In this document: positions 1 to 64,000 of the stretch, one piece after another
Layout of the letters: every line of letters begins with the position of its first letter
How positions within the stretch are numbered: the first letter of the stretch is position 1
From: an uncultured Chloroflexia bacterium
GTDB lineage: Bacteria > Chloroflexota > Chloroflexia > QHBQ01 > JADMIH01
Reading direction: 5' to 3'
Length of the DNA: 64,000 nt
NCBI GenBank assembly: GCA_963811305.1
Contig: CAWEQU010000005.1
Coordinates: 11,314 to 75,313, forward strand
The notes under the pieces: model-generated
What the model saw: only the letters and a program-made list of their open reading frames with translations
The model's database searches: none
What the model was told of the DNA's origin: nothing
Made by a program: the position numbers and the translations under genes

Positions 1-1299
1 GTGGTTTCATGCTCTGCGTATATCGAGAATGTGGCCCCTATCGATGATCCCCACAGCCTAGAAATAGAAGGTTGTAAATCCGCTGCTCTTTGTGGACACG
101 CACCCCATAAGCCTAGTGGATCGAGAGCATTATTACGCTTGTATGTGCGAGCATAGTTTTCTTCGATGGTGAACGTCTCTTTGTGTCTGTAGTTATAGTT
201 GAGAGAACGATCCAACTTCGCTGCTCCACGATGTAACAACGAAGCATTGACAAATATGCTTATGCCTGATACGGTCACGTAACGCGACAAAATAGCGTTA
301 TTCGTATCCTGACCATCTTGTTCTAGAATTACCTGGCTACCGAACCCACCAATGAGTTGTTGATTGTTTTTTAATGCGTCGTTACCATAACATGCGCCCA
401 ACTCAGGAAGCCTGAATGCCTAGATAGTCTATTCGTCGCGTAGAATTGTCCAGGATGACTTCAATAGAGTCGCCATCTATTACCTTTGTCACCTTCGCAA
501 TAACTGGCCTCGGAGGTGGGGGGGCAATAACATATTTTGCGTTGAAGCGGATGGTTCCGAGTTGAGATAGCAGCACTTCATAGGGCGTGCCGGCGTACTC
601 CGGGTGGTACTCAAATACAGCTCGCTCGAAATATTGCACGAGATATGGTCTATTGTTCAAAGGAGATACCTCTGTAAACTCATTAGTAATCGGATACCCG
701 TATTGTGAGACGCTGGTATTCTGTAAGAGGCCGCCAGGCAAAGGATCAACCACCTGTGGCTGAAGGCCAGTCTGTGGGACGACGCTAGCATTCTCCCAGT
801 ATCGACGAAACACACCACCTAATGTCTTACCTGTTTCCGAGAATATCCTCGGTTTGTCGGAACTGGGTCTCTGGTTTGGAGGGTTGCCACCGTAATCCTC
901 CCGAAGTTGAGCTACACCTAACAACTGTAAGAGCACATCATAAGGGGCTTTATTCTCTGGGTGCTCTTCGAATACCGACCTTTCAAAATACTGCACAAAA
1001 TACACATGCCCGTCTGTATCGCTCTGCTCCGCGAACCTCTCGGTAATAGGGTAGCCCTGTTGATACACTCCACCCCTGCTTTCCCAGACTTGCAGGAACC
1101 GCCCACTGACTGTTTTGCCCGTTTCTGGAAAGGTCCGGCTACTCGCTTGAGCGAGAACTCCGCCATTACGCGGAGCTATGCTAAGCAATAACAAGAGCAA
1201 TAATGAACCTGATACAATTGACCTCTTTTTGGTTACACGATTTGATTGGTACGACAAATGGTATCTCTTCATTTTACACCTCTCAGAGGGTACAGTCAT
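1..1299 (-). pseudogene. Secreted protein: two ~75-aa tandem repeats fused to a staphylococcal-nuclease-like (SNase/thermonuclease) domain. Frameshifted near 405-410 (or sequencing error); 3' end runs off the window
   Basis: ORF 403..1299 has a signal-like N-terminus (SLLLLLLLSIAP) and two repeats (FPETGK..GYPIT..VQYFER.VFE.HPE..VLL..LG). It stops at TGA 403-405 right after VIDGDSIEV..YLGIQA, the opening of an SNase motif (cf. GIDAPE). Hand translation of the +1 frame from 407 down to 1 is stop-free: PELGACYGNDALKNNQQL..VILEQDGQDTNNAILSRYVTV..VNASLLHRGAAKL..ENYARTYKRNNALDPLGLWGACP, i.e. the rest of an SNase fold. Confidence 0.6.
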
Positions 1300-1546
1300 C
1301 GTAAAGGGACAATAATGCGATGCGTGTTGGTTGGCGGCATTTTAACACATCTCAGCCAAAACGACAATATGTTGCATTATCAAATGTAGCGACAAACTGT
1401 AAGTGCCCGGATTAGGAGTAAATATCCTTATAAAAAGAAAATCGCTCAATGTACGTGCGGAAACTAATATGGCACGAAGCAGGACTGGCACGCATTTTGC
1501 ACCTCACTTATTTAGGCTGCTAACCAGCAGTAAAAGGAGGCCCAAA

Positions 1547-1726
1547 ATGCCAAGAGGTGTCAAAGAAGGGAGCAAGCGAGACCGCCAGTACGAGCACATC
1601 AAGGACTCCTACGAGGAGCGAGGCGTCTCCGAGAGCGAAGCTGAAGAGCGCGCCGCCCGCACCGTCAACAAGCAGCGTAGCGAGGCTGGCGAGACGAAGG
1701 AAAGCAAGGGCGACAAGAGAAGCTGA
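1547..1726 (+). CDS. Small hydrophilic protein (59 aa) resembling the small 'plasmid stabilization protein'-annotated family of Actinobacteria/Deinococci
   Basis: ATG at 1547 is preceded by AAAGGAGG 7 nt upstream. Sequence MPRGVKEGSKRDRQYEHIKDSYEERGVSESEAEERAARTVNKQR. The longer ORF start at 1403 lacks an RBS. Confidence 0.55.
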   Translation: MPRGVKEGSKRDRQYEHIKDSYEERGVSESEAEERAARTVNKQRSEAGETKESKGDKRS

Positions 1727-1782
1727 TTGCGGGGGTATGGCGCGCCATGCCCCTGCGGACTCGCCCGACAGGAGATACGACG

Positions 1783-1947
1783 ATGGACCAGCAAGATAGC
1801 AACACAACGCAGGCAGAGCAGACTTGCGCGAACTGCGGTATGTCAAAAGATGAATGGAGAGGCAACAACGGCGAAGGCTTCCAGATGGGAGACAAGACCT
1901 ATTGCTGCCAGGGATGTGCTACAGGCACGGGGTGTACGTGCGCATAA
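1783..1947 (+). CDS. Small Cys-rich putative metal-binding protein (TRASH/YHS- or metallothionein-like)
   Basis: MDQQD start with AGGAG 9 nt upstream. Pattern C-A-N-C-G-M..(18)..Y-C-C-Q-G-C-A-T-G-T-G-C-T-C gives 7 Cys in 54 aa. Function is inferred from the Cys spacing only. Confidence 0.4.
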   Translation: MDQQDSNTTQAEQTCANCGMSKDEWRGNNGEGFQMGDKTYCCQGCATGTGCTCA

Positions 1948-1963
1948 CCTCCCTATTCATCAC

Positions 1964-2229
1964 AAACATGCGCCATCCCGAATTTTGAGCAAGCTTCATT
2001 AGAATCGACAAATCGACGGAACCGCCAAGACGCCAAGACGCCAAGAGCACCAAGAACCCGCCAAGATAATAAAGGATGGAGAGCTTCCTAATTCTTTACC
2101 CCTTCGTCTCAGCTAAATCTCCGCGTCTCTGCGCCTCTGCGGTAAAACCAATAAATAATCTTGGCGGGTTCTTGGCGCTCTTGGCGTCTTGGCGGTTCCG
2201 TACTCTATAGTTCGGGATCTCTCATGTTT
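1964..2229. mobile_element. MITE-like non-autonomous element, copy E1: ~20-bp terminal inverted repeat AAACAT-N5-CATCCCGAA, interior built of CCAAGAC/GTCTTGG and CTCTGCG heptamer arms
   Basis: Left end aaacatgcgccatcccgaatttt; right end agttcgggatctctcatgttt. Internal inverted arms lie at 2016-2067 and 2158-2201. Both ends match copy E2 (29039-29240) in the opposite orientation. No target-site duplication seen. Confidence 0.5.
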
Positions 2230-2245
2230 CTAGGCGATTGTGCTT

Positions 2246-3517
2246 TTATTTCTCATAAGGCTTGCCCACAGCGGCAGGGGGGCGCGCCCGGCCTATGACC
2301 CCGGCCAGCACCACTATGGTGATTATGTACGGCATCATCGTGAGGAACTGCGAGGGGAGATCGAAGTTGTAGCCCTGGATTTTTATCTGGAGCGCATCGG
2401 CGGAGCTGAAGGTCACTGCACCGCCCACCGCGCCAAAGGGTGTCCACTTACCGAATATCATTGCCGCGAGCGCGATGAAGCCCTTACCGTTGGTCATCTT
2501 ATCATCGAAGCTGAAGGTGGCTTCAAGGGAGAACCAGGCCCCCGCCAGTCCCGCCACAAGACCTGAGATGAAGACGTTCAGGTAGCGCAGGCGATTCACG
2601 TTGATGCCCATCGTGTCCGCGGCGCGAGGGTGCTCGCCAACGGCGCGGGTGCGCAGCCCCCACGCGGTGCGGAAGAGGAGGAGGCTCAGCAGGGGCACGA
2701 GTATGAGCATAGCATAGGCAATTGGCTTGTGGTCGAATAGCATAGGCCCTATTATCGGGATGCCTGACAGCACGGGGATAGGCATCTGGGGAAGCGCGCC
2801 ACCGACATGGCCGGACGATTGCAAGCCCAATACGACGTCGTTGCGCAACACCCCCGTCACACCCACCGCCAGGATGTTGATTACGGTGCCCGCGATGATC
2901 TGGTCGGTCTTGAAGCGGATAGCCAGCGCCGCGAGCAGCATCACCGTCACACCCCCCGCAGCCATGGCCGCGGTCAGCCCTATCCAGGAGTTGCTCGTCA
3001 GTAACGCGACTATATAACCCAGGCACGCTCCCGTGAGCATGACCCCCTCTATCGCTATGTTGATGACTCCCGAACGCTCACATAAGATGCCCGCCAGCGC
3101 GCCCAGGGCTATCGGTGTAGCGAGGCGCACGGTACGCGCAAGCATGTCAACCACATCAATACGGCTCCCAGCGACAGCCCAAATGAGCACGATCAAAAGG
3201 ATCGAGAAGATGAGCGCGCCCATGTAAGCCGTAAAGCCACGCGGCGAGCGCCGCAGCATCAGGAAAAGCGCGCCCGCGATCAACAGTGCGCTTATTACCC
3301 CTACGGTGATGACGGTAGGCAAAGGGATGTCAAGCAACGGCGGGTCGAGCGGCTTCGCACCAGGCCACGTGATGCGCAAGGTGGAGATTTTATCAGCCGC
3401 CACCTTGCCGCTGACCACCCAAAAGAGAAGCACCGCTGTGATGATGCCCACAACCCCCAGGATATGCTGCTTCCCTATCTGAAATTTAGCAGGCAACGCC
3501 CCTACATTAGCCGCCAA
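2246..3517 (-). CDS. ABC transporter permease (BMP/nucleoside-type uptake system, YufQ/NupQ-like)
   Basis: 423-aa polytopic hydrophobic ORF with the family-typical block RTRAVGEHPRAADTMGINV. It is last in a four-gene same-strand transporter set. TTG start. Confidence 0.85.
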   Translation of the reverse strand: MAANVGALPAKFQIGKQHILGVVGIITAVLLFWVVSGKVAADKISTLRITWPGAKPLDPPLLDIPLPTVITVGVISALLIAGALFLMLRRSPRGFTAYMGALIFSILLIVLIWAVAGSRIDVVDMLARTVRLATPIALGALAGILCERSGVINIAIEGVMLTGACLGYIVALLTSNSWIGLTAAMAAGGVTVMLLAALAIRFKTDQIIAGTVINILAVGVTGVLRNDVVLGLQSSGHVGGALPQMPIPVLSGIPIIGPMLFDHKPIAYAMLILVPLLSLLLFRTAWGLRTRAVGEHPRAADTMGINVNRLRYLNVFISGLVAGLAGAWFSLEATFSFDDKMTNGKGFIALAAMIFGKWTPFGAVGGAVTFSSADALQIKIQGYNFDLPSQFLTMMPYIITIVVLAGVIGRARPPAAVGKPYEK

Positions 3518-3541
3518 CTCTCACACCCCCAACTACACACT

Positions 3542-3606
3542 CTCACGTTTCACGTTTCACTCTATCGTCTATCGTCTATCGTCTATCGTCCATCGTCCAT
3601 CGTCCG
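3542..3606. repeat. Tandem heptamer array (CACGTTT x2, CTATCGT x4, CCATCGT x2)
   Basis: Read directly: tcacgtttcacgtttcactctatcgtctatcgtctatcgtctatcgtccatcgtccatcgtcc, filling the gap between the two permease genes. Confidence 0.85.
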
Positions 3607-3609
3607 CCC

Positions 3610-4857
3610 TCACCCTCCCCAGCCCCGTGTAAAGACTGCCTGCGCAGACCCCCCGCGGCGGACGCGGTAGACCCAGCGTATGATCTGGTCGGCGGCTATG
3701 AAGACGATTACCAGTGCCTGGATGATGTTGATGAGGTCTTTTGAAATGCCGCTCTCGGTCTGCATGAGGCCCGCACCCTGGCGTAGCGCGCCCCAGAATA
3801 TGGCCGCAGGAATAATGGCTATAGGGTTGCTTCGCGCCAGCAGCGCGACTGCTATGCTGTCGAACCCGTACCCCGCTGAGAAGGACGCCTGGAGCTTATG
3901 CTGTAAACCCAGCACCTGCCCCACCCCGGCCAGACCCGCAAGCGCGCCGCTTATAGCCATCGCCAGCACAAAGTTGCGCGTGATGCTCATGCCCGCGTAC
4001 TGTGCGGCGTCAGGGTTGGAGCCAACGGTACGTATCTCGAAGCCGATGGTGGTCTTGTTGAGCAGCCACCATATGGCGAACGCCATCACGATTGCCAAGA
4101 TAAAACCTGCATGCAGGCGATAGTCCGCGCCGAAGAGGAAGGGTAGCTCGGCGGATGGTTGGATCGCGGGCGTTTGTGGAGCGCTCGCCGCCTTGTCCAG
4201 AAACGGCCCCTTGATCAGGTAGTCGGTGAGGCTAATGGCTATGTAGTTAAGCATGATGGTGGTGATAACCTCATGCGCACCCGTCTTCGCACGCAGATAG
4301 CCTGGGATCGCACCCCATATCGCGCCACCCATCGCGCCTATTACCACCGCCAGAGGGAGGTGGATGAATGCAGGCAGGCCGGTGATGCTGTACCCCGCGA
4401 CCGCAGCCGCCATCGCGCCCATCGCAAGCTGCCCTTCCGCGCCGATGTTGAAGAGGCCGCACTTGAAACCGAGCGCGACCGCCAGACCCGCGAACATGAA
4501 GGGTGTCGCTTCTACCAGGGTATTCGCCAGGGCCTCAGGAGAGCCGAGCGCGCCGACAAAGAGGCCCCTGTACGCCTTGATGACGTCGGTCCCCGTCAGC
4601 AGGATAATGAGCGCGCCTATTACCAGGGCAGTGAAGATAGCGAGCAGAGGCACCAGCACTTCACCCAGCAAGGCCCCCCAGTTTAGGCCCTTGCGAGGCT
4701 CACCCGGCGGCTCAGCATGAGTGCGGCCAGGCTCTACCAGGGGCGCGGGTGGGTAATCGGCACTACCCGTAGGGCTGGTGCCACCCTCGGAAGGGACAGC
4801 CTGCACGGGCGCGTCGCCAGATACCTCATTAGCTGATTTGTCGTCTCCGTCCGGCAT
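3610..4857 (-). CDS. ABC transporter permease (BMP/nucleoside-type, YufP/NupP-like) with a ~60-aa Pro/Gly-rich N-terminal extension
   Basis: 415-aa hydrophobic ORF with the motif IRTVGSNPDAAQYAGMSI. Its ATG overlaps the ATPase stop (TGATG at 4857), suggesting translational coupling. Confidence 0.85.
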   Translation of the reverse strand: MPDGDDKSANEVSGDAPVQAVPSEGGTSPTGSADYPPAPLVEPGRTHAEPPGEPRKGLNWGALLGEVLVPLLAIFTALVIGALIILLTGTDVIKAYRGLFVGALGSPEALANTLVEATPFMFAGLAVALGFKCGLFNIGAEGQLAMGAMAAAVAGYSITGLPAFIHLPLAVVIGAMGGAIWGAIPGYLRAKTGAHEVITTIMLNYIAISLTDYLIKGPFLDKAASAPQTPAIQPSAELPFLFGADYRLHAGFILAIVMAFAIWWLLNKTTIGFEIRTVGSNPDAAQYAGMSITRNFVLAMAISGALAGLAGVGQVLGLQHKLQASFSAGYGFDSIAVALLARSNPIAIIPAAIFWGALRQGAGLMQTESGISKDLINIIQALVIVFIAADQIIRWVYRVRRGGSAQAVFTRGWGG

Positions 4858-6413
4858 CAGGCGTTGGCCCCTTCGAGCGCGGACTGCGACTCCTGTGGCT
4901 GCCCATCAGTTATGCCCGCCATCAGCAATCCTAACCCCTCCCTGGTAGCGCTCGCGGCGGGGAGGATAGCAAGCACCTTACCCTTGAACATAACCGCGAT
5001 ACGGTCGGAGAGGGCCATTATCTCGTCAAGCTCGGCGGAGACGAGCAGCACCCCAATCCCCTCATCGCGCTTTTGGATTATGCCCTTATGTATAAACTCT
5101 ATCGAGCCGACGTCGAGTCCGCGTGTCGGCTGTGCGGCTATCAATAGCTTGATGGGGCGGGAGAACTCACGCGCCACCACCACCTTCTGTTGGTTGCCGC
5201 CGGAGAGGGTAGCAGCGGCAGTCAATATGCCGGGAGTGCGCACGTCGAATGCTTTGACGAGGCGGCGGGCCTGGTCCTCTATCTCTCCCTCGTCAATTAC
5301 TATACCATGAGCGAAGGGGCTGAGGTAATAGGTGGAGAGGACCATGTTGTCGGAGCAGGGGTAGCTAAGGACCAGGCCGTGGCGGTGGCGGTCCTCCGGT
5401 ATGTGGGCTACGCCATCCTCAATGATTGTGCGAGGGACGGCGTGAGTGGTATCGTGCCCCATGAGGCGCACCGCACCCGACTGCACGGGACGAAGCCCCG
5501 TCAGCGCCTCCACAAGCTCGGTCTGGCCGTTGCCTTGCACGCCCGCGATGCCCAGCACCTCCCCAGCGCGCACTTCTAGGGAGAGCTTGTCTACCGCTAT
5601 GGTGCGCCGGTCATCCAGAACGACCAGGTCATGCACATCCAGCACGACAGGCCCCGGCTCTTTAGGCTCCTTGTCAACTGTCAGGTTGACCTCGCGCCCT
5701 ACCATCATGGCGGCAAGTCCCGCACTGTCGGTTTGGGCAGGTGTAGTAGTGCCGACCACGCGCCCACGCCGCAGAATGGTGATCCGGTCGGCGATCTCAA
5801 GCACCTCGCGCAGCTTGTGGCTTATGAAGATGAGCGATTTCCCCTGGCCGACTAGAGAGTGGAGGGTGACGAAGAGATCGTCCGCTTCCTGCGGGGTAAG
5901 AACGGCGGTCGGCTCGTCGAGGATGAGAATGTCGGCCCCCCGGTAGAGGGTCTTGATAATCTCCACGCGCTGCTGCACGCCTACAGGCAGGTCCTGCACG
6001 AGCGCATCGGGCGGCACAGCCAGGCCATAACGCTCGGAGATTTCGCCGATGCGCCTGTTGGCCTCTCGCTCATCGAGGAGAGGACCTTTTGTGATTTCCG
6101 TCCCCAGCATCACGTTCTCGGCCACTGTGAGAGTGGGCACGAGCATAAAGTGCTGGTGCACCATGCCGAGGCCCTGACGAATAGCATCGTTCGGGCCTCG
6201 TATGGTAACTTTCTTGCCGTTGATGAAAATCTCACCCTCGTCCGGGTCGTACAACCCGTAGAGGATGTTCATCAGGGTCGATTTCCCCGCGCCGTTCTCA
6301 CCGAGAAAAGCGTGTATCTCGCCCGCCTCCAGCGTAAAGCTGATGTGGTCGTTGGCGAGCACACCGGGGAATCGCTTTGTGATGTCCCGTACTTCTAGAA
6401 CAGGCGGCATCAC
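4857..6413 (-). CDS. ABC transporter ATP-binding protein, tandem ABC domains (sugar/nucleoside importer type)
   Basis: Walker A GENGAGKST, ILILDEPT, second P-loop GVQGNGQTE, signature LSGGNQQKV. 518 aa. Confidence 0.9.
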   Translation of the reverse strand: MMPPVLEVRDITKRFPGVLANDHISFTLEAGEIHAFLGENGAGKSTLMNILYGLYDPDEGEIFINGKKVTIRGPNDAIRQGLGMVHQHFMLVPTLTVAENVMLGTEITKGPLLDEREANRRIGEISERYGLAVPPDALVQDLPVGVQQRVEIIKTLYRGADILILDEPTAVLTPQEADDLFVTLHSLVGQGKSLIFISHKLREVLEIADRITILRRGRVVGTTTPAQTDSAGLAAMMVGREVNLTVDKEPKEPGPVVLDVHDLVVLDDRRTIAVDKLSLEVRAGEVLGIAGVQGNGQTELVEALTGLRPVQSGAVRLMGHDTTHAVPRTIIEDGVAHIPEDRHRHGLVLSYPCSDNMVLSTYYLSPFAHGIVIDEGEIEDQARRLVKAFDVRTPGILTAAATLSGGNQQKVVVAREFSRPIKLLIAAQPTRGLDVGSIEFIHKGIIQKRDEGIGVLLVSAELDEIMALSDRIAVMFKGKVLAILPAASATREGLGLLMAGITDGQPQESQSALEGANA

Positions 6414-6426
6414 TCTCCCCTTCGGG

Positions 6427-6509
6427 GAATTACGAATTACGAATTACGAGTTACGAATTGGTAAGCATAACCCGTAATTCGTAATTCGTAATTCGTAATT
6501 CGTAATTAC
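6427..6509. repeat. Heptamer hairpin: GAATTAC-type units, loop, then GTAATTC x5
   Basis: gaattacgaattacgaattacgagttacgaatt / ggtaagcataacc / cgtaattcgtaattcgtaattcgtaattcgtaattac. It occupies almost the whole ATPase-SBP intergenic gap. Confidence 0.85.
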
Positions 6510-8069
6510 TTACGGAACGGTTACGCCCGTCTTGATCGAGCCGTCGGCCAGGCCCTTGAGGATTGCGTCCAATTGGGTCTTGACCTCGGCGGGGATTGAA
6601 TCCTCGGCCTTGTGGAACGGGGTGAGGCCTACACCATTGCTCGCCGCATCGTAGAGCTGCGTGCCGCCCACGAAGGAACCGTCCTGCGCGGACTTGATAG
6701 CGGAGAAGACCGCGTTGTCCACGCGCTTCCCGGCGCTGGAGAGTATCTTCTCGGAGCCGAGAGCCGAGCCATTCTGGAACGTGGTTCCGTACTCGTCCTG
6801 GTCCACGCCGATAACCCACACGCCTGCCTGAGCCGCAGCCTGGATTGCGCCGGAGCCGGTCTGGCCGCCCGCGCCGAAGATGACGTCCGCACCCTCAGCG
6901 ATGAAGCTCTTGGCGGCTTCAGCGCCACGCGCGCGGTCTACGAAGGAGTCAATGTATACACTCCTCACCTGGATGTCAGGCTTGATGGACTTGGCGCCAT
7001 TCGTATAGCCCAGCACGAATTTCTTCACGGCAGGTACGCCCTCGATGCCACCGACCACGCCAATGATATTGGTCTGACTCATGGCAGCCGCGAGCGCTCC
7101 TGCCAGGTAGCCTGCCTGGTCCTCGGCGAAGACGAGTCCACGAACATTGGAGATTACAGGGTCATACGCGAAGTCGACGATGGCATACTTGATGTTAGGG
7201 TGCTTCGCGGCAGCGCCCTTTAGCGCGTCGCCCATCAGGAAGCCCACAGCTATGATCATGTCATAGTTCTGTGAGGCGAACTGCTCAAGGTTCTTGTCGT
7301 AGTCAGCGGATGCCGTAGTCTCGATGTAGTTGATCTCGACGCCAAGTTCCGTGCCTGCGCGCTTGAGACCCTCATAAGCGAACTGGTTGAACGTGCCGTC
7401 GTTGACCTTGCCCACGTCGGTAACGAGGCCGACTTTTAGTTTCGCGCCCGCGCCTGGGGTCGTCATAACACCAGGGGTCTCATTGCCCGTCATGCTGCTG
7501 TCGGTGATGTCGCCGCAGGAGACGTAGACAGAAGCTTCAGCCGCGCTCTTGTGTACGTTGATGGCGTAAGCCTGGCCTGCCGCCATCGTGAAGTCGGAGG
7601 TGGATATTGTGGTCTCGCTCTTGCCGTTGACCACACTGGTCAGGGCCACAGCAGGCGCGGGATCGAGATTGGCGCAGGTGCCTTTGTGGATGTGCGCCGG
7701 TTGAGGCTCGGTTGTGCCACCGCTTATGTCAATAGAGACGACCCAACCTGTGCTGCTCACCTTGATGGTGGCCGTGCCGTTCTGACCGGAGGCGTTCTGC
7801 TCCTTCATCGTTACGGTCATGTCCGTCATGGTTGGACCTGTGGTAGCCATTGCCGTTGCCATTGCTGTAGGCTCGGCTGTTGCTGCCATTGCCGTAGGCG
7901 CTGCTGTAGCCTCCATAGCGGCTGTGGGAGCCGATGTTGCTGGGACCGCCGTGCTTGGCACCGGGGTGTTATCCGCAGTGCCACCGCAGGCCGCCAGAAT
8001 AGGGAGTATCATTAGCAAAGCCGCCAACGATACCCCCGCCCGCCCGAAGATTTTCCTCTTGATAGACAT
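6510..8069 (-). CDS. BMP-family (PnrA/Med/TmpC-like) ABC substrate-binding lipoprotein with an extra N-terminal CHRD-like domain
   Basis: Lipobox ILAAC|GG and an Ala/Thr/Pro linker. A ~105-aa insert domain (nt 7506-7820) shows the AHIHKGTC..AINVHKS..SCGDI pattern. The BMP core follows (KLKVGLVTDVGKVNDGTFNQFAYEGLKRA, GVVGGIEGVPAVKKFVLGY). Confidence 0.85.
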   Translation of the reverse strand: MSIKRKIFGRAGVSLAALLMILPILAACGGTADNTPVPSTAVPATSAPTAAMEATAAPTAMAATAEPTAMATAMATTGPTMTDMTVTMKEQNASGQNGTATIKVSSTGWVVSIDISGGTTEPQPAHIHKGTCANLDPAPAVALTSVVNGKSETTISTSDFTMAAGQAYAINVHKSAAEASVYVSCGDITDSSMTGNETPGVMTTPGAGAKLKVGLVTDVGKVNDGTFNQFAYEGLKRAGTELGVEINYIETTASADYDKNLEQFASQNYDMIIAVGFLMGDALKGAAAKHPNIKYAIVDFAYDPVISNVRGLVFAEDQAGYLAGALAAAMSQTNIIGVVGGIEGVPAVKKFVLGYTNGAKSIKPDIQVRSVYIDSFVDRARGAEAAKSFIAEGADVIFGAGGQTGSGAIQAAAQAGVWVIGVDQDEYGTTFQNGSALGSEKILSSAGKRVDNAVFSAIKSAQDGSFVGGTQLYDAASNGVGLTPFHKAEDSIPAEVKTQLDAILKGLADGSIKTGVTVP

Positions 8070-8150
8070 ACTTTCCTCCTGTAGTCTTTTGTCCTACTAA
8101 ACGTATATCAACGCGCGTCCGGTGCCATGTCCGGGCGCTACTGTCGAGTT

Positions 8151-8179
8151 ATTATAGGCATCCTCTTGCCGGGCGTCAA
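8151..8179 (-). promoter_or_regulatory. Candidate sigma-70-type promoter of the ABC importer operon
   Basis: On the minus strand: TTGACG (8179-8174), a 17-nt spacer, then TATAAT (8156-8151). This lies ~80 nt upstream of the ATG at 8069, which has an AGGAGGA RBS. Confidence 0.5.
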
Positions 8180-8189
8180 GCCCTGTCAA

Positions 8190-8367
8190 GGACGATGGAC
8201 GATGGACGATAGATAAACACAGAGACACAAAGACGCAGAGGACGCACAGAGATTATTAACGGTAAAGGGGTGTTAAGTAACCCAAAATAATCTCTATGTT
8301 ACCTTTGTGCTCTCTGTGTCTCTGTGTTTATCTATCGTCCATCGTCCGTCGTCTGTCGTCTGTCGTC
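8190..8367. repeat. 178-nt composite imperfect palindrome built from GGACGAT/AGACGCA/CACAGAG-type heptamers and their complements
   Basis: Left arm ggacgatggacgatggacgatagataaacacagagacacaaagacgcagaggacgcacagagattatt. Right arm aataatctctatgttacctttgtgctctctgtgtctctgtgtttatctatcgtccatcgtccgtcgtctgtcgtctgtcgtc. It ends 3 nt from the stop of the 8371 gene. Confidence 0.8.
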
Positions 8368-8370
8368 TTC

Positions 8371-9468
8371 TCAGCGTGGCTCGAGGACGATGTTGAAGGT
8401 GCCTTCGGTCTGGGTACATTGGGGGAATACTTCGGTCTCAACGGTGCGGTAACCTGGCGCGGAGACGTTGACGTGAATGTGCGGGTGGATATTCTCATAC
8501 GGTCCGGGATAGTGACTTTCAAAGCTGTAAGACCCGGAAGGGCCAGTGATTATCATAGCTTCATACTCCTCCCTGTATACACCGTCAGGCCCGGCCATAC
8601 GGAACTTCAGCTTCGCGCCTTGTATTGGAGAGCAGTCGCGGCTTGACTTCACCACACCGTTGAGGATATGCCCTTTACCTACGGATGAGCGCAGGGGGGC
8701 GTCGGGAGGCTCAGGCCCGGTGGTGGGACCGGTCTGCGTGGGAACGCAGCCGGACGGTACTGCTGTCGGGGTAGCAAGGCCAGTAACCACCTCCGGGTGT
8801 ATGGCGCTGATGCGGGCGGTCCCCAGCTGCGCGATACGAATGTTCTCGTAAGTGCGCTTCTCAGGCACATAAAATGCCTCCTGGTAATACTCCAACACGG
8901 CGCGCTCAAAATATTGCACTCTATATGTCTGTTCGTTCAAGGGAGAGACTTCGGTGAACTCCCCGGAGATTGGATAGCCGAACTGCGCCAGCCCGCCAGT
9001 ATTGAGCCAGAAATCGAGGAACTCACAGCCCAGGTGCTTGCCCGTTTCGGGGAAAAGATGCGCGCCTTGTTGGGTGTTAGCCATCTCACCAGGCCCGCCG
9101 TTCGGGTACTTCTCTTTGTACTGGAAGACGCCCAGCAGAGATAGAAGCACGTCATAAGGTGGGTCGTTTTCGGGGTGTAGCTCGAACACGGCCTTCTCGA
9201 AGTACTGGACCGTATAAAGCTTGCCGTCTGTGTCAGACTTTTCTTGCATATCGTTCGAGATTGGGAGACCTTGCACCAAAGCACCCCCGTGCCTGGCGAA
9301 GTATTGCAGGAACTTACCCCTGACTACCTTACCCGTCTCAGGGAAGGTAAGAGATGTATCCTGGCCCTGGGCATGTAAAGGAGAGGCAGACTGGAACGAA
9401 AAGATTAAGATTGCCGAAAGGCTAGAAGCGAACAGGCGCAGCGCCATTTTCGATAGTGGTGAATTCAT
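8371..9468 (-). CDS. Secreted protein: the same two-repeat N-terminal module as gene 1..1299, fused to an intradiol-dioxygenase-like beta-sandwich domain
   Basis: Signal-like N-terminus. Repeats FPETGKVVRGKFLQYF..VQYFEKAVFELHPEN..VLLSLLG and FPETGKHLGCEFLDFW..VQYFERAVLEYY. C-terminal domain with NIHPHIHVNVSAPGY. Confidence 0.6.
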   Translation of the reverse strand: MNSPLSKMALRLFASSLSAILIFSFQSASPLHAQGQDTSLTFPETGKVVRGKFLQYFARHGGALVQGLPISNDMQEKSDTDGKLYTVQYFEKAVFELHPENDPPYDVLLSLLGVFQYKEKYPNGGPGEMANTQQGAHLFPETGKHLGCEFLDFWLNTGGLAQFGYPISGEFTEVSPLNEQTYRVQYFERAVLEYYQEAFYVPEKRTYENIRIAQLGTARISAIHPEVVTGLATPTAVPSGCVPTQTGPTTGPEPPDAPLRSSVGKGHILNGVVKSSRDCSPIQGAKLKFRMAGPDGVYREEYEAMIITGPSGSYSFESHYPGPYENIHPHIHVNVSAPGYRTVETEVFPQCTQTEGTFNIVLEPR

Positions 9469-9490
9469 TCCAGACCCTCCCTTATGCCGA

Positions 9491-10234
9491 TTATGGCGTA
9501 ACTGATGGCGTAGCTATGGCGCTGTCCGTCGCGGTAGCGATAAAGTTGAGGCGCAATACTATGTCGTCCTCCACACGCAGAATCTCAAGGCTTGGCGGGG
9601 TCACACCGAAGTCGCTCATTTTGAGCTTGACAGTCGCATTGCCCTGCAGCGTATCGCCCGTGAGAGTCACTTCAGCATCCCACGTTACGCGGCGTATGGC
9701 TTCGCGCACAGCCATATCACCCGTTAGAGTGAAAGAGTGCGCTTCCCCCTCAACCCACCGGGCAGGCAGCCCGTTGGCGGTGGCGTTCTTGAAGGTCGCC
9801 AGGGGATATTGGGCCGATTCCAGCCAGCTACGCCTGATGGCATTGTCTCTTGACCGCTCGTCCGTCCGCAACTGGCTGATGTCAACCACGATCTCGCCTA
9901 TTACGGATGCGGAGGGGTTGGCATGGTCCACCATGATGTCGCCCGCAACGCCACTCGTAGTGCCCGTGACGGTCACGAGGCCCCGCATGTCGAAGAAGGT
10001 CTCGTCCACCGTATACGATGCCTGAGATTGTGAAGGGTCAATCCTGTAGATTCGGGCGGCTGCGGTTGTAGTCGTCGTTGTCGCAGCGGAGGTGGGACCT
10101 GCTACCAGTGTCGGCGCGGCGGGGGGCTTGCTGGACACGGCAATGTCGGAGGTCAGCCAGAAATAATAGCCTCCTCCTGCGGCAACGGCTACACCCAACA
10201 ACACCAATACAACAAATAGAATCTTCCTGACCAC
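9491..10234 (-). CDS. YceI-like domain protein, membrane-anchored
   Basis: N-terminal TM helix, then YRIDPSQSQASYTV..VTGTTSGVAGDI..DISQLRTDERSRDNAIRRSWLESAQYPLATF, which matches the YceI family pattern. Confidence 0.7.
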   Translation of the reverse strand: MVRKILFVVLVLLGVAVAAGGGYYFWLTSDIAVSSKPPAAPTLVAGPTSAATTTTTTAAARIYRIDPSQSQASYTVDETFFDMRGLVTVTGTTSGVAGDIMVDHANPSASVIGEIVVDISQLRTDERSRDNAIRRSWLESAQYPLATFKNATANGLPARWVEGEAHSFTLTGDMAVREAIRRVTWDAEVTLTGDTLQGNATVKLKMSDFGVTPPSLEILRVEDDIVLRLNFIATATDSAIATPSVTP

Positions 10235-10305
10235 AAATGCACCCTCGCCCTTCAGGCAAGCTTACTTAATCACAATCTACACCGCACCACGCATGCAGGT
10301 TCCGA

Positions 10306-10426
<121 letters not shown>

Positions 10427-10427
<1 letters not shown>

Positions 10428-11736
10428 TAGCGCAACGACTCGGCAACTTGCAAAGCGTCGGATAGGAAAACAGGTATTTCTAGCCTGTATGCGACACCGT
10501 CTTCCTCCCACATGAGCGCATCACCGGGTATATGGTGTTGCGAAGTCAATGTTTCCTGCTTCTCCTTCATCGTAGAAGGTCAGGAGATGTGGAGCAGCCA
10601 TCCACCTTGCTGAATGCCCATGCACTGACGCCTCGGCAAGGAGACTGACCGCCCGCAAAGGTCTCCTTAGCGGCAGGGCCGGCAACCATCTGGTAGAGGA
10701 GCATACCCACTCGGTCGCGCTGTCCAGGGCTGTACCATGCAAGGACCACCATTGGACTTGCCCGCTCCTGGAAGAAGACCAGGTCCGGCTCGTCTATATA
10801 TCGCGGGTAAGCAGGCCACCTGATAGGGAAAGCTACTCGCTTACGCGCCTCCTCAAGGGTTGTAGCGCCCGCCAGGTTGCGCGTCCACTCCGGTGGCGTC
10901 TGGTCAATTTCCGAGATTGGAGTCTCGATGCCCTGGGAGATTTCAAGTGATTCCGCAATGCGCACTGCCTCTTCGAGCGGGAGGGTAGTTTCCAGCCTAT
11001 AGGTTACGTCATCTTCTTCCCAAACCAGGACGTCGCCGTCTACCAGCCGCCGGGCCTCCTCTCTGACGAAGCCCCAGATGTCGTAGAACTGCAACCAATG
11101 CGGCCCACGTACCCATGCAGCACGCTTCCCGTTGACTGTCGTTTCTTGAAGCTGCGTGCTTTCAGCTATTGATTTCTCGAGGAGCTGGGACAGCGAAGAT
11201 ATTTCATACAGTACCAGGCGTGCCTGGTCCTTGCGACCAGGTTCGTGCCATGCGAGGATGAGCGCCGGGCCGCCGAAGTCCTGCATAAAGACGCGGTCAG
11301 GTTTACCCAGGTCTGAGGGGTATTTCGGCAGCCTGATGGGAAGAGGGAATTGCTCTGCGGCAAAAGCAAGCGTAGTCTCACCCACCAGGTTAAGCGGGCG
11401 GGCGGGAGTAGGCGATGGACCCGGTGTGGTCGAGACCGATGTGGGCACGGGAGTAGCGACCACCACTTCGATAACTCCGATGCGGAATATAGAGCGGACG
11501 AACCCCTGAACTTCGGGCACGGTAAGGAGAGTTGCCAGGATGAGCAATACCGATAGCGCTGCTAGCGTCCACGCGAACCTGGGCCGAGGTCGCGCTGCGG
11601 CTGATTGTGGACTATTCGCGCTTGCCAATCTCTGACGCACGGAGCCGGCGATATCGGGCGTAGGGGGGTAGCGGAATGCCGGTGCGACATTACGCAGGCG
11701 CTCATCCATCGTGGCAAACTGGTGTTGATCGCTCAT
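10427..11736 (-). pseudogene. Anti-sigma factor (single TM, two DUF4367-like extracytoplasmic repeats), interrupted by two frameshifts (~10642 and ~10525) or sequencing errors
   Basis: ATGA overlap with the ECF sigma gene. Repeat 1 ends ..VNGKRAAWVRGPHWLQFYD..DGDVLVWEEDDVTYRLETTLPLEEAVRIAESLE. The repeat 2 equivalent is split over three frames: ..FAGGQS | SLLAEASVHGHSARWMAAPHLLTFYD.. | GDALMWEEDGVAYRLEIPVFLSDALQVAESLR*. Confidence 0.6.
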
Positions 11737-12305
11737 GCCTGGCGCTCCTCCCGTAAGGCTGGAAAGTCCCTGTCAACCAACCCGCGCAACCGGGCCAGGG
11801 CACGGTGCAGGCGAGATTTTACCGTACCTGGAGCAACTCGAAGCGCACTCGCCATCTCGGCTTCTGATAGATCAAGGAAATAGCGCATGTAGACCACCTC
11901 TTGCTCGTTACTCTTCAACCGGCGGACTGCCTGCCAGAGGGTATGAGCCTCCCATTGTTGCGCGCTTCGCTCGCTCAGCGAAACGGAAGAATCAAGCACC
12001 CCAGGCTCCAATTGGGCCGTGCGTCGCAGGGCTGCCAGGTAGCGTTTTACCGACCGCATCTTGTTGCGTGCAAGGTTGGAGGCTATGGTCAGCAGCCAGG
12101 GGCGCATGGAGCGTGTGGTGTCGAAGGTGTGAAGGGCATGGAACGCCCGCACGAACGTATCCTGTGCGACATCCTCGGCCTCATGCGCGTCGGCCAGCAG
12201 AAGATAGGCAAGACGAAATACCGGCTCCTGGTGCTCGCGGACAAGCATCTCCCAGGCCGCATCGTCGCCCGTGCGTGCGCGGCTTATCAGATCAGGTTCA
12301 CTCAA
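11733..12305 (-). CDS. ECF-type RNA polymerase sigma-70 family factor
   Basis: 190 aa. Region 2 DVAQDTFVRAF, region 4 EVVYMRYFLDLSEAEMASALRVAPGTVKSRLHRALARLR. Confidence 0.9.
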   Translation of the reverse strand: MSEPDLISRARTGDDAAWEMLVREHQEPVFRLAYLLLADAHEAEDVAQDTFVRAFHALHTFDTTRSMRPWLLTIASNLARNKMRSVKRYLAALRRTAQLEPGVLDSSVSLSERSAQQWEAHTLWQAVRRLKSNEQEVVYMRYFLDLSEAEMASALRVAPGTVKSRLHRALARLRGLVDRDFPALREERQA

Positions 12306-12373
12306 CTATTGCCCTCTCCGGAGAGGTCTAACACAGGGTATACACCGTAAGAGGGTGTGAGGTTCCAGGTAGA

Positions 12374-12420
12374 GGATGGACGATAGACGATAGACGATGG
12401 ACGATGGACGATGGACGATA
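12374..12420. repeat. Tandem heptamer array (GGACGAT/AGACGAT x7)
   Basis: ggatggacgatagacgatagacgatggacgatggacgatggacgata read directly. Confidence 0.8.
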
Positions 12421-12436
12421 AGGTATCTGCTTTGCA

Positions 12437-12623
12437 CTTAGCTCGACTTTGTACAATTCCACAATTGAAGTTGTGCGTGAGCCTGGATGTGCCTGTGCCC
12501 ACGCTTGGGAGTTTATAAACATCCGTCTTTTAACGTGATGTGTGATAAATGTTGGAAAACTCTTGTGCCTAGCTGTACGCGTATGCCACATTCAACCTAA
12601 AAATTGTACAAAGTCGAGCTAAG
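12437..12623. repeat. 187-bp element bounded by a perfect 21-bp inverted repeat
   Basis: cttagctcgactttgtacaat (12437-12457) and attgtacaaagtcgagctaag (12603-12623) are exact reverse complements enclosing 145 bp of AT-richer non-coding sequence. Confidence 0.6.
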
Positions 12624-12685
12624 AAGCTGTGTAAGAACAATGACGAAGGCTGATAAGCCTGCTATAACGAAGCACCCCTTTCCCT

Positions 12686-12765
12686 GTCATTCCGAACGCA
12701 GTGAGGAATCTCCGAGCTTAGACGTATGGATAGAGTTTTAAATTCCTCACTGCGTTCGGAATGAC
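12686..12765. repeat. 80-nt palindromic element, family P copy 1 (24-nt arms GTCATTCCGAACGNAGTGAGGAAT)
   Basis: gtcattccgaacgcagtgaggaat..(32 nt loop ctccgagcttagacgtatggatagagttttaa)..attcctcactgcgttcggaatgac. The right flank actctttatacattcgttgtta is shared with the copy at 44230. Confidence 0.75.
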
Positions 12766-12809
12766 ACTCTTTATACATTCGTTGTTACACACCCTCTCAG
12801 ATATGTCGT

Positions 12810-13622
12810 CTATCGTCCGCGCCGTGCGCGACGCACTGCGTCCTCAACTGTTGCTATGAGCCAGGCTTCTTCTTCACTTATCCCCTCTTCCAGGCGGGCG
12901 GCGGTGACGGGCAAGCGCCAGGTTTCAATTTGCGTTCGAGAGGTGCGAGTCGCTCTGAGATAGTGTGTCAGGTAGAGCTTGCGGAAAGCGGCGATTAGTA
13001 AGCTGATAGCTATTGAAGGGATACCGGAGGGGAGATGGAGGTGAGCAGTCGTGAGGAGGAGCGAGGTACGAGCCACATCAGCCAGAGGGTTACCGCACGT
13101 GGCGTCTATCCAATCTATTATGACCGGACCGCGCGGGGACATTATGACGTTCTCAGGGTGGAAGTCGCCGTGGCAGAGCGCATCGCCCTCCGGGAGCCGC
13201 GCGAGAGAAAGCAATGCAGCCTCTTTGAGGTCGGCTGGCAAGGGGTCTGCCGACTCTATCTTCCAGGTCAGGCGGTCGCGCTGGGAGGGGAGGTCGGGTG
13301 CGCTACGGCGGTGCATTGACGCATGTAGCAACGCGAAAGTGCGAGCTAAACGAGGCAGCCGCCAGGGTTCTGATCTGAGCACATCGGCAAGAGATGGGCC
13401 ATAGATGCGCTCATAGATGAGGCCTTGACGCTCTTCGACCTCGACGGCATCTATGAGCGTAGGAGAGGCCGCGCCGGATGCGTAAACTGCCCTCGCAATC
13501 TTCGCTTCATACTCTACGGTACTCGCCGGGCGGTCCGCATGGAAGAGCTTCAGCACACTCCTATCGCCCCATGCGTAGATGTCGGCTGTGCGGCCCCTGC
13601 CTATAAGCTCCCCTTTATTCAT
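12810..13622 (-). CDS. Aminoglycoside-phosphotransferase/choline-kinase-fold (APH family) kinase
   Basis: Catalytic block LCHGDFHPENVIMSPRGPVIIDWIDA. I prefer the ATG at 13622 (GGGGGAG 5 nt upstream) over the ORF-track start at 13781, which reads through a repeat element. Confidence 0.7.
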   Translation of the reverse strand: MNKGELIGRGRTADIYAWGDRSVLKLFHADRPASTVEYEAKIARAVYASGAASPTLIDAVEVEERQGLIYERIYGPSLADVLRSEPWRLPRLARTFALLHASMHRRSAPDLPSQRDRLTWKIESADPLPADLKEAALLSLARLPEGDALCHGDFHPENVIMSPRGPVIIDWIDATCGNPLADVARTSLLLTTAHLHLPSGIPSIAISLLIAAFRKLYLTHYLRATRTSRTQIETWRLPVTAARLEEGISEEEAWLIATVEDAVRRARRGR

Positions 13623-13695
13623 TCTCGCTCCCCCGGATGGATTATACTTTGACATGTCCAGCCGCAGCAAAGACCTGCCAGCAAGTAATTGGGTC

Positions 13696-13794
13696 GTAGG
13701 GGCGGTTCGTGAACCGCCCTGGTCAAGACCGTACTTGCTTACGCCCAAGTTCGCGCGAGTGTTCACATGAGGGCGGTTCACGAACCGCCCCTAC
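13696..13794. repeat. Pair of inverted GC-rich hairpin units (GTAGGGGCGGTTCGTGAACCGCCC / GGGCGGTTCACGAACCGCCCCTAC)
   Basis: Each unit is itself a hairpin and the two are reverse complements 51 nt apart, in the divergent region between the kinase and gamma-CA genes. Related GC-rich, partly self-complementary GTA(G/C)GGG..CCC(C/G)TAC-type segments occur near 50090, 51004 and 59081. Confidence 0.6.
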
Positions 13795-13851
13795 AGATAG
13801 CCTGCGGCCCGCGCAACGGCCAGGAATCGGACAGATGATTAGGAGAGGATC

Positions 13852-14376
13852 ATGCCACTCTATCCATACCGGGGGAAGTCCCCTAGAATCGGCAGGGGAT
13901 GTTACGTAGCTCCTACCGCGACGATCATTGGTGACGTTACGCTAGGCGATGAGGCCAGCGTGTGGTTCGGCGCGGTACTGAGGGGCGACGTGTCACCCAT
14001 TGTGATTGGTGCGCGCAGTAATATACAGGACGGGACAGTCATACATGGCGAGGAAGGCTGCCCAACCATTATAGGCGAGGACGTGACGGTGGGGCACAGC
14101 GCCATAATCCACGCGGCGACGGTAGGCGACCGGGTACTGGTAGGCATGGGCGCGACACTCCTGAGCAGGTCCAGTGTCAGGCCGGACACGATAATAGGGG
14201 GACGCGCCCTCGTAACCGAGGAAGTAGAGGTTCCTGGTGGGGTCCTGGCGCTGGGTATACCTGCACAGCCAAAACGCTCCCTGAGTGGAGTTGAAAAGGA
14301 ACACATACTTGCGTCCGCCCAGCATTACGTTGAGCATGCAAAGTGGTATGCAGGGCAAGATGAAGAAAACGATTAA
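13852..14376 (+). CDS. Gamma-class carbonic anhydrase / hexapeptide-repeat (LbH) family protein
   Basis: 174 aa; VAPTATIIGDVTLGDEASVWFGAVLRGD..IGARSNIQDGTVIH..VTVGHSAIIHA is typical of the YrdA/PaaY family. Confidence 0.8.
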   Translation: MPLYPYRGKSPRIGRGCYVAPTATIIGDVTLGDEASVWFGAVLRGDVSPIVIGARSNIQDGTVIHGEEGCPTIIGEDVTVGHSAIIHAATVGDRVLVGMGATLLSRSSVRPDTIIGGRALVTEEVEVPGGVLALGIPAQPKRSLSGVEKEHILASAQHYVEHAKWYAGQDEEND

Positions 14377-14381
14377 ACAAA

Positions 14382-14423
14382 AAACACCGCTAGAAGGTCG
14401 CATTTGACCTCTCAGCGGTGTTT
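14382..14423. terminator. Hairpin between convergent genes (candidate bidirectional terminator)
   Basis: aaacaccgctagaaggtcgcatttgacctctcagcggtgttt: outer stem aaacaccgc/gcggtgttt, inner stem aggtc/gacct, with an A-run on one side and a T-run on the other. Confidence 0.5.
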
Positions 14424-14449
14424 GCTTAATCTGTAAATTGGCTTATTAG

Positions 14450-14740
14450 TTAATTGCTATCAAGCGTTGGCTGTGATATTGGTATCTTTTGCCATGCTAA
14501 CGCACGCGTCGAAGGGCGCGTCACCAGGAGCAGGCTCCAGAGCGTCGCGGCTATGATACCTGCGGCTCCGCATACTATCAGCACGGGCACCATACCAGCA
14601 TCTATTCGCAGCACCGCGTGGCTGAGTAAAATCAGCATCAGCCCACCTATAGCACCAAATAACGCTCCTGATCCTGCCATCACGCCCACGAAAGCAGCCC
14701 CCAGGAATAGGCGTCGAGAGTTATTCTTAACGCGAGCCAT
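14450..14740 (-). CDS. Small membrane protein, unknown function
   Basis: MARVKNNSRRLFLGAAFVGVMAGSGALFGAIGGLMLILL.. contains three hydrophobic helices. Start choice (14740 vs 14794) is uncertain. Confidence 0.4.
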   Translation of the reverse strand: MARVKNNSRRLFLGAAFVGVMAGSGALFGAIGGLMLILLSHAVLRIDAGMVPVLIVCGAAGIIAATLWSLLLVTRPSTRALAWQKIPISQPTLDSN

Positions 14741-14962
14741 TACGTTCACCGCCTTGTTCAGGATAGTTAGCTTATACCGTACCCAAGCCCGCATCCGCGC
14801 CCACGCGGGCGATTGTTGCTTGAGCAGTTCAAGGTGCTATGGCGGTCAGGTCTCGGTGCGACGTAACTTTGCTGCTCTGCCTGGCTTAATAAGCAATGCG
14901 TATGCCACGCCTACCCGGTTGTCAGTTACCTGTTACCGTCCATTTGTGATATAGAATATAGC

Positions 14963-15430
14963 ATGAGCCGTGAGAATGTGGAAAAGGTGCGCAAAACTGC
15001 CGAGCTACGCAAGCAAGGCGGCCCGCAGGCTACGGGTGAGATGGACCCCTGGTCGTGCGACGAGGTCCCCCCAGACCTCTTCTACAAGGGGCTGGAGCAG
15101 TTCAACGGGGGAGAGTACTTCGAGCAGCATGAGTCGCTGGAGGAGATATGGATAGCAGACCAGAGGCCGCTACGACGGCTCTACCAGGGGATATTGAAAA
15201 TAGGGGTCGGCTTCTACAAGCTGCGCCTCGGCAACTACCGGGGCACGATAAACCACATCGCGGGAGGCATAGCCTACCTTGAGCGCTTTGACGACAACTG
15301 CCTGGGTGTAGACGTCGCCCGGCTGATACGCGAGGCCCGTGAGGTGCGCAACAGGGTGATTGAATTGGGGCCGGAGAGGATACGAGAGTTCAATTTGGAA
15401 ACGCTGCCAAAGGTGTGGTATCAAAGGTAA
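14963..15430 (+). CDS. DUF309 domain protein
   Basis: FYKGLEQFNGGEYFEQHESLEEIW..LYQGILKIGVGFYKLRLGNYRG matches the DUF309 helical pattern. Confidence 0.7.
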   Translation: MSRENVEKVRKTAELRKQGGPQATGEMDPWSCDEVPPDLFYKGLEQFNGGEYFEQHESLEEIWIADQRPLRRLYQGILKIGVGFYKLRLGNYRGTINHIAGGIAYLERFDDNCLGVDVARLIREAREVRNRVIELGPERIREFNLETLPKVWYQR

Positions 15431-15440
15431 CAAGCTGAGA

Positions 15441-16441
15441 ATGAGCAACTTTATCTTCCCCTATGAGCGCGGCAAGACCCTGGCAGCCGCCATACCAGAA
15501 CCAGGGCCGGTGCTTGGTATAGACATCGGCGGCACGAAGCTGGCGGCGGGTGTGGTTACTCCCGATGGCCAGGTTCTTTCGTATACCCGCCAGCCAACAC
15601 CGACGGACCTCGATGCGGAAGGATTACTGGGAGCCGTCCTTAGCGTATCCGAAACTGCGCGCCAGGAGAGCAGCCGTGAGCCTGTAGCGGTCGGGATCGG
15701 CTGTGGAGGACCGATATTCTTCGAAGAAGATACAGTTTCTCCCCTGCATATGCCTGCCTGGAGGGGGTTCCCTTTACGCCCACGCCTCGAATTATCATTA
15801 GGGCTGCCTGCGGTGCTCGACAACGACGCTAAAGCGTTCGCGCTAGGCGAAGCGCTCTTTGGGGCGGGACGGGGCGCTCGTTACATGCTCGGCATGGTAG
15901 TCTCGACCGGTATAGGTGGCGGCATCGTGGTGGACGGGCGGCTCCTCGATGGCGCACATGGCAACGGGGGCCACATAGGGCATACCATCGTCTCGGTGCG
16001 CGGACCTCGATGCTTTTGTGGAGCGGTAGGGTGTCTCACTGCCTACGCCGCGGGCAGAGGTCTATCGGCGCGTGCGGTGGCAGCGCTCAAGCGTGGCGCG
16101 ACAAGCACCCTAGCCTCACTGCCGCATGGCAGCCTGACGGGGCGAGACATCGTTGAGGCCGCGGCATCGGGGATGTACTGGCTGGGCGTCTGTTACGTGA
16201 GGCGGCAACGGCACTGGGTCGAGGTATAGCGAGCGCAGCAAATATCCTCGACCTGGATCGGGTGGTGCTAGGTGGCGGGTTGCTCAATGCAGGGGAGCTA
16301 TTGCTTGCACCCCTCCGCCGGGAGTTGCGCCGGAGAGCGCGCCTCGCGTTCTCCAGGCACGTAGACCTGCGGACTTCGGAGCTTGGGAAAGAGGCGGGGG
16401 TCGTAGGGGCGGCCTCTCTTATCCTGCAACATTGGCAGTGA
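15441..16441 (+). pseudogene. ROK-family sugar kinase (glucokinase-like), frameshifted in a G-run at 16169-16172 (or sequencing error)
   Basis: GIDIGGTKLAAGVV and the ROK zinc motif HTIVSVRGPRCFCGAVGCL. After ..EAAASG the ORF derails (MYWLGVCY..*). Adding one G restores DVLAGRLLREAATALGRGIASAANILDLDRVVLGGGLLNAGELLL..ILQHWQ* ending at 16441. Confidence 0.75.
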
Positions 16442-16467
16442 TAAAAGTGAGAGCGCAGTGTGTCCTA

Positions 16468-16959
16468 CTATTCGTAGGTCCGTTGCACGGCGCGCCTCAA
16501 GGTAAGCACGAAAGCATCCTCTATGAGAGCGAGAAGCTGGTCAGGTACGTGCAGTATCTTTGCCCCGTGCACCCTGATGCGATAGGTAATATGGGCCGAC
16601 ACAATCGCCACAAGCCCGGCTGTGACCGCCCCCGTGACTGGGGAGCGTTTTCCCTCGGTAAAGGCCGCGGCTCCAGAGAACGCACCCCAGAATGCGCGCC
16701 CTAGTAAAGGGAGGGGCGCGATCCGGTCGGGCAATATAGGCAGCTTATCCGCGACCATCTCGCCGAGCATCCCCAAAGCGCCCAGCTTTGAAAACCTCCT
16801 GGTAGTCAACAATTGGAAGAGCGTATGCCGGAATCGCTTGGGATGGCTCGCTGCACGGTCAGTCATTAGAGAGGGGGCCGAAGCCGCTCTCATGCCGGCT
16901 ATTACGCCTAACAACATAGTACGTGCCAACAGCTCTTTATCAATAGAAGATTTACTCAA
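16468..16959 (-). CDS. Small membrane protein, DUF4126-like
   Basis: 163 aa, hydrophobic, with the LGEMVADKLPILPDR motif I associate with DUF4126. The assignment is tentative. Confidence 0.45.
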   Translation of the reverse strand: MSKSSIDKELLARTMLLGVIAGMRAASAPSLMTDRAASHPKRFRHTLFQLLTTRRFSKLGALGMLGEMVADKLPILPDRIAPLPLLGRAFWGAFSGAAAFTEGKRSPVTGAVTAGLVAIVSAHITYRIRVHGAKILHVPDQLLALIEDAFVLTLRRAVQRTYE

Positions 16960-17073
16960 GTACTATCACCTCAATGTTGTAATGTTCACCTCAGGAACAT
17001 AGAGATAGCAATAGTTGCGCCAAAGAAGAATTTATGAGCGTATATAAGAACAAATAGACAATGCGCGAGGCCT

Positions 17074-17100
17074 GTCATTCCTCACTGCGTTCGGAATGAC
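17074..17100. repeat. Internally deleted copy of palindromic family P
   Basis: gtcattcctcactgcgttcggaatgac joins the start of the left arm to the right arm. The flank agggagacatgtgcttcgttat matches the inverted left flank of the 12686 copy. Confidence 0.6.
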
Positions 17101-17167
17101 AGGGAGACATGTGCTTCGTTATGTGAAGTTCTTGCCTCCCCATGATTGTTCTAATAAATCTTCCACC

Positions 17168-18550
17168 CTACAGCCTGATACCTTGCTCTTCCAAGAATTG
17201 CCGCGCGAATCGCTCGGCACTATCCTTGTCATCCTTGCCAAGTTCCCCGTCCAGCACCAGACCCAGCAGGTAATCTTTCACCTGACCGATCCAACGGCCC
17301 GGCGTGCCGCCGAATATCGCCATAATCTCGTCACCGTTCAGTGGGCTGGCGAGCTTCTCTACGTCTTCTTGCGCCTTGATTTCCTCGCAACGTTCGTAAA
17401 GGGCCTCCACGCGGGCGAGGGCAGCAGCTACGCGCTGCGGGCGTTGAGAGGTTATGTCGGCGCGGGATAGGGCAAATAATTTCTCTGTAATGGGTGCGGT
17501 CTCACGCAGGAAGCGACGTACCGCGCCGTCACTCCAGCTTCCGTCGTACACCCCTATCCGCAGGTGCTCGGCTACAAGCTGCACTACCATGTCAATCATC
17601 TCCTGGGGCCGCTTGAGGCGCGCCAGGATGTCGCGGGCCATGCGCGCACCCAGCCGCTCGTGCCCAAAGAAATGCACCTCTCCATCGCTCACACCATACG
17701 TGCGAGGCTTGGCTATGTCATGCAGAAGGGCGGCCCACCGGAGCGCAAGGTCAGGCCCGGTGCGGTCCACGACCTTGAGGGTGTGCGGGTAGACATCCTT
17801 ATAATGATGAGGCCCACGCTCCATCTCGTGCATCTCCAGGACTTCCGGCACTATGTAGGTGAGCAGCCCCAGGTTGTCGAGCATATCTATAGCTTCGCCG
17901 GGCCGTTCGGTGACCAACAGACGGTCCATCTCCTCCCCTACCCGCTCACGTGAGACGTTGTCCAGGAGGTATGCGAGTGAGCGAATAGCCTCTTTCGTCT
18001 CCCTCTCTATGAAGAAGCCAAGCTCCGCCGCCAACCGCACTGCTCTCAGAAGTCGCAATGGGTCCTCCCTGAACCTCTCTTCCGGCGAGCCTACGGCACG
18101 AATGAGTTTATGAGTTACGTCAAGCTGACCGTTGTGAGGGTCGTGCAGAGTGCCCGTATGCAGATCGCGGGCGATGGCGTTCACAGTAAAGTCGCGGTGG
18201 GATAAGTCGGTATATAAGGGCGAGAGAGGGTCGGTCGGATCAGATACCTCATCTTGTGAGCGGAATGTAGTGATCTCTAACTTGAAGTCCCCGACGATGG
18301 CGGCGATAGTGCCGAATTTCTCCCCAAGATTGTATATGGCGTCAGCTCCCGCAGCCTCAAGCATAGATTTGATTGCGGCTACGGGTGCGTCGGTAGTGAA
18401 GTCGAGGTCTCGTGTCGGGCGACCAAGGAGGCTATCGCGGACCGTGCCGCCGACCGTGTAGAGTTGGTAGCCCGCCGATGCAGCGCCCTGTGTGAGCCTA
18501 TCGAGGAAGTTGTCCACGTCTGTCAGCAATTCATTGAACAAGCAGAACAT
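17168..18550 (-). CDS. cca: CCA-adding tRNA nucleotidyltransferase / poly(A) polymerase family with HD domain
   Basis: GGTVRDSLLGRPTRDLDFTT head-domain motif, RDFTVNA, and the HD region LLHDIAKP..GHERLG. 460 aa. Confidence 0.85.
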   Translation of the reverse strand: MFCLFNELLTDVDNFLDRLTQGAASAGYQLYTVGGTVRDSLLGRPTRDLDFTTDAPVAAIKSMLEAAGADAIYNLGEKFGTIAAIVGDFKLEITTFRSQDEVSDPTDPLSPLYTDLSHRDFTVNAIARDLHTGTLHDPHNGQLDVTHKLIRAVGSPEERFREDPLRLLRAVRLAAELGFFIERETKEAIRSLAYLLDNVSRERVGEEMDRLLVTERPGEAIDMLDNLGLLTYIVPEVLEMHEMERGPHHYKDVYPHTLKVVDRTGPDLALRWAALLHDIAKPRTYGVSDGEVHFFGHERLGARMARDILARLKRPQEMIDMVVQLVAEHLRIGVYDGSWSDGAVRRFLRETAPITEKLFALSRADITSQRPQRVAAALARVEALYERCEEIKAQEDVEKLASPLNGDEIMAIFGGTPGRWIGQVKDYLLGLVLDGELGKDDKDSAERFARQFLEEQGIRL

Positions 18551-18557
18551 GAGGATT

Positions 18558-18583
18558 GAAACGTGATGCGTGATGCGTGATAT
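18558..18583. repeat. Short heptamer array (AACGTGA, TGCGTGA x2)
   Basis: gaaacgtgatgcgtgatgcgtgatat immediately upstream of cca. Confidence 0.6.
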
Positions 18584-18622
18584 ACGAGATCGGAAAATTT
18601 GCTTTCTATGAAGTCTTTGTGT

Positions 18623-19358
18623 TTAGATGTCTGCATTGCGGGGGCCGAAGATGGCCCGACCCAAGCGAATCATGGTCGCGCCTTCCCGGATGGCGTACTG
18701 GTAGTCGTCACTCATGCCCATACTTCAAGTGGGTCCAATCGCCCAGGTAACTGCCATGGAGATCTTCGAGCATGTTACGCAGCCGGGCGAAGGTGTGGCG
18801 CGCCTCAACCTCCGAGGCGTCCAGTCGAGCTATGGTCATCAGGCCCAAGCCGCGCAAATGCCTGCATCCTGCAACAGCCTCTGCCAGCCTCGGCAATTCG
18901 TTGGGTGATATGCCTGACTTGCTCGCCTCGCCAGTCACATTGACCTCAATCAGCACGGGCAGTGCCACCCCGGTTGCCGCTTTCTCAAGCGCCTCCGCAA
19001 GCTCGACGCGATCTACCGAGTGGATGACATCGAACAGGGAAGTCGCGTCACGCGCTTTGTTGCGCTGCAAGCTCCCAATCATGTGCAGGGTGATACCCTC
19101 TCGCGCCACTTTGTCTCCCGCACTATCCGCACCTGCCGGGGGTATACCTTCTCGTGAAGCAAACTTCGCCATCGCCTCCTGTACTCGGTTCTCCCCAAAA
19201 TGCTGTATACCAGCCGCAACAGCCTCTTGGATACTCCGAACCTGCACAGTCTTGGTCACGGCAATTAGAGTTACATCACCAGGTAAGCGTCCCGACTGCG
19301 CGGCGGCAAGAGCGACCTGCTCCCGAACGATTTCAAGGTTAGCCGAAATGTCATTCAT
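18623..19358 (-). pseudogene. yggS: YggS-family PLP-homeostasis protein, frameshifted at ~18724 (extra A) or sequencing error
   Basis: VTLIAVTKT and HFGENRVQE motifs. The ORF ends ..[11 protein letters not shown], but shifting one nt gives the canonical tail [35 protein letters not shown] (stop 18623-18625). Confidence 0.75.
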
Positions 19359-19440
19359 GCTACGCCAGGATTGGAGCGTCTTAGCTACCGGCCTCAATTG
19401 TCCACAAGAGCTTTGCGGCGCTGTGATAAACCACAAATAA

Positions 19441-19478
19441 CTTGGCGCTCTTTGTTATCTTGGCGTCTTGGCGTTTAA
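19441..19478. repeat. GTCTTGG-type heptamer segment (same unit family as E1/E2)
   Basis: cttggcgctctttgttatcttggcgtcttggcgttt overlaps the last codons of pgeF (..LNAKTPR*). Confidence 0.6.
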
Positions 19479-20319
19479 ATCGTAATCAGCACGCATTCCA
19501 AGCACTGCCCCGAAGAGGCCGCACCTGCCCGCCTCTCCCCTGTGAGAGTAGAAGGTATGCAGGTTATGGGCCGTGCACACCTCCTCTATGGTGATATTCT
19601 CAGCGCGGATTCCGGCTTCCAGGAGGGCGCAGCGTATCGTCGTGGGCAGGTTGAAGTAGGTGAAGTCCATCGCGCTCTTCCAGTAGAGGTGGGTATTCCG
19701 CATCATGGAGTTGGAATGCCTCTCGGACGGCCTCGATCACGTTGCGGCCAACGCTATAGCAGCAAGGGCCGATACCTGGGCCGATTGCGACTACAAGATC
19801 GGCTGGAGACGACCCGAAGTTGTCCACCATCGCTTCCACAACGTTGGCCGCGATACGACCCACTGTGCCTTTCCACCCCGAATGGGCCAGGCCAATCGCC
19901 CTCCTTACCGGGTCATAGAAGAAAATAGGTGGGCAATCGGCGGAGAGCGCCATCAGGTACAGGCCAGGTGTGCCCGTTATCAAGGCATCAACTCCCGGTA
20001 TCGGGGGTAAACTGGGAGGCATAGCGCGCCCCGCGTCACCCCAATCTACCAGCGCAACCTCCGTCCCATGCACCTGCTGGCAGCCGACGATGCTGTCTGG
20101 AGATATACTTAGAGCAGCCGCAAATTTTCGGCGGTTTGCCTGGGCGGTCTCGATGCTTGGGGGGTCCTGAGGAGTGCCCCGCTTCGTGCTGAGGTTCCAA
20201 TCTGCCCCATCCACGGAGCGACGCGTGGAAATGCCATGCAGCAGAGATGGGTATCGCTCCAGCGCGGCGATGCGGTACAGCCCATCGCGCACAGGCAGGT
20301 CCAATAAGCCTACTGCCAT
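19455..20319 (-). pseudogene. pgeF: YfiH/PgeF (DUF152) purine-nucleoside-phosphorylase/peptidoglycan-editing family, frameshifted near 19650-19680 (or sequencing error)
   Basis: DALITGTPGLYLMALSADCPPIFFYDPVRRAIGLAHSGWKGT is the family core. The C-terminal block FNLPTTIRCALLEAGIRAENITIEEVCTAHNLHTFYSHRGEAGRCG lies in the ORF 19455..19706 frame. Confidence 0.75.
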
Positions 20320-20359
20320 GCGGGTCTCAGGTCTGTTCGCAGGGTCCTCATTTTCACCA

Positions 20360-20830
20360 TTATGGGCGCTGCCTGAGCTTGTCGGCAAAATCATCCTCCT
20401 CCGGCTGCTCTTCACTCTCATATGGAGCTTCTTCGGCCATCTCCATATCTGCGCTGTCATCAGCAGGCACACCTGCGTCATTGTTCTCTTCGTCCGGGTA
20501 GTTGCTCACGAAACCCTGCCCCGCGTATGGAGGATAGTAAACTTCAACCGCGTAGGTGGCTGAGATACCTACAGGCTCGCTCACATCGGCGAGGATAGCA
20601 TCTATCAGGTCGTCCAGGGTCTCAGGCGAGCCGGGGCCGTGCGACTGGCGGTAGCCGGTGGCGAACTCCTGCCAGATGAGCAGAGTGCCCACCACCTGGT
20701 CGTCCAGGTAATGCACGTCTATCTTGCCTATGCTCACAGGCTCGTCGTTCTCGTCCCGCGTCTCTCCATCGTAGATAGAGATTTCCTCAGAATAGGGAGT
20801 GCGCGTGCTACGCTTCAGCTTCAGGTTCAT
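20360..20830 (-). CDS. Acidic hypothetical protein (156 aa)
   Basis: ATGA overlap with the upstream spermidine-synthase-fusion gene. Asp/Glu-rich C-terminus. No family recognised. Confidence 0.45.
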   Translation of the reverse strand: MNLKLKRSTRTPYSEEISIYDGETRDENDEPVSIGKIDVHYLDDQVVGTLLIWQEFATGYRQSHGPGSPETLDDLIDAILADVSEPVGISATYAVEVYYPPYAGQGFVSNYPDEENNDAGVPADDSADMEMAEEAPYESEEQPEEDDFADKLRQRP

Positions 20831-22428
20831 TTCGCCTCCTGTCCTACCACTTGCATGATCATCTGGTTGATTACTTCCTCTACCGGGGCCTTGTCGTCGG
20901 TGAAGACCACGCCGCCCGCCTGCGGCTTGACCTCGCGTATGTTGCCGCGCTGGATGCTGGCGTCGAATACTTCCTTCAGGAGCGGGTGCTCGGCGTAGGC
21001 GGCGTTCTGGGTGAAGTTATCCAGGCGGCTCGGCTTGTTGGTGCCGATTACCATGCTGTTAGCGAGGGTGGGCACGTCAATCACGTATACATTCGGGTAG
21101 ACTTGCAACATCGTATTCGCCAGCGCTTCGACCAGGCGTATGTCGTTGGCGGTGCGGCCCGCGTTGATCATCACCGCGCCATCGGGAGTGAGGTGACTCC
21201 TCACCTCCTCAAAGAACTCTTTAGTAGTTAGATGGAAGGGAATATAAGGCTGGCGGTAAGCGTCTATCCCTATGATGGTCCATTTTTTGTCGCGCCCGTC
21301 CGTTTGAAGGTAAGTGCGGCCGTCCTGCACGTGGGTGGTGTTGCTCTCAATACCGTCAAGGTCGAAGTAGCGCCGCCCCACGTCCACTATCTCCGGGTCT
21401 ATCTCCACGCCATCCACCGGAAGCGGGCCATACACCTCGGTGAAGATGTGCGCGGCAGTGCCTGCCGCTGAGCCGATCATCGCCATGCTCTTCATGTCTG
21501 ACGGCCTGAACCCCTCGTTGAAGTAGGGCGCGACCAGCCAGTAGTCCCACGGGCCGCCCGTCAGCACTCGCTGAGGGTCGTAGATAGAATGGACTGCGTG
21601 CCCTTCGTTGAGAGCCAGCTTGATGGCGGTGCCGTCACGTAGCACCTGGATGTAGTTATACGCCAACTCCTTCTCGTAGACGACTTCACCATAAGGCGCG
21701 GGCTTGATAAGGCTGCGTGGGGCTAAGAAGGCGAGTCCGAGGACGATTACCAACAGAACTGAGGAGACGACCACAGGGCGCATCGCCGACACCATCAGCA
21801 ACCCACCTATTGAGAAGACCAGCAATGCCACCGACGCGGTATAGAGGGTAGCCGCAGTGCCGATATAGGGTATGAGAAGAAAGACAGATACGAAGGTGCC
21901 GAGTATGCTCCCCAAAGTGGAGAGTGCCGACACTGCGCCTGCCGTGCCTCCCGCCGAGGATACGGCAGTCGAACGCAGGCGTATGGCGAAGGGCGAAACA
22001 AATCCTAGCAACAAGAGAGGCGCAGAGAAGAGTATTATCACCCCTATCAGAGAGCCATAGAATATGCCAACAGAGTAAGTCTCAAATCCGGTCAGGGACC
22101 ACTGGAGGATGGGCCTAGATATTATGGGGATGAGGCCCACTGAGAAGCCCGCGAGCGCCGTGACGCCGTAAAGGACCGAAGGTCGCGGGTAGCGGTCAGC
22201 CAGTTTCCCACCCAGCCAGTAGCCGAGCGTCAAATAGACCATCACAAGGCCGATGAGGTTCGCCCATATGAAGAGGGAGGTGCCGAAGTACGGCGCGAGG
22301 AGACGTGACGCCGACATCTCCACCGTCATGACCGATGCGCCCCCTATGAAGACGAGAGCGAGCAGCACCAGGCTGGAAGCACGGGCGCGAAGTTGCAGTC
22401 GTTGCCGCCGGGGAAGTAACAGTAGCAT
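20827..22428 (-). CDS. Fused MFS-like membrane domain / spermidine synthase-like aminopropyltransferase
   Basis: N-terminal ~230 aa are polytopic. The C-terminal methyltransferase fold has MIGSAAGTAAHIFTEVYGPLPVDGVEIDPEIVDVGRRYF and IIGIDAY. Confidence 0.8.
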   Translation of the reverse strand: MLLLLPRRQRLQLRARASSLVLLALVFIGGASVMTVEMSASRLLAPYFGTSLFIWANLIGLVMVYLTLGYWLGGKLADRYPRPSVLYGVTALAGFSVGLIPIISRPILQWSLTGFETYSVGIFYGSLIGVIILFSAPLLLLGFVSPFAIRLRSTAVSSAGGTAGAVSALSTLGSILGTFVSVFLLIPYIGTAATLYTASVALLVFSIGGLLMVSAMRPVVVSSVLLVIVLGLAFLAPRSLIKPAPYGEVVYEKELAYNYIQVLRDGTAIKLALNEGHAVHSIYDPQRVLTGGPWDYWLVAPYFNEGFRPSDMKSMAMIGSAAGTAAHIFTEVYGPLPVDGVEIDPEIVDVGRRYFDLDGIESNTTHVQDGRTYLQTDGRDKKWTIIGIDAYRQPYIPFHLTTKEFFEEVRSHLTPDGAVMINAGRTANDIRLVEALANTMLQVYPNVYVIDVPTLANSMVIGTNKPSRLDNFTQNAAYAEHPLLKEVFDASIQRGNIREVKPQAGGVVFTDDKAPVEEVINQMIMQVVGQEAK

Positions 22429-22632
22429 CGGTTTGCGCCGGGGACCGCTCTGTCACCTGGGAAGGGGTATCTACCGTAGTCGCCAAAATTTACTCCTTGT
22501 ACATGCTAAACAGGGCGCGGCCCGCACCCTGCCCAACATTATACCTTTTTCTTTCTTTTTCTTCATGAGTAGAAGGTGGCTTGCGTGAGCGCCCCTAAAC
22601 AAGCTACCCTATGATACTTACAGAAAACTTGC

Positions 22633-23331
22633 TTAGGCCCCACCGACGTTGATGTTCTCCTTATAGCCAACTGCCTCTATAAATGTCTGGAAATCCAAGT
22701 TCCATGGTTCCACAAAACCATCAAGAACGAACGAGATGAAAAGTGCAACGGAACGTGCCTGGCAGTTGAGAGACTTCTGAGGATTGAAGGCTATGTCGGT
22801 GAAGCCATCCCGCTCACGAAGTTGGTCACGGACAGAAGTATCAAGGAGGGAGAGGGCGCGAATATAAAGCCAGTCGTAAAAGGCAGTAGCGGGTTTGGTT
22901 GGAAAGTCTTGATCACCGAAGTGGAAACACACCAAGTGGCTGGCGTTTTGTCGAATACGAGGATCGCGCTTCGCCGTTTTGGGGTCCAGCGTAGCCAATT
23001 CAATGTAAGGGCCACCCTCTATAAATACCTTGGACGATTGGAAGGCACTTTCTAGGGGAATGGGGCCCAGGGTTGGATGCTCGACTTTCAGGTTGAATGC
23101 AGAGAGCCTACGGCCCAGATCCTCAAGGGAGCGAGATGAAATCTCAAGAGGCGCTCCGGCAACAGCCAGGCGCTTGGCAGTTTCATGAAGACTGGAGATA
23201 CTCCGCTGCTGCTGCTTGAGCGCAAAACCAGGGAACCAATCGAATTCTACATCAATGGTGCTTACACGTGGAGCATTAGGGAGAGGGATGAAGATTGGGC
23301 GTTTGGCGCGAGGAGTTTTCTTAATGGGCAT
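22633..23331 (-). CDS. Putative cognate partner (antitoxin candidate) of the DarT-like gene: no macrodomain motifs, core resembles NADAR/YbiA (DUF1768), plus an unassigned ~85-aa N-terminal region
   Basis: ATG 23331 lies 13 nt after the DarT-like stop (an alternative TTG at 23373 overlaps it by 29 nt). By-eye alignment to E. coli YbiA: RLSAFNLKVEHPTLGPIPLESAFQSSKVF vs DFSNFAAWPIKVDGKTWPTSEHYFQAQKF, and LDPKTAKRDPRI vs SSPMVAARMGRD. Coding confidence is high; the functional call is tentative. Confidence 0.5.
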   Translation of the reverse strand: MPIKKTPRAKRPIFIPLPNAPRVSTIDVEFDWFPGFALKQQQRSISSLHETAKRLAVAGAPLEISSRSLEDLGRRLSAFNLKVEHPTLGPIPLESAFQSSKVFIEGGPYIELATLDPKTAKRDPRIRQNASHLVCFHFGDQDFPTKPATAFYDWLYIRALSLLDTSVRDQLRERDGFTDIAFNPQKSLNCQARSVALFISFVLDGFVEPWNLDFQTFIEAVGYKENINVGGA

Positions 23332-23344
23332 GGCAGCTTTTGCC

Positions 23345-24076
23345 TTAGCGTGCTTGGTCAGGTCTAGCACCAAATATTTTAGGATACACCTCGCACTTGA
23401 TGTGGCGTGGCCATGGAAGTGTTCTGGCTATGTTGAACGCATCTTTGGAGTTGAAGTAGATATAATCAACATACTTAAGACTAATAGGGGTTTCGGAAAC
23501 CAGCACTTCGGCTTGGGGGTCCTCAGGAAAGCACTGCCATAAGGGCTTACGAGTATCAGGATCTGGGTAAAGTGACCTGAGGTGGTCCAGTCGCTGGAAT
23601 CGCTGGCCTCTGAGATAAGGAATATGGCCTCGCAGGTCGGCACGTGCGGCATTCCCCGGAAGGAAGATGCAATCGAGTTCCCAAAGTACCGCAGCGTCGA
23701 GGGCAATTACCGCAAAAGTAAGATCATAATAAAGCCCTTTCTTATAGAGCATCTTGTAATTTGTCCATTCGATGCTGCAGCAGATGGCCCACGTTGCACC
23801 GTCGGTTCGCCATACGTCCGTGGGGACGAAGTTACTGTCGCCTAGAGCCGCTACTTGGTCACGACTGAGAATACCGTGCCTGCATATACCTGGCAAATTC
23901 TGCACTGGTGTAAAGTGATAAACAGTGGAGATTGAACGTGACCTGGCGAACTCCTCCATCGCATCTTGCTGAGCTTCTAACTTCGGGGCCTCTACAGGCT
24001 TTCGAAATTCAGCGACCACTTGCTCCAAATACTGACGGAAACGATTTATTTGTTCGTACACAAGGGTCTCCTGCAA
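23345..24076 (-). CDS. darT: DarT-like DNA ADP-ribosyltransferase (DUF4433 family) toxin candidate
   Basis: VYHFTPVQNLPGICRHGILSR (cf. DarT YH-T-NL-SI--GL), FLPGNAA (cf. F-DGNA), and EDPQAEVLVSETPISLKYVDYIYF (the QAE-LV catalytic-Glu motif). The start is uncertain: TTG 24076 or internal ATG 23959 (MEEFARSRSISTVYHFT). Confidence 0.7.
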   Translation of the reverse strand: MQETLVYEQINRFRQYLEQVVAEFRKPVEAPKLEAQQDAMEEFARSRSISTVYHFTPVQNLPGICRHGILSRDQVAALGDSNFVPTDVWRTDGATWAICCSIEWTNYKMLYKKGLYYDLTFAVIALDAAVLWELDCIFLPGNAARADLRGHIPYLRGQRFQRLDHLRSLYPDPDTRKPLWQCFPEDPQAEVLVSETPISLKYVDYIYFNSKDAFNIARTLPWPRHIKCEVYPKIFGARPDQAR

Positions 24077-24283
24077 TAGGGACTGTCAACGCACGCAAGA
24101 AGGAATATGAGAAATGAATTGTACTAAGAAAAGCAGGCTTCTCAGGAATAGAAAAGTTGAACCTGATTGATGAACAATAGCGCGTACTCGAACCACTCAT
24201 ATTTATATACCACCTCGTCGGGAAGATGGCAAGGGCAGACCTCGATGCCAACCACGAGAAGTACTCATCGAGTGGATGGGCAT

Positions 24284-26083
24284 CTACTCTCCGGCAACGA
24301 GGTACGCCTCGAAGAGAGAAGGTCGCTCGATACGCCATTCACTCCAGTGGTTAAGGAGCGGCTCGATGTCAATCTGTGGCGCGCGCAGCACATCGGCAAC
24401 GGAGCGTGCGGCATCGTCCAGGCTCACCTTACCCTGTGAGGTTTCAAGCATAGACGCAAGTATGGAGTGCAAATCGTCCAGCATATGTCGAGAGAGCAGC
24501 CCCACGCCCGCCACATATAAGCACTTCTCGCTATCCAGGAGACGGGCAGAGGAGATAAGCTCAGTGCGCGTGTAGGCTTGCAGGCTTTCGGCGACCTCGC
24601 GCTCTGGTATGAAACCGCGCTCTATAACTGATGCTCGCAGGCTCTCGACCTGGGAGTGGGCGGCGTCCAGTCGTGCTTCACGCTGGCCGTAATGCGTGTC
24701 GAGCAGGGTCAGCATGTCGGTAGCGCGCACGGCATTCTTGTAAGGGGCAATGGGAAAGGGGAGATTGTTGAAGGTGGACATGGCATCGTGCGGCATCGCA
24801 AGTATGAGGGGCGTCGTCTCATCGCTCAAGGAGAGCGCCCTCAGCTTCGCAACCTTCTTCTCCCGATAGCCGGGAGACCAGAACCCTGCTATCTCCATGA
24901 AGACCCGCGTCTCACCTCGCAGGAAGGCGAAGTCGGGTATCAGCACCACTCCTGGCGCAAGCAACGGGTCAGGCTCGCGCTGCAATAGCCAGCCGTGCGT
25001 ATGCCCTTGCCTCTCCAGCGACTTGAACTCCTTGTAGAGACGGGCTTCCACGAGGCTGTCGAAGGTTGGCTCTTCCACTCCTGTTTTATCCTCCTGACCA
25101 TCCAGGGACGACCCGACAGAGTAGGCAGCAGAAGTCTCCGCTACTCTCCCAGGCATAGCACCCTTCTCCCCGTCGGGAGAGTATTCCAGCATGGTGAGTA
25201 TCTCCGAGGTGAGATGGAACTTGTACTCCCGGTCGTGCAGGACCAGGTAGGCGGTAGCAGCCACCCCTGGCGCTTCACCATCGCTCCCGGCCAGCAACGA
25301 GCGCAGCAAGCTCAGGGTGACTTCGGCCAGCCGCCTGCCATACTTGTCGGCGCTACCTGACGCCTGCTCAGGCCCATATAGCACCAGAGAATATCCGACG
25401 TCCTTTGCCTCGATATCCACGTAGACGCCCCGCCGCTTAGCAACAAAGTAAAGCCGCTTGAGAGCATGGCCCGGCAGCTGGCTCACGCGAAACTCGACAC
25501 GCGTTGAATGAGCGACGAGGGTTTGGACTGCACCCCGGTTGTAGAGGCGCATCAGGTCGCGTGGCGTGAATGCCTCACCTGTCCGGGCCAGCACAGTGGA
25601 GGCCTCCGCGTCACGAGCCAGAAGCGCATCTACCAGGTCAGGGTCCGGAGGCAGGCCGCACTCCTGGGCGAAATCTGACAGGAAACGATTTCGCTTACCC
25701 GGGGGAACCGCGCCACCATACTGGGCGTTTGCGGCATCCCAGAGCGCCAGCCGTAGCCCGGTCGGGCTATCAAGCCCCTTTTCGGCTAAAGCAGATGCCT
25801 GTTCTGGAGTAAGTAGAGTATCAAGCGGCAGTGACTCGAATTTATAGCGAGTCAGCAAGCAAGCTTCGACACAACGCCCCAGCCTGTAATCACCCATAAC
25901 CCCTTCGAGGGCGCGCACATCGTACTCACTATGTGGCTTACCTACGTACTCTTCAAATACCGCAATCGCCTGCTCCAACAGCTTCAGCGCAGCACGCCCA
26001 TGCAGCAGCTTAGGAACGACAAGAAGCTCATCGTCTGGGTCTCGCATGGTGCGCCGCTTGAGGTTAGTAAGGGAGAAGAGCAT
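24284..26083 (-). CDS. DUF790 / Bax1-like nuclease (XPB partner)
   Basis: 599 aa. C-terminal restriction-endonuclease-like block VVLIPDFAFLRGETRVFMEIAGFWSPGYREKKVAKL, as I recall for DUF790. It sits downstream of an XPB-type helicase, the conserved XPB-Bax1 arrangement. Confidence 0.65.
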   Translation of the reverse strand: MLFSLTNLKRRTMRDPDDELLVVPKLLHGRAALKLLEQAIAVFEEYVGKPHSEYDVRALEGVMGDYRLGRCVEACLLTRYKFESLPLDTLLTPEQASALAEKGLDSPTGLRLALWDAANAQYGGAVPPGKRNRFLSDFAQECGLPPDPDLVDALLARDAEASTVLARTGEAFTPRDLMRLYNRGAVQTLVAHSTRVEFRVSQLPGHALKRLYFVAKRRGVYVDIEAKDVGYSLVLYGPEQASGSADKYGRRLAEVTLSLLRSLLAGSDGEAPGVAATAYLVLHDREYKFHLTSEILTMLEYSPDGEKGAMPGRVAETSAAYSVGSSLDGQEDKTGVEEPTFDSLVEARLYKEFKSLERQGHTHGWLLQREPDPLLAPGVVLIPDFAFLRGETRVFMEIAGFWSPGYREKKVAKLRALSLSDETTPLILAMPHDAMSTFNNLPFPIAPYKNAVRATDMLTLLDTHYGQREARLDAAHSQVESLRASVIERGFIPEREVAESLQAYTRTELISSARLLDSEKCLYVAGVGLLSRHMLDDLHSILASMLETSQGKVSLDDAARSVADVLRAPQIDIEPLLNHWSEWRIERPSLFEAYLVAGE

Positions 26084-26114
26084 AAGTTATCAATAGACCT
26101 GCAATGTTGTGCCT

Positions 26115-26194
26115 GTCATTCCGAACGTAGTGAGGAATCTCCAAGCTTGGCTGTATGGATAGATCTCTAAATTCCTCACTACGTTCGGAATGAC
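26115..26194. repeat. 80-nt palindromic element, family P copy 3, inserted between the XPB and Bax1-like genes
   Basis: gtcattccgaacgtagtgaggaat..ctccaagcttggctgtatggatagatctctaa..attcctcactacgttcggaatgac. A CTCTGCG x3 heptamer block follows at 26257-26282. Confidence 0.75.
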
Positions 26195-26290
26195 ACGGAG
26201 AGACCCTTTCGTAATTCATCACAAGTATGCCGTATAACCCTAACCCCCAATAACCTCTGCGTCTCTGCGCCTCTGCGGTGAACTATAGGA

Positions 26291-27688
26291 TTACTGCCGC
26301 CTGCGCGATATGCTTTCCTCGGTCGTTTCTTCCGTCACGACCTCGTAAAGAACAGCTTCGGTGGCTTTGGGTCGCAATACCCGGCCCAGGCGCTGGATGA
26401 ACTCGCGCTTGGTGGCGCTGCCGCTCAGGATGATGGCGACGTTGGCATCCGGCAGGTCAACGCCCTCGTTCAGGACGCGGCCCGTCGCCAGCTTGCTGAA
26501 GCGACCTGAGCGGAAACCATCGAGGATGGCCTTGCGCTCAGCAGCAGGGGTCTTGTGTGTGACAGTCGGTAGACAAAAGCGGCTCCCTATCTTCTCCGCC
26601 AGGGCGTTGTACTCGGAGAAGACCAGCACGCGATCATCCTTATGGCGTGCCAGTAGCTCCGCTACTACCTCCATCTTGCCTGAAGCACTGAGAGCGAGCC
26701 TGCGAGCTGCCTGGTGAGCCAGGAGCGCCTCGCGGGCGGCGGGATCGTTGCCGCTCCGCCAGATGAGGAAGCGTTCGTAGTCATTGCCCGACTTCATGCT
26801 GATACGGTTCCTGCGAAGATAGGCGCGATACACCTCGGCGGCGCGGTCATATGAAGCACGCTCATCCGCCGTAAGCTCGACGCTGATACGCTCTGTGCGG
26901 TAGTCAGCTATGAACTGAGCTTCGCGTAGCTGGGCGGGCAGCCGTTCGTACACCACCGGACCTACCAGATAATCCAAATCGGAATGGCGCAAATCGCTCC
27001 GGTCGGGAGTGGCGCTCAGGCCGAGGCGAGCGGTGGCGATAGCCCCTTCCGCGATAGTGCGATACGTGTCGGCTGGGAGGTGATGCACCTCGTCAAAGAC
27101 CAGCAGGCCGAAGTGGGAGAGTATCCTGCTGTGTATGGCAGCGGAGTCGTAAGTTATCACCGTCACGGGCTTCAGATCTTTCTCACCACCGCCCCAGCTA
27201 CCTACATCCCCCTCGTCCAGGTTCGTATTCCCCAGGAGGGAAGCGCGCCACTGCCCCAGGAGGTCAAGCGTGGGCACGCAGATCAGTGTGTGCGTGTTGG
27301 AGGCAGCTATAGCCATAAGAGCGACCAGCGTCTTGCCCGCGCCCGTAGGCAGCACCACTACCCCTCGGCAGTCCGCGTCCCACCAAGCCCCTAGCGCCTC
27401 AGCCTGGTAAGGACGAGGTTGTAGCTTCACCTCTACCGGGTATGGCAGAGGTGGGCGCGCATCAAACCCCTCTTTGATAATGTAGAGGTGTGCAAGGGTA
27501 TTATGGATGGCCGGATAGTCTAGCGGGAGGACGCGCAGGCACTTGCGGCGATTGTCGTGGACTACGCGGCCTCGCCAACTGTTCGCGCCCAATTGACTAT
27601 GTAGCTCTTGAGTAGTAACACCCTCAGGGGGGAGGAGGAGCAGGTCGCTGCCTGCCAGGACGAGCGTGACCGTGGGCTTACTTTTCAC
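26291..27688 (-). CDS. XPB/ERCC3/Rad25-like superfamily-2 DNA helicase
   Basis: Walker A LPTGAGKT, motif II DEVHH, motif III LGLSATP, motif VI QRLGRVLR. The N-terminal ~90 aa resemble a damage-recognition-like domain. 465 aa. Confidence 0.85.
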   Translation of the reverse strand: MKSKPTVTLVLAGSDLLLLPPEGVTTQELHSQLGANSWRGRVVHDNRRKCLRVLPLDYPAIHNTLAHLYIIKEGFDARPPLPYPVEVKLQPRPYQAEALGAWWDADCRGVVVLPTGAGKTLVALMAIAASNTHTLICVPTLDLLGQWRASLLGNTNLDEGDVGSWGGGEKDLKPVTVITYDSAAIHSRILSHFGLLVFDEVHHLPADTYRTIAEGAIATARLGLSATPDRSDLRHSDLDYLVGPVVYERLPAQLREAQFIADYRTERISVELTADERASYDRAAEVYRAYLRRNRISMKSGNDYERFLIWRSGNDPAAREALLAHQAARRLALSASGKMEVVAELLARHKDDRVLVFSEYNALAEKIGSRFCLPTVTHKTPAAERKAILDGFRSGRFSKLATGRVLNEGVDLPDANVAIILSGSATKREFIQRLGRVLRPKATEAVLYEVVTEETTEESISRRRQ

Positions 27689-28955
27689 CGCGCTGCTTTT
27701 CTAGCTTCATCACCACCCGCTTCAACCGATGCTCAAGCTCGGAGCGCTCGACTACGTTGCTCGCCCGCTCCATCGCCATGAGGGTGTATTGGTGGGCTGC
27801 GGAGTACTCTTTGGCGCGGTGCTCGTAATGCTTGGCAAGCTCTAGGTATGGGAACATCAGGTGGGTGCCCTCGTTCGCCAGCTTCACCCAGATCGCCACC
27901 GCCTCGTCGCGCTGTTGCAGGTATTTGTAGAGGAAGCTCATCTGCCGGAGAGCCGCCGCCCGCAACTCAGGCGAGGGATCGAGCAGCAGGCCACGCTCAT
28001 ACGCCCGGAGGCTTTCGGGGTACTTACCTAAATCAGCGTACAGCTTGCCCAGCCCGAACAGCTCGGCGGCGTGGAGGTCCACCTCGTCAGGCTCGTCAAG
28101 GATGCGGCTCACGTGTCCGGTGAGGGCCACCAGCGAGAGAAGGTCGTGCTCGTTGTGGTCGAACACGGGAAGGACGTGGCCGATGTGGCCGACGCGTAGG
28201 TACTGGAAATAGAGTGAGGGGATGCGCCACCCCGGCACGTCGAACCCACGGCGAACGCCCAATATATGCGTCTCCAGCGTCTCTAGCGAACACGATTCGA
28301 GCCGGTCCTTCCAGAGGCGGCGAGAGGGGCCAAGCATGTCGAGGTGGGGCGGGTCCTTGAGCACGCAACGCAGACGGCTTGTTATGAAACGCGTCTCCAG
28401 CAGGGGCCAGTCGAAGCTCTTGCCGTTGAAAGTGACCACGGCGGCAAATTGCGAAAAGAGGTCATTGAGGGCGTGAAGCAAACAGCGCTCTGCCGATACA
28501 TCCGACAGGAAGTACTGCCTCACCACCACCTCATCCCCCGCCTCCGAGAAGAAGGCCACACCTACCAGGAAGACGTAAGTGCCCGTACCGCCGGAGAGGC
28601 CGGTGGTCTCGGTATCGAGGAAGAGGAGCCTGCGCGCGTCCAGGTCGTGCAGGGCGGAGGCGCGCCCGGCGTCCCAGAGCACCCTGGGGCGCGTGTGTAG
28701 CACCGAGCCGAGAGCTACCGGCCCGCGCGTCACGCTCACCGGATAGCGCCGCTCCACGGCGAAGCATGGCCCGTCAGGGGTATCGTGCCACGCGCCTGGG
28801 AGGGCCTGGTCAAGGCTCACCCGCTTGCGAGAGATAGCCGCGGGGCGTATCGCTTCAATCCCGGCTGGAGGCGAGGGCTGCGAACCAAGCGGAGGAGTAC
28901 CCCCCGATACCCGCGGGCGCACGCCCATTGCTTTCAGGCGATCACGTAAGTCCAT
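27678..28955 (-). CDS. RNase-H-fold (DnaQ/PolB-exo-like) exonuclease with C-terminal TPR repeats, YprB/MrfB-like
   Basis: ExoI LFLDTETTGL, ExoII VTFNGKSFDWPLL, ExoIII HNEHDLLSL. TPR-like helices follow (GKLYADLGKYPESLRAYERGLLLDP, AKHYEHRAKEYSAAHQY). 11-nt overlap with the helicase gene. Confidence 0.75.
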   Translation of the reverse strand: MDLRDRLKAMGVRPRVSGGTPPLGSQPSPPAGIEAIRPAAISRKRVSLDQALPGAWHDTPDGPCFAVERRYPVSVTRGPVALGSVLHTRPRVLWDAGRASALHDLDARRLLFLDTETTGLSGGTGTYVFLVGVAFFSEAGDEVVVRQYFLSDVSAERCLLHALNDLFSQFAAVVTFNGKSFDWPLLETRFITSRLRCVLKDPPHLDMLGPSRRLWKDRLESCSLETLETHILGVRRGFDVPGWRIPSLYFQYLRVGHIGHVLPVFDHNEHDLLSLVALTGHVSRILDEPDEVDLHAAELFGLGKLYADLGKYPESLRAYERGLLLDPSPELRAAALRQMSFLYKYLQQRDEAVAIWVKLANEGTHLMFPYLELAKHYEHRAKEYSAAHQYTLMAMERASNVVERSELEHRLKRVVMKLEKQRGEK

Positions 28956-29038
28956 TGCGGGAATTATAGCACAAATGAACTGATAGAAGCGAATATTTCC
29001 ACGTACTCACCCAAACCTATCACCTTCCTTTTTCTTCC

Positions 29039-29240
29039 AAACATGAGACATCTCGAACTATAGAGTACGGAACCGCCAAGACGCCAAGAACGCCAAGAAA
29101 CCGCCAAGGTAAAAGAGGGATTATGGGCAGTGAGAGCACTACTTCCTCTAATATCTTGGCGCTCTTGGCGGATTCTTGGCGTCTTGGCGGTTCCGTCTAT
29201 TCTAATGACGCTTGCTCAAAATTCGGGATGACTTATGTTT
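29039..29240. mobile_element. MITE-like element, copy E2 (same subfamily as E1, opposite orientation)
   Basis: Ends aaacatgagacatctcgaactatagagtacggaaccgccaagacgccaaga.. and ..tcttggcggttccgtctattctaatgacgcttgctcaaaattcgggatgacttatgttt. Both ends align with the E1 ends, while the central ~60 nt differ. Confidence 0.55.
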
Positions 29241-29346
29241 AGAAGAAAAATCATATTGCCGCTTTGCTTTTGCTCTCTTAAGTTTGGTACTATGGGAAAA
29301 GGCTCACCATTTGGGAAAGCTTGACTGAAGGAAGGAAGCAGATTCG

Positions 29347-32300
29347 ATGAAGATACGCAATGTGATTTTGACTTCGCTTGGTCTCGTCTTGCTCATTGCC
29401 CTGGCGTATAGCGCCACGCAACGTCAAGGCATAGCCACCGCCGCAAGCCCTCAGCAGGGGAGTGATTGGAAGCGGTGGCAGCTCACAGGCAGCGGGCTGA
29501 ACGGTGTTGACGCCATTGGTCCGAACGACGCATGGACGGTGGGCAGCGACGGCACATTAGCGCACTGGGACGGCGCGAGCTGGACCGCTTATGACAATAC
29601 CAAGCTGGGGACGATGGTCTTCAACTCTGTCGATATGGCCGCAAGCAACATGGCCTGGTCCGTCGCGAGTGGGGGCAAGATATTCCGCTACAACGGTACA
29701 AGCTGGGTCGAGGAGACCAGCAACAATGGCAGCACCACCCTGTACGACGTAAGCATGGCCTCCGCGACGGACGGTTGGGCGGTAGGTTCTAATGCCAGGT
29801 TTGCCCACTATAACGGCACCGACTGGCAGGTCGTCGCCCCAGGCGGCGTGCTGACCACGACGATGTACGGGGTAGACATGCTCAACTCTAGTCTCGGCTG
29901 GGCCGTCGGCGGCGCGTCCGACGCGAGCGGTATCCTGGGCAAGATCGCACGCTGGGATGGCACCTCCTGGCAAGTAGTCTACACCGGCAACCGTATCCTC
30001 TACGCGATAGATATGCTTGACAGCAACAATGGTTGGGCAACCGGGCAGGGAGGCACGCTGCTACATTGGGACGGGACCAATTGGAACCTGACATCTTCCC
30101 CTTCAGGCGCTGTAACGGTGGATGGCGTATCGGCCATCACCCCCACCGATGCATGGGCGGTCGGTGCGACGAACGGCTGGACCAACAACGTCTGGCACTG
30201 GGACGGCACGAGTTGGACACCAGTCTCTACACCGAACGGCGCGCCCCTGAACGATATAGTGATGCTCAGCGCGAGCGACGGCTGGATAGTTGGCGACAGG
30301 GGCACTATCTACAGGTACAACGGATCGGCATGGGTAATTTCGAATACGCACTTCACCACCAACGGCTTCTACGGCCTCGATTTCCTGACACCTAACGATG
30401 GGTGGGCAGTCGGCGTGCTAAATGCTACCACACCGCCCGCCTATGGGTTACAGCACTGGAACGGCAGCGATTGGGAGATATACCAGCCACCGTTCTTCCA
30501 GCCGACGATGTATGACGTCGGCATGGTTGCGACCGACGCAGTATGGGCTGTGGGCACATCGGGTTACGTCTTCAAGTGGAACGGCTCGAGCCTGGACACG
30601 CGATAACAGCCCCACAGACGCGCACCTCTACGCCATGTCCATGATCTCAGCTACCAACGGTTGGGCGGTCGGCAGCAGCGGGCGCATCGTGCACTACGAC
30701 GGCACAGCCTGGACTAACTACACCAGCAACACCACGACCAACCTGTGGTCCATCGATATGGCAAACGAGAACGAGGGGTGGGCCGGCGGCACTCTGGGTC
30801 TCATGCTTCATTACCAGAACGGCACCTGGACCCCCCTCTCGCCCAACCCCGCGAGCTTCACGATAGAGGGGATACATATGCTCAACGCCAACGAAGGGTG
30901 GGCGGTGGGCTACAGCGGCACCATCCTCCACTACTTCAACGGCACCTGGACACCCCAGACCAGCCCTACAAGCCAGAATCTGCTGAATGTTCACATGGTC
31001 AACTCGAACGAGGGGTGGGCCGTGGGAGCCGCGCCTTCGGGCGGAATGGGCACGCTTCTCCATTACCAGAACGGCACCTGGAGCCTCGTGCCAAATCCAA
31101 CCGGCAAGACCCTGCGCGACATCTACGTATTCGGTACGGGCGAGGGTTGGACAGTCAGCGAAGCGCCCGGCGCGAAGCTGTACCTTAGCACAGGTAATAT
31201 AACCCCCACACCTGGCCAGACCGCCACATCGACAAGCGTCCCGCCGACAAGCACAGCTACAAGAACGGCTACTTCGACTTCCCTCGCTTCTACCGCGACG
31301 AGGACTAATACGGTCTTGCCACCTGCCACCGGAACGGCAGTAACACCCAGTGCAACTCCCGCATGTGCTACAGGCTGGAGCGTGGTATCCAGTCCCAACG
31401 TTGGGACGCTCTCCAATGCCTTCGATGGAGTATCCGCAGTCAATGCGAGCGACGTGTGGGCGGTAGGATATAGCTACGATAATAGCAGCGGGGAACTTGC
31501 CCTCGTCCAGCGGTGGAACGGCAGCTCATGGAGCGTGGTCCCTGCCCCTCAGCCTGGGCAAAGCAGCAGGCTCAAGGCTGTGAGTGCTATCTCCGCCAAC
31601 GACGTATGGGCTGTCGGTTACTATGTAGGGGGCTCGACGCAAACCCTCATCGAGCACTGGAATGGCACGCAGTGGGATGTGATACCCAGCCTCAACACGG
31701 GGGCCTGCGCCAGCTACCTGCAAGCCGTCGCCGCCATAGCACCGAACGACGTGTGGGCGGTGGGATATTATCTCTTATGCGATAGCACGCCGCAGACGCT
31801 GACGATGCACTGGAATGGCAGCCAGTGGACTATGGTTAATAGCCCTAACATCGGCAGCCTGACCAATCGCCTTAATGGAGTAGCGGCTATTTCGTCAGGC
31901 GACGTGTGGGCGGTGGGCGAGTACGTCGTTGGGGCAGACGGCGTCGTGCCTATGGCCCTCCACTGGAATGGCGCGAGCTGGACCAGTATCTCTATGCCCC
32001 AACCAACAGGATTTGCTAACAACCTCTTTGCGGTGAGCGCAGTGTCGGCGAGCGACGTATGGGCGGTAGGCTATTCTTACAACGATCAAGGGTCCACCAG
32101 GACGCTTATAGAGCGTTGGAACGGCACAGCGTGGAGCATTGTTACCAGCCCCAACCCTGGGTTGAGCCGCCTGCGCGGCGTCTCTGCTCTCACCGCTAAT
32201 GACGTCTGGGCGGTAGGCGACTCTAACAATCAACCTCTGACGGTGCATTGGGATGGTGCGCAATGGAGCGTCGTGCCCAGCCCGAGCGTCGGCCCAAGCT

Positions 32301-33148
32301 ACCTCACTGCGGTAGACATGGTATCGGCTAATGACGTATGGGCTGTCGGGAACTATTACATCGGAGGTAGTATCTCGCAAACACTCGTGGAGCGCTATAG
32401 CGGTTCGTGCTCCACCCCCACCGCCACAGCTACGCCGACGGCAACAAACATCTCCACGGCTACAGCTACCAACACAGTAACGCAGACTGCGTTGGCTACG
32501 ACCACCCCAACTGCGTGCGCTCTCACCTTCATAGACGTGCCTGCCGACAGCACCTTCTACACCTGGATCAGATGCTTAGCGTGCAGAAGTATCATCTCCG
32601 GCTACACAGATGGTACGTTCCGCCCAGGCAACGACATCACTCGTGGGCAGATAGCCAAGATGGTCTCGAATTCAGCGGGCTTTTCCGAGGACCCCGGCCC
32701 ACAGATATACGAGGATGTGCCTGTAGGTAGCCCATTCTACGACTGGATAAACAGGTTATCCATGAGAGGACACATGGGAGGCTACCTGTGTGGCCTCGTA
32801 CCGGAGGAGCCATGCATCTTCCCTGACAACCGACCGTACTTCCGACCCAACGCCAGTGCCACTCGTGGACAGCTAGCCAAGATTGTATCGAACGCGGCAG
32901 GACTGGTAGGAGACCCCATCGGCTTGTTCTACACAGACGTACCCAATGACCACCCATTCTACGTATGGATAATGCGTCTTACCAGCCTCGGAGTGATGAG
33001 CGGATACCCGTGCGGCGGCGAGAACGAGCCATGTGACGATGCGAACCGTCCATACTTCCGACCATTCGCCAACGTGACGAGAGGACAGGCATCCAAGATT
33101 GTGGCTAATACCTTCTTCCCTGGCTGCGAAACACCCACACATCGATGA
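29347..33148 (+). pseudogene. Giant surface protein (~1,267 aa): beta-propeller-type repeats + Thr/Pro linkers + 3 C-terminal SLH domains. One frameshift at ~30591 (or sequencing error)
   Basis: ORF 29347..30606 ends ..FKWNGSSLDTR*. Removing one C gives FKWNGSSW-TRDNSPTDAHLYAMSMISATNGWAVG, which continues the repeat pattern (W.VG..G.i.HW.G..W) into ORF 30422..33148. SLH units follow: FIDVPADSTFYTWI.., YEDVPVGSPFYDWI.., YTDVPNDHPFYVWI... Confidence 0.75.
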
Positions 33149-33173
33149 TACCTGGAGCGCGACAAACGATCTA

Positions 33174-33217
33174 AAAGAGAGGGGAGTCATCAGGTCTGAT
33201 TGACTCCCCTCTCTTTT
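33174..33217 (+). terminator. Rho-independent terminator candidate
   Basis: 17-bp stem aaaagagaggggagtca / tgactcccctctctttt with a 10-nt loop. The 3' arm ends in a T-run. It lies 26 nt after the stop. Confidence 0.65.
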
Positions 33218-33480
33218 AGAGATCTACCTATTGGCGTGTCTGGAAGTCCGACAAGCTTAGTTTCGGAGGCTCAGCCACGGGTATGGTGCTCACCCACACT
33301 TGGAGCACGGTATGACATACTGCATAATCACCGTATACTCTAAATATGGTAAGTAGTATAGGGGTGTTACAATATTTAGGGAAGCAGAAAGCACAAACGA
33401 CAATAACGAGTTGACGGTGTATCGCTCAACCGCGTGACAGATGAGATATCAAGCTACGAGACGCCAACTTCTAAGAAGAC

Positions 33481-35394
33481 ATGAGCTACAGAGAAGATAA
33501 GCATATATTCGTGACCCTGACCATCACCGGCCTGGCACTTGCTTTGGCAACATGGTCATGGCTTGGAGACCGGGCAGTTCCTGTTATAGCGATTGGAAGC
33601 ACACCTACACCTGTAGCCATCTGCGAGCCTATCTGGAGCGTAGTAGAGAGCCCCAACCCGGGAACCTCTAATGACCTTGCCGGGGTAGATGCCAGAGCAG
33701 CCAATGACGTTTGGGCTGTGGGGGGTTATAGCGATGGAAATCGAACCTGGACATTAGTGGAGCATTGGGATGGTTACCAATGGAGTGTAGTTTTCAGCCC
33801 CGCTCCCACCTCTTCCATCCACGTTGCCCTGTCTGGAGTAGCCGCGCTCGCACCTGATGATGTGTGGGCTGTAGGTCAGTACGATCCAGGCAGCTCAGGT
33901 AGCGGGTATCACACACTTGCGGAGCATTGGGACGGTTACCAATGGAGCATTGTGGCTACCCCTGATCTTGGTCCGGGGAGCGCGGCCCTGTTAGATATAG
34001 ATGGCGTCTCCATCGACGACGTATGGGCCGTTGGACACGATAACAACGGCAGGCTATTGGCCGAGCATTGGGACGGCGACCAGTGGAGTAGAATGCCCAC
34101 CCCCGATCCTGGCGTATATCAGGCAGTCAACGAACTCAGGAGCGTAGAGGCAATTTCCTCTAACGACGTATGGGCGGTGGGTTACTACCTCACTGCTGCC
34201 GGTGCTTGGCTACCGATAGCCCTGCATTGGGACGGTCTTCAATGGACCCAGGTGTCCGTTCCCATCTCTGGAGGCGACACCAACTTGCTTTATGGAGTAT
34301 CGGCTGTCTCTTCTACAGACGTATGGGCAGTGGGACACTTCTCCGATCCATCAACTGGCACCTACACGCTGACCCTGCATTGGGACGGTACTAAGTGGAG
34401 CATTACGCCCAGCCCCAATCTCAGTCCCAACGGAAATTTTCTCTTTAGTGTAGAGGCGGTTTCTGCTAACGATGTGTGGGCCGTGGGGCAATATACGGTG
34501 CCTAACCCGCCTGGGCCAACGCTTGTAATGCACTGGGACGGCATAGAGTGGGGTGCCGTATCCAACCCCAATCCCGGCACGATACATAATATCTTCTGGG
34601 GGGTATCGGCGGTCTCAACTCATGATGTGTGGGCGGTGGGCAATCAATGGGATGGCTCAGGCTCACCCTTCAGCACACTCATAGAGCACTACGCCGATCC
34701 ATGCGTAACTCCAACCCCATCAAGCACCCCAACTTCTACAGTTACCGCTACACCCACAATTTGTACCATCACCTTCTCTGATGTTGACGAAACTAACCCT
34801 TTCTCTACATGGATAAGGTGTCTGGCATGTAGGAACATAATTTCCGGCTACAGTGATGGTACGTTCCGTCCAGGCAATGACATAACAAGGGGGCAGATAG
34901 CCAAAATAGTCTCTAACTCTGCTGGCTTCTCTGAAGACGCAGGTCCACAGATATACGAGGATGTGCCTGTGAGCAGTCCATTCTATGACTGGATCAATCG
35001 CCTCTCAATGAGAGGACACATGGGAGGATACCTCTGTGGATTAGTGCCTGAAGAACCTTGCATCTCTCCAGACAACCGCCCATATTTCCGACCTAATGCC
35101 AGCGCTACTAGAGGACAGCTAGCCAAGATAGTCTCCAATGCAGCAGGACTGGGAGGAGACCCCACAGGTCTGTTCTACACGGACGTGCCGGAAGAGCACC
35201 CGTTCTATGTATGGATAATGCGCCTTACCCAACTGGGTGCGATGTCAGGCTACCCATGCGGAGGGGAGGGAGAACCTTGTGACGACGCTAACCGCCCTTA
35301 CTTCAGACCGTTCGCCAATGTGACTAGAGGACAGGCATCCAAGATAGTTGCTAATACTTTCTTCCCCAACTGTCAGACGCCCCAACGTCCATAG
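33481..35394 (+). CDS. Surface protein: N-terminal anchor, ~8 NDVWAVG..HWDG.QWS propeller-type repeats, 3 SLH domains
   Basis: 637 aa. TM-like segment FVTLTITGLALALATWSWL. The repeats are as in the second half of the 29347 gene. The C-terminal ~215 aa are near-identical to the other two SLH proteins. Confidence 0.8.
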   Translation: MSYREDKHIFVTLTITGLALALATWSWLGDRAVPVIAIGSTPTPVAICEPIWSVVESPNPGTSNDLAGVDARAANDVWAVGGYSDGNRTWTLVEHWDGYQWSVVFSPAPTSSIHVALSGVAALAPDDVWAVGQYDPGSSGSGYHTLAEHWDGYQWSIVATPDLGPGSAALLDIDGVSIDDVWAVGHDNNGRLLAEHWDGDQWSRMPTPDPGVYQAVNELRSVEAISSNDVWAVGYYLTAAGAWLPIALHWDGLQWTQVSVPISGGDTNLLYGVSAVSSTDVWAVGHFSDPSTGTYTLTLHWDGTKWSITPSPNLSPNGNFLFSVEAVSANDVWAVGQYTVPNPPGPTLVMHWDGIEWGAVSNPNPGTIHNIFWGVSAVSTHDVWAVGNQWDGSGSPFSTLIEHYADPCVTPTPSSTPTSTVTATPTICTITFSDVDETNPFSTWIRCLACRNIISGYSDGTFRPGNDITRGQIAKIVSNSAGFSEDAGPQIYEDVPVSSPFYDWINRLSMRGHMGGYLCGLVPEEPCISPDNRPYFRPNASATRGQLAKIVSNAAGLGGDPTGLFYTDVPEEHPFYVWIMRLTQLGAMSGYPCGGEGEPCDDANRPYFRPFANVTRGQASKIVANTFFPNCQTPQRP

Positions 35395-35410
35395 GCCGGA
35401 CGCGAGACCA

Positions 35411-35447
35411 AAATCCCTCGACCCTCACACGGTCGAGGGATTTGCTT
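35411..35447 (+). terminator. Rho-independent terminator candidate
   Basis: aaatccctcgacc / ctcacac / ggtcgagggattt followed by gctt, 17 nt after the stop. Confidence 0.65.
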
Positions 35448-35537
35448 ATGCAGGAATAGGGCAGGCAAATACAGTGGTCTATATCTTGCATTCTACGAAT
35501 GGTCACACGTGTGGGCAGCTACCAGGAGGGAAGAATC

Positions 35538-38500
35538 ATGCCAGGTTCGAAGAATAAATCTAGCCGCTCCAGATTAATATTGAGCGCAATCCTGCTCTTG
35601 CTTGTCGCTACAGTAGCAGGGCTGGTGTCGCGGCTGAATACGGCTCCTACTGCCTTCGGGCAGGGTAGCTCGATCATCCCTATAACCGACAAGCGAGGTC
35701 CCAACTACCCTCCCGGACCGCCACGCGATCCAGGCGGCCTCGTCTTCAATGTAAGCACAGTGGTCGACGCGCAACGTCAGGTAGGCGAGCCGGACGTCGT
35801 GGTTTCACCCATCTTCACACCCGGCAACCCAACCTCGGCAGATATTTACGCCAGCGGCCCCTGGGGTGCTTCCACAGAGCAATCGTATGCCTGGAAGTCC
35901 ACCGATAACGGTGACACCTACCACGCCATCGGCAGGATACGGCCCGACATAGGTCCAGGTGGGGGTGATACCTCCACCGAGGTAGACGACCAGAATTTCC
36001 TCTTCATGACCGACCTCGAAGCGCTGACCCAGGTTGCCTCCGCCCGTAGCACCGATGGGGGAGACACCTTCACCCGCAACTCAGCCGTCTCAGACTTCGT
36101 GGGCATAGACCGCCAGTGGATGGCGTTAGACAACGGTCTATCCCCCCTCCCTACCGACAACACCGAGTTCCTCACCTACAGGCAGGCAGCCGCAGGCTCC
36201 TTTATGAAGTCTGCACTGACCACAGATCCAACTCAGACTTTTATAAACGCTCAGGCGAATTTCCCTGCGGCCATGAATTCAGGCGCACCCTGTGGCGACC
36301 TTATATTCGACCCGCACGACCGCTACCTCTATCTCCCCTGCGGTAGCGGGCAGCAAGTTGAAGTCGCAAGGGCGCACGTTGACCCCGGCCAGCGCACAGG
36401 GCTGGTCTTTACCAGCACCCTCACCCCGGCAGGCGTGGGCGACGTCTCCAACCTCTTCCCGGTGCTTGCCACCGATACCGCAGGCAACGTTTACGTCACA
36501 TACGTGGACGACGCCGATTTCAACGTCTACCTCACATATTCAACAAACCATGGGCAGACGTGGAGCAACAGGCTGCGCGTCAACGGCGACCAGGCAAATA
36601 CCGCCCTCTTCCCCTGGGTTACAGCCGGGAGCGATGGCCGGGTAGCTATCGCCTACCTGGCTACCGACCGGATAGGGGACCCCAACAGCTTCCCCAGCTT
36701 CTTCAACGATAGGGCGGGCGCGAGCACGGTGAAGTGGCATCTCTACATGAACTACGTGATGGGGGCCAATACTTCTAACCCCACCGTCTACCAGGTGCAA
36801 GCCAGCGACCACCCGACACACTACGGCCAGGTCTGCACGGCGGGCACCCTTTGTGTAGCCACCGGGGGCGACCGCACGATGGCCGACTTCCTCACTATAC
36901 AAAAAGACAACACTGGCGCGGCCCGCATCATTTACAACGACACTACGAACCAGCATCACGGCGCGTCGGTCTTCGAGGTGCGGCAGATAGGGGGGCCATC
37001 TCTCTATGGCACCACCCTGAGCGGCACGCGCCCCACCAATCCCGTTACGGACCCCGCGAACGACGCGCACTACCCACATTTCTGCATTACCGTGCCGGGT
37101 TGCCCCAAGCCTAACTATGACGCCCTGGATATCGAGGGGGTGGGCATTATCGAGGATTTCGCCAATATCACGGTCACGATGACCATCTCCGACCTGAACG
37201 CCACGCGCATCCTTCCAGGAGCATCTTCGGTGATATGGCTGACGCGCTGGCAGGCGTTGGCTCAGGGTGACGGCAATCCTCCCGACGAGGCTTACCGCAT
37301 ATTCTATGCAGGAGCCAAGTCTACAGGAGGAGGCGCGCCCACATTCTTCTACGGGACCACCACCGCAGACGATACTTCAGCAGTCGGCTGCACGCCCAAC
37401 AGTTTCCCGCAGAATTGCAAGCTCCTCTTTTATCCCCAACCCGTGGGCGGTAACACCACCGGCACATTCGACCCGGCCACCGGTGTGATAAAGATCACGG
37501 TGCCGCGCAACGCATTCCAGGGCCTCACGAACGGCTCTACTCTTTACTCGGTGACGGGCCTCACCCTGGGCACACGCGATACCGCCACCGACTTCTACGA
37601 CGACGTGGACGCAGCGAAGGCATTCAATATCACTCTCGCGAGTGGTCCAAGCCCCACACCCACCAGCAGCCCAACCATCACGACCACTCCCACCCACACC
37701 GCGACTGCCGTGCCCACACCTTGCTCCCCCTCTACCCTCCTCTCCGAAGGATTTGAGAGCGGCACGTACGGCGTATTTACCGCAACTACCACACTCGGCA
37801 CACTGCCCTGGGTCATCACTAACACCCTCTCCAGCTCAGGTACGTATTCAGCCCACGTCGACAACCCAAATGAAACTTCCGACCAGATGATGGAGATGGT
37901 GTCTACCGTCACCGTACCCGCGGGGGCAACGCAAGCGCAGCTACGCTTCAAGCACACGTTCAGCTTCGAAAGCCCCGACTTTGACGGCGGCGTGCTGGAG
38001 TACACGACCAATGGCACCCTATGGCTGAACGCCGATGCGCTCATCATAGAGGGCGGGTACAACGGCACCATTACGGGCGCGCCTTCGTTGGCCGGGCAAC
38101 CTGGCTGGGTCAACCAGAGCGCAGGTTACCCTGCCTTCAGACAGGTTACGGTGGACCTCATGTCGCTGCTAGGGCAGAATGTAAGGTTCCGATTCAGAGA
38201 GGCGAGCGACGTAAACGGCCCTGCGCCAGGCTGGTGGGTAGACGACGTATCCATCCTTGTCAGCCAGGGCGCGTGCCCGACAACAACTGCGGTTAGCGCC
38301 AGCCCGACCCCGGCAAATACAGCTACCAGGGTGCCCACGGTGACGCTCCCCACGCAGACCCCAGGTGGGCCTACCGCCACTCCAGAGCCACCCTCACCGA
38401 CGGCTACCGTCTGCCCGCTCACATTCTCCGACGTACAACCTGACAACATCTTCTACCCCTTCATACGCTGCCTGGCGTGCCGGGGCATCATGAGTGGATA

Positions 38501-39080
38501 CCCGTGTGGTGGGCCGGGCGAGCCATGCGATGGCAATGCTAACCCCTACTTCCGCCCATACAACGACATAACCAGGGGGCAGATAGCCAAGATTGTCTCT
38601 AACTCGGCGGGCTTCGATGAAGACCCAGGGCCGCAGCTATATGAAGATGTGCCCCCGGGCAGCCCATTCTATGCCTGGATAAACCGCCTATCGATGAGGG
38701 GACACATGGGAGGCTATCCTTGCGGGCTAGTGCCGCAAGAGCCATGCATAGAGCCAGATAACAGGCCATACTTCCGGCCCACCAGCAGTGCCACACGTGG
38801 GCAGCTAGCCAAGATTGTATCGAACGCGGCAGGCATAGAGAGCGAGCCGCAAGGGCAGTTCTACACAGATGTGCCGGAAGACAATCCCTTCTACCTGTGG
38901 ATTATGCGCCTGACTGACCAGGGCGTGATGTCCGGCTACGAATGTGGCGGTCCAGGCGAGCCGTGCGACGATCAGAACAGGCCATACTTCCGACCCTTCG
39001 CCAACGTTACCAGGGCGCAAGCAAGTAAGATAGTAGCTAACACCTTCTATCCAGGCTGCCAGACGCCAAGTGTACGATAA
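35538..39080 (+). CDS. Surface protein: BNR/Asp-box (sialidase-like propeller) region + beta-sandwich region + 3 SLH domains
   Basis: ATG 35538 with AGGAGGG 8 nt upstream and a signal/anchor LILSAILLLLVATVAGLV. Asp-boxes STDNGDTY, STDGGDTF, STNHGQTW. Thr/Pro linkers. The C-terminal triple SLH is as in the two genes upstream. Confidence 0.8.
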   Translation: MPGSKNKSSRSRLILSAILLLLVATVAGLVSRLNTAPTAFGQGSSIIPITDKRGPNYPPGPPRDPGGLVFNVSTVVDAQRQVGEPDVVVSPIFTPGNPTSADIYASGPWGASTEQSYAWKSTDNGDTYHAIGRIRPDIGPGGGDTSTEVDDQNFLFMTDLEALTQVASARSTDGGDTFTRNSAVSDFVGIDRQWMALDNGLSPLPTDNTEFLTYRQAAAGSFMKSALTTDPTQTFINAQANFPAAMNSGAPCGDLIFDPHDRYLYLPCGSGQQVEVARAHVDPGQRTGLVFTSTLTPAGVGDVSNLFPVLATDTAGNVYVTYVDDADFNVYLTYSTNHGQTWSNRLRVNGDQANTALFPWVTAGSDGRVAIAYLATDRIGDPNSFPSFFNDRAGASTVKWHLYMNYVMGANTSNPTVYQVQASDHPTHYGQVCTAGTLCVATGGDRTMADFLTIQKDNTGAARIIYNDTTNQHHGASVFEVRQIGGPSLYGTTLSGTRPTNPVTDPANDAHYPHFCITVPGCPKPNYDALDIEGVGIIEDFANITVTMTISDLNATRILPGASSVIWLTRWQALAQGDGNPPDEAYRIFYAGAKSTGGGAPTFFYGTTTADDTSAVGCTPNSFPQNCKLLFYPQPVGGNTTGTFDPATGVIKITVPRNAFQGLTNGSTLYSVTGLTLGTRDTATDFYDDVDAAKAFNITLASGPSPTPTSSPTITTTPTHTATAVPTPCSPSTLLSEGFESGTYGVFTATTTLGTLPWVITNTLSSSGTYSAHVDNPNETSDQMMEMVSTVTVPAGATQAQLRFKHTFSFESPDFDGGVLEYTTNGTLWLNADALIIEGGYNGTITGAPSLAGQPGWVNQSAGYPAFRQVTVDLMSLLGQNVRFRFREASDVNGPAPGWWVDDVSILVSQGACPTTTAVSASPTPANTATRVPTVTLPTQTPGGPTATPEPPSPTATVCPLTFSDVQPDNIFYPFIRCLACRGIMSGYPCGGPGEPCDGNANPYFRPYNDITRGQIAKIVSNSAGFDEDPGPQLYEDVPPGSPFYAWINRLSMRGHMGGYPCGLVPQEPCIEPDNRPYFRPTSSATRGQLAKIVSNAAGIESEPQGQFYTDVPEDNPFYLWIMRLTDQGVMSGYECGGPGEPCDDQNRPYFRPFANVTRAQASKIVANTFYPGCQTPSVR

Positions 39081-39099
39081 GTTCGCCTATCTAACCCAT

Positions 39100-39255
39100 A
39101 GCGAGCATACTGACGCACTAACGACTCTTTGAAAATATATAAAATGAAGGTTCGGCTACGCCGAACCTTCATTTTATATATTTTCAAGCTCCCCTCCCCG
39201 TTGGAGTGAGTTTATGCATGGGCAAACGTGCATTTATAGTTCGGCCCGAACTAGG
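39100..39255. mobile_element. Degenerate copy (E4) of the element at 55584-55796, containing a perfect 26-bp-stem hairpin (39131-39185)
   Basis: agcgagcatactgacgcactaacgactctttgaaaa..hairpin..ttcaagctcccctccccgttggag..tgagtttatgcatggg aligns with the reverse complement of 55600-55780. The termini are degraded. Confidence 0.45.
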
Positions 39256-39393
39256 GCGAATAAGTGCGCCTAACAAAACCGCGGCGCAAGTAGGCGAGAA
39301 AGCAGGATGGTTGCGAGCCATGGGATCGAGTCGAAGGAGCGCCTAGCGCCTAGGGCGCCACCGGTTTCTCCGAAGGCGGTGACGGTGGACGCT

Positions 39394-39834
39394 TCAGAAG
39401 AGTTCCTCGGCCAGCGCGACGATGATGCCCGCAGGGCCTCGCATGTAGCAGAGTCTGTACATGTCCTCGTACTGGGCCACCTCGCCGACGAGTTCGGCGC
39501 CGCCCGCGCGCAGGCGAGCGACAGTGTCGTCGACGCTTTCGACTGTAAACATGACGCTCCGCAGGCCCAGCGTGTTCGGCGGTGCGATCGCCGGTTCGAT
39601 CTCGACCAGTTTTGGATTGCGAAACTTCGTCAGCTCAAGCCGCCCGTGCCCATCCGGGGTCCGCATCATAACGATGTCGACTTGGACACTTTCGAGCCCG
39701 TTGACGCGGTCCACCCACGGGCCCTCGACCGCCGCCTCGCCTTCGAGCGTCATGCCGAGCGCGGTGAAAAAAGCGATAGCGGCTGCAAGGTCGTCGACGA
39801 CGACGCTGACGTGGTCCAATCTCTTGATCGTCAT
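39394..39834 (-). CDS. VOC-family (glyoxalase/bleomycin-resistance/dioxygenase fold) protein
   Basis: MTIKRLDHVSVVVDDLAAAIAFFTALGMTLEGE.. 146 aa, in a locally GC-rich stretch. Confidence 0.8.
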   Translation of the reverse strand: MTIKRLDHVSVVVDDLAAAIAFFTALGMTLEGEAAVEGPWVDRVNGLESVQVDIVMMRTPDGHGRLELTKFRNPKLVEIEPAIAPPNTLGLRSVMFTVESVDDTVARLRAGGAELVGEVAQYEDMYRLCYMRGPAGIIVALAEELF

Positions 39835-40077
39835 GTCCCTAGTATAGCAGATATAGCAGAGGCCGTGCGCGGCGGTCCAGGGTCCAGGCCGACCGTTCTC
39901 GCGAGTTGGACGCGGTTAGCCGTCTTCAGCACGAACAGGATCCCCATCAGCGCCGCCCGGTCCCGACACCCGGGGCCGTCCGCCCTTGGGCTCCGGCGGC
40001 TCCGGCGGGAGCAGCGGCGCGATCCGCGCCCACAACGCATCAGGCAACAGTTCCTTCGCCATGGCACCCTCCTCCAT
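39835..40077 (-). pseudogene. Remnant of an IS5/IS4-group transposase N-terminus (DUF4096-like), frameshifted and truncated
   Basis: Hand translation gives MEEGAMAKELLPDALWARIAPLLPPEPPEPKGGRPRV in one frame, continuing as DRAALMGILFVLKTA.. in the ORF 39831..40067 frame. This resembles the LSD..W..I.PLLP...GRPR..DR..L.GIL.VL+TG pattern. No DDE domain follows. Confidence 0.5.
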
Positions 40078-40140
40078 GGCTCCTATTCTGCTTCCTCGGC
40101 TGCTTACGCGACGGTTTTGTTAGGCGTACTAAGTGCTGCA

Positions 40141-40149
40141 TGATATAAT
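40141..40149 (+). promoter_or_regulatory. Candidate extended -10 promoter element (TGATATAAT) for the 40174 gene
   Basis: tgatataat lies 25 nt upstream of the ATG, and an AGGAGGA RBS sits at 40161-40167. No good -35 was seen. Confidence 0.4.
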
Positions 40150-40173
40150 GCCACAAAAATAGGAGGAGAGACG

Positions 40174-40899
40174 ATGGGCAGCATCGGCAAAGATGTCAAA
40201 ATAACGTGGTACGGCCACGCTACCTTTCTAATCGAGACGCCGGGCGGCAAGCGCATTCTCATAGACCCCTGGGTGCAGAACAACCCTGCGTGCCCGGAGC
40301 GCCTCAAGAAGGTCGAGAAGCTTGACGCTATGCTCATAACGCACGGCCACTTCGACCACATCATGGACGCTATTCAAGTCGCAAAGGACGCATCACCAGA
40401 TACGGTCGTGGGCATATTCGAGATTTACACCTGGCTCGAAAAGAAGGGCGTGAAGGGTGGCATGGGGATGAACAAAGGGGGAACCGCGGACGTGGCGGGC
40501 ATACGCGTAACGATGCTCCACGCGGACCATTCCTGCGGCATCCAGGATGACGATGGCTCTATTATTTACGGCGGCGAGGCAGTAGGGTATTTGATGGAGA
40601 TGGAGAACGGCTTCAAAGTCTACCACTCAGGCGACACCGCCATCTTTGGCGACATGGGCCTCTACGGGGAGTTCTTCAAGCCGGACCTCGCTATATTACC
40701 CATAGGCGACCACTTCACGATGGACCCACGCCAGGCTGCCTATGCCTGCGAGATGTTGGGCGTAAAATGGGTCATCCCCAGCCACCACAGCACCTTCCCC
40801 CTCCTCACCGGCACCCCCGCCGGGCTGCGCGAAGAGCTAAAGAAGCGTGGCTGCGAGTGCGAAGTGCTAGAGCTGAAGCCGGGAGAAACGGCTGAGTAG
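40174..40899 (+). CDS. Metallo-beta-lactamase-fold hydrolase, UPF0173-like
   Basis: VKITWYGHATFLIETPGGKRILIDPW and LITHGHFDH (HxHxDH). Confidence 0.8.
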   Translation: MGSIGKDVKITWYGHATFLIETPGGKRILIDPWVQNNPACPERLKKVEKLDAMLITHGHFDHIMDAIQVAKDASPDTVVGIFEIYTWLEKKGVKGGMGMNKGGTADVAGIRVTMLHADHSCGIQDDDGSIIYGGEAVGYLMEMENGFKVYHSGDTAIFGDMGLYGEFFKPDLAILPIGDHFTMDPRQAAYACEMLGVKWVIPSHHSTFPLLTGTPAGLREELKKRGCECEVLELKPGETAE

Positions 40900-40978
40900 T
40901 TACGAGTTACGAGTTACGAGTTACGAGTTGATAGGGAAAACTCGTAACTCGTAACTCGTAACTCGTAACTCGTAACTA
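40897..40978. repeat. Heptamer hairpin (GTTACGA x4 / loop / TCGTAAC x5) spanning exactly stop codon to stop codon of convergent genes
   Basis: TAGttacgagttacgagttacgagttacgagtt gatagggaaa actcgtaactcgtaactcgtaactcgtaactcgtaaCTA. TAG 40897-99 ends the MBL gene and CTA 40976-78 is the stop of the DUF305 gene. Confidence 0.9.
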
Positions 40979-41614
40979 CTTCCACTCCTTCAGCCAGCCA
41001 TTCATCCTATCGATCTCTATCTGTTGAGTGGTGATAATATCGGTTGCCAGGTCGTGCAGGGGGGTGTGCTTGAGGTTGGGCATGGCGGCCTTCGACATGT
41101 CGATGGCGCTCTGGTGGTGAGGGATCATCGCGGTGATGAAGTCGCGGTCGAAGCTGGACGAAGCCTTCAGCTTCTCCAGGTCAACGTCCATACCCCCCAT
41201 CTGCATCCCGCCCATCCCTCCCGACTTATTAGGGTCGGGGGTGGCGGAGCCTGCAAGCTCCGTACGCCACATACCCATGCGCTTGATCTCATCCGCCTGG
41301 GCACGAATGATGTCATTTGCCAGGCCCTTTAGCTCCCCATGAGTGGCTTTCTCCTGGGCTATCTTCGCCATGTCCACAGCAAGCTGGTGGTGAGGCACCA
41401 TCATGTCAATATAGGTCACGTCATCGGGCACGTTATAGGCGACGGGCGTGGCCATACCTCCCATATGGTCCATGTCCGCTGTTGGCGCACCCGTAGGCTG
41501 GACGGCGACGGAGGTCGGGTGGGACACGGGATGGTCGGTGCTACCACCAAAATCGCACGCAGCCAGCGTGAAGGCAACCAGGACTAATGAGATAATACGC
41601 AACTTCTTCAACAA
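40976..41614 (-). CDS. DUF305 (ferritin-like, copper-resistance-associated) lipoprotein
   Basis: Lipobox FTLAAC. Two HH-containing repeats: MMVPHHQLAVDMAKIA and AMIPHHQSAIDMSKAA. Confidence 0.8.
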   Translation of the reverse strand: MLKKLRIISLVLVAFTLAACDFGGSTDHPVSHPTSVAVQPTGAPTADMDHMGGMATPVAYNVPDDVTYIDMMVPHHQLAVDMAKIAQEKATHGELKGLANDIIRAQADEIKRMGMWRTELAGSATPDPNKSGGMGGMQMGGMDVDLEKLKASSSFDRDFITAMIPHHQSAIDMSKAAMPNLKHTPLHDLATDIITTQQIEIDRMNGWLKEWK

Positions 41615-41641
41615 TACTTACTCCAATCTGAAAACTAGGTG

Positions 41642-41684
41642 TTCTCTGGTGAAAGATGTGCTAAGCACATCTTTCACCAGAGAA
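41642..41684 (-). terminator. 21-bp-stem hairpin after copA (terminator candidate), of the TTCTCTG(G)TGAAAG family
   Basis: ttctctggtgaaagatgtgct a agcacatctttcaccagagaa, 13 nt downstream of the copA stop, followed on the minus strand by ..agttttc. Confidence 0.55.
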
Positions 41685-41696
41685 CTAAAAAGAAAG

Positions 41697-44157
41697 CTAT
41701 GCCTTGCGGAGACGTAGCGAGTTCGTCACTACGAAGACTGAAGAGAGGCCCATCGCGCCTGCGGCGATCATCGGGTTCAGGAGGCCCACCGCCGCAAGAG
41801 GTATCCCCAGGCTATTGTAGATAAAGGCCCAGAAGAGGTTCCACCTGATAGTGCGGACCGTCTTGCGGCTCAGCTTTATCGCCTCCACGACCCCTTGCAG
41901 GTTGCCGCTCATCAGAGTGATGTCCGATGCGGCGATTGCCACGTCGGTACCGGTGCCTATAGCTATCCCCAGGTCGGCCTGAGCGAGCGCGGGAGCATCG
42001 TTGATGCCGTCCCCCACCATAGCCACGACCTTGCCCTCAGCCTGTAGCGTCTTCACCACGTTAGCCTTCTCCTGGGGCAAGACCTCGGCGTACACCTTGT
42101 CTATCCCTACCTGCGCGGCTATCGCCTGCCCCGTCCGCTTGTTATCACCCGTGACCATCGCCACCTCGACGCCCAGCGACTTGAGCGCGGCCACCGCCTG
42201 CGCCAACTCCGGCTTGAGGGTATCGGCCAAGGCCAGCACACCCACCAGGCTCTCCCCGGCGGATACCAGCATAGCAGTCTTTCCCGACTTCTCTAACTCC
42301 TCCATCGGGCCGAGACCCGCCTCGAAGCTGATACCTTCGGAGCCAAGCAAGGAAGGCTTTCCTACCAACACCCGCTGCCCATCTATCGTCGCGGATACGC
42401 CCTGGCCGGTGATGCTTTTGAAGCTTGTTACTTTCGGAGGTATGGCACCATTGGCAGCCTGTGCGATAGCGCGTCCCAGGGGGTGCTCGGACCCACTTTC
42501 GGCTGCGGCGGCGAGGCGTAAGGTCTCTTCCTTCGGGATGCCATTCAGAGGTATCACGTCGGTCAATGATGGCTTGCCCCGCGTGAGGGTGCCGGTCTTA
42601 TCGAGCAGCACAGTCATGACCTTGTTGGCCTGCTCTAGAGCAGAGCCACCCTTGATGAGCACGCCTTTCTCCGCACCGCGCCCCGTCCCGACCATGATAG
42701 CTGTCGGTGTAGCGAGGCCCATCGCGCAGGGGCAGGCTATCACCAGCACCGCGACGGCGTTGAGCATAGCCTGCTCGATATGCCCCGTGAATACCCACCA
42801 CAAGCCAAAGGTCACGAGGGCTATGCCGATTACCACGGGCACGAATACTCCTGCCACGCGGTCAACGAGCGCCTGGATGGGAGCCTTCGACCCCTGCGCG
42901 TCCTCCACCATCTTCACGATCTGGGCGAGCACTGTCTGCCGCCCGACGCGAGTAGCGCGGAAGCGTAAGAGACCCTGTCCGTTGATTGTCGCGCCGATAA
43001 CCTGGAGGCCAGGGCGCTTCTCCACAGGGAGGCTCTCGCCCGTCAGCATCGACTCGTCCACCGACAAGTCCCCTTCGACCACCATGCCATCTACAGGTAT
43101 CTTCTCGCCGGGGCGCACTAAGAGCAGATCGCCAGGCAAGACCAAGTCGGCGGGTATCTGCGCCTCTATCCCATTTCGCAAGACTGTAGCGGTGCGCGGC
43201 TGGAGCTTCACAAGCTCGCGTATCGCCTCGGAGGTACGGCCCCTTGCGCGAGCCTCTAGGAACCGCCCCAGAACCACCAGGGTGATGATAACCGCCACCA
43301 CCTCGAAGTAGGTTTCGGCCATCTCGCCGTGCGCAATGAGCGAGTAGATTGAGTAGACTACGGCAGCAGTAGTGCCAGAGACTCACCAGCGTGTTCATGT
43401 CGGCGGTAAAGTGGAGCAGGTTTTTGAGAGCCACGCGATGGAACTGCCACCCCACGATAACCCATACCGGCAGCGACAGCGCCATCACGATATACTGCGC
43501 GTTGGGCACGACGCTCATAAAGAACATGCCTATAACGGCTACGGGTATCGATAGGGCTGCACTCAGCATCAGCAGATTGCGCTGGCGGTTGAACTCTGCG
43601 CGGCGAGTGGCACGCTCCCGGTCCTCTCGGTCGTCCATGCCCGCCGCAAGCCCCTCATCGGCACGCGGCGAGGCACCGTAGCCTGCCTTATCGACCGCAG
43701 CCAGCATCTCTGCGATACCTGCCTGCATGGGGTCATACTGCACGGTGGCGCGCTCAGTCGCCAGGTTTACCGAGGCATCCTTGACGCCCGGAACCTTCTT
43801 GAGAGCGCGCTCGACCCTTGCCACACACGATGCACAGGTCATGCCGGTCACGTCCAGGCTCACATCAGCATCGTCGTATAGAGGCGCGGCCTGAGTCTGC
43901 TCAGGCGTGGCACTGTATCCCAGGTCGGACACCTTCCGTACCATGTCGTCCACCGACACCTGCCCAGGAGCGTATTGCACGATAGCCCGCTCAGTTGCCA
44001 GGTTGACGGAAGCGTCAGCGACACCGGGCAACTTCTTCAGCCCCCGCTCAATCCGCGCCACGCACGATGCGCAGGTCATCCCCTGCACCGCCAGGACTGC
44101 CTCGGCGGGATCAGACGCTTGCGCGTTTGCTTCTTCACTTTTCAAATCAATAACCAT
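41697..44157 (-). pseudogene. copA: Copper-translocating P1B-type ATPase with two N-terminal HMA domains, frameshifted at ~43377 (or sequencing error)
   Basis: Two GMTCASCV HMA motifs. After ..ADMNTLVSL the 431-aa ORF derails into Arg/Gly junk. A one-nt shift gives [25 protein letters not shown].., joining ORF 41697..43322 (CPC motif [29 protein letters not shown]). Confidence 0.85.
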
Positions 44158-44229
44158 TTTCTTGCCTCAGTTCTAAATCAAGAGTGATAGGGAGATGCAA
44201 GGCTCGCATACCGAAGCACATCTCGCCAT

Positions 44230-44308
44230 GTCATTCCGAACGAAGTGAGGAATCTCCATGCTCACCAGGTGGATAGATTTCTAAATTCCTCACTCCGTTC
44301 GGAATGAC
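44230..44308. repeat. Palindromic element, family P copy 4, between the DUF4396 gene and copA
   Basis: gtcattccgaacgaagtgaggaat..ctccatgctcaccaggtggatagatttctaa..attcctcactccgttcggaatgac. One arm mismatch. The right flank is shared with copy 1. Confidence 0.75.
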
Positions 44309-44362
44309 ACTCTTTTTACATTCGTTGTTAAATACGCTCTTAGTGTTTCTACTTCTACCATC

Positions 44363-44848
44363 TCAATGATGGGCAGTACCGTGATGGCTGTGCATGACGG
44401 CGTGCCCTCGCCCGCGCCGGATAAGCCACAGGTTGAGTGGAAAAGTCGCCGCGAACGCGACAACAAGTGCGAAGGCGAGGCTACCCCAGAACAGGGGATC
44501 CGCCAGGCCTGCATCCATCGCGCCTGGGATGGCCAGGATGATGGCGTTATCAACAATCTCCATTACCACAATAGAAAGCGTATCTGCCGCTAATGCCAAC
44601 CTTACCGCTTGCGCTATCCCCATACCACCCGCCAACAAGGGACGAAGTGTAAGGCCATATCCGAATACGAAAGCTAACACAATAGCAAGCAATATTGCCG
44701 GTACGTCCGACCAGCCCAGGGCAGTAGCGATCACCAGCCCCAGGACCTCGCCTATTCCACAGCCGGTAAGGCAGTGTAGCGTCGCGCTGAAGGCAAGCCT
44801 GGCGAAAGATGGCTGACTGGCGTGCTCTGTATGCATATCACCCTTCAT
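44363..44848 (-). CDS. DUF4396 membrane protein (Cys-rich TM motif)
   Basis: FSATLHCLTGCGIGEVLGLVIA and four TM helices. 11-nt overlap with csoR. Confidence 0.7.
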   Translation of the reverse strand: MKGDMHTEHASQPSFARLAFSATLHCLTGCGIGEVLGLVIATALGWSDVPAILLAIVLAFVFGYGLTLRPLLAGGMGIAQAVRLALAADTLSIVVMEIVDNAIILAIPGAMDAGLADPLFWGSLAFALVVAFAATFPLNLWLIRRGRGHAVMHSHHGTAHH

Positions 44849-45125
44849 CGATTGCCGATGACGCGGGCTTCAACTCGTACAGCGACATTAGCTCCGCCAC
44901 GATGCGGTCCGTAGCACCCTCAGCGATACCCTGCGGCACGCAGTTACGTAGATGCCCTTCGAGCAGTCTCGCTTCGAGCTTCTCTATCGCCCTGCGTATC
45001 GCGTAGGTCTGCCGGAGTATATCCACGCAGTACTGCCCCTCCGACACCATGCGCTTCACGCCGCTCACATGCCCCTCTATGTAATTGAGGCGCTTTAAAG
45101 CGTCCACTTTCGTTGTATCTTCCAT
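44838..45125 (-). CDS. csoR: CsoR/RcnR-family metal-sensing transcriptional repressor
   Basis: LKRLNYIEGHVSGVKRMVSEGQYCVDILRQTYAIRRAIEKLEARLLEGHLRNCV carries the C-H-C ligand pattern. 95 aa. Confidence 0.85.
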   Translation of the reverse strand: MEDTTKVDALKRLNYIEGHVSGVKRMVSEGQYCVDILRQTYAIRRAIEKLEARLLEGHLRNCVPQGIAEGATDRIVAELMSLYELKPASSAIDEG

Positions 45126-45141
45126 ATATTATCTCCTACTT

Positions 45142-45204
45142 ATACCCCTACCGGGGGGGTATGGGTTCTACCCTTATTATACGCCTCTCAACAAGCTCTG
45201 TCAA
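45142..45204 (-). promoter_or_regulatory. csoR-operon promoter (consensus -35/-10) with a CsoR-type operator
   Basis: On the minus strand: TTGACA (45204-45199), 17 nt, TATAAT (45181-45176). Then the GC-rich inverted repeat ATACCCCCCCGGTAGGGGTAT (45162-45142) lies between the -10 and the RBS, resembling known CsoR boxes (TACCC..GGGTA). Confidence 0.6.
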
Positions 45205-45237
45205 GCATAGGCTGTGTGTACTTTGTGAGAGAAAAGC

Positions 45238-45290
45238 TTTCTCTGTGAAAAGTCGTGGGCGCGAAGCGCCCACGACTTTTCACAGAGAAA
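45238..45290. repeat. Perfect 25-bp-stem hairpin (TTCTCTGTGAAAAG family) in a divergent promoter region
   Basis: tttctctgtgaaaagtcgtgggcgc gaa gcgcccacgacttttcacagagaaa. The outer 14 nt resemble the 41642 hairpin while the inner stem is different but still paired. Confidence 0.75.
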
Positions 45291-45376
45291 TAATACTTCA
45301 GACTACTCTGGAGTGTTTGACAAACAAGAGAAGGTTGGGTTACAGTCTGTGCGTGAGGACACGTATAGCGGGAGGT

Positions 45377-46279
45377 ATGGCACTGCTGAAATCGAGGCGG
45401 CTTGGGCGGATGCTCCAGGTAGTGGTCGCGCTCGTGATACTTGCTTTCTTCGGCGTCGCGCTCTACGGCTTGCTGCCGCAGATACTCTCCTACAGTTGGG
45501 AGTTCGACCTTGTGTACCTTGCCCTCGCACTCCTGCTCATAGTGGTCAGAGGGCCTCTCGGCTCGCACGGGTGGTGGGCCATCATGCGCCAGTTAGGTTA
45601 CACCCTCCCCTGGTGGCGCAGCCTGCGCATTGTCTACTACTCCACGCTCGCCGGCTACCTACCTGGGGGGATGTGGCACGCGGTCAGCCGCGTATACCTG
45701 GCTGAGAAAGAGAGGGTACCACGCGTCATCACAGCCTTGAGCGTGGTGATAGAGTCGGCACTGGTGGCTATGGGCGCGGCACTCATTGCGCCGATGGCAG
45801 CGCTGGCCTGGGGCGATTTTCCGGCGTGGCTCGTGGTGGGCACTCTCGCGGTGCTCGTAGGCTTCATGCTACAGCCAAACGTCCTCTTCCGTATGCTCGA
45901 TTGGGTGCTCATCAGGTTCAAGCGCGAGCCTGTCAACGTGAAGATGACCCCTCTCGATATGCTGCGCCTCCTGTGGCCTTACGCTCTCAACTGGCTCCTA
46001 TTCGGCATCATGTCCTTCGCGCTGGTAGCGGCAATCTACCCGCGCATACCCATCTGGCAAGCGCCCGCCATAGCCGGGGTCTTCACGTCGGCCTGGCTCA
46101 TCGGCTACCTGGCGGTGTTCGTGCCGCAGGGCCTGGTAGTGCGCGAGGCCGTTATAGTTGGTTTCCTGACCGGCGCGCTTGGTCTGCCCGTGCCGGTAGC
46201 AGCGGCGTCAGCACTTCTCTCCCGCCTCTGGTCAATGCTCGGCGTAGCTATATGGGGCGCGGTCTCCACACGACTCTGA
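45377..46279 (+). CDS. UPF0104 / lysyl-PG-synthase-TM-domain-like (flippase-like) membrane protein
   Basis: The start at ATG 45377 gives 300 aa with ~8 TM helices; the longer ORF-track start reads through the hairpin repeat. The family call is tentative. Confidence 0.55.
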   Translation: MALLKSRRLGRMLQVVVALVILAFFGVALYGLLPQILSYSWEFDLVYLALALLLIVVRGPLGSHGWWAIMRQLGYTLPWWRSLRIVYYSTLAGYLPGGMWHAVSRVYLAEKERVPRVITALSVVIESALVAMGAALIAPMAALAWGDFPAWLVVGTLAVLVGFMLQPNVLFRMLDWVLIRFKREPVNVKMTPLDMLRLLWPYALNWLLFGIMSFALVAAIYPRIPIWQAPAIAGVFTSAWLIGYLAVFVPQGLVVREAVIVGFLTGALGLPVPVAAASALLSRLWSMLGVAIWGAVSTRL

Positions 46280-46362
46280 CCAATTACGAATTACGAATTA
46301 CGGGGTGAACTTCACAATTCGTAATTCGTAATTCGTAATTCGTAATTCGTAATTCGTAATTA
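46280..46362. repeat. Heptamer hairpin (GAATTAC x3 / loop / GTAATTC x7) filling the stop-to-ATG gap
   Basis: TGA(46277-79) ccaattacgaattacgaattacgg ggtgaacttcac aattcgtaattcgtaattcgtaattcgtaattcgtaattcgtaattac cATG(46365). Confidence 0.9.
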
Positions 46363-46364
46363 CC

Positions 46365-47543
46365 ATGCGTATCCTCCACATCATATACGACGACATAGAG
46401 AACCTCTGGGTTGGTGGAGGGGGAGCTACGCGCACGCTGGAGATATACAGCCGCATTGCGCGAATGGGACACAGGGTGGTGGTCGTTTGCGGCAACTACC
46501 CGGGCGCTCCACGCAGGCATACCCGCATGGGCATCACCTACCGTCACGTGGGCGCGGCAAGCCCCTACGCATGGAGCAGGCTCACCTTTATGCCAGGTGC
46601 TGCACGCTTGATAAAGCGTGGGGGCTATGATATAGTCATCGAGGATGTTTCGCCTTTCTCACCGGTCGGAGCGCCCCTATGGTGCGGGCACGCCCCTGCC
46701 GTAGCCAGCGTGCAAAACCTCTCAGGGAGCCACGCTATCGCCAAGTATGGCTTGCTGGGTTGGGGGCCACGCCTCATAGAAAGACCGCTGCTATCGCTCT
46801 TCAGAAACTTCGTCGCGGTATCGCCCGGCATAGCTGATCAACTCAAGGAACGCTTCGGCTCGAAGAATGTCAGGGTAATCCCGAACAGCGTAGGCCAGGG
46901 CTTTCTGGAAGCTGCCGCAACACAAGAGGAACCTGTTGCCGAGGGAAGATACATACTCTCTCTTGGCAGGATTGACGTGTATCAAAAGGGGCTGGATAGA
47001 CTTATCGCAGCATTTGACCAGGTCGCTGACCAGTTGCCCGATACCAGGCTTATCATCGCCGGGGATGGTACATCCGGCCAGGCAGACGCACTGCGCTCGC
47101 TTGTCGCACGTGCGCGACACGCTGCAAGGATCAAACTGGCAGGCAAGGTGGACCAGGCAGAAGCTGCGACACTGATGAAGGGGGCCGCTCTGCTGGCAAT
47201 GCCCTCCCGGTACGAGGCATGGCCTCTAGCGGCGATTGAGGCAGGAGCCGTGGGCACACCAGCCGTAGGGTCGGACATAATCGGAGTGAGAGACGCTGCC
47301 CCGCAATTCCCAAAGGCGCATGGTGAACTCGTTCCGGAGGGTGACATCGAAGCCCTTACGAGGACCATGTTGAAAGTGCTCACCAACCAGAACCTGCGGC
47401 ATGATATGGGCGAGCAAGGCAAAGCCTGGGCATCCCGCTTCACCTGGGATGCCCTCGCCGAGGAGCAAAGCGCGTTCTATGAAGAATTACTTCGCGCGAA
47501 ACGTGAAAATTCGACCATCAAAACACCAAAAGCACAATCATAG
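46365..47543 (+). CDS. Glycosyltransferase family 4 (GT-B)
   Basis: MRILHIIYD..GGGATRTLEIY N-terminal domain and the C-terminal EAWPLAAIEAGAVGTPAVGSD motif. Confidence 0.85.
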   Translation: MRILHIIYDDIENLWVGGGGATRTLEIYSRIARMGHRVVVVCGNYPGAPRRHTRMGITYRHVGAASPYAWSRLTFMPGAARLIKRGGYDIVIEDVSPFSPVGAPLWCGHAPAVASVQNLSGSHAIAKYGLLGWGPRLIERPLLSLFRNFVAVSPGIADQLKERFGSKNVRVIPNSVGQGFLEAAATQEEPVAEGRYILSLGRIDVYQKGLDRLIAAFDQVADQLPDTRLIIAGDGTSGQADALRSLVARARHAARIKLAGKVDQAEAATLMKGAALLAMPSRYEAWPLAAIEAGAVGTPAVGSDIIGVRDAAPQFPKAHGELVPEGDIEALTRTMLKVLTNQNLRHDMGEQGKAWASRFTWDALAEEQSAFYEELLRAKRENSTIKTPKAQS

Positions 47544-47615
47544 CGTCACACATATTTACCAAACCGCAGAGGCGCAGAGACGCTGAGGTTCGATAGAGAG
47601 TAAAATTAAGGACCA

Positions 47616-47667
47616 ACGCATCACGTTTCATCGTCCATCGTCCATCGTCCATCGTCCGGCATCACGC
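47616..47667. repeat. Heptamer array (CACGTTT, CATCGTC x4, CACGCAT) abutting the ATG at 47668
   Basis: cgcatcacgtttcatcgtccatcgtccatcgtccatcgtccggcatcacgcATG. Confidence 0.8.
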
Positions 47668-48807
47668 ATGATACTATTCATCACCCGCAAACACCCTCCA
47701 TCGGTCGGGGGGATGCAGAAGTTGAGCCAGAGCCTCACCAAGGAGGTGGGCAGGCTCACCCCCACAAGCACCATCTACTGGGGAGGCTCGACCCTGTTCG
47801 TCCCCTTCTTCATCGTCTACGCTTTTCTGAAGGCTATATTCACCGTGCCGCGCTCCAACCACGTCAAGCTAATCCACCTGTCGGACGCTCTCCTGACCCC
47901 GCTGGGGCTAGCGCTGAGAACGCTTCTGCGCGTGCCTGTGGTCGTCACGGTACACGGCCTGGACGTGACCTACTCCAATCGCCTCTACCAGTGGCTAATC
48001 CCGCGCTGTCTGAAGCGCATGGACAAGATAATCTGCGTGAGCAGCTACACGCGCCACCAGTGCATCAAGCGGGGCGTGCCTGCCAACCTGTGCGTGGTCA
48101 TACCAAACGGGGTGAACATGCTGGAGTTTGGGGACCAGTATACCCAGCAGGGGATGCGCAACATCCAGCACCTGGCCGGGCGGGCGCTTCGAGGGCGTAA
48201 GGTGCTGCTCACGGTAGGTCGCCTTATCGAGCGCAAAGGAGTAGTACACTTCCTCACCGAGGTCATGCCTCGTATGCTGGCGCAACGGCAGGACTTCTGC
48301 TACATGATTGTGGGGGAAGGTCCGCAACGCGAGCTTATAGAGACGCGTATAACATCCCTGCATCTTGAAGACCACGTAGTCCTGCTCGGGCGCGTAGACG
48401 ACGACACCTTGCGGGCGGCATACTACCTGACCGACCTCTTTATCATGCCTAACATACCCGTGCAAAACGATATAGAGGGCTTCGGCCTAGTCGCGCTTGA
48501 GGCGGCGGCGGCAGGACGCTACGTGGTGGCCTCTCGCCTCGACGGCATACCGGAGGCGATAGTCCCCGGCCAGAATGGAATGCTACTCGACCCCCTCGAT
48601 AGCGAGGCCTTCGCCACCACCATACTCGACTTGCTGGCAGATGATGAAAAGAGGCAGATTCTGGGCCATCAGGCACGCGAGTTCGTGAGGGACCGCTACT
48701 CGTGGGATATAGTCGCCCGCCGCTACCAGCAGGTGTTCATGCAGGTCACGCAATCGCAGCGCCCGGCGATGGACGACGGGCGACGGACGACAGACGACGG
48801 ACGATGA
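47668..48807 (+). CDS. Glycosyltransferase family 4 (GT-B)
   Basis: ITRKHPPSVGGMQK and EGFGLVALEAAAAGRYVVASRLDGIPE. The last 12 codons ([12 protein letters not shown]) are encoded by heptamer repeats. Confidence 0.85.
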   Translation: MILFITRKHPPSVGGMQKLSQSLTKEVGRLTPTSTIYWGGSTLFVPFFIVYAFLKAIFTVPRSNHVKLIHLSDALLTPLGLALRTLLRVPVVVTVHGLDVTYSNRLYQWLIPRCLKRMDKIICVSSYTRHQCIKRGVPANLCVVIPNGVNMLEFGDQYTQQGMRNIQHLAGRALRGRKVLLTVGRLIERKGVVHFLTEVMPRMLAQRQDFCYMIVGEGPQRELIETRITSLHLEDHVVLLGRVDDDTLRAAYYLTDLFIMPNIPVQNDIEGFGLVALEAAAAGRYVVASRLDGIPEAIVPGQNGMLLDPLDSEAFATTILDLLADDEKRQILGHQAREFVRDRYSWDIVARRYQQVFMQVTQSQRPAMDDGRRTTDDGR

Positions 48808-48923
48808 ACGCGTGATGCGTGAATTAATCCGTCTTTCGTCCTTCATCCTTCATCCTTCGTCCCTAACATATCCTCCGGAGGCTCAGGACCCATCTGTCGT
48901 CCGTCGTCCGCCGTCCGTCGTCC
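48768..48923. repeat. Nested heptamer palindrome overlapping the 3' end of one gene and the 5' end of the next
   Basis: The arm ggacgacgggcgacggacgacagacgacggacgatgaa (48771-48808) pairs with ctgtcgtccgtcgtccgccgtccgtcgtcc (48894-48923). An inner segment ttcgtccttcatccttcatccttcgtcc lies between. Confidence 0.7.
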
Positions 48924-50086
48924 TCCTGGGCTGGTACGGGAGTGACAACATTGGGGACGAGGCGGTGCTTGAGGCCACCATGACCGCGCTCCGCAAGCGT
49001 GGATTCACCGACCTGCACGTACTCTCCACTGACCCGGCAAGGACCGCAAAGCAATTAGACGTGACAAGCTCTCGTAGGAACCTGAGCCTGGAGACGTTAC
49101 GTGCCTTGCGCGGTGCGAGGGCACTCGTGCTGGGTGGGGGAGGGCTGATCCAGGACGGTACGAGCGTGTATAACCTCCCGATTTATGCATTCTTCGTTGC
49201 TGTGGCGCGACTGATGGGCCTCAAGGTGATAGGCTGGGGGTTGGGCGTCGAACCTATCTGGACGAACCTGGGGAAGCTTCTGGCGCGGTTCATCTGCCGC
49301 AATGCCGCCCATTTCAGCGTGCGCGACCGAGTGTCATTACGGCTGCTTCTCCAGGCTGGAGTACCCGAAAGCCAAGTCGAAGTGACCGCAGACCCTGCGT
49401 TCCTGATCAACCCTGCACGCCCTACCAGGAGCATATCCAGTAATCCTCCCAAAGTAGTCTTCTGCTTGCGAAGCCTATCGGATAATCATCCAGGTATAAA
49501 TCCCCACTATCTCCTGCCCGTCAGCGTGCGCCAACGCCTCGGCGTGGGTTGGAGGCCGCCTCCTGAGCGCAAAGAGCGGCTCGTACATGCGCTGGCCCGC
49601 GGCGTGGCCGTATGCGTGTCTGAGTTTGGTGTAACGGTCGAGATGCTACCCCTATGGCCGGGGCGCGACGATGCGATGCTGGATGCGGTAGAGCATGAGG
49701 CGCAGAAGCTGGGTGTGCCTCCCGGAAAAATCAGGCGGGCAGAGGTCGAGCAGACACCGCAAGCTATCGCTTCATACCTGGCTTCCGCCGACTTGCTGGT
49801 AAGCATGAGGCTGCACGCCCTTATCTTCGCGGCGAGCGCAGGCGTGCCCTCACTGTCACTGGCCTATGCTCGCAAAATGCGTGGGCTGATGGCGTCACTC
49901 GGTATGGCTCGGTGGGTAGTCGAGGTAGATAGACGATCACCACCGCCCGAGGAAGTAGAGATGAAGCTACGTCAGTTATGGGCGTTACGTACCCAGGAAG
50001 GATTGAAGATAAAAGGTGCGGCAGAGCACGCCCATCAGCGAGCAGAGAATGATGCGGATGCCATCGCAGACGTGCTCATAAGATAA
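48812..50086 (+). CDS. Polysaccharide pyruvyl transferase family protein (CsaB-like)
   Basis: LLGWYGSDNIGDEAVLEA and LVLGGGGLIQDGTS motifs. The first ~37 codons are repeat-encoded and the true start is uncertain. Confidence 0.7.
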   Translation: MMRELIRLSSFILHPSSLTYPPEAQDPSVVRRPPSVVLLGWYGSDNIGDEAVLEATMTALRKRGFTDLHVLSTDPARTAKQLDVTSSRRNLSLETLRALRGARALVLGGGGLIQDGTSVYNLPIYAFFVAVARLMGLKVIGWGLGVEPIWTNLGKLLARFICRNAAHFSVRDRVSLRLLLQAGVPESQVEVTADPAFLINPARPTRSISSNPPKVVFCLRSLSDNHPGINPHYLLPVSVRQRLGVGWRPPPERKERLVHALARGVAVCVSEFGVTVEMLPLWPGRDDAMLDAVEHEAQKLGVPPGKIRRAEVEQTPQAIASYLASADLLVSMRLHALIFAASAGVPSLSLAYARKMRGLMASLGMARWVVEVDRRSPPPEEVEMKLRQLWALRTQEGLKIKGAAEHAHQRAENDADAIADVLIR

Positions 50087-50089
50087 CCT

Positions 50090-50117
50090 GTACGGGCGGC
50101 TCGCGAGCCGCCCGTAC
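50090..50117. repeat. GC-rich hairpin unit (GTACGGGCGGCTCG/CGAGCCGCCCGTAC) just after the stop
   Basis: The 28-nt stretch gtacgggcggctcgcgagccgcccgtac is a perfect palindrome. No T-run follows. Confidence 0.55.
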
Positions 50118-50134
50118 GGATTACATCTGACGGC

Positions 50135-50260
50135 TTGAATTACGCTCTTAGGGTCGCCCAGGGTAAAGGCCATGTTAGCGCATTCGCCTACAATAAGGAG
50201 GAGTACCTGAAGCGCGTGATAGAGTTCTTCGACAAGTGGCTGGCAACTGGTATCCGGTAA
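50135..50260 (+). pseudogene. Relic C-terminal fragment (41 codons) of an alpha/beta-hydrolase-like protein
   Basis: Hand translation: LNYALRVAQGKGHVSAFAYNKEEYLKRVIEFFDKWLATGIR*. This is the ..G.GH.F....e...+.i.eFf.k.L tail typical of S9/DLH-type hydrolases. There is no upstream coding continuation. Confidence 0.35.
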
Positions 50261-50293
50261 GCAACGCGCAGGTACGCCAACAAGGAGGCTATA

Positions 50294-50989
50294 GTGGACG
50301 AAGCCGATAACGCCCTACCAACCTGGCTTGACCTGTACGATTACCGCTTATGTGTGGCCGACATGTACCGCGAGCGAACAGCGGCACTCAGGGCGGGCGA
50401 GGAAGACAGCGCGGTTTGCGCGCGCTTCCGTGCGAAGAAGGACGCTCTATTCGCCGCGCACCCACAGTCCGTCTTCACGCCGGAAGACCGCCTCACGTTC
50501 GACGGACTGCGTTATTTCCCCTATGACCCCGATTTCCGAGTAGAAGCTTTGTTGGAGAGTGCCGAGGATGATGAAGAATTCCGATACACTACCGGAGGCA
50601 CGCAGATAACACCGTTACGTCGTGCAGCGAAGGTAATATTCACGCTTGCCAACAGTGCTATCGAGTTAACAGTCTACTGGATAGATGTATATGGCGGTGG
50701 ATTATTCCTCCCCTTTCGAGACCTGACATGCCCCGACCAGAGTTACGGGGGCGGGCGTTACCTCTTCGACACGATCAAGGGGAGCGATTTTCTTTACACC
50801 CCAGGCGAGTCGCTCACATCAAAAGGCGTGGGTGTACGGGGCTACGCTGGCGGGACTATTATCCTGGACTTCAACTACGCTTACAATCCGTCATGCGCCT
50901 ATGACTCAAGATGGGTCTGCCCCCTGGCGCCGAGGGAGAACTGGCTGCCTGTACCAGTTCGCGCAGGCGAGCGAAAATATCATGAATAG
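50294..50989 (+). CDS. DUF1684 domain protein
   Basis: GTG start with AAGGAGG 5 nt upstream. GGGRYLFD..ILDFNYAYNPSCAYDSRWVCPLAPRENWLPVPVRAGERKY is the DUF1684 signature as I recall it. Confidence 0.8.
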   Translation: MDEADNALPTWLDLYDYRLCVADMYRERTAALRAGEEDSAVCARFRAKKDALFAAHPQSVFTPEDRLTFDGLRYFPYDPDFRVEALLESAEDDEEFRYTTGGTQITPLRRAAKVIFTLANSAIELTVYWIDVYGGGLFLPFRDLTCPDQSYGGGRYLFDTIKGSDFLYTPGESLTSKGVGVRGYAGGTIILDFNYAYNPSCAYDSRWVCPLAPRENWLPVPVRAGERKYHE

Positions 50990-51176
50990 TCATTCTCCCG
51001 TAGGGGCGCGGCACGCCGCGCCCGCCCTGTTCACCACAAGTCTAGCCATCCCAGGGCAGGCACGGGGACCTGTCCCTACCTAACATATGGCGAGCTAGCT
51101 TGACACCGCATAGTCAGTGTGCTATCTTGCCCAGAGCCGCATAGCGTGCCTGAATTATGGGAGGCATCTAACCAGC

Positions 51177-51998
51177 GTGACCAACGCAGAGCCACACGGG
51201 ACAGACAGCCCGCATATCGAAAACAACACTCTCGCTCAGGGAGAAACAAAAGATAAGAAGTCCGGGGACGACCAGGAATTGCGCCTCTCGGTCGTAATCC
51301 CCATGTACAACGAAACGAGCCGTATAAGCGATACTATACCCCCCCTCCTGGCATATTTCTCCGGCCAGCCTTACAAGTATGAATTCGTGATAGTGGACGA
51401 CGGCTCCACCGACGGCACTGCGGAGTTAGCACGCAAGCTATTTGCTCCGGCAGAGAACATGCGAGTGCTAGAGAAACACCCCAACAAAGGTAAGGGGAGC
51501 GCGATAAGGGCGGGTATGCTGGCCGCGAAGGGCAAGGTGGTGCTATTCTGCGACGCAGACCTCGCCACGCCGCCGGGGGAGCTTGACAAGTTCTGGCGTT
51601 GGCTCGATGCAGGGTATGATGTGGTCATCGGCTCGCGCAAGATGGAAGGGGCTAACATCACCCGCCACCAGCCGAAGTGGCGCGAGAGCCTGGGCAAAGT
51701 TTTCACCTGGCTCACCAACAGGCTCGCCACGCGTGGCATCTCCGACGTGACGTGCGGCTTCAAATGCTTCAGCCGCGACGCCGCCCGTGAGTTGTTCTCC
51801 CGCGCCAGACTGAACGACTGGAGCTTCGACGCGGAAGTGCTCTTTATCGCCCAGCACCGAGGCTACCGGATAAAAGAAGTACCCGTCACTTGGCACGATA
51901 AACCGGGCACGAAGGTGCGCCTCCTCCAGGATGCGACACGCTCCCTGGCAGGCTTGATGAAGATACGCCTCAACGGGCTGAGGGGGAAGTACAAGTAG
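51177..51998 (+). CDS. Glycosyltransferase family 2 (dolichyl/polyprenyl-phosphate glycosyltransferase-like)
   Basis: LSVVIPMYNE and FVIVDDGSTDGT..DADL motifs. The start could be GTG 51177 or further upstream at 51117. Confidence 0.8.
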   Translation: MTNAEPHGTDSPHIENNTLAQGETKDKKSGDDQELRLSVVIPMYNETSRISDTIPPLLAYFSGQPYKYEFVIVDDGSTDGTAELARKLFAPAENMRVLEKHPNKGKGSAIRAGMLAAKGKVVLFCDADLATPPGELDKFWRWLDAGYDVVIGSRKMEGANITRHQPKWRESLGKVFTWLTNRLATRGISDVTCGFKCFSRDAARELFSRARLNDWSFDAEVLFIAQHRGYRIKEVPVTWHDKPGTKVRLLQDATRSLAGLMKIRLNGLRGKYK

Positions 51999-52183
51999 AC
52001 GTGATGCGTGATGAAACGTGAAACGTGAAACGTGAGAGCAGTGCTTATTCGAAACTCCAATACTCAACAAATCTCTGCGTCTCTGCGCCTCTGCGGTAAA
52101 CCTTAAAAAACTTGGCGTTCTTGGTCCCCTTGGCATCTTGGCGTTTAATAATCACGCATCACGCATCACGTTTCACGTTTCAG
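51999..52183. repeat. Composite heptamer element filling the stop-to-ATG gap (ACGTGAA/ATGCGTG arm, CTCTGCG x3, CTTGGCG units, CACGCAT/CACGTTT arm)
   Basis: acgtgatgcgtgatgaaacgtgaaacgtgaaacgtgag..ctctgcgtctctgcgcctctgcgg..cttggcgttcttggtccccttggcatcttggcg..atcacgcatcacgcatcacgtttcacgtttcag. The outer arms are complementary. Confidence 0.8.
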
Positions 52184-52185
52184 AA

Positions 52186-54270
52186 ATGGCCCTTAGCTCC
52201 CCCCAAACCTACTTACATCTTCTCATAGCGCTTTTGATGCTCGCGCTGCCTGGCATGGCGGTCATAATGGCGCTACGGCGCTGGCTGGACAGACAGCCAA
52301 TGGGCTTCGTGAGTGCCCTCCTTCCGGGCTTTGGGCTGAGTATAGCTCTGTGGCCTCTCCTCTTGCTGTATATCTCCCTGGTCGGACTGAGCTTCACGCC
52401 CTGGCTGGTGTGGGCGGTGCTGGTTCTGTCAGGCGGGTATGTCCTGTACGAAGCTGTACGTCAAAAGGCAGAAGGCAGCGGGCAGAAGGCAGAAACTGAC
52501 CTTACACAAAACTCTCACGCCTCACGTTTCACGTCTCACGTTTCACGTTTCACCCTCCTCTCGTTACTCGCCCTCACCCTCCTCTACCAGGCATTTAGAC
52601 TGGGCGACGTCGCCGGGCTATCTGTACCCATGTTTGGCGACTCCATGCACCATACCATGATCACTACCCTGATCGTGGACGGCGGCAAAGTCCCAACAGG
52701 CTATCTCCCCTACGTACCCGTAGATACGTTCACTTACCACTTCGGCTTCCACACCATGGCGGCGGTCTTCGCCATGCTGACAGGCTCCACGCCTGAGTAT
52801 GCAGTGCTGTTGCTTGGGCAGGTGCTTATCACCCTCTCAGTGCCCCTTGCTTACCTGCTCAACCGCGTGCTATTTGGATCAAGGCTGGCGGGGCTGGGGT
52901 CTGCGTTCCTTACAGCGGTGGTCTCCCTCATGCCCGCGTTTTACGTCAACTGGGGCAGATACACGCAGCTATCCGGGCATCTGCTCTTGATAGTTGCGCT
53001 CGTTGCGCTTGTGCGTGTGATGCGGCCCGGACCATTAACGAGGCGTACCGACTTCGTCTTGCTGATACTGTCGGTGGGTGGACTGGTGGTGGTGCATTAC
53101 CGCATCCTTTTATTCTTCGGCCTCTTCGCTATCGCGCTCGGCACATGGCAATTAGCCGCACAGTGGGGCAGGTGGCGCGACCTGCTCTCCGCCTGGGGAC
53201 GCTCCATCGCCGCGATGGCATTGGGTCTCCTACTGGCGCTGCCCTGGATAATCAACCTCATCACGAACTACATACGCGGTCTGGTAGAGCGGCTGGGCAC
53301 TGTCACCGCCGACTATCTATCGTTGTACAACGACCCAAACACGCTCCTCATACATCTCGGTAGAGTGCTGCCATTGGTCGCGCTCCTGGGGCTTGTCGCG
53401 GGCGTGGTAAACCTGTGGCAATCCCGCGCCAAAGGCCCCGCGCGGCGAGACAATGGCAAGATGGAGAGCGTGAGTGCTCCGCCCCTTCCACCATACGCTG
53501 CCTGCCTGGTCCTCACGTTGTGGGCCGAGCTACTGGTTGCCAGCCTGTGGGTCGTGCCGGGGGCGATTGGCAGCTACACGGTGGCAATCACGCTTTATAT
53601 ACCCTTGAGCGCGCTGGGTGGTTACGGCATCAGATCGCTCTGCACCCTGGTGCAGCGATTCTTGAGGGTGCCGAGGTGGGTATTTACTCCACTGCTCGTG
53701 TTGGTCGCGCCTATATTCGCATTTCTACTGGGCACGGCCCACGTCGCGGCACCTGCGACTTTCAACTACCTCCAGGGAGCGGACGAGCGAGCGTTCCAGT
53801 GGGTGAAATCGAACGTCCCCGGTAGTGCTAAGTTCCTCATTTCCTCGGAGTTCTCATACTCCGGGAGGGCCGTCACCGCCAGTGATGCGGGTATGTGGCT
53901 ACCCCTACTTACAGGTAGAAATGTAAGCGTGCCCGCCCTTAACTCATGGATGGAGCGCCCGATTGAGACCGATTTCTTCACTCGCACACGCCAGCTCGCG
54001 GCTTACACCCAGCCTGTCACGCCTCTATCAGTAGGAGGCACGACACAGGCCGAGCTTGTCAGGCGCAAGATCATCCAGGAGGAGCACTCCCTCAGCGACC
54101 CGGCGGCGCTCGATCTCATGCGCGGGCTAGGCGTTACACATGTGTACGTAGGGGCGCAAGCTGGCGCATCCAAACCTCGCCTGGACGTACTCGCTTTGCG
54201 TAGGGACACAGACCACTACAAGCTACTCTACTTCGAGGAAGGGGTGTACATATTCGAGGTGGTATACTGA
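52186..54270 (+). CDS. Large polytopic membrane protein with an extracytoplasmic C-terminal domain (possible GT-C-type glycosyltransferase), containing an in-frame heptamer-repeat insert
   Basis: Start MALSSPQTYLHLL. More than 12 hydrophobic helices. The loop QKAEGSGQKAETDLTQNSHASRFTSHVSRFT is encoded by GGCAGAA and CACGTTT repeats (52462-52554). Function is not established. Confidence 0.6.
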   Translation: MALSSPQTYLHLLIALLMLALPGMAVIMALRRWLDRQPMGFVSALLPGFGLSIALWPLLLLYISLVGLSFTPWLVWAVLVLSGGYVLYEAVRQKAEGSGQKAETDLTQNSHASRFTSHVSRFTLLSLLALTLLYQAFRLGDVAGLSVPMFGDSMHHTMITTLIVDGGKVPTGYLPYVPVDTFTYHFGFHTMAAVFAMLTGSTPEYAVLLLGQVLITLSVPLAYLLNRVLFGSRLAGLGSAFLTAVVSLMPAFYVNWGRYTQLSGHLLLIVALVALVRVMRPGPLTRRTDFVLLILSVGGLVVVHYRILLFFGLFAIALGTWQLAAQWGRWRDLLSAWGRSIAAMALGLLLALPWIINLITNYIRGLVERLGTVTADYLSLYNDPNTLLIHLGRVLPLVALLGLVAGVVNLWQSRAKGPARRDNGKMESVSAPPLPPYAACLVLTLWAELLVASLWVVPGAIGSYTVAITLYIPLSALGGYGIRSLCTLVQRFLRVPRWVFTPLLVLVAPIFAFLLGTAHVAAPATFNYLQGADERAFQWVKSNVPGSAKFLISSEFSYSGRAVTASDAGMWLPLLTGRNVSVPALNSWMERPIETDFFTRTRQLAAYTQPVTPLSVGGTTQAELVRRKIIQEEHSLSDPAALDLMRGLGVTHVYVGAQAGASKPRLDVLALRRDTDHYKLLYFEEGVYIFEVVY

Positions 54271-54274
54271 GCGC

Positions 54275-55585
54275 GTGACCCACTTCCACAGTCACCCCCA
54301 TCAAGACCCTTTGGACGCAGCGCAGGATGGCGGTGCGATTCCGCCTCTCCACGCCTCGCAGCTTATGCTGTATGGCCTCGGCGGGCTGGCAGGCGGCCTC
54401 GTCTTCACATTGATGAACAACGCTCTGCCCCTCTTTTTGAAGGCGTATACGATGCCTTTCGGCTTCTCCCCTTTCTTCGAGGCAGGCGCGGCGGTCCCAG
54501 CGACTGTCGTGGCGCTGCTCGCTAACGAGCGCTCCCTGTTCGGCGGGCTGATACAGCCGCTCATAGGCTCCCTGAGCGACCGCACGCGCTCCCCTCTAGG
54601 GAAGCGCAGCCCGTATATACTCGCCGGGGGTGCGGGCACGGCCCTGTGCATCGCCGCACTCGCCCTCCAACCCCCATTCTGGCTGATGATAGCGGCTGTT
54701 ACCCTCGCGGGAATATTCCTCTTCGTGGCGCTTGGGCCGTATATAGCACTGCTGGCCGACATCATGCCTTACAGCCAGCGTGGGCGCGCCGGGGGGCTGA
54801 CTGCCCTCGCAGGAGTAGTGGGCGCACTTGCCGTCGGGGTCCTGGCTAACCAGATGTGGGACCGGCAGCGCTGGCTGGTATTCCTGCTGACCGCCGCGGG
54901 GGTGGCGATTTCGCTGGCGATAGTGGCCTTCAGCGTTAGAGAACCCCAGACGTCATTAGCAACGGAGAAGGTGGATACTAAGAAGGACCACCTGGCAGAT
55001 ACGGTGCGTGCAATTGTGAGCTTTCGCCCGCTCGCCTGGTACGTGGCGGCGATGGGGGTGTACTGGCTGGGAGCAGGGGCCGCTACCCCGTTTATCACAC
55101 GCTTTGGAACGGACGAGTTGGGCGCCTCGCAGGAGATGTCCTTCGCACTCCTGCTGCCATTGATCATAGCGACGGCCGTGGGGGCGGTGGCGTCAGGCTT
55201 CCTTGCCGACAAAGTTGGACACCGGAGGCTGCTGCGTCCAGGGCTGGCCTTATTCGCGGTCGGGGCTACGCTGAGCGTACTGGTGCGCGACATGGGCCAG
55301 GCGGTGCCGGTGATGGTGATGGTGGGCCTGGCGAACGGCGTGCTAACCGCGCTGCACATCCCCTTCCTCGCCGACCTGGTCCCCAAGAGGCACGCGGGGG
55401 AGTTCATGGGCTTCGCCAGCATGATATGGTCGGTAGCTCAGCCTGTGGGTGCGGTTCTGGCGGGCTTCCTTGCGGACTTTACCGGATCTTTTAGAGGCGT
55501 CTTCTTCCTCTCAGGAATATGTATGCTGGCCGCCACTCTCTTGCTCGGCAAAGTCCCCGAAAAGCCCAAAGTACTCGAAGAGTAA
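54275..55585 (+). CDS. MFS transporter
   Basis: 436 aa with a 12-TM profile and the loop motif GSLSDRTRSPLGKRSP (MFS D-R-x-G-R-K/R-like). Confidence 0.8.
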   Translation: MTHFHSHPHQDPLDAAQDGGAIPPLHASQLMLYGLGGLAGGLVFTLMNNALPLFLKAYTMPFGFSPFFEAGAAVPATVVALLANERSLFGGLIQPLIGSLSDRTRSPLGKRSPYILAGGAGTALCIAALALQPPFWLMIAAVTLAGIFLFVALGPYIALLADIMPYSQRGRAGGLTALAGVVGALAVGVLANQMWDRQRWLVFLLTAAGVAISLAIVAFSVREPQTSLATEKVDTKKDHLADTVRAIVSFRPLAWYVAAMGVYWLGAGAATPFITRFGTDELGASQEMSFALLLPLIIATAVGAVASGFLADKVGHRRLLRPGLALFAVGATLSVLVRDMGQAVPVMVMVGLANGVLTALHIPFLADLVPKRHAGEFMGFASMIWSVAQPVGAVLAGFLADFTGSFRGVFFLSGICMLAATLLLGKVPEKPKVLEE

Positions 55586-55796
55586 ACATTACTCATCCCG
55601 AATTTAAGATTTGCACCTACCTCATTCATAAACTCACTTCGAAACCCCCACCCCCGACCCCCTCCCCAATGGGGAGGAGAGTTTGAAAAAAGTACAAAAA
55701 TGGAGGTTTGGCTCAGCCAAACCTCCATTTTTGTACTTTTCAAGGAGTTGTTAGTGCGTCAGCACGCTCGCTGAAAATTCGGGATGACTGATGTTC
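55584..55796. mobile_element. MITE-like element, copy E3, filling the gap between convergent genes, with a perfect 26-bp-stem hairpin (55688-55740)
   Basis: Ends aaacattactcatcccgaattt and aaaattcgggatgactgatgttc are inverted repeats of each other and match the E1/E2 termini. The left end overlaps the MFS stop codon. Confidence 0.6.
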
Positions 55797-55803
55797 CTCA
55801 CCC

Positions 55804-56811
55804 TTAGTCTTCGTCGGACTCGGTATCTTCCTCGTCTGCCGCATCCTCTTCGGAGCCGTCATCTTCGCCTGGGATGATATAGCCATGCGCCTCTAGGACT
55901 TCTCTTAGCTCGACAAGCGACTTCTGGCCGAAGTTGCGGAGGTGGAGAAGGTCGTTGTCGCTCATCGCCAGCACCTGGGCAATCGTGGTGATGTTGGCGC
56001 GGCGCAGGGCGTTGGTCGTCCTCATGCTGAGGTTCAGCACCTCGATGGGGCGATTAGTGCCGTCGTCCTCAGGTGGTGCGGCTTCTTCCAGGGCAAGCTC
56101 GTCCACGTCGCGCCCGTAACGGGCGACGGCGGTCGCGTACTGGGTGAGTATCTGGGCCGCCTGGCTGAGAGCATCTTCCGGCTCGATAGTGCCGTCCGTC
56201 CAAATCTCCACCATCAGGCGGTCATAGTCGGTCATCATCCCGACGCGGGTATGCTCGACAACGTAATTGACCCTCGGCACAGGGGTATACATCGCATCAA
56301 CGGGTATCACGTCGGCGGGGAGGTCGGTGCGCGCTTCCGCAGCCCCGTAGCCGCGTCCCGTCTCGATAATCAGCTCCATCTCGAACGGAGTGCCGCCACC
56401 CGTCGCGTTGGCTATGTACGTATCAGGGTTCACGATCTCGACCCCTTCAGGTAGCTCAAGGTCGGCGGCTGTTATCTCCCCCGCATGCTTACCGTCCACT
56501 CTCAGAGTGGCGCGTAAATCGCCATTCGCAGCCGTTTCCTCGGACACGCGGCAGCGTATCTGCTTTACGTTCAGAACGAGGTCAATAAGACCCTCCTCGA
56601 TTCCGGGTATCTCCGTCGGGTCGTCCGGCATCTCGGCCAGCCTTATACCCGTAACGGCAGCGCCCACAATTGAAGATAGCAATATGCGCCTCAAGCTCGC
56701 GCCTATGGTCGTGCCCCAACCCTGCTGTAGAGGCTCGATCCGGTAGCGCCCATAATTGTCTTCCGCTATATCAGCAGTTATTTCCGGCAACCGTACATCA
56801 AACAAAACCAC
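55804..56811 (-). CDS. rpoA: DNA-directed RNA polymerase alpha subunit, with an acidic C-terminal tail
   Basis: YGRYRIEPLQQGWGTTIGASLRRILLSSIVGAAVTGIRL (NTD) and LNLSMRTTNALRRANITTIAQVL..LRNFGQKSLVELREVL (CTD HhH). The tail is GEDDGSEEDAADEEDTESDED. Confidence 0.9.
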   Translation of the reverse strand: MVLFDVRLPEITADIAEDNYGRYRIEPLQQGWGTTIGASLRRILLSSIVGAAVTGIRLAEMPDDPTEIPGIEEGLIDLVLNVKQIRCRVSEETAANGDLRATLRVDGKHAGEITAADLELPEGVEIVNPDTYIANATGGGTPFEMELIIETGRGYGAAEARTDLPADVIPVDAMYTPVPRVNYVVEHTRVGMMTDYDRLMVEIWTDGTIEPEDALSQAAQILTQYATAVARYGRDVDELALEEAAPPEDDGTNRPIEVLNLSMRTTNALRRANITTIAQVLAMSDNDLLHLRNFGQKSLVELREVLEAHGYIIPGEDDGSEEDAADEEDTESDED

Positions 56812-57036
56812 ACCCCCAAAGTGCTTAGAGAAAAATCGACTTTATACTATATCACAACGAAGGGCTAACCTGCAACTTCGGTTTGGCGTGGGGAGACAAA
56901 AAAGGCCCGCCTGATACTTCAAACGGATTTTTCACAACGCCACTTCTGGAGATTAGGCTCAAGCATATGCTACAATGTGACAGATTTGATCTCAGCGATC
57001 TCTTCTCGTTGCGATCAGAAGGAAATGAGACATCCT

Positions 57037-57987
57037 ATGAAGATCATCATCGCGGGAGGCACCGGTCAGGTAGGCACTATACTCAGCCGTGCCTTGCTGG
57101 AACGCGGGGACGATGTCGTGGTCCTTAGCCGAAGTGGCACCAGCACGGCGCGGGTCGTTCCTTGGGATGGCCAGACCCTTGGCGACTGGGTCCACGAGAT
57201 TGACGGAGCCGACGTCGTCATCAACCTGGCTGGGCGGAGTGTGAATTGCAGGTATACGGCGGCCAATCTGAAGGAGATGATGAACTCGCGCCGAGACTCG
57301 ACCCGCGCCGTGGGGCGCGCTATTGCCGCCGTTGACCGCCCGCCGATGGTGTGGCTTCAAATGAGTACGGCAACGATCTATGCCCACCGCTTCGATGCGC
57401 CCAATGACGAAGCAACCGGCACGATTGGTGGAAGCGAAGCAGATGTCCCGGCATATTGGCGGTACAGTGTCGAGATCGCTAAAGAGTGGGAGCGCGCTCA
57501 ACAAGATGCCCCCACTCCAAAGACGCGGCAGGTAGCATTGCGTAGCGCGATTATCCTGAGTCCCGACCGAGATGGAATTTTTGATGTGCTGCTAGGTCTA
57601 ACCCGCTTGCGCCTCGGAGGCACCATCGCAGGTGGCCGCCAGTATGTGTCCTGGATCCACGACCGGGACTTCGTGCGCGCCGTGGAATTCCTGATAGCAA
57701 GAGACGACCTTACCGGTGCGGTCAATCTCTGCGCACCGTGCCCCTTGCCCCAGCGCGATTTTATGGCGGCGTTACGGGCGGCCTGGGGCACCAGGGTGGG
57801 CCTGCCGGCAACGGCCTGGATGGCCGGGATCGGCGCGTTCGTGCGGGGCACTGATAGGGAGCTCGTGCTCAAGAGCCGCCGCGTGGTCCCTGCGCGCCTC
57901 CTGGAGGCAGGATTCTCCTTTGACTACCCGGAGTGGCCCGAGGCAGCGCGGGACCTAGTGACCCGCTGGCGAGCGGCGCGCAGTTAG
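57037..57987 (+). CDS. NAD-dependent epimerase-fold protein of the YfcH/TIGR01777 type (C-terminal DUF1731)
   Basis: MKIIIAGGTGQVGTIL Rossmann start and the C-terminal LKSRRVVPARLLEAGFSFDYPEWPEA. Confidence 0.8.
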   Translation: MKIIIAGGTGQVGTILSRALLERGDDVVVLSRSGTSTARVVPWDGQTLGDWVHEIDGADVVINLAGRSVNCRYTAANLKEMMNSRRDSTRAVGRAIAAVDRPPMVWLQMSTATIYAHRFDAPNDEATGTIGGSEADVPAYWRYSVEIAKEWERAQQDAPTPKTRQVALRSAIILSPDRDGIFDVLLGLTRLRLGGTIAGGRQYVSWIHDRDFVRAVEFLIARDDLTGAVNLCAPCPLPQRDFMAALRAAWGTRVGLPATAWMAGIGAFVRGTDRELVLKSRRVVPARLLEAGFSFDYPEWPEAARDLVTRWRAARS

Positions 57988-58045
57988 GGCTGATGCATAA
58001 TTGGTTTCGTAGAAGTCACCTCATAAATAGAGAAGAATAGCGCCT

Positions 58046-58942
58046 CTATGAATCCCCAGGCGCGAACGTACCATTGAACTCTACCTTCTCTATAAACCAT
58101 TTCCCGCCTTGCTTGACCAATTGATAGGTCTCGGCGTAAGTAACCCCCTTTTTTTGGTCTACTATAGACTTATCAGCCTTCCTGTAGGTGGTCACGGACC
58201 AGACCTCGGATGTTTGCACTGAGGCGGTAGTCTCATCAGACTTAACCGCCACAATGGTGAGCTTGTGGAGTATGGGGTCCTTGGCCTCATTACCGGTCCG
58301 CATCTGTTCAACCTCAAGAATGTTAAGCTCAAGATCACGTCCGGTGCGGGAACCCTTCAGCACCTCGGTATCGAGGTCGCGCCAGGCTTTGATCTGCTCC
58401 TCGCTGCTGTGGCAAACGGTGAATACGATCTCTTCCTCAGCGGTAGCGCCATTGGGAAGCTTACAGGGCAAGGCTACTTGATGGGGAAATACGAGGGCGG
58501 CGCGCCCGGAGGGGCGATTGGCAAGCAATAGATAGACGGTCGCGCCCACCAGCAGCACCAGTATCGCAGCCGCTATGCCAATAGTAGGTGTGAGCCAGGA
58601 GTTACCCGGTTTCTGCTTTTCCAGTTGGACGGTTGCATCGCTCGTGTAGGGGACATATGTTGCCTGCCCTGCGCGCTCTCCAGCGTTGGGCGGAAGCTCA
58701 GCACGTACGGAGGTAGTCATAGGGCGACCTGGCGCGCTTACCGGACCGGGGCGAGGCGCGTCCACACCTGCACCCTCAGGCATCACAGCAGGTGCGCTGC
58801 CCGTAGCATGGGGAGTGGGAGCTGGCTGCGTGGCTTCTGAGGCAGTAGGCTTTACGCTCTCAATGACCTGCGCTCCACAATTCGAGCAGTAACGATGGCC
58901 CGCAGCATTAGGAGTGCCGCAACGCGGACAGTTCTGAACCAT
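58046..58942 (-). CDS. Zinc-ribbon membrane protein, unknown function
   Basis: N-terminal CPRCGTPNAAGHRYCSNCG, a Pro-rich linker, one TM (TPTIGIAAAILVLLVGATVYLLL), and an extracytoplasmic ~140-aa domain. Confidence 0.5.
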   Translation of the reverse strand: MVQNCPRCGTPNAAGHRYCSNCGAQVIESVKPTASEATQPAPTPHATGSAPAVMPEGAGVDAPRPGPVSAPGRPMTTSVRAELPPNAGERAGQATYVPYTSDATVQLEKQKPGNSWLTPTIGIAAAILVLLVGATVYLLLANRPSGRAALVFPHQVALPCKLPNGATAEEEIVFTVCHSSEEQIKAWRDLDTEVLKGSRTGRDLELNILEVEQMRTGNEAKDPILHKLTIVAVKSDETTASVQTSEVWSVTTYRKADKSIVDQKKGVTYAETYQLVKQGGKWFIEKVEFNGTFAPGDS

Positions 58943-59117
58943 AGAGTAATCCCGTCGCCGGTAGCTGGTGGTTTGTTATCGATAATAGGTAAAGGCCCAA
59001 TATTCACCGTAGGCCCGCACCTTAAGGAGTATACGGCAGGCACCAAGACCAGTCAAGGAAAGGGCTTCTGTATAGGTAGGGGCGTGCCGACGGCACGCCC
59101 CTAAGAGCAGGCCGCTT

Positions 59118-59915
59118 CTAATAGTGCCCGAAGAGCATCATACTGAGCGACGGGAGTTTGAGGGCTTCGGCAAAGGGGCCTGGATAGACGAGGAAGAGTA
59201 TAGCCGCCGCGCACAGAGCGACCCCATATGGCATGAAGTCCCCTATCTTGCTGCGGCGTGAGAGGAGCATGATGAGCGCGGCAGCCCCCGCCAGTAAGGG
59301 CCCAATGAGTAGCGCGCCGACGACGTTAGGGAAGCCGAGCATCAGACCCATCATCAACGCCAGGAAGACGTCGCCCGCGCCAAGAGGCTCTTCTATGCGC
59401 GGGAAGATCAGCTTCGCAAGTAGATACGCGAGCAGGAAGAATCCCCCTGCAACTGCCGCCCCAATCAACGCGCTCACGATACCCACTTCGGGCAATAGCG
59501 CACTCCCGGCGAGAGCCACGACCACGCCTAGAGCGATGATGGAGAGGTAGATGTCACGGTGCTTCCAGTCGATCACCAGCACCAGCACGAGCACGGCCAC
59601 ATACAGTGCATGGAAGAGGAGACGCACTCCCCAACCCTCCAGCAAGAAGAGAGCAGCAAATAAAAACCCCATCAGTAATTCCACGAGTGGATATGATATG
59701 GAGAGCCTCTTGTCGCAAGTAGAGCAGCGCCCACCCTGGAGAGCATACCCCACGATGGGAAGCGCCTGTGCCAAACTAAGGGAGTGATCCGAGCGCGTGC
59801 AACCCAACGCGGCAAGCAACGGCTTGTTAGCCGAAAGGCGCGTGGAGACTACGTTTATCGCAAACCCTACGATGAAACCGATGAGTAAGGCAACTAGCGC
59901 GCCTATGACCTCCAA
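59118..59915 (-). CDS. pilD: A24-family prepilin peptidase
   Basis: GRCSTCDKRLSISYPLVELLMG, IDWKHRDI (first catalytic Asp region), and LGAGDVFLALMMGLMLG (second Asp). Confidence 0.8.
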   Translation of the reverse strand: MEVIGALVALLIGFIVGFAINVVSTRLSANKPLLAALGCTRSDHSLSLAQALPIVGYALQGGRCSTCDKRLSISYPLVELLMGFLFAALFLLEGWGVRLLFHALYVAVLVLVLVIDWKHRDIYLSIIALGVVVALAGSALLPEVGIVSALIGAAVAGGFFLLAYLLAKLIFPRIEEPLGAGDVFLALMMGLMLGFPNVVGALLIGPLLAGAAALIMLLSRRSKIGDFMPYGVALCAAAILFLVYPGPFAEALKLPSLSMMLFGHY

Positions 59916-59940
59916 ATAGCTCCCTCCTGTGGAATTGCGG

Positions 59941-59973
59941 ACTTCTAATTTCTAACTTCTAACTTCTAATTTC
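59941..59973. repeat. Heptamer array (CTTCTAA x4)
   Basis: acttctaatttctaacttctaacttctaatttc just upstream of pilD. Confidence 0.7.
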
Positions 59974-60070
59974 GGGTGATTATCGCCCATTAGAACTATA
60001 AGTCATAGACTGGTGCAGGGCAATGGGACGATTATCGCGGTTCCGGGTGGACGAAAGTCACCCTGTAGCT

Positions 60071-61732
60071 TCATTGCTCCTCATACAAGTCCCAGCGCAA
60101 CTCGTAGATGGCGATCACGGAGTCGCCAACTATCTTGTTGTCCGGGATGACGAAGCGCACCCTCTCGACGGCCCATCGAGGTATACCTTCGCGGCCAAAC
60201 CACTGGGGATAGAAGAGTAAATAGTCTGCGTCCGCATCCTTCAGCGCACGCCACGCCAGGGACCAGTTGCCATATGTGCCGAGGGTTGCGGAGGTTGTGA
60301 GTCCCACCAGGTCAATTGTGCGGCGATCCGAGAAGAGCTTGACCGCGCCTATTGGCTCAGACGCCACGAGGCTGTCAGGTGTTGTATAGTTTGCCAGCCA
60401 AAGAGCAGGACGCACGTGCCCATCAGCGATGTTGCGCACCTGCACGGCATAATTGCGGGTAGCCCACCAATAGTTCGCACCAACGCTTGCGAGCAGCACT
60501 ATGACAGCAAAGCCAGGCAGAACCCATTTCCTGGAGAGCAGCACATCAAAGCTGAGGCGCTGTAGGAAGAACCATAAAAGTAAGCCAATCAGCACAATTA
60601 CAACAGGGTGAACGGGAAGCAAGTAGCGGTCTTCCTGCCCGAACCAGGGGAGGCTTGCCATTATCGCTACAATAAAGAGTACAGAGGTCAGAAGCAGGAG
60701 CAAGGCAGACCAGCGTGCTATATGCCTTTCATTTTTAAAATGGCTTTCTCGCGCAGGAGCACCTATCCAGGCAGACACGCTTCCCAAAAGAGCGAGCGTG
60801 GCGGCGACAAACGGCAGGTAACGCCCCGCAATAACCAGCTCCTCCGCAGCCGATAAGAAGCGACTTCCAAGCCGCAGCCCTCCCACCTTCGCATAGAATG
60901 AGCTTGGCAGCGGCTTGCCCCACCCTATAAAGTAGACGGCGAACAAGGCCAGCACACCAGCTAACATCGCGCCTAAGTATATGCCTGCGTTGGCGAGTGC
61001 TTGCCGCCTATCTTCCCGTGACGTAAAAAATAGCGCCCTCAGAAGCAGCCACACCAGCCCCGCCACTCCCACGACGAGCAATTCAGGTCGCGCCCAGGGT
61101 AGGAGAGCCACCAACAGCAAACTCCACCGCAAACGCCCTTCATGCGCTTCGGCAAGCAGCAAGCAAAGAGACCACGCCACAAATGCTGAAGATAACGCGA
61201 CCTCAAGCCCTGACATCGCGCCCCATACCAGGCCCAGGTCTGCGCCAGCAATGGCACCGAGCAGCCAGCAGAAGGCGTCTCGCGTGCGCGGGTTGGTATC
61301 CGAACGTGGTAGTGCCAGGGCAGCAAGGCGGCGCACGCCCATGGCTGTCACGGCCAGGCACAGCACGCCTGGGATGTAGGCGGCAAGATAGAGATGCCCT
61401 GCTTGCATTGCCAGGGACGAACCAGACTGCAAATTAAGGGGCGCTAACCCTCCCATCCACGCATGGAATGGAGCGATTAGGGTGTAAGAGATAATGCAAA
61501 GGAGATACCAGGCGAGTCCGGTTATGCCCCCACTCGTCTCCCCCAGGTTGTAGGTAAAAACGTGCCCCTGCGACGCTGCCAGCACGTAATTGCTGTAGAT
61601 ATAGCCGTCGTCAATGGGGAAAGCAAGGGAGCCGCTATGCCGCAAAGATGCGGCTCCCACTCCGAGGGAACATAGCACTGCCAGCGCGACCAGGAGCCAT
61701 CCTGGACGGTCCAAGATACGGGCGCGACTCAT
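60071..61732 (-). CDS. Polytopic membrane protein with a C-terminal soluble domain (possible GT-C-like), unknown function
   Basis: 553 aa with more than 12 hydrophobic helices. No family motif recognised. Confidence 0.55.
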   Translation of the reverse strand: MSRARILDRPGWLLVALAVLCSLGVGAASLRHSGSLAFPIDDGYIYSNYVLAASQGHVFTYNLGETSGGITGLAWYLLCIISYTLIAPFHAWMGGLAPLNLQSGSSLAMQAGHLYLAAYIPGVLCLAVTAMGVRRLAALALPRSDTNPRTRDAFCWLLGAIAGADLGLVWGAMSGLEVALSSAFVAWSLCLLLAEAHEGRLRWSLLLVALLPWARPELLVVGVAGLVWLLLRALFFTSREDRRQALANAGIYLGAMLAGVLALFAVYFIGWGKPLPSSFYAKVGGLRLGSRFLSAAEELVIAGRYLPFVAATLALLGSVSAWIGAPARESHFKNERHIARWSALLLLLTSVLFIVAIMASLPWFGQEDRYLLPVHPVVIVLIGLLLWFFLQRLSFDVLLSRKWVLPGFAVIVLLASVGANYWWATRNYAVQVRNIADGHVRPALWLANYTTPDSLVASEPIGAVKLFSDRRTIDLVGLTTSATLGTYGNWSLAWRALKDADADYLLFYPQWFGREGIPRWAVERVRFVIPDNKIVGDSVIAIYELRWDLYEEQ

Positions 61733-61750
61733 AGTAAGCTGCCCGTAACT

Positions 61751-61899
61751 CCGCCCGGCAGATAAATCTGCGGGCTACATATACGAAGCCCGCCTGCGCG
61801 GGCTGACGCGCTAAAACGTGATAGGCCGCAACGATAAGTACGGGCTAGCCCGCGCAGGCGGGCTTTGTAACTTGTAGCCCGCAGATTTATCTGCCGGGC
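61751..61899. repeat. 149-nt nested palindrome (28-bp perfect outer arms, 19-bp inner arms)
   Basis: Outer arms cgcccggcagataaatctgcgggctaca (61751-78) / tgtagcccgcagatttatctgccgggcg (61872-99). Inner arms aagcccgcctgcgcgggct (61785-803) / agcccgcgcaggcgggctt (61846-64). Confidence 0.8.
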
Positions 61900-61997
61900 G
61901 AGGCTAAGACGCAGCACTAGAGCGAAACCACATACTGCATTTGCAGGGCATGGCGACGCCATGCCCCTACAATCTACACATCTTACTGTTCAGCACG

Positions 61998-63202
61998 CTA
62001 CTTGACCCCAATCTCAGCAGCTATGGCGGGGAGCTTGAGGTTGGCTTTCTCGATACGCTCCATTGCCTTGCGCAGGTTCTCCTCGGAGTTTGCGAAGGAG
62101 ATGCGAATGTAGCCCTCGCCGTACTCTCCGAAGGATGTGCCTGGGAGCACCGCCACGTCTGCATCGTTGAGCAGGTAATCGGCGTATTCGCGTGAAGTCA
62201 TCCCCGTGTCGGTTATGTTGGGGAAGGCGTAGAACGCTCCCTCCGGCCTGTTGCAGCGCAACCCGTCAATCTTGTTCAGCCCCTCGTACACAAGGTCGCG
62301 GCGGCTGGCGAACGCCTCCAGCATCTTGTCCACCTCACCACGCGGCCCTTCCAGCGCCTCAATCGCAGCCCTCTGGCTGAAGGTGGATGTGCAGGATACG
62401 CTATTGATGATCAGGCGGCTGACATGCGGTATCATCTCTCCTGGGAAGATACCATAGCCCATTCGCCAGCCCGTCATGGCGAAGGTCTTGGAGAAACCGT
62501 CGAGGAGGATAGTGCGCTCCATCATGCCTGGGAAGCTCATAATGGTGTGGTGCTCCACCCCGTCATAGAGGATTTCGCTGTATATCTCGTCCGCCAGCAC
62601 CATGATGTTATGCTCGACCGCGATGTCGAGCCACTGCTTCCAGGTCGCTCCTGGAAAGGGCGCTGCCGGTCGGGTTATTAGGCGAGTTGATAATGATGAG
62701 GCGGGTCTTGGAGGAAATCTTGCTCTCCAACTCCTTGATGTTGACGTGGAAGTTGCGTATCTCGCTCAGTTGTAATGGAACCGCCACGCCCCCCAGGAAG
62801 TTGATCATCGACTTGTAAATGGGGAAGCCAGGATTGGGGTAAATTACCTCGTCCCCAGGCTCGATCAGCGCCATGATAGTGTAGAACATGATCGGCTTGG
62901 CGCCCGGCGTGACCACCACGTTGGCGGGGTCGAAGTGCAGCCCACGATTCTTGCCCGCATAGCGGGCGATGGCCTCTCTCAACTCTGGTATGCCGGTCGA
63001 GCCGCTGTAATGGGTATAGCCCTGCTCAAGCGCCTCGGCAGCCGCCTGCCGGACGTGCTTGGGTGTATCAAAGTCCGGCTCCCCTATCTCCAGATGGATG
63101 ATCAGGCTTACCCTGGGCCTCCAACGCCCTGGCGCGCGCCGCGACCTCAAATGCAGTCTCCGTACCGAGCCGGTACATCCTTTCAGCGAGCCTCAACTTC
63201 AT
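61998..63202 (-). pseudogene. Class I/II PLP-dependent (aspartate-type) aminotransferase, split by two frameshifts (~63105, ~62630) or sequencing errors
   Basis: Three consecutive ORFs read MKLRLAERMYRLGTETAFEVAARARALEAQGK | IIHLEIGEPDFDTPKHV..INSPNNPTGSALSRSDLEAVA | DIAVEHNIMVLADEIYSEILYDG..LDGFSKTFAMTGWRMGY. The PLP-Lys motif SKTF is intact. Confidence 0.8.
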
Positions 63203-63217
63203 CGTTGACCCCCTTTT

Positions 63218-63292
63218 GGAATTTTGAGTTTTGAATTCTAAATTTTGAATTATGGGGATCAATTCAAAATTTAGAATTCATAATTTAGAATT
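63218..63292. repeat. AT-rich heptamer hairpin (GAATTTT/GAGTTTT/GAATTCT units and their complements)
   Basis: ggaattttgagttttgaattctaaattttgaatt atggggatc aattcaaaatttagaattcataatttagaatt. The right arm overlaps the TAA of the M42 peptidase gene. Confidence 0.8.
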
Positions 63293-64000
63293 AGGGCTTC
63301 AGCCCTGCCACCGTCTCTGCATCTAGCCTCTTGATGACGGCTACCAGCAGGCGGGCGGCGTTGTTGAAGTCGTCCAGGTTGACCATCGAAGCGGCGGAGT
63401 GGATATAGCGAGCGGGGATGCCTATATTGATTGTGGGCACGCCGTCGCTCGCTAACTGGAACCTGCCCCCGTCCGTGCCGCCCGCAGCCACGCTATCGTA
63501 CTGGAAGGGGATGCCCTCCTGCTCGGCGATTTCTACGAAGAGGTTGCGGAGCTTGAGATTGGGGATGAGAGAGCCGTCATAAATCAGGAGCACCGGACCC
63601 TTGCCAAGCTTACCCTGCGCCTCGTGAGCCTTGACGCCGGGAGTGTCCCCAGCGATGCCAACGTCGATGGAGATTGCAACATCGGGGTCTACCATGTGTC
63701 CCAGTGTTGCCGCGCCTCGCAGACCTACCTCTTCCTGGACGGTCGCTCCCGCGTAAATAGTATTGGGGTGGTCATCACCCGCACTCTTGAGGGCGGCCAC
63801 CGCCAGCGCGCACCCGAAGCGGTTATCCCACGCTTTGGCGAGCAGCATCTTGCTATTCGCCATGACGGTGAAGGGGCAGATTGGGATTATCGGGTCGCCA
63901 GGACGCACTCCCGCGTCAATTGCCTCCTGCTTGCTCATCACACCTATATCTACAAACATATTCTTCTTTTCAACCATCTTCTTGCGCTCGTCGGCGGTAA
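63291..64000 (-). CDS. M42-family glutamyl aminopeptidase (FrvX/endoglucanase-like), 5' end beyond the window
   Basis: FVDIGVMSKQEA..GVRPGD, AKAWDNRFGCA, VQEEVGLRGA, AAGGTDGG, RYIHSAASM. The frame stays open upstream of the track's Met to nt 64000 (..TADERKKMVEKK). Confidence 0.8.
   Translation of the reverse strand, partial: TADERKKMVEKKNMFVDIGVMSKQEAIDAGVRPGDPIIPICPFTVMANSKMLLAKAWDNRFGCALAVAALKSAGDDHPNTIYAGATVQEEVGLRGAATLGHMVDPDVAISIDVGIAGDTPGVKAHEAQGKLGKGPVLLIYDGSLIPNLKLRNLFVEIAEQEGIPFQYDSVAAGGTDGGRFQLASDGVPTINIGIPARYIHSAASMVNLDDFNNAARLLVAVIKRLDAETVAGLKP

Follow-up and report, generated by a model that had tools for sequence, protein, structure and literature searches.

STRR, the repeats of filamentous, heterocystous cyanobacteria, are 7-bp units that form hairpins between cistrons, for example between hupS and hupL; their function is unknown, and transcript stability or translational coupling has been proposed for the hairpins (PMC2670836). 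The arrays described here were found in a 64,000-nt stretch of DNA (the window), for which an earlier note had drawn the comparison with STRR, and the comparison fits that description: tandem 7-bp units, several families per genome, mostly intergenic location and frequent hairpins are common to both. They differ in host (Chloroflexota vs Cyanobacteria), in unit sequences and in the presence of two octamer families here, and the canonical STRR units never occur in tandem in the window. The host, an uncultured member of the class Chloroflexia, is not cyanobacterial, as the note had also stated, because the closest relatives of the window are uncultured Chloroflexia MAGs; only one HIP1 site is present in the window.

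STRR are not the sole comparable case, as had been supposed. An excess of heptamers is on record for many bacteria, among them Chloroflexus aurantiacus (PMC4692102, PMC6749651), and was ascribed to polymerase slippage (PMC4692102). C. aurantiacus, which belongs to the same bacterial class as the host here, heads the table of bacterial satellite counts, and its heptamer-derived arrays are scattered genome-wide (Subirana & Messeguer 2019, PMC6749651). Their unit is (GATAGRA)n, tandem copies of which are absent from the window, and inverted arms, gene-boundary placement and handedness are not described in that report (PMC6749651). The TAACTGA repeats of marine Beggiatoaceae, some Cyanobacteria and Bacteroidetes are likewise intergenic and end a few nucleotides from start codons, with few canonical ribosome-binding sites, occasional arrays in ORFs and a patchy phylum distribution, and S1 or cold-shock proteins were suggested as their binding partners; they consist of a single unit that is nearly always direct (one inverted case), whereas many units are used here and about half of the loci are palindromes (PMC4679880). 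The GGGAATC and GGGGA(T/C)T repeats of Xanthomonas and Nostoc are also intergenic heptamer SSRs, some in inverted pairs, which occupy the same junctions in related species with wide variation in length and sequence; those are quadruplex-forming G-tract repeats, whereas the units here lack G-tracts (PMC4692102).

Operon-internal extragenic palindromes with many dispersed copies and nested insertions, as found here, are also represented by the REP, BIME and REPIN elements of proteobacteria (PMC3116915). Each REP family has one consensus of about 35 nt and is linked to RAYT, whereas the tandem arms here vary in length and no RAYT was found in the window. REP elements are mRNA stabilisers or attenuators. 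The small dispersed repeats (SDR) of Nostoc punctiforme, the subject of Elhai et al. in 2008, are reported to be tiny mobile repeats that enter hairpin contexts and nest in each other, and this reported nesting and hairpin insertion resembles the modules here.

The arrays of the window are read here as the Chloroflexia counterpart of cyanobacterial STRR, lineage-wide, mostly of period 7 with two period-8 families: slippage arrays, copied as palindromes and dispersed as modules, that probably serve as intercistronic RNA stem-loops. A probability of about 0.55 is given to this reading as a whole.

Period and reality of the arrays

Period-7 arrays were reported by Tandem Repeats Finder (TRF) at all coordinates listed in the earlier note, although three loci (26254-26277, 47565-47588 and 52465-52553) had been overlooked there. 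Enrichment of period 7 was confirmed in the window, where exact runs (at least two copies plus 4 nt) numbered 23 at period 7 vs 0-3 at periods 4-12, and none was obtained at period 7 in shuffles. Relatives anchored by protein and loci anchored by unit showed the same excess. Contrary to the earlier claim, the period is sometimes 8, since CGCCAAGA and CTCTGCG[CT] are octamer families (n = 2), and TRF gave period 8 at nine positions (2023, 2119, 2170, 19458, 26254, 29074, 29153, 47565 and 52072).

In total, 19 loci were counted, about ten of them inverted-arm hairpins and the remainder single unstructured arrays. Inverted arms had been ascribed to at least 16 loci; of the 16 listed, ten fold as stable hairpins, but six (3542-3606, 12374-12420, 18558-18583, 19441-19478, 47616-47667 and 59941-59973) have no complementary arm, and the five of the six that were folded (all except 19441-19478) were unstructured, with z about 0.

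The chance that an assembly artefact explains the arrays is negligible. Contig ends do fall inside arrays and two assemblies disagree by two units, but the same junctions bear arrays in assemblies from separate samples, some with contigs as long as 1.6 to 5.8 Mb, and the uncertainty is confined to exact copy number. The arrays are real, orderly and far beyond chance, and they are of the same kind as cyanobacterial STRR, not a new kind of system.

Palindromic arrays

At the ten stable hairpin loci, z-scores ranged from -3.8 to -16 for the RNA fold and from -8 to -12.5 for the DNA fold; of all loci, 47616-47667 and 52465-52553 are assigned to the + strand and the others to neither strand. The compound palindrome at 2016-2201, 44 nt past the stop codon of a permease gene (2246-3517, - strand), has octamer arms of CGCCAAGA (x4) and TCTTGGCG (x4) with caps ACGGAACC and GGTTCCGT, and carries a CTCTGCG[CT] module at 2119-2141 in its loop; the arms (2031-2070 and 2155-2194) are 95% complementary, with an RNA fold of -102 kcal/mol (z -11.6). 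The reverse complement of this element recurs at 29067-29196, in a divergent intergenic region, as a second CGCCAAGA palindrome with 57-nt arms (z -12.5) and shared outer flanks. At 8190-8368, 2 nt from the stop codon of the gene at 8371-9468 (- strand), a nested palindrome combines outer GGACGAT (x3) and (C/T)GTCGTC (x5.4) arrays with inner ACACAGAG-type octamers (43-nt arms, 95% complementary, z -16).

Several hairpins take up most or all of the distance between neighbouring genes. The GAATTAC (x4.7) and GTAATTC (x5.0) hairpin at 6427-6509 (32-nt arms, 97% complementary, z -10.4) extends from the stop codon of a substrate-binding-protein gene (6510-8069, - strand) to 13 nt before an ABC ATPase start, and the AATTACG (x3) and AATTCGT (x6.6) hairpin at 46279-46362 (z -7.3, with many alternative pairing registers) occupies all of the spacer that separates the TGA stop (46277-46279) and the ATG start (46365). 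A palindrome at 51999-52183 (z -3.8) spans from the TAG stop (51996-51998) to the ATG start (52186), with GCGTGAT/GAAACGT arms facing ATCACGC/CACGTTT arms around an inner 115 nt that holds a CTCTGCG module and a CTTGGCG array. The perfect 35-bp hairpin at 40895-40980, with AGTTACG (x4.6) and AACTCGT (x5.6) arms that are 100% complementary (z -15.2), takes the stop codons of the convergent genes 40174-40899 (+ strand) and 40976-41614 (- strand) into its base.

Two other hairpins enclose further arrays, namely 10306-10427 (GGACGAC x3 vs TATCGTC x5, z -5.1), the loop of which holds an unpaired GTAGGCA array (x5.9), and 48767-48923 (GGACGAC-type x5.4 vs GTCGTCC x4, z -7.2), which has GCGTGAT and CGTCCTT arrays in its loop and extends into both neighbouring ORFs, that of GT4b at its 3' end and that of the pyruvyl transferase at its called 5' end. 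The AATTTTG/AATTCTA hairpin at 63218-63292 (32-nt arms, 88%, z -8.0) begins at the stop codon of the gene at 63291-63977 (- strand). Arm templating was observed as 95-100% complementarity with irregular spacers included, and the unequal unit counts of left and right arms that had been noticed earlier were reproduced by TRF (3.0 vs 6.6 copies at 46282/46316; 3.0 vs 5.4 at 8190/8331).

Single arrays and free-standing modules

The unpartnered arrays at 3542-3606, CACGTTT (x2.6) followed by TATCGTC/CATCGTC (x6.3), fill the 92-nt spacer of two permease genes, 3 nt from the stop and 24 nt from the start codon, and are unstructured (z -1.7). A GGACGAT/AGACGAT array of 7.3 copies at 12374-12420, pyrimidine-rich in the sense direction (z +0.6), lies 68 nt upstream of an ECF sigma factor gene (11733-12305, - strand). 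The array at 18558-18583, which reads ATCACGC (x2.9) in sense (z -0.6), ends 7 nt before the ATG of a CCA-adding enzyme gene (17168-18550, - strand), the TCTTGGCG octamer array at 19441-19478 is 4 nt away from the start codon of the gene at 18708-19436 (- strand), and the ACTTCTA array (x4.7, MFE 0) at 59941-59973 is 25 nt upstream of the start codon of a prepilin-peptidase-like gene (59118-59915, - strand). At 47616-47667, a single-arm, unstructured leader of ACGCATCACGTTT, CATCGTC (x4.1) and CATCACGC runs straight into the ATG at 47668 without a Shine-Dalgarno motif. A Shine-Dalgarno motif was found before 0/6 array-preceded genes vs 29/75 others, a difference that is not significant.

Two free-standing modules were located, the 24-nt CTCTGCGTCTCTGCGCCTCTGCGG at 26254-26277, 13 nt past the stop codon of a helicase gene (26291-27688, - strand), and a reverse-complement CTCTGCG copy at 47565-47588, 21 nt past the stop codon of the GT4a gene. 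The placement at gene boundaries claimed earlier was confirmed, often with 0-7 nt between array and stop or start codon, but does not apply to 52465-52553, where the gene of a DUF6541 membrane protein contains AAGGCAG (x4.3) and CACGTTT-type (x5.9) arrays in its coding sequence, which encode ...QKAEGSGQKAE...SHASRFTSHVSRFT...

Handedness and folding

The 5' arm was purine-rich in 67/73 unit-selected and in 20/21 protein-anchored hairpins, and unpaired arrays, which often start at a stop codon, were purine-rich in sense in 42 cases vs 21. This purine-first handedness is the polarity required of bidirectional intrinsic terminators (A-tract, stem, T-tract), palindromes that are purine-rich on the 5' side and pyrimidine-rich on the 3' side on both strands. 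Two classical ones occur in the window (39129-39187 and 55688-55740). Unlike these, the heptamer hairpins are far longer and mostly operon-internal rather than at operon ends, none carries a T-tract, and none was picked up by a terminator scan of the window.

The arrays could be selfish or neutral DNA only, produced by a 7-nt slippage bias and palindrome formation, with hairpins that have no cellular role and with survival only in spacers as selection purges insertions elsewhere; we consider this possible, at rather less than an even chance. The slippage hypothesis has already been published (PMC4692102). Mismatches of the G.U type did not exceed those of the A.C type in favour of the sense strand (10 vs 7), and the antisense fold was at least as stable as the sense fold in 7/10 hairpins, so that the sequence does not directly reveal selection for RNA pairing. 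Arms this close to perfect suggest recent copying at the DNA level more than RNA structures kept over a long time, which also agrees with neutral origin. A strand-symmetric process, however, predicts neither the handedness of the hairpins nor the 2:1 sense bias of the single arrays.

Turnover at orthologous junctions

L119 and L120, two assemblies of one contig, differ solely in a 14-nt, two-unit indel inside the array orthologous to 47616-47667, and copy numbers vary between orthologous arrays, which supports the ongoing slippage and the unit-number polymorphism anticipated earlier, as do the contigs that end within arrays. The presence of arrays is itself polymorphic at orthologous junctions. 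The hairpin at 40895-40980 is represented in L122 and L119 by its right arm only, and in L081, where the DUF305 gene is absent, a TGAAACG/CACGTTT hairpin follows the ortholog of the left-hand gene (40174-40899). Position was more stable than sequence. In the LPG-synthase/GT4/GT4/pyruvyl-transferase operon, compared in eight genomes at 58-100% protein identity, each of the three internal junctions bears an array in 7/8 genomes, with different units, and other units than those of 46279-46362 are found at its orthologous junctions, indicating that array position at operon-internal junctions persists while the unit sequence is replaced. Array-free orthologous junctions were overlapping or at most 7 nt apart (4/4). 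Such quick turnover at fixed junctions would be expected of neutral DNA, but the 7/8 occupancy of three junctions is not, while promoter- or classical-terminator-bearing junctions lack arrays in the three genomes compared (window, L119 and L122).

Other elements are retained: the CTCTGCG module of 47565-47588 in L118, L119 and L122, and the coding arrays of 52465-52553 in L122 (unit variant CACGCAT). The unit family of 63218-63292 also occurs in L080, L119, L122 and L129.

Module dispersal and inversion

The earlier note had considered a mobile sequence family unlikely on the ground that the period is conserved and the sequence is not. This argument is not supported, as the same few units turn up at unrelated loci and in different genomes. 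Whole modules, such as the 24-nt CTCTGCGTCTCTGCGCCTCTGCGG and ACGGAACCGCCAAGACGCCAAGA, are shared across MAGs with the order of their internal variants unchanged from site to site, and an 82%-identical copy of the 180-nt composite element (8190-8368) lies between unrelated genes in another genome, L099; module dispersal therefore acts alongside slippage. Modules are also nested inside one another.

Nesting, polymorphic insertion at orthologous junctions and composite elements at non-orthologous sites, with two copies in the window, would suit MITE- or REPIN-like miniature elements with a dedicated transposase and heptamer arrays as terminal inverted repeats. This origin appears improbable, as no target-site duplication is evident at the element ends, a transposase or RAYT-type domain was found in 0 of 40 scanned window ORFs, many loci are partnerless single arrays, and the arm sequences vary by locus with no single terminal-repeat consensus.

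The inner 115 nt of 51999-52183 (52036-52150) is inverted relative to the L122 ortholog (87% identity to the reverse complement), while arms and flanking genes are unmoved. The CTCTGCG module is purine-rich in sense in 7/8 placements, and the exception is the window copy at 52073. Both observations could reflect an invertible DNA switch, in which heptamer arms act as inverted repeats and flipping of the segment changes downstream gene expression. We hold this to be very improbable: it is a single case, seen in a comparison of genomes and not inside one population, no recombinase gene was found nearby, no convincing promoter was found in the inverted segment, and the loops are mostly short.

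Unit vocabulary

In 211 kb surveyed, 89 arrays fell into 32 canonical unit classes, and about 69 of the 89 belong to three one-mutation superfamilies (3-4 superfamilies overall). The units, described earlier as about nine unrelated sequences, share a CGT-plus-pyrimidine consensus (CGT/ACG core; 4.72 bits vs 4.10 ± 0.15 for a letter-shuffled null). The same vocabulary recurs Chloroflexota-wide, and GGACGAT arrays extend beyond it to other phyla and to predicted viral contigs. Occurrence in viral contigs and many phyla favours neutral DNA, but from random slippage seeds one would expect arbitrary units and no common vocabulary.

On their pyrimidine-rich strand, the units have the pattern G-T-Y-Y-N-K-C in common, and the family CGTCTTT contains GTCTTT. 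The heptamer might be one site for an OB-fold single-strand binder that covers 6-7 nt, for example ribosomal protein S1 or a cold-shock protein, which would coat the pyrimidine-rich arm or leader and tune hairpin opening, antitermination or Shine-Dalgarno-independent initiation. Period 7 equals the length of the heptanucleotide bound by B. subtilis CspB, which prefers pyrimidine-rich GTCTTTG/T (PMC1904285), one protein per heptamer was proposed for TAACTGA repeats (PMC4679880), and unstructured pyrimidine-rich single arrays adjoin start codons without a Shine-Dalgarno motif. Such a protein-binding ruler is nevertheless unlikely. The likeness to the CspB motif amounts to a lead and does not put the idea to the test, period 8 occurs in two families, and transcription reaches the pyrimidine-rich arm last, which suits a fold-blocking protein less well than the reverse order would. 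No cold-shock gene was found in the window or syntenic loci, a weak point that says little because the gene could sit anywhere in the genome.

Discussion

In the preferred reading, STRR-like arrays dispersed as modules, the DNA-level origin was in part observed and in part we infer it, and the RNA-level role we infer as a whole. Whole units would be gained and lost through replication slippage, and the inverted partner would be copied from the array, probably via fold-back or template switching, which would yield near-perfect palindromes with irregularities common to both arms. Blocks of arrays may behave as small dispersed modules that land at unrelated sites, nest in each other's loops and can be flipped through recombination between arms; no target-site duplications and no transposase were found for them. 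The model does not account for period 7 itself, and its proposed role is inapplicable at the divergent locus 29067-29196 and the coding locus 52465-52553, the existence of which is in keeping with neutral DNA.

Arrays would build up in tight operon-internal junctions, between the stop codon of the upstream gene and the start codon of the downstream gene, with rapid sequence turnover and lasting position. Single pyrimidine-rich arrays may form unstructured leaders directly before start codons without a Shine-Dalgarno motif. In the mRNA, the palindrome would form a long stem-loop, purine-rich in its 5' arm and pyrimidine-rich in its 3' arm, and the fold would loop the insert out, so that stop and start codons stay adjacent at the stem base. 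A structure-based role of the hairpins is plausible. The hairpin would probably act as REP/BIME-like intercistronic punctuation, as a barrier to 3' exonuclease and/or a partial transcription stop, and such punctuation would set the relative expression of neighbouring cistrons.

Arrays, their period and their structure

Tandem Repeats Finder recovered a period-7 array at every coordinate given in the earlier note, and the excess of this period was clear, with 23 exact runs (at least two copies plus 4 nt) in the window against 0-3 for each other period from 4 to 12 and none in shuffled sequence. The period was not always 7, as had been stated, since two unit families, CGCCAAGA and CTCTGCG[CT], were called as octamers by the same program. 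The original list of loci also lacked those at 26254, 47565 and 52465, and the window carries 19 array loci in 64 kb, or about one per 3.4 kb. Inverted arms, described for every listed locus, were confirmed for ten of them, which form very stable stem-loops (z scores of -3.8 to -16 on RNA folding and -8 to -12.5 on DNA folding). The other six are single arrays with no complementary partner, and the five of these that were folded (19441-19478 was left out) were essentially unstructured. A consistent bias toward a longer arm was looked for in the hairpins, but results were mixed and the idea was dropped. No Rfam family scored above its gathering threshold when covariance models were run against the whole window, and no tRNA or tmRNA was found in it. 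Three known classes of element were considered and rejected: CRISPR, as the repeat-spacer pattern is absent; RNA thermometers, which would need stems much weaker than the -30 to -100 kcal/mol seen here; and integron attC sites, because the genes form conserved syntenic operons and not cassettes.

The placement at gene boundaries largely stood. Arrays lie within 3 nt of a stop codon at seven loci and end 0-7 nt from a start codon at five (18558, 19441, 46280, 47616 and 51999), two hairpins occupy the whole stop-to-start spacer, and the stop codons of two convergent genes both fall within a perfect 35-bp hairpin at 40895-40980. The exception is an array pair at 52465-52553 that falls within the reading frame for a DUF6541 membrane protein and encodes part of a loop in it (QKAEGSGQKAE...SHASRFTSHVSRFT). 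The insert is kept in the syntenic locus L122 of another genome (16790-16876), with the unit CACGCAT in place of CACGTTT, giving THASRITHHASRIT. At 48767-48923, and at about 4500-4540 of L099, a locus from a further genome, open reading frames continue into the arrays and were called as C-terminal tails (...RRTTDDGR) or N-terminal extensions. A Shine-Dalgarno sequence preceded none of six array-preceded genes and 29 of 75 genes elsewhere, a difference that was not significant.

Array position persists at tightly coupled junctions while units are replaced

Orthologous junctions were compared across eight genomes in a conserved operon of four genes encoding an LPG synthase, two GT4 glycosyltransferases and a pyruvyl-transferase. 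Each of the three internal junctions bears an array in seven of the eight genomes, with units that vary from genome to genome: at the first junction the window has AATTACG, its closest relative GACGAAG, three others AATTTTG/AATTCTA and the most distant genome GCGGAAT, which has an AATTACG/AATTCGT hairpin at another junction of the operon. All four array-free orthologous junctions consist of genes that overlap or lie no more than 7 nt apart. Junctions with promoters, REP-like palindromes or classical A-tract/T-tract terminators were free of arrays in the window and in the relatives L119 and L122.

The suggestion of ongoing slippage was borne out by the NCBI and ENA versions of one contig (L119 and L120), two assemblies whose sole difference is a 14-nt array indel of two units (ATCGTCTAACGTCT, position 11245). 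The starts called for the pyruvyl-transferase gene in these two versions are 229 nt apart in their own coordinates and about 243 nt apart when the 14-nt indel is allowed for. Contigs tend to stop inside arrays: the end of L119 is a 142-nt GGACGAA array (19985-20126), and L121, a third assembly of the locus, terminates within an array. Short-read assemblies of these genomes are an unreliable source of array copy numbers.

The element at 51999-52183 is collinear with L122 in its arms and flanking genes, and the inner 115 nt match the reverse complement of the relative at 87% identity. On this comparison the inner segment is a DNA inversion between the arms, seen in both orientations between genomes and not within one population. 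Invertible promoter switches (invertons) combine such a segment with a site-specific recombinase, and none was found near it.

Hairpin arms are handed

Since a palindrome is identical on both strands, which arm comes first is inherent in it and is not a matter of orientation relative to genes. For the same reason a gene-relative polarity, with GGACGAT near stop codons and ATCGTCC near start codons, was dropped, recast and re-tested as handedness. Among the listed loci found by repeat unit (the unit-anchored set), the 5' arm was the purine-rich one in 67 of 73 non-neutral hairpins (p = 4e-14), and the GGACGAT-type arm came first in 38 hairpins versus 2. The independent set of syntenic relatives found by window proteins (the protein-anchored set) gave 20 of 21 hairpins with a purine-rich 5' arm (p = 2e-5), with A exceeding T in 19/21 and G exceeding C in 19/21. 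Unpaired arrays at co-directional junctions were purine-rich in the sense direction in 42 cases versus 21, and the stop codon was a frequent starting point.

Purine-first polarity is that imposed on bidirectional intrinsic terminators. An RNA-DNA hybrid is weak when its RNA strand is rich in pyrimidines, so a pyrimidine-rich 3' arm would favour co-transcriptional folding and release. The heptamer hairpins themselves depart from the intrinsic terminator (GC-rich stem, short loop, T-tract): no T-tract or T-run follows their arms, and a terminator scan of 38-57 kb detected the classical palindromes of that region and none of the heptamer hairpins.

The main rival to a role in the transcript is that the arrays are selfish DNA whose hairpins have no role. 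This reading gains from two sequence tests for selection on RNA pairing, which gave no support and count against a stem-loop function: G.U versus A.C mismatches on the sense strand stood at 10 to 7, and sense and antisense folding energies were likewise uninformative. Three observations stand against the selfish reading: arrays persist in position, they are restricted to tightly coupled junctions, and the hairpins are handed. From these we argue that the elements are probably constrained at the single-strand level, most simply in the transcript.

A shared unit vocabulary and dispersed modules

The units, earlier taken to be unrelated, fall into few classes. The 89 arrays in 211 kb of the window and its protein-anchored relatives comprise only 32 canonical classes, and about 69 of them belong to three superfamilies, [AG]GACGA[ATC], CACG[TC][TA]T and AATTACG/AACTCGT/AAAATTC. 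The listed unit-anchored loci (860 kb) hold 315 exact period-7 runs versus 0-16 for each other period, and in those from Chloroflexota the units found together (CACGTTT, CACGCAT, AGACGAT) match those of the window. On the pyrimidine-rich strand the units have the consensus T-Y-Y-N-K-C-G, at 4.72 bits versus 4.10 +/- 0.15 for a letter-shuffled null, a rough comparison as the null was run with fewer restarts than the observed set.

An attractive candidate explanation for period 7, by analogy, would be a protein 'ruler', for example a cold-shock domain. CspB prefers the heptanucleotide GTCTTTG/T (PMC1904285), which the pyrimidine-arm consensus resembles; no cold-shock genes were found near the arrays.

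Longer modules keep a constant internal order of variants across occurrences. The element at 2016-2201 recurs in reverse complement at 29067-29196, with about 30 nt of flank shared on either side, and a 180-nt element at 8190-8368 has an 82%-identical copy in another genome (L099) with unrelated genes on either side. Copies thus occur at non-orthologous sites, as in MITEs. No target-site duplication was visible at the few copies examined: 8190-8368 and its counterpart in L099, and the pair at 2016 and 29067. A 21-nt motif, CATCCCGAATTTTGAGCAAGC, occurs three times (1974-1994, and on the reverse strand at 29210-29230 and 55766-55786); two copies flank the CGCCAAGA palindromes, with TTCGGGAT as partner at the opposite side, and the third adjoins the rpoA terminator.

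Other palindromes and neighbouring genes

An 80-nt palindromic element with the ends TGTCATTCCGAACGnAGTGAGGAAT...ATTCCTCACTnCGTTCGGAATGACA is present in three copies (12685-12766, 26114-26195 and 44229-44309) and looks like a separate MITE-like family. At the site orthologous to 44229, L119 carries no more than a 29-nt mini-hairpin (TGTCATTCC...GGAATGACA), and in L122 the site is empty. A relative of this element is nested in heptamer hairpins at two compared loci, L081 and L129. REP-like GC-rich palindromes, GGGCGG(C/T)TCG(C/T)GA(A/G)CCGCCC, follow stop codons at 13696-13794, 50090-50117 and about 50995-51030 in the window, at 13745-13830 in L119 and at 13605-13700 in L122; at one common junction the window has one unit and the relatives two. 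Classical A-tract/stem/T-tract palindromes lie at 39129-39187 and 55688-55740, both at transcription-unit ends, and at 45238-45290 and 41641-41685. The corresponding junctions in relatives carry palindromes of other sequence. These classical palindromes are a class apart from the heptamer hairpins.

The region 22633-28955 resembles a defence or DNA-repair island, encoding a DarT-like ADP-ribosyltransferase with a NADAR antitoxin (22633-24076), a DUF790 protein with an XPB-like helicase (24284-27688) and an RNase-H-like/TPR protein (27678-28955); GC falls to 0.525 at 22-24 kb. For the copper-type P-type ATPase at 41697-44157 the window has two ORFs that overlap (41697-43322 and 42862-44157), where L119 and L122 each have a single orthologous gene of 819 aa. 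The split represents a frameshift, a pseudogene or a sequencing error.

Host and phylogenetic spread

As the earlier note had held, the host is not a cyanobacterium: the window has a single HIP1 site and is most closely related to Chloroflexia/Chloroflexota MAGs. Among its genes are an ABC transporter operon and others for SLH-domain proteins, GT4 glycosyltransferases and a CCA-adding enzyme. Scanning one genome per species for GACGATRGACGATRGACGAT gave at least 117 loci. Among the matches listed, at least 57 were from Chloroflexota (Chloroflexia, Caldilineales, Anaerolineae and Thermomicrobiales), at least 20 from Acidobacteriota and at least 19 from Bacteroidota, with a few from other phyla. 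Two MAGs among these listed matches are relatives of the window, one with 70-75% nucleotide identity over syntenic genes and the other sharing repeat elements with the window, with synteny confirmed at 82% protein identity. Protein search and exact look-ups yielded syntenic loci at 88, 85, 82, 75, 68, 65 and 58% protein identity, and a metagenome scan with a single protein yielded six loci. Many GGACGAT arrays, at separate loci, were also found in each of two contigs predicted to be viral (86 and 52 kb), IMGVR_UViG_3300022562_001969 (L133, L154, L160) and IMGVR_UViG_3300015263_001423 (L135, L147, L149, L158), which may be phages of array-rich hosts or miscalled pieces of chromosome.

Discussion

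Slippage, templated arms, module dispersal, nesting and inversion make up a fast DNA-level life cycle. Considering persistent position, restriction to tight junctions and handedness together, we favour the reading that the hairpins act as intercistronic RNA stem-loops. Such a stem-loop would loop the insert out, so that stop and start codons remain adjacent, and may serve as REP-like punctuation for stability or attenuation. A bolder extension by analogy, which we consider improbable, is a cross-phylum 'register code' in which the arrays would serve a single-strand-binding protein with a 7-nt footprint (cold-shock domain or S1) and purine-first handedness would make a directional co-transcriptional switch. 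If so, the pyrimidine-rich 3' arm would form a weak RNA-DNA hybrid and also offer the protein a place to land beside the start codon, and chaperone level would control termination, the stability of the transcript and coupled re-initiation simultaneously at hundreds of junctions within operons.

The likeness to STRR, the short tandemly repeated repetitive heptamers of heterocystous cyanobacteria, was upheld as one of kind (PMC2670836), with head-to-tail 7-bp units in several dispersed families that are intergenic and often form intercistronic hairpins. In the strict sense the window differs, its host not being a heterocystous cyanobacterium. The canonical STRR1-3 units are CCCCAGT, TTGGTCA and CAACAGT, and none of them is tandem in the window. 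REP/REPIN elements have a single palindrome consensus per family, whereas the window arms are arrays of various units and lengths; no RAYT (Y1 transposase) turned up in a scan of 40 window ORFs. The TAACTGA repeats of Beggiatoaceae (PMC4679880) are of the same kind and likewise lie close to start codons, although the TAACTGA unit itself does not form the window arrays. Xanthomonas and Nostoc heptamers (PMC4692102) and the heptamer satellites of Chloroflexus aurantiacus (PMC6749651) are also of this kind. The window arrays thus belong to a known, poorly understood kind of repeat. Cyanobacterial heptameric repeats have been known since 1990, and heptamers are statistically over-represented in many bacteria. 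As far as found in the literature searched, the handedness rule, the preference for coupling junctions and the inversion were not previously described.

In practice, the arrays break short-read contigs and mislead gene callers, with ORFs extended through arrays and starts called inside them. For the biology of these bacteria, the phenomenon is equally dense in uncultured Chloroflexia, and it offers observations ready for experiment: handedness, persistence at tight junctions despite full replacement of the unit, a CGT-core vocabulary, module dispersal and inversion, and differences in unit number between assemblies.

Follow-up and report, generated by a model that had tools for sequence, protein, structure and literature searches.

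A miniature element family with the ends of a Tn5/IS4-like insertion sequence at terminator hairpins of a Chloroflexia genome

The window analysed here is a 64,000-nucleotide stretch of a Chloroflexia draft genome, designated G000 (4.6 Mb in 21 contigs, 57% G+C, about 71% complete by marker genes), and corresponds to positions 11314-75313 of its contig C5. Four related elements, E1 to E4, lie in the window, and all four are found where the original prediction had placed them. E1 is a 266-bp MITE (1964-2229) between two converging gene ends, with a predicted fold of -118.8 kcal/mol (z = -10.3). Its left terminal inverted repeat, AAACATGCGCCATCCCGAATTT, occupies 1964-1985 on the forward strand, and its right terminal inverted repeat occupies 2208-2229 on the reverse strand. 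Within the left repeat the conserved transposon end begins at CATG (1967), a limit that was set by comparing two copies of the parent insertion sequence (IS) described below. E2 (29039-29240) is a 202-bp MITE that is inverted relative to E1, and its flanks form an imperfect palindrome, CTTTTTCTTC(C) on one side and (A)GAAGAAAAAT on the other. E3 (55584-55796), a MITE of 213 bp, also lies between converging genes, and its first two A's complete the TAA stop codon of the upstream transporter gene, an overlap that had been noticed before. The centre of E3 is a perfect hairpin (55688-55740) belonging to a hairpin family that we call T2. It is terminator-like in both directions, and in a terminator scan it scores as a stem of 20 pairs with a T tail behind it. 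E4 (39100-39255) resembles the interior of E3 and contains a hairpin at 39129-39187, and both of its terminal repeats are decayed or truncated.

The six preserved ends of E1, E2 and E3 match the pattern AAACAT-N5-ATC(C/T)CGAA in inverted orientation, as predicted, and the description of the interiors also holds. When E2 is reverse-complemented, it matches E1 without a difference over about 50 nt at one end and about 70 nt at the other, CCAAGAC arrays included, and the centres of the two differ; E3 and the reverse complement of E4, which is without both ends, have a common interior. In E1 the CCAAGAC heptamers form a forward array at 2018-2066 and an inverted array on the reverse strand at 2158-2199, the left and right arms of a separate palindromic repeat nested in the element. 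The centres of E1 and E2 show no obvious terminator-like hairpin (a G+C-rich stem-loop with a T-tract), and the two elements fold into long stems (z about -10). An extra central segment of E1 (2113-2139) contains CTCTGCG-type repeats (TCTCCGCGTCTCTGCGCCTCTGCGG). The inverted CCAAGAC arrays are an independent palindromic repeat, far more abundant than the AAACAT elements: most of the 338 BLAST matches to E1 in the genome stem from the array pair and are mostly without AAACAT ends, and a solo copy lies, for example, at 52069-52146 of the window.

The AAACAT family extends well beyond the window. Its end consensus is (A)AACATGAG(T/A)CATCCCGAATTT, and the strict end pattern AAACAT-N5-ATC(C/T)CGAA occurs at 52 termini in G000. 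With one mismatch allowed, AACATGAGNCATCCCGAA has 30 forward and 32 reverse sites (62 in all), as against 0 + 0 for the reversed control pattern. Most of the ends form inverted pairs 180-270 bp apart, giving approximately 30 elements in three subfamilies. None of the 14 copies of subfamily I is in the window; those at unlinked loci reach 98.6% identity. The 11 copies of subfamily II, among them E1 and E2, are up to 94.6% identical and contain the CCAAGAC arrays, and subfamily III, which includes E3, has three copies that are 76-82% identical. E4 is related to subfamily III through its interior and has no ends. The elements are small (180-270 bp) and, as originally described, non-coding, and no ORF of at least 110 aa spans any of 28 copies. 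Prokaryotic MITEs are about 50-500 bp long, non-coding and multicopy, have terminal inverted repeats in common with an autonomous IS and are flanked by a target-site duplication; the AAACAT elements depart from this description in the duplication.

The centres of subfamily I elements have the sequence features of a terminator, a G+C-rich stem-loop together with a T-tract. The 3-nt loop of this central hairpin reads either TGC or its reverse complement GCA in near-identical copies (C12:268900-268968 compared with C7:478911-478979), and a variant in one arm is always matched by a change in the other (GAACATTGGC and GCCAATGTTC, for instance). This variation of loop and arms is flip-flop behaviour of the palindrome centre. 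One MITE is present twice with identical flanks of more than 1 kb, near the end of contig C7 (C7:618653-618843) and inside C10 (C10:17675-17875), and reflects either a segmental duplication or an assembly overlap.

The original prediction had left the mobilizing enzyme open and had proposed that an autonomous partner be sought in the complete genome. Such a partner exists outside the window: an intact 1.65-kb IS at G000:C6:430015-431660 is bounded by AAACATGAAACATCCCGAATTTT and AAACATGAGACATCCCGAATTTT, with 22-bp ends that match those of the MITEs exactly or almost exactly. The parent was first found in two genomes of the same genus, G021 (contig C90) and G019 (contig C437), as a transposase gene between two such ends at a distance of 1.52 kb, and the C6 copy was located by searching G000 with the protein found there. 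A decayed remnant of the IS is also present in G000 at C9:54644-54898. The transposase ORF of the C6 copy (C6:430040-431410) is intact, encoding 456 aa in a single frame without frameshift, and the ORF in G019 is intact as well. Paired copies, in one MAG and in the genome of a Ktedonospora isolate, show that the element proper ends at CATG; the IS231 and ISH8 subgroups typically have such a CAT end (PMC2266710). At the left end of the parent (G000:C6:431415-431660) the terminal repeat runs directly into an inverted copy of itself to give a 39-bp hairpin, AAACATGAGACATCCCGAATTTTGGGATGTCTCATGTTT, that is kept in relatives at 62% identity. Beyond this hairpin are about 19 tandem TGATGCT heptamers, and next comes a stem in which the ribosome-binding site is paired (AGAGACCTC...GAGGTCTCT).

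The C6 protein matches the Pfam family DDE_Tnp_1, and its sole relative in the PDB is the Tn5 transposase, in an alignment that spans the YREK region. IS4-family elements are characterized by D(60-110)D(100-150)E spacing, a Y(2)R(3)E(6)K signature, a single ORF, 5'-CA or CAT ends and a duplication of 7-13 bp at the target, roughly one turn of the helix (De Palmenaer et al. 2008, PMC2266710). The catalytic spacing in the C6 transposase, D132(104)D237(122)E360, fits this scheme, with E360 and the region around D237 aligned to the Tn5 transposase and D132 assigned by motif only. The Y(2)R(3)E(6)K signature is also present (YARRWQIEMSFRYGK) and aligns with the YREK region of Tn5. Scores against the NCBIfam IS4 and IS701 models are below the cut-offs, the best being 58.8 bits against a cut-off of 152.

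Related transposases of 47-61% identity were found at 13 loci from Ktedonobacteria, Anaerolineae, Chloroflexia and Thermomicrobia (47-63% when G019 and G021 are included). CATGAGTCATCCCGAA ends bound twelve of the 13 loci; the remaining locus is a truncated match at which an inverted repeat was not found. Ends and enzyme have therefore stayed associated across deeply diverged lineages. The parent element measures 1.4-1.65 kb in size. The protein family has more than 4585 members, mainly from Chloroflexota, annotated simply as 'transposase' or 'hypothetical'. Of 26 genomes of the genus, five were found to have the transposase, and it was not detected in three genomes that carry 21-27 ends.

The discovery of these ends on an IS that encodes a DDE transposase bears directly on the mechanism originally suggested, a TnpA(IS200/IS605)- or REP/RAYT-like single-strand process. 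Under that explanation a Y1 (HUH) enzyme, either the TnpA of IS200/IS605 or a RAYT, would excise and insert folded single strands without any need for a duplication, in keeping with the missing target duplications, the long hairpins into which the elements fold and the two Y1 proteins that G000 encodes. The genes for these proteins are on C8 and C9. The C8 gene, whose product is an IS200-type TnpA with a score exceeding the curated cut-off, has different, long inverted repeats of its own on both sides, and the C9 gene, a weak RAYT-like match (G000:C9:309330-309572), lies between GTAG-tagged REPs (GTAGGGGCGTGATTTATCGCGCCC). AAACAT ends were not found near either of them, so the single-strand mechanism is not supported. 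REP/RAYT systems consist of 20-40-bp palindromes with a GTAG or CGTC tag that flank a Y1 gene (PMC3733652, PMC2817692), and the AAACAT elements have neither tag; their perfect 22-bp terminal inverted repeats and symmetric flanks also set them apart from IS200/IS605-derived palindromes, which are devoid of terminal inverted repeats, have asymmetric subterminal hairpins and insert 3' of a fixed tetra- or pentanucleotide. Given that both Y1 genes carry repeats of their own and that the 22-bp terminal repeats are identical to those of a DDE-transposase IS with which they co-travel across the Chloroflexota, we consider mobilization by a Y1 enzyme very unlikely. The GTAG-tagged REPs are a separate family of short palindromes, GTAGGGGC(R)(Y)G(S)C, with 170 matches in G000; members occur in the window at 51000, 59076 and 61958, and GTAGGGGCGTGATTTATCGCGCCC is a variant.

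A gene 3' end adjoins 25 of 28 copies of the AAACAT elements, usually 5-40 bp from the stop codon, and 12 of the 28 lie between converging genes. In 40 copies from five genomes, with flanks counted outward from the CATG ends, no direct repeat of at least 3 bp was found (0/40), in agreement with the absence of target-site duplications noted originally. Instead the flanks are symmetric: perfect inverted flanks of at least 3 bp, usually AAA on the left and TTT on the right, are present in 32 of the 40 (null expectation 1.6%), and those of at least 6 bp in 15 (null expectation 0.03%), including nine with 10-18 bp. The longer inverted flanks (6-18 bp) have a different sequence at each site, and some of the 40 copies are without a palindromic flank. 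Duplications were likewise not found in full-length copies with pairable flanks, namely those at the 13 genome loci, in G019 and G021, and two Ktedonospora copies. The full-length Ktedonospora copies have flanks without A/T tracts and are still duplication-free. In metagenome contigs, where the pairing of flanks is unreliable, two left/right flank combinations form 14-15-bp inverted repeats, for example TCAAAAAGCACGAAA and TTTCGTGCTTTTTGA on the two sides of the IS.

Two readings of the junction bases were considered and rejected. CATG could be a palindromic 4-bp target duplication, but a TATG variant confined to one end has been passed on along with an internal variant in four copies; the CATG bases therefore belong to the element. 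Conversely, AAA and TTT could be part of the element, but the symmetric variants AGA/TCT and CAA/TTG arise independently across sub-lineages and species, and full-length copies have other flanking bases. An IS4-type DDE enzyme is expected to duplicate about 10 bp (PMC2266710), and since no such duplication is seen, the chemistry may differ from that of the IS4 family. Because it lacks this hallmark and scores below the curated model cut-offs, we class the parent as IS4-like and assign it to none of the named IS4 subgroups.

Orthologous sites in related genomes, the inspection of which had also been proposed originally, were compared. Joined flanks of 26 G000 copies were searched in the nearest genome, G004, in which the flanks are 82-94% identical. 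The element is absent from G004 at seven sites that are filled in G000 (E1, E3, C12:268845, C8:479020, C21:75039, C5:164763 and C6:629140). In place of E1, G004 has a 37-bp terminator hairpin, in place of E3 a 50-bp terminator-like hairpin, and at the E2 site a different, unrelated repeat. At C5:255630 and C12:206352, G004 has an element of the E3/E4 type whose right end is at the same position as that of the CCAAGAC-type element in G000, so that a single site has different interiors in the two genomes. In the reverse view, a G004 MITE site is occupied by unrelated repeats in G000. Metagenome contigs gave 0 matches to a same-species empty allele, and for the full-length IS copies a search for empty sites with joined flanks (in the genus for the G021 copy and in Ktedonospora relatives for those of that group) returned flanks that are unconserved or lie beside another repeat.

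These comparisons speak to the possibility that the elements are conserved regulatory or terminator DNA inherited vertically, and not insertions at all. A position just after stop codons and terminator-like central hairpins are what such DNA could show. The seven orthologous sites without the element in the nearest genome refute this reading, the near-identical copies at unlinked loci and the ends in common with a transposase-bearing element also speak against it, and we give vertical inheritance next to no weight. The original prediction had itself named a lack of further genomic copies, or conservation at orthologous sites as regulatory DNA, as grounds for abandoning it. Copies occur genome-wide and sites are empty in the relative, so the prediction passes its own test, and its description of a MITE-like mobile family with common ends and exchangeable interiors is borne out.

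At four of the orthologous sites (C8:479020, C12:268845, C21:75039 and E1), G004 has a stem-loop between the same A- and T-tracts that enclose the element in G000. The tracts align between the two genomes at E1 and C21:75039, and the outer stems are also common to both at C8:479020 and C12:268845 (TTATC...GATAA and AAAGAT...ATCTTT, respectively). The element thus takes the place of the hairpin stem-loop. The C12:268845 site illustrates how variable such a position is across the genus: six species have an ordinary terminator (GGAAGAGGGCTGG...CCAGCCCTCTTTTTT or a variant), G001 has a perfect hairpin, G004 a T2 hairpin, G000 a MITE, G011 another MITE, and G019 a heptamer-array element. As the flanks in G004 are only 82-94% identical, the comparison is compatible alike with one-step replacement, with insertion followed by loss, and with independent insertions into a bare palindrome.

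Hairpins of this kind are widespread in the genome. G000 has 410 perfect hairpins with stems of 12-33 bp, which fall into families; examples in the window are at 39129-39187, 55688-55740, 41641-41685 and 45238-45290. Members of a family have conserved G+C-rich tips and A/T-rich outer stems that are variable and perfectly complementary, and the hairpins look like nested, layered palindromes at terminator positions. The T1 family (...ATCAAAATGAGCGCC-TGC-GGCGCTCATTTTGAT..., about 45 copies, e.g. TTCTTATCAAAATGAGCGCCTGCGGCGCTCATTTTGATAAGAA) has variable, perfectly paired outer stems of this type, T2 is the centre of E3 and E4, and T3 is the centre of subfamily I. T1-type outer stems hold three MITEs (C6:553510, C8:479020 and one on G004:C34), exactly at the place of the G+C-rich T1 tip. 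Three nested cases show that elements of the family have also landed in the central hairpins of other copies. At the central A-tract of a subfamily I element, the C6 IS adjoins the right half of that element, the copy at C21:108895 adjoins a left half in like manner, and the copy at C8:411721 lies in a subfamily III element where a T2 hairpin is expected. Among the perfect palindromes of G000 with arms of at least 10 bp, no bare AAATTT-centred palindrome, which could represent an empty target, was found.

Taken together, we propose, with a probability of roughly 0.8, that E1, E2 and E3 are non-autonomous miniatures derived from an IS with a Tn5/IS4-type DDE transposase, which land at terminator hairpins at gene 3' ends without duplicating the target, and that E4 is a decayed relative. 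The IS4-like transposase would bind the common 22-bp ends and move the small elements in trans, as the co-occurrence of ends and enzyme suggests. The copies themselves show that the family lands beside the 3' ends of genes and at the centre of symmetry of palindromic sequences, typically between the A-tract and the T-tract of a terminator-type hairpin; the element then fills the place of the G+C-rich stem-loop, no target duplication being made. Our preferred guess for how a duplication is avoided is that the strands are transferred to the base of a hairpin that has extruded, the tip being lost. Many copies have a terminator-like hairpin at their own centre, and the gene therefore probably keeps a terminator. 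The central hairpin slot may in turn serve as a landing or exchange site for other palindromic repeats (the CCAAGAC arrays, T2 and T3) and for further copies of the family, and the different interiors would arise because the slot itself receives such repeats.

The main rival to this proposal is cassette exchange by template switching at A/T tracts. It requires no transposase for the spread: palindromic cassettes would be swapped between terminator sites through template switching or gene conversion at the microhomology of A-tracts, T-tracts and outer stems, with the IS ends as passengers. Such exchange would leave no duplication and would place the junctions always at A/T tracts, and it could explain why one site has different palindromic cassettes in different species, why the arms of the central hairpin co-vary between sub-lineages while the 3-nt loops flip in near-identical copies, and why there are genomes with many copies and no detected transposase. 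However, the 22-bp ends are kept in all three subfamilies despite unrelated interiors, a sign that recognition by the transposase is selected for, and the junction is always exactly at CATG. The Ktedonospora full-length IS copies, duplication-free in flanks without A/T tracts, and the copies without a palindromic flank are also difficult to reconcile with exchange at tracts and stems. We therefore regard cassette exchange as improbable and retain transposition of derivatives of the Tn5/IS4-type element as the better account.

As a MITE/IS pair, the family is ordinary selfish DNA of an already known kind; what is new, if confirmed, is the duplication-free, terminator-replacing behaviour. A Tn5-like DDE clade without a duplication in any of about 60 insertions contradicts a defining trait of the IS4 family, and this points to a different geometry of target attack. 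By swapping in for terminator stem-loops and bringing their own, the elements would provide a concrete route for the turnover of transcription terminators, and by the same route long perfect palindromes would accumulate in Chloroflexota genomes. A broader and more tentative possibility, which we consider doubtful at present, is that the Tn5-like clade as a whole (more than 4500 relatives, mainly in Chloroflexota) integrates structure-specifically, joining the base of an extruded hairpin and discarding the tip without duplication, with repeated rounds building nested palindromes. Such 'replacement' integration, if true, has not been described for DDE transposases, and its repetition would yield onion-like nested perfect palindromes and exchangeable interiors throughout these genomes.

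Several known systems have features in common with the AAACAT family. REP/BIME sequences with RAYTs are likewise extragenic palindromes without target duplication (PMC3733652, PMC2817692). The AAACAT elements differ from them in their length of 200-270 bp, their long terminal inverted repeats, the lack of a GTAG or CGTC tag and a partner of the DDE rather than the Y1 type. Among the small repeats of other bacteria, Correia elements duplicate TA. These elements of Neisseria and SPRITE of Streptococcus pneumoniae are, like the AAACAT family, small intergenic repeats with hairpins resembling rho-independent terminators, and they insert into one another (PMC10969869), whereas no cognate IS4-like partner has been described for them.

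Short non-autonomous derivatives in which only the ends are kept and the interiors are unrelated are a trait of the AAACAT family that recalls MIC231. The MIC231 cassettes are short and non-autonomous, keep only the ends and have unrelated interiors. IS231 itself (IS4 family, Bacillus cereus group) resembles the parent element in its Tn5-like DDE/YREK transposase, single ORF, 5'-CAT ends and symmetric target (PMC2266710). In contrast, IS231 makes 10-12-bp duplications (PMC2266710) and the AAACAT family makes none, and the transposase of the latter is far below the NCBI IS4 model cut-off (58.8 versus 152 bits). ISRm22 of Sinorhizobium meliloti, also of the IS4 family, and other REP-targeting IS choose palindromic extragenic repeats as targets and insert precisely at their axis of symmetry, in many cases where two genes converge (Tobes and Pareja 2006, PMC1525189), and are in this respect like the AAACAT family. 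They differ in that ISRm22 generates direct repeats of 6 bp and leaves the two halves of the interrupted REP beside it (PMC1525189), whereas the AAACAT family produces no repeat and the G+C-rich tip is missing. IS231 with MIC231 and the REP-targeting ISRm22 are the closest known elements.

Follow-up and report, generated by a model that had tools for sequence, protein, structure and literature searches.

Organization of the locus

The analysed window is a stretch of 64,000 nucleotides from an uncultured Chloroflexia bacterium (contig CAWEQU010000005.1), numbered here from its first letter. Between a Bax1-like (DUF790) gene and a spermidine-synthase fusion gene it holds two tightly linked genes on the reverse strand, a predicted DarT1-type toxin followed by a predicted NADAR antitoxin, referred to below as the toxin and the partner. 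The following features were annotated.

22568..24283, no strand: accessory islet of 1716 bp, 49.9% G+C, with the predicted DarT1-NADAR operon (comparison with the relative L006, and composition)
24062..24283, reverse strand: AT-rich leader from the DUF790 stop codon to the toxin start, 45.9% G+C
24068..24072, reverse strand: Shine-Dalgarno sequence AGGAG, 6 nt 5' of the toxin GTG, read directly from the sequence
23345..24061, reverse strand: toxin gene, predicted DarT1-type DNA ADP-ribosyltransferase, 238 aa from GTG 24061
23938..24061, reverse strand: coding region of the predicted toxin N-terminal helix, residues 1-41 (AlphaFold model and 8BAQ alignment)
22633..23331, reverse strand: predicted DarT1-associated NADAR antitoxin gene (ADP-ribosyl-guanine hydrolase family), 232 aa from ATG 23331
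22594..22637, reverse strand: hairpin of about 17 bp over the NADAR stop codon, lacking a U-tract (RNA fold)

In the list of open reading frames, the toxin frame spans 23345..24076 (reverse strand, 243 aa when read from TTG 24076) and the partner frame 22633..23373 (reverse strand, 246 aa when read from TTG). A first-pass annotation of this DNA had described two linked ORFs with a 13-nt spacer if the partner begins at ATG and a 29-nt overlap if it begins at TTG, and both geometries hold. The toxin stop codon occupies 23345-23347 with ATG 23331 lying 13 nt downstream of it, and the partner ORF read from TTG shares 29 nt with the toxin ORF. GTG 24061 is the most likely start of the toxin (238 aa), because the AGGAG precedes this codon by 6 nt and the public gene call P0121 has the identical start. 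For the partner, GTG 23370 and TTG 23373 are further upstream options. The most likely start is ATG 23331 (232 aa), because the N-termini of the closest homologues, which begin at an aligned 'MP.KK.PRAKRP', align there. The public antitoxin call of 245 aa probably starts 13 codons too early; its D192 is D179 in the 232-aa numbering. The public calls for both genes had no name attached in the collection searched.

A single weak sigma-70-like site was located in the leader (24145-24118, score 9/12), scoring no better than in shuffled sequence, and the stability of the leader RNA fold was not above that of shuffles (z = 0.23). Since both match the shuffles, the toxin promoter is a presumed one. 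Consensus scanning for promoters and terminators likewise returned a number of sites not above shuffles, none of them convincing. The RNA fold of 22480-22660 (reverse strand) had a z of -3.6, a stretch that also includes the speE-leader hairpin. The consensus scan called no intrinsic terminator at the 22594..22637 hairpin, which possibly forms the 3' end or a stabiliser of the operon transcript.

Identification of the toxin

The assignment of the upstream ORF to DarT (DUF4433), made by eye in the first-pass annotation, was upheld by the Pfam profile search that had been proposed as a check. The toxin matched PF14487 (DarT, formerly DUF4433) with 41.4 bits (gathering cut-off 22.5, E 1.7e-10), residues 53-215 aligning on profile positions 1-177 of 201. 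The motifs quoted for the two proteins, VYHFTPVQNLPGI, FLPGNAA, DPQAEVLV, LESAFQSSKVF and DPKTAKRDPRI, are all present in the translations. The DarT model of PADLOC also matched the toxin (E 8e-8), the only member of the pair that PADLOC recognises. The NCBIfam DarT equivalog, probably a DarT2-type model, gave 15 bits against a cut-off of 150, and NCBIfam yielded no usable match for either protein. In a phmmer search of the PDB, E. coli C7 DarT1 (8BAQ) was the sole match at E<=1 (E 1.6e-15), with no DarT2 chain found at that threshold.

The AlphaFold model of the toxin (pLDDT 92) was compared with known structures by Foldseek. All of the top eight matches were DarT structures, the best being 8BAQ (E 3.6e-14, TMt 0.79, 25% identity in the fold alignment) and the next seven DarT2 structures with TMt 0.33-0.58 and E about 8e-7 to 5e-5. 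In 238-aa numbering, toxin residues H49, F50, T51, R85 and D87 correspond to H17, F18, T19, R52 and D54 of C7 DarT1, and S96, M104, N137, Q183 and E185 to S63, M71, N104, Q150 and E152. E185 is the catalytic Glu of the 'QxE' strand (DPQAEVLV). It aligns with position 152, occupied by Ala in the crystallised E152A protein, and is invariant in 14 of 14 aligned DarT relatives. D87 and N137 are invariant among these relatives as well, and R85 and S96 nearly so. The residues reported as essential in C7 DarT1 are R52, D54, M71, N104 and E152 (Schuller et al. 2023, PMC11543638), and equivalents of all of them are present. The same study describes two DarT1 states, Asn instead of His at the base-coordinating position and Ser instead of Tyr at position 63; the toxin has Asn (N137) and Ser (S96), respectively. 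On this evidence from sequence and model, the toxin is classified as a DarT of the DarT1 type and a predicted ADP-ribosyltransferase, with only moderate similarity to the characterised DarT1.

Toxin subclade and N-terminal helix

Among the ligand contacts, the guanine-contacting K74 of C7 DarT1 is retained as K107 and the nicotinamide-stacking F18 as F50. Four other contacts are substituted, with Lys108 for Y75, Leu105 for F72, Thr for N48 and Gly for S26. Tyr75 contacts guanine O6 in C7 DarT1, and F72, also nicotinamide-stacking, was reported to be dispensable for catalysis (PMC11543638).

The model further has one long helix at residues 2-41 (pLDDT 85-97). The 8BAQ alignment begins at residue 35 (238-aa numbering), leaving some 35 N-terminal residues that extend past the start of E. 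coli C7 DarT1, and this segment is also conserved in P0122-P0127, the six closest homologues. Only four cluster representatives (50% identity) were found for this toxin branch at E<1e-30 among 1.84 billion proteins, and the branch was therefore considered small and divergent. Sequence and model suggest a small DarT1 branch whose hallmarks are a conserved N-terminal helix some 40 residues long and a Lys at the position of Tyr75. There is a slim chance that the helix has a regulatory, partner-binding or DNA-binding role, or that the sequence or base preference of the branch has shifted. Large N-terminal regions that carry no annotation were seen in many other DarT relatives.

These features bear on the target of the toxin. 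Another base, another sequence context or RNA, in place of guanine N2 in single-stranded DNA, could be proposed from the small size and divergence of the branch, the loss of the O6-contacting Tyr75 together with the F72 to Leu change, and the extra helix; moreover, ADP-ribosylated cytidine is also a substrate of some NADARs (PMC12945103). Such a shift is nevertheless improbable, given that the N104-equivalent Asn is invariant, the R52/D54 pair invariant or nearly so and K74 conserved, that position 75 varies among the aligned DarT relatives, and that the catalytic Asp and Lys of the partner are the DarT1-specific ones. Guanine N2 is the predicted target.

Identification of the partner

The partner matched Pfam PF22397, 'DarT1-associated NADAR antitoxin', with 246.7 bits (cut-off 27, E 2.2e-73), profile positions 1-211 of 212 aligning on residues 23-234. 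There was no other Pfam match at E<=1, generic NADAR/DUF1768 and Macro included, and no Macro or DarG match at E<=1 in Pfam, PADLOC or NCBIfam. The earlier placement of the partner in the NADAR lineage, and not with the macrodomain protein DarG, was thereby confirmed. A search with the sequence aligned residues 18-234 with the crystal structure of the Geobacter lovleyi NADAR (8BAT, E 2.6e-49). The model of the partner (pLDDT 93.7) superposed on all 219 residues of 8BAT (Foldseek E 6.5e-22, TMt 0.92, rmsd 1.8 Å), with 44% identity over the 219-column alignment, and no macrodomain was among its fold matches. The partner has 5769 homologues; all among the matches listed carry PF22397, and one is named 'DarT1-associated NADAR antitoxin family protein' by NCBI.

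The catalytic and rescue residues of C7 NADAR are E88, K95, D171 and K115 (PMC11543638), corresponding to E107, K114, D192 and K134 of the partner (245-aa numbering). The equivalents of E88, K95 and D171 are each found in 38 of 38 aligned homologues and that of K115 is Lys in 35 of 38. The equivalent of C7 E173, a residue reported to be dispensable (PMC11543638), is Ala in the partner and variable across the family. From sequence and model, the partner is assigned to the DarT1-associated NADAR antitoxin family.

An additional partner domain that could not be placed had been suspected in the first-pass annotation, which raised the alternative that the DarT has as its partner a novel reversal or neutralisation domain, with some 85 N-terminal residues of unplaced fold. 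Apart from the failure to place this region by eye, the generic NADAR/DUF1768 profile lacks a match and the fold match with YbiA (2B3W) is weak (E 0.31), as might be seen with a new domain. The N-terminus nevertheless lies within PF22397 (profile position 1 being residue 23) and within the 8BAT alignment, and the structure prediction and Foldseek search that had been suggested returned 8BAT with the N-terminal residues included. In the model this region consists of two strands (21-29 and 36-44) and a helix (51-67) with a pLDDT of 96-98, and a β1-β2-α1 N-terminal extension of the YbiA-like fold has been published for DarT1-associated NADARs (Schuller et al. 2023, PMC11543638). The strand-strand-helix segment is this published extension and not a new domain, and the alternative, with a vanishingly small probability, is regarded as excluded. 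The finding is thus real but ordinary, because the supposed extra domain is a published part of the antitoxin family. The pairing of DarT1 with NADAR that had been proposed stands, but its description as very divergent does not, the partner being 44% identical to the G. lovleyi NADAR.

A decaying, non-functional remnant was also considered, as decay and orphan antitoxins do occur in the family (one surveyed locus, L088, with a frameshifted DarT, and ten loci lacking DarT). Against this, both ORFs are full-length and keep all catalytic residues, both gave high-confidence models and a canonical Shine-Dalgarno sequence precedes the toxin, so that decay is regarded as very improbable.

Genomic association of the NADAR family with DarT

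The association of the partner family with DarT, for which a co-occurrence survey had been proposed, was assessed in metagenome loci. Of these, 68 were informative, in that 700 nt or more of sequence was present upstream. In 57 of the 68 the family gene is immediately preceded by a same-strand DarT ORF, with a median spacing of 4 nt. A first DarT HMM built from 14 sequences recognised DarT in 48 of 84 loci and the iterated profile in 65 of 84. The DarT scores fell into two classes, one at E about 1e-45 to 1e-83 and the other at E about 1e-6 to 1e-10.

DarT is likewise located upstream of NADAR in two Chloroflexia relatives (L003 and L004). The family was also found on plasmids (29 records, of which 16 are conjugative or mobilisable), where the DarT-upstream arrangement recurs. 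A close relative of the partner, with 63% identity, lies in an island together with genes of the BrxC/BrxD-domain, helicase and integrase types.

Composition and boundaries of the islet

The islet has a G+C content of 49.9% versus 59.4% and 57.9% in the 5 kb on each side (comparison level about 58.5%), which places it in the lowest 0.8% of 1716-nt windows. The two genes have G+C contents of 0.497 and 0.516, compared with 0.586 on average for 49 ORFs (sd 0.030), and GC3 values of 0.51 and 0.53, compared with 0.66 (sd 0.08). The low-GC islet described in the first-pass annotation is therefore a genuine dip, but its hand-counted value of about 45% was too low.

A relative of about 90% nucleotide identity, L006, was found as a Logan contig via the spermidine-synthase homologue P0135. 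It matches the window at 24285-24940 and at 19256-22567, and between these flanks it carries an unrelated segment of 1110 bp with an APH-family kinase gene. The bounds 22568-24283 were set because the slot filled by the islet, with the Bax1-like gene on one side and the spermidine-synthase fusion gene on the other, is precisely where L006 holds its different cargo. The pair is acquired accessory DNA of 1.7 kb, as follows from this different cargo and from the atypical composition, and the horizontal insertion that had been supposed at this site is borne out. The use of one intergenic slot for two unrelated cargos, here DarTG1 and there an APH-family kinase gene, in genomes about 90% identical is a clean example that specialists may find of interest.

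The islet consists of the two genes only, with no integrase or transposase in it. The search for flanking direct or inverted repeats and att sites returned matches at chance level only, and tRNA and Rfam scans of the window found nothing. That the Bax1-like/spermidine-synthase junction is a hot spot of cassette exchange operating with no recognisable mobile-element machinery is considered unlikely. A scan of GTDB genomes with the Bax1-like protein gave one locus, on a contig that stops 87 nt past the gene, short of the slot.

The neighbouring genes for an XPB-like helicase, DUF790 and an RNase_H_2-TPR protein are conserved core genes in L006 and in L005 ('Chloroflexia bacterium SMAG_U8985', 87-92% nucleotide identity to the window) and lie outside the islet. 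A functional link between the pair and these genes, which the first-pass annotation had mentioned as an adjacent helicase-nuclease repair operon, was therefore rejected; adjacency to conserved core genes is no evidence of such a link. The sole PADLOC matches of these neighbours were generic helicase similarity to PbeA, and PADLOC recognised no defence island around the islet.

Comparison with known systems

The closest system is DarTG1 of E. coli C7 and Geobacter lovleyi (Schuller et al., Mol Cell 2023, PMC11543638; PDB 8BAQ/8BAR/8BAS, 8BAT). It shares with the present locus an operon of two genes in which a single-domain NADAR antitoxin follows the toxin, the DarT fold of the toxin with the equivalents from H17 to E152 given above, and the β1-β2-α1 extension of the partner with its E88, K95, K115 and D171 equivalents. 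The family NADARs were reported to be 48-57% identical to C7 NADAR, and the 44% of the partner to the G. lovleyi protein is just under this range. The toxin differs more, with 25% identity in the fold alignment versus 35-40% among selected DarT1s (PMC11543638), about 35 extra helical residues at the N-terminus, and Lys for Tyr75, Leu for Phe72 and Thr for Asn48. Its host, moreover, is a Chloroflexia bacterium, and the pair is known here from sequence and models.

DarTG2 (DarT2 with the macrodomain DarG; Thermus and M. tuberculosis; PDB 7OMV-7OMY, 7YK3) has in common the DarT/ART fold, the catalytic Glu and the principle of an ssDNA-ADP-ribosylating toxin reversed by a hydrolase antitoxin. In contrast, the antitoxin of the present pair is no macrodomain (no Macro match at E<=1), the DarT2 structures fit the toxin model much worse and gave no sequence match, and the base-coordinating residue is Asn and not His, with guanine instead of thymine as the predicted target.

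The partner was also compared with YbiA-type and other non-DarT NADARs (DUF1768; E. coli YbiA, PDB 2B3W), including the YarT-YbiA pair (PMC11125620). They share the α-helical NADAR core and the Glu and Lys of the 'ESAFQSSK' motif. Unlike the partner, they lack the DarT1-type N-terminal extension and have Glu, not Asp, at the second catalytic position, and the fold match with YbiA is marginal (E 0.31, TMt 0.46).

Predicted function of the pair

Both family memberships, the conservation of the essential residues, the toxin-then-antitoxin order and the accessory character of the 1.7-kb segment are established. Very probably, the islet carries a two-gene DarTG1 (DarT1-NADAR) module that acts, as judged by homology, like the systems of E. 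coli C7 and Geobacter lovleyi. With NAD+ as substrate, the 238-aa DarT1 would ADP-ribosylate guanine in single-stranded DNA on the N2 amino group, and this modification would block replication, with a bacteriostatic or toxic outcome. The co-transcribed 232-aa NADAR would hydrolyse ADP-ribosyl-guanine, reversing the product of the toxin and neutralising it enzymatically. For the host, the module would most likely serve in phage defence of the abortive-infection type and/or as an addiction module that retains the islet.

Toxicity, rescue, and guanine-N2 ADP-ribosylation with its reversal have been demonstrated experimentally for the DarT1-NADAR family (Schuller et al. 2023, PMC11543638). For the present pair, we infer toxicity, guanine specificity, reversal and a role in defence, the last by extrapolation from E. 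coli DarTG1. The C7 system was used in earlier work to characterise phage defence, as cited in PMC11543638, and the abstract of a 2024 preprint describes antitoxin-like enzymes of T4-like phages that overcome DarTG1 (PMC11257639).

These two reports speak against a role of the same enzymes other than phage defence, be it as a selfish addiction module stabilising the islet or as a regulator of growth and replication resembling M. tuberculosis DarTG, as does the partner relative in the BrxC/BrxD-domain island. Such a role would fit an islet that is a lone 1.7-kb cassette amid core genes, outside any defence island, and the occurrence of the family on plasmids is in keeping with addiction modules. 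The abstract of a 2025 paper also reports that DarT/DarG-controlled ssDNA ADP-ribosylation coordinates stationary-phase growth in M. tuberculosis (PMC12170906). A non-defence role is on balance regarded as rather unlikely, and the defence and the addiction or regulator roles are mutually compatible.

As a kind, the DarT1-NADAR pair has already been characterised, and what is new is the Chloroflexia example. It matters little past annotation, as Pfam models, crystal structures and biochemistry already exist for the family, and DarT1 toxin / NADAR antitoxin is a safe label for the locus. The extended N-terminal helix of the toxin, the only mildly unusual feature of the pair, may be of interest to specialists.

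Gene pair and its starts

Two adjacent minus-strand genes are present in the window, as seen in the ORF listing and by direct reading of the strand. Direct reading reproduced both spacings reported in the first-pass annotation, a 29-nt overlap of the toxin ORF with the TTG-started partner and a distance of 13 nt from the toxin stop codon to the first partner ATG (23331), and all the peptide motifs quoted there were found in the translations.

24076 to 23345, minus strand: toxin, mechanical ORF of 243 aa from TTG
24072 to 24068, minus strand: AGGAG Shine-Dalgarno sequence of the toxin, 6 nt before GTG 24061
23373 to 22633, minus strand: partner, mechanical ORF of 246 aa from TTG
22637 to 22594: hairpin of ~17 bp spanning the partner (NADAR) stop codon, no U-tract

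The toxin likely starts at GTG 24061 (238 aa) and not at the mechanical TTG, because of the AGGAG before this codon and because the public gene call P0121 (238 aa, 100% identical) has the same start. For the partner, ATG 23331 (232 aa) is the likely start and is favoured over the 245-aa public call P0001, since the nearest homologues begin at the aligned ‘MP.KK.PRAKRP’. The 222-nt AT-rich leader before the toxin showed only a weak promoter-like site.

Islet and insertion slot

The pair is accessory. The decisive comparison was made with L006, a 5-kb contig ~90% identical in DNA to the window, where L006:1-656 corresponds to window 24940-24285 (the 3' end of the Bax1-like gene) and L006:1767-5064 to window 22567-19256. 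Towards the Bax1-like gene, homology ends with its stop codon; towards the spermidine-synthase gene, it begins again in the conserved promoter-like region of that gene, at ‘CATGAAGAAAAAG…GGTATAATG’. These break points put the islet at 22568-24283, making the coordinates of the first-pass annotation nearly exact. The slot holds 1716 bp with the DarT1-NADAR pair in the window, versus an unrelated 1110 bp with an APH-family phosphotransferase gene in L006 (L006:657-1766, 56.5% G+C).

Islet G+C is 49.9%, against 59.4% and 57.9% in the 5-kb flanks, and falls in the lowest 0.8% of 1716-nt windows; the dip noticed earlier is confirmed, though the hand count of ~45% overstated it. The two genes have a G+C content of 0.497 and 0.516 (0.586 ± 0.030 for 49 window ORFs) and a GC3 of 0.51 and 0.53 (0.66 ± 0.08).

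The downstream gene order (spermidine-synthase fusion, 156-aa ORF, Cu-oxidase_4, YggS-like and CCA-adding-enzyme-like genes) is kept in relatives with 73-90% DNA identity. The upstream operon (RNase_H_2-TPR gene, XPB-like helicase, DUF790/Bax1-like gene) is conserved in L005, the GTDB genome ‘Chloroflexia bacterium SMAG_U8985’, at 87-92% nucleotide identity. No integrase, transposase, flanking repeat or tRNA was found for the islet by ORF listing, repeat search and tRNA scan.

The Bax1-like/spermidine-synthase slot may be a cassette-exchange spot without mobile-element hallmarks. In L005 a long near-perfect hairpin (11790-11875) follows the Bax1-like gene, and the contig ends there, at the same point where the window islet begins. 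On the other side, the leader of the fused MFS/spermidine-synthase gene contains a strong GC-rich hairpin (GGGCAGGGTGCGGGCCGCGCCCTGTTT, window ~22500-22535, minus strand), preceded by a TATAAT box and followed by the AAGGAG Shine-Dalgarno sequence. L006 conserves this hairpin, L007 has an altered version of it, and it matched no Rfam family.

The toxin is a DarT1

The toxin passes the Pfam DarT model PF14487 with 41.4 bits (cut-off 22.5), which bears out the DarT identity proposed by eye for the 243-aa ORF. Its sole PDB sequence match at E≤1 was E. coli C7 DarT1 (8BAQ, E 1.6e-15); no DarT2 chain was matched at this threshold. The toxin model (pLDDT 92.0) also had 8BAQ as best fold match (E 3.6e-14, TMt 0.79), with the DarT2 structures 7OMU-7OMY and 7YK3 ranking behind it (E 8e-7 to 5e-5, TMt 0.33-0.58).

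In C7 DarT1, alanine substitution of E152, N104, M71, R52 or D54 abolished toxicity (PMC11543638). Alignment mapping to 8BAQ, whose chain index is the paper numbering plus one, places all these residues in the toxin, most of them invariant among 14 relatives.

Residues of C7 DarT1 and their toxin equivalents (238-aa numbering)
H17, F18, T19: H49, F50, T51
R35: R67
D49: D82
R52: R85
D54: D87
S63: S96
M71: M104
Y73: Y106
K74: K107
N104: N137
Q150: Q183
E152: E185

The residue coordinating the base is Asn in DarT1 and His in DarT2, and residue 63 is Ser in DarT1 and Tyr in DarT2 (PMC11543638); the toxin carries both DarT1 states. It differs from C7 DarT1 at F72→Leu, Y75→Lys, N48→Thr and S26→Gly, position 75 being variable among the aligned relatives.

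With the toxin as query, HMMER run exhaustively against 1.84 billion cluster representatives gave 1884 relatives at E≤1e-3, 852 at E≤1e-10 and only 4 at E≤1e-30; the toxin therefore belongs to a small, fairly divergent branch. Its members P0122-P0127 are 49-63% identical and conserve an N-terminal segment, modelled as a single long helix (residues 2-41), of which ~35 residues come before the point where the E. coli enzyme begins. The Lys at position 75 and this extra helix make an altered target preference possible, but the invariant Asn, the Arg/Asp pair and the DarT1-type antitoxin speak against it.

N-terminal additions are common in the wider DarT family: many of the best 150 of the 1884 relatives are 300-850 aa long, with a C-terminal DarT domain and nothing recognisable upstream. 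Relatives with 100-650 N-terminal residues matching no Pfam family include L001:4572-6791, P0256, P0264, P0265, P0267, P0330 and P0358. One 739-aa relative, 52% identical to the window toxin over the domain, adjoins a NADAR, and its island also holds BrxC/BrxD-domain, helicase and integrase genes.

The partner is a DarT1-associated NADAR

The partner matched PF22397, ‘DarT1-associated NADAR antitoxin’, with E 2.2e-73 (profile 1-211 of 212, residues 23-234); Pfam yielded nothing else at E≤1, neither Macro nor generic NADAR/DUF1768. Residues 18-234 matched the Geobacter lovleyi NADAR 8BAT in sequence (E 2.6e-49), and an AlphaFold model built from 38 homologues (pLDDT 93.7) superposed on 8BAT over its full length of 219 residues (E 6.5e-22, TMt 0.92, rmsd 1.8 Å).

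The N-terminus, read earlier as an extra domain that could not be placed, is modelled as strand 21-29, strand 36-44 and helix 51-67. For DarT1-associated NADARs, Schuller et al. (2023; PMC11543638) described a YbiA-like fold extended at its N-terminus by β1-β2-α1, and proposed that this extension forms a basic ssDNA-binding groove. The predicted elements correspond to this published extension, and the partner therefore has no additional domain. The suggestion of a new reversal domain is refuted, and that of a novel partner is wrong too, the region lying within both the curated family PF22397 and the solved structure 8BAT.

Four residues of the E. coli C7 NADAR were needed for ADP-ribosyl-guanine hydrolysis or rescue on mutagenesis (PMC11543638), and all are kept.

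Residues of C7 NADAR, partner equivalents (245-aa numbering) and occurrence in aligned homologues
E88: E107, 38/38
K95: K114, 38/38
D171: D192, 38/38
K115: K134, 35/38

The equivalent of E173, reported dispensable in C7 (PMC11543638), is Ala, at a position variable across the family. With the catalytic residues of both proteins in place, the pair is unlikely to be a decayed remnant.

Operon architecture and proposed role

A DarT gene lies directly upstream of the partner relative in L001 (63% identical) and in the Chloroflexia loci L003 and L004 (55%), and not in L002. A metagenome scan with the partner alignment added 80 loci, and six-frame ORFs were searched with an iterated DarT profile. 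An adjacent upstream DarT on the same strand was found in 65/84 loci, and in 57/68 (84%) of those whose upstream sequence reached 700 nt or more, at a median distance of 4 nt. Plasmids carry the partner family as well (29 records from many genera), and in several of these records an annotated DarT gene overlaps the match. The toxin-then-antitoxin order in the window is therefore that of the canonical DarTG1 operon.

No adjacent DarT was seen in 11 of the 68 loci (L002, L009, L041, L059, L066, L068, L075, L076, L082, L084 and L088). L088 has a frameshifted DarT (593-1046) ~600 nt upstream of its NADAR. The NADARs without an adjacent DarT may be orphans, or they may pair with toxins not recognised as such.

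Of the two readings first offered, a DarT1-NADAR pair on an acquired islet was the right one, given the PF22397, 8BAQ and 8BAT matches and the different cargo in L006; the pair is a further member of this known kind. From homology to the systems of E. coli C7 and G. lovleyi, which have been characterised experimentally, modification and reversal is the most likely mechanism: DarT1 would move ADP-ribose from NAD+ onto guanine N2 in ssDNA, causing replication arrest, and NADAR would hydrolyse ADP-ribosyl-guanine and so neutralise the toxin enzymatically. The analysis establishes the accessory status of the pair, its operon layout, the family of each protein and their catalytic residues; we infer activity, specificity, toxicity and a role in defence for the window pair. 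According to Schuller et al. (PMC11543638), E. coli C7 DarTG1 had served earlier to characterise phage defence, and phage enzymes overcoming DarTG1 are outlined in a 2024 preprint (PMC11257639). A role as addiction module or growth regulator would fit these enzymes too and is here inseparable from defence.

Other features of the window

33121 to 35456: stretch without match in the otherwise collinear L005
33481 to 35394: ORF within it, 637 aa, SLH domain, G+C 0.54, GC3 0.53
403 to 1299, minus strand: ORF of 298 aa, signal-peptide-like N-terminus, internal repeat
26291 to 27688, minus strand: XPB-like helicase, upstream of the DUF790 gene

The first stretch looks like a second strain-specific insertion. 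The 298-aa ORF lies in window 1-2000, the only other stretch as poor in G+C as the islet (~48%); it had no match in Pfam or PDB, and its last 30 residues weakly match a model of SNase-type nucleases, as those of a truncated gene might. The helicase matched the PADLOC PbeA helicase models (E 1e-51). Since relatives keep this operon as part of their core DNA, the match probably reflects similarity common to SF2 helicases.
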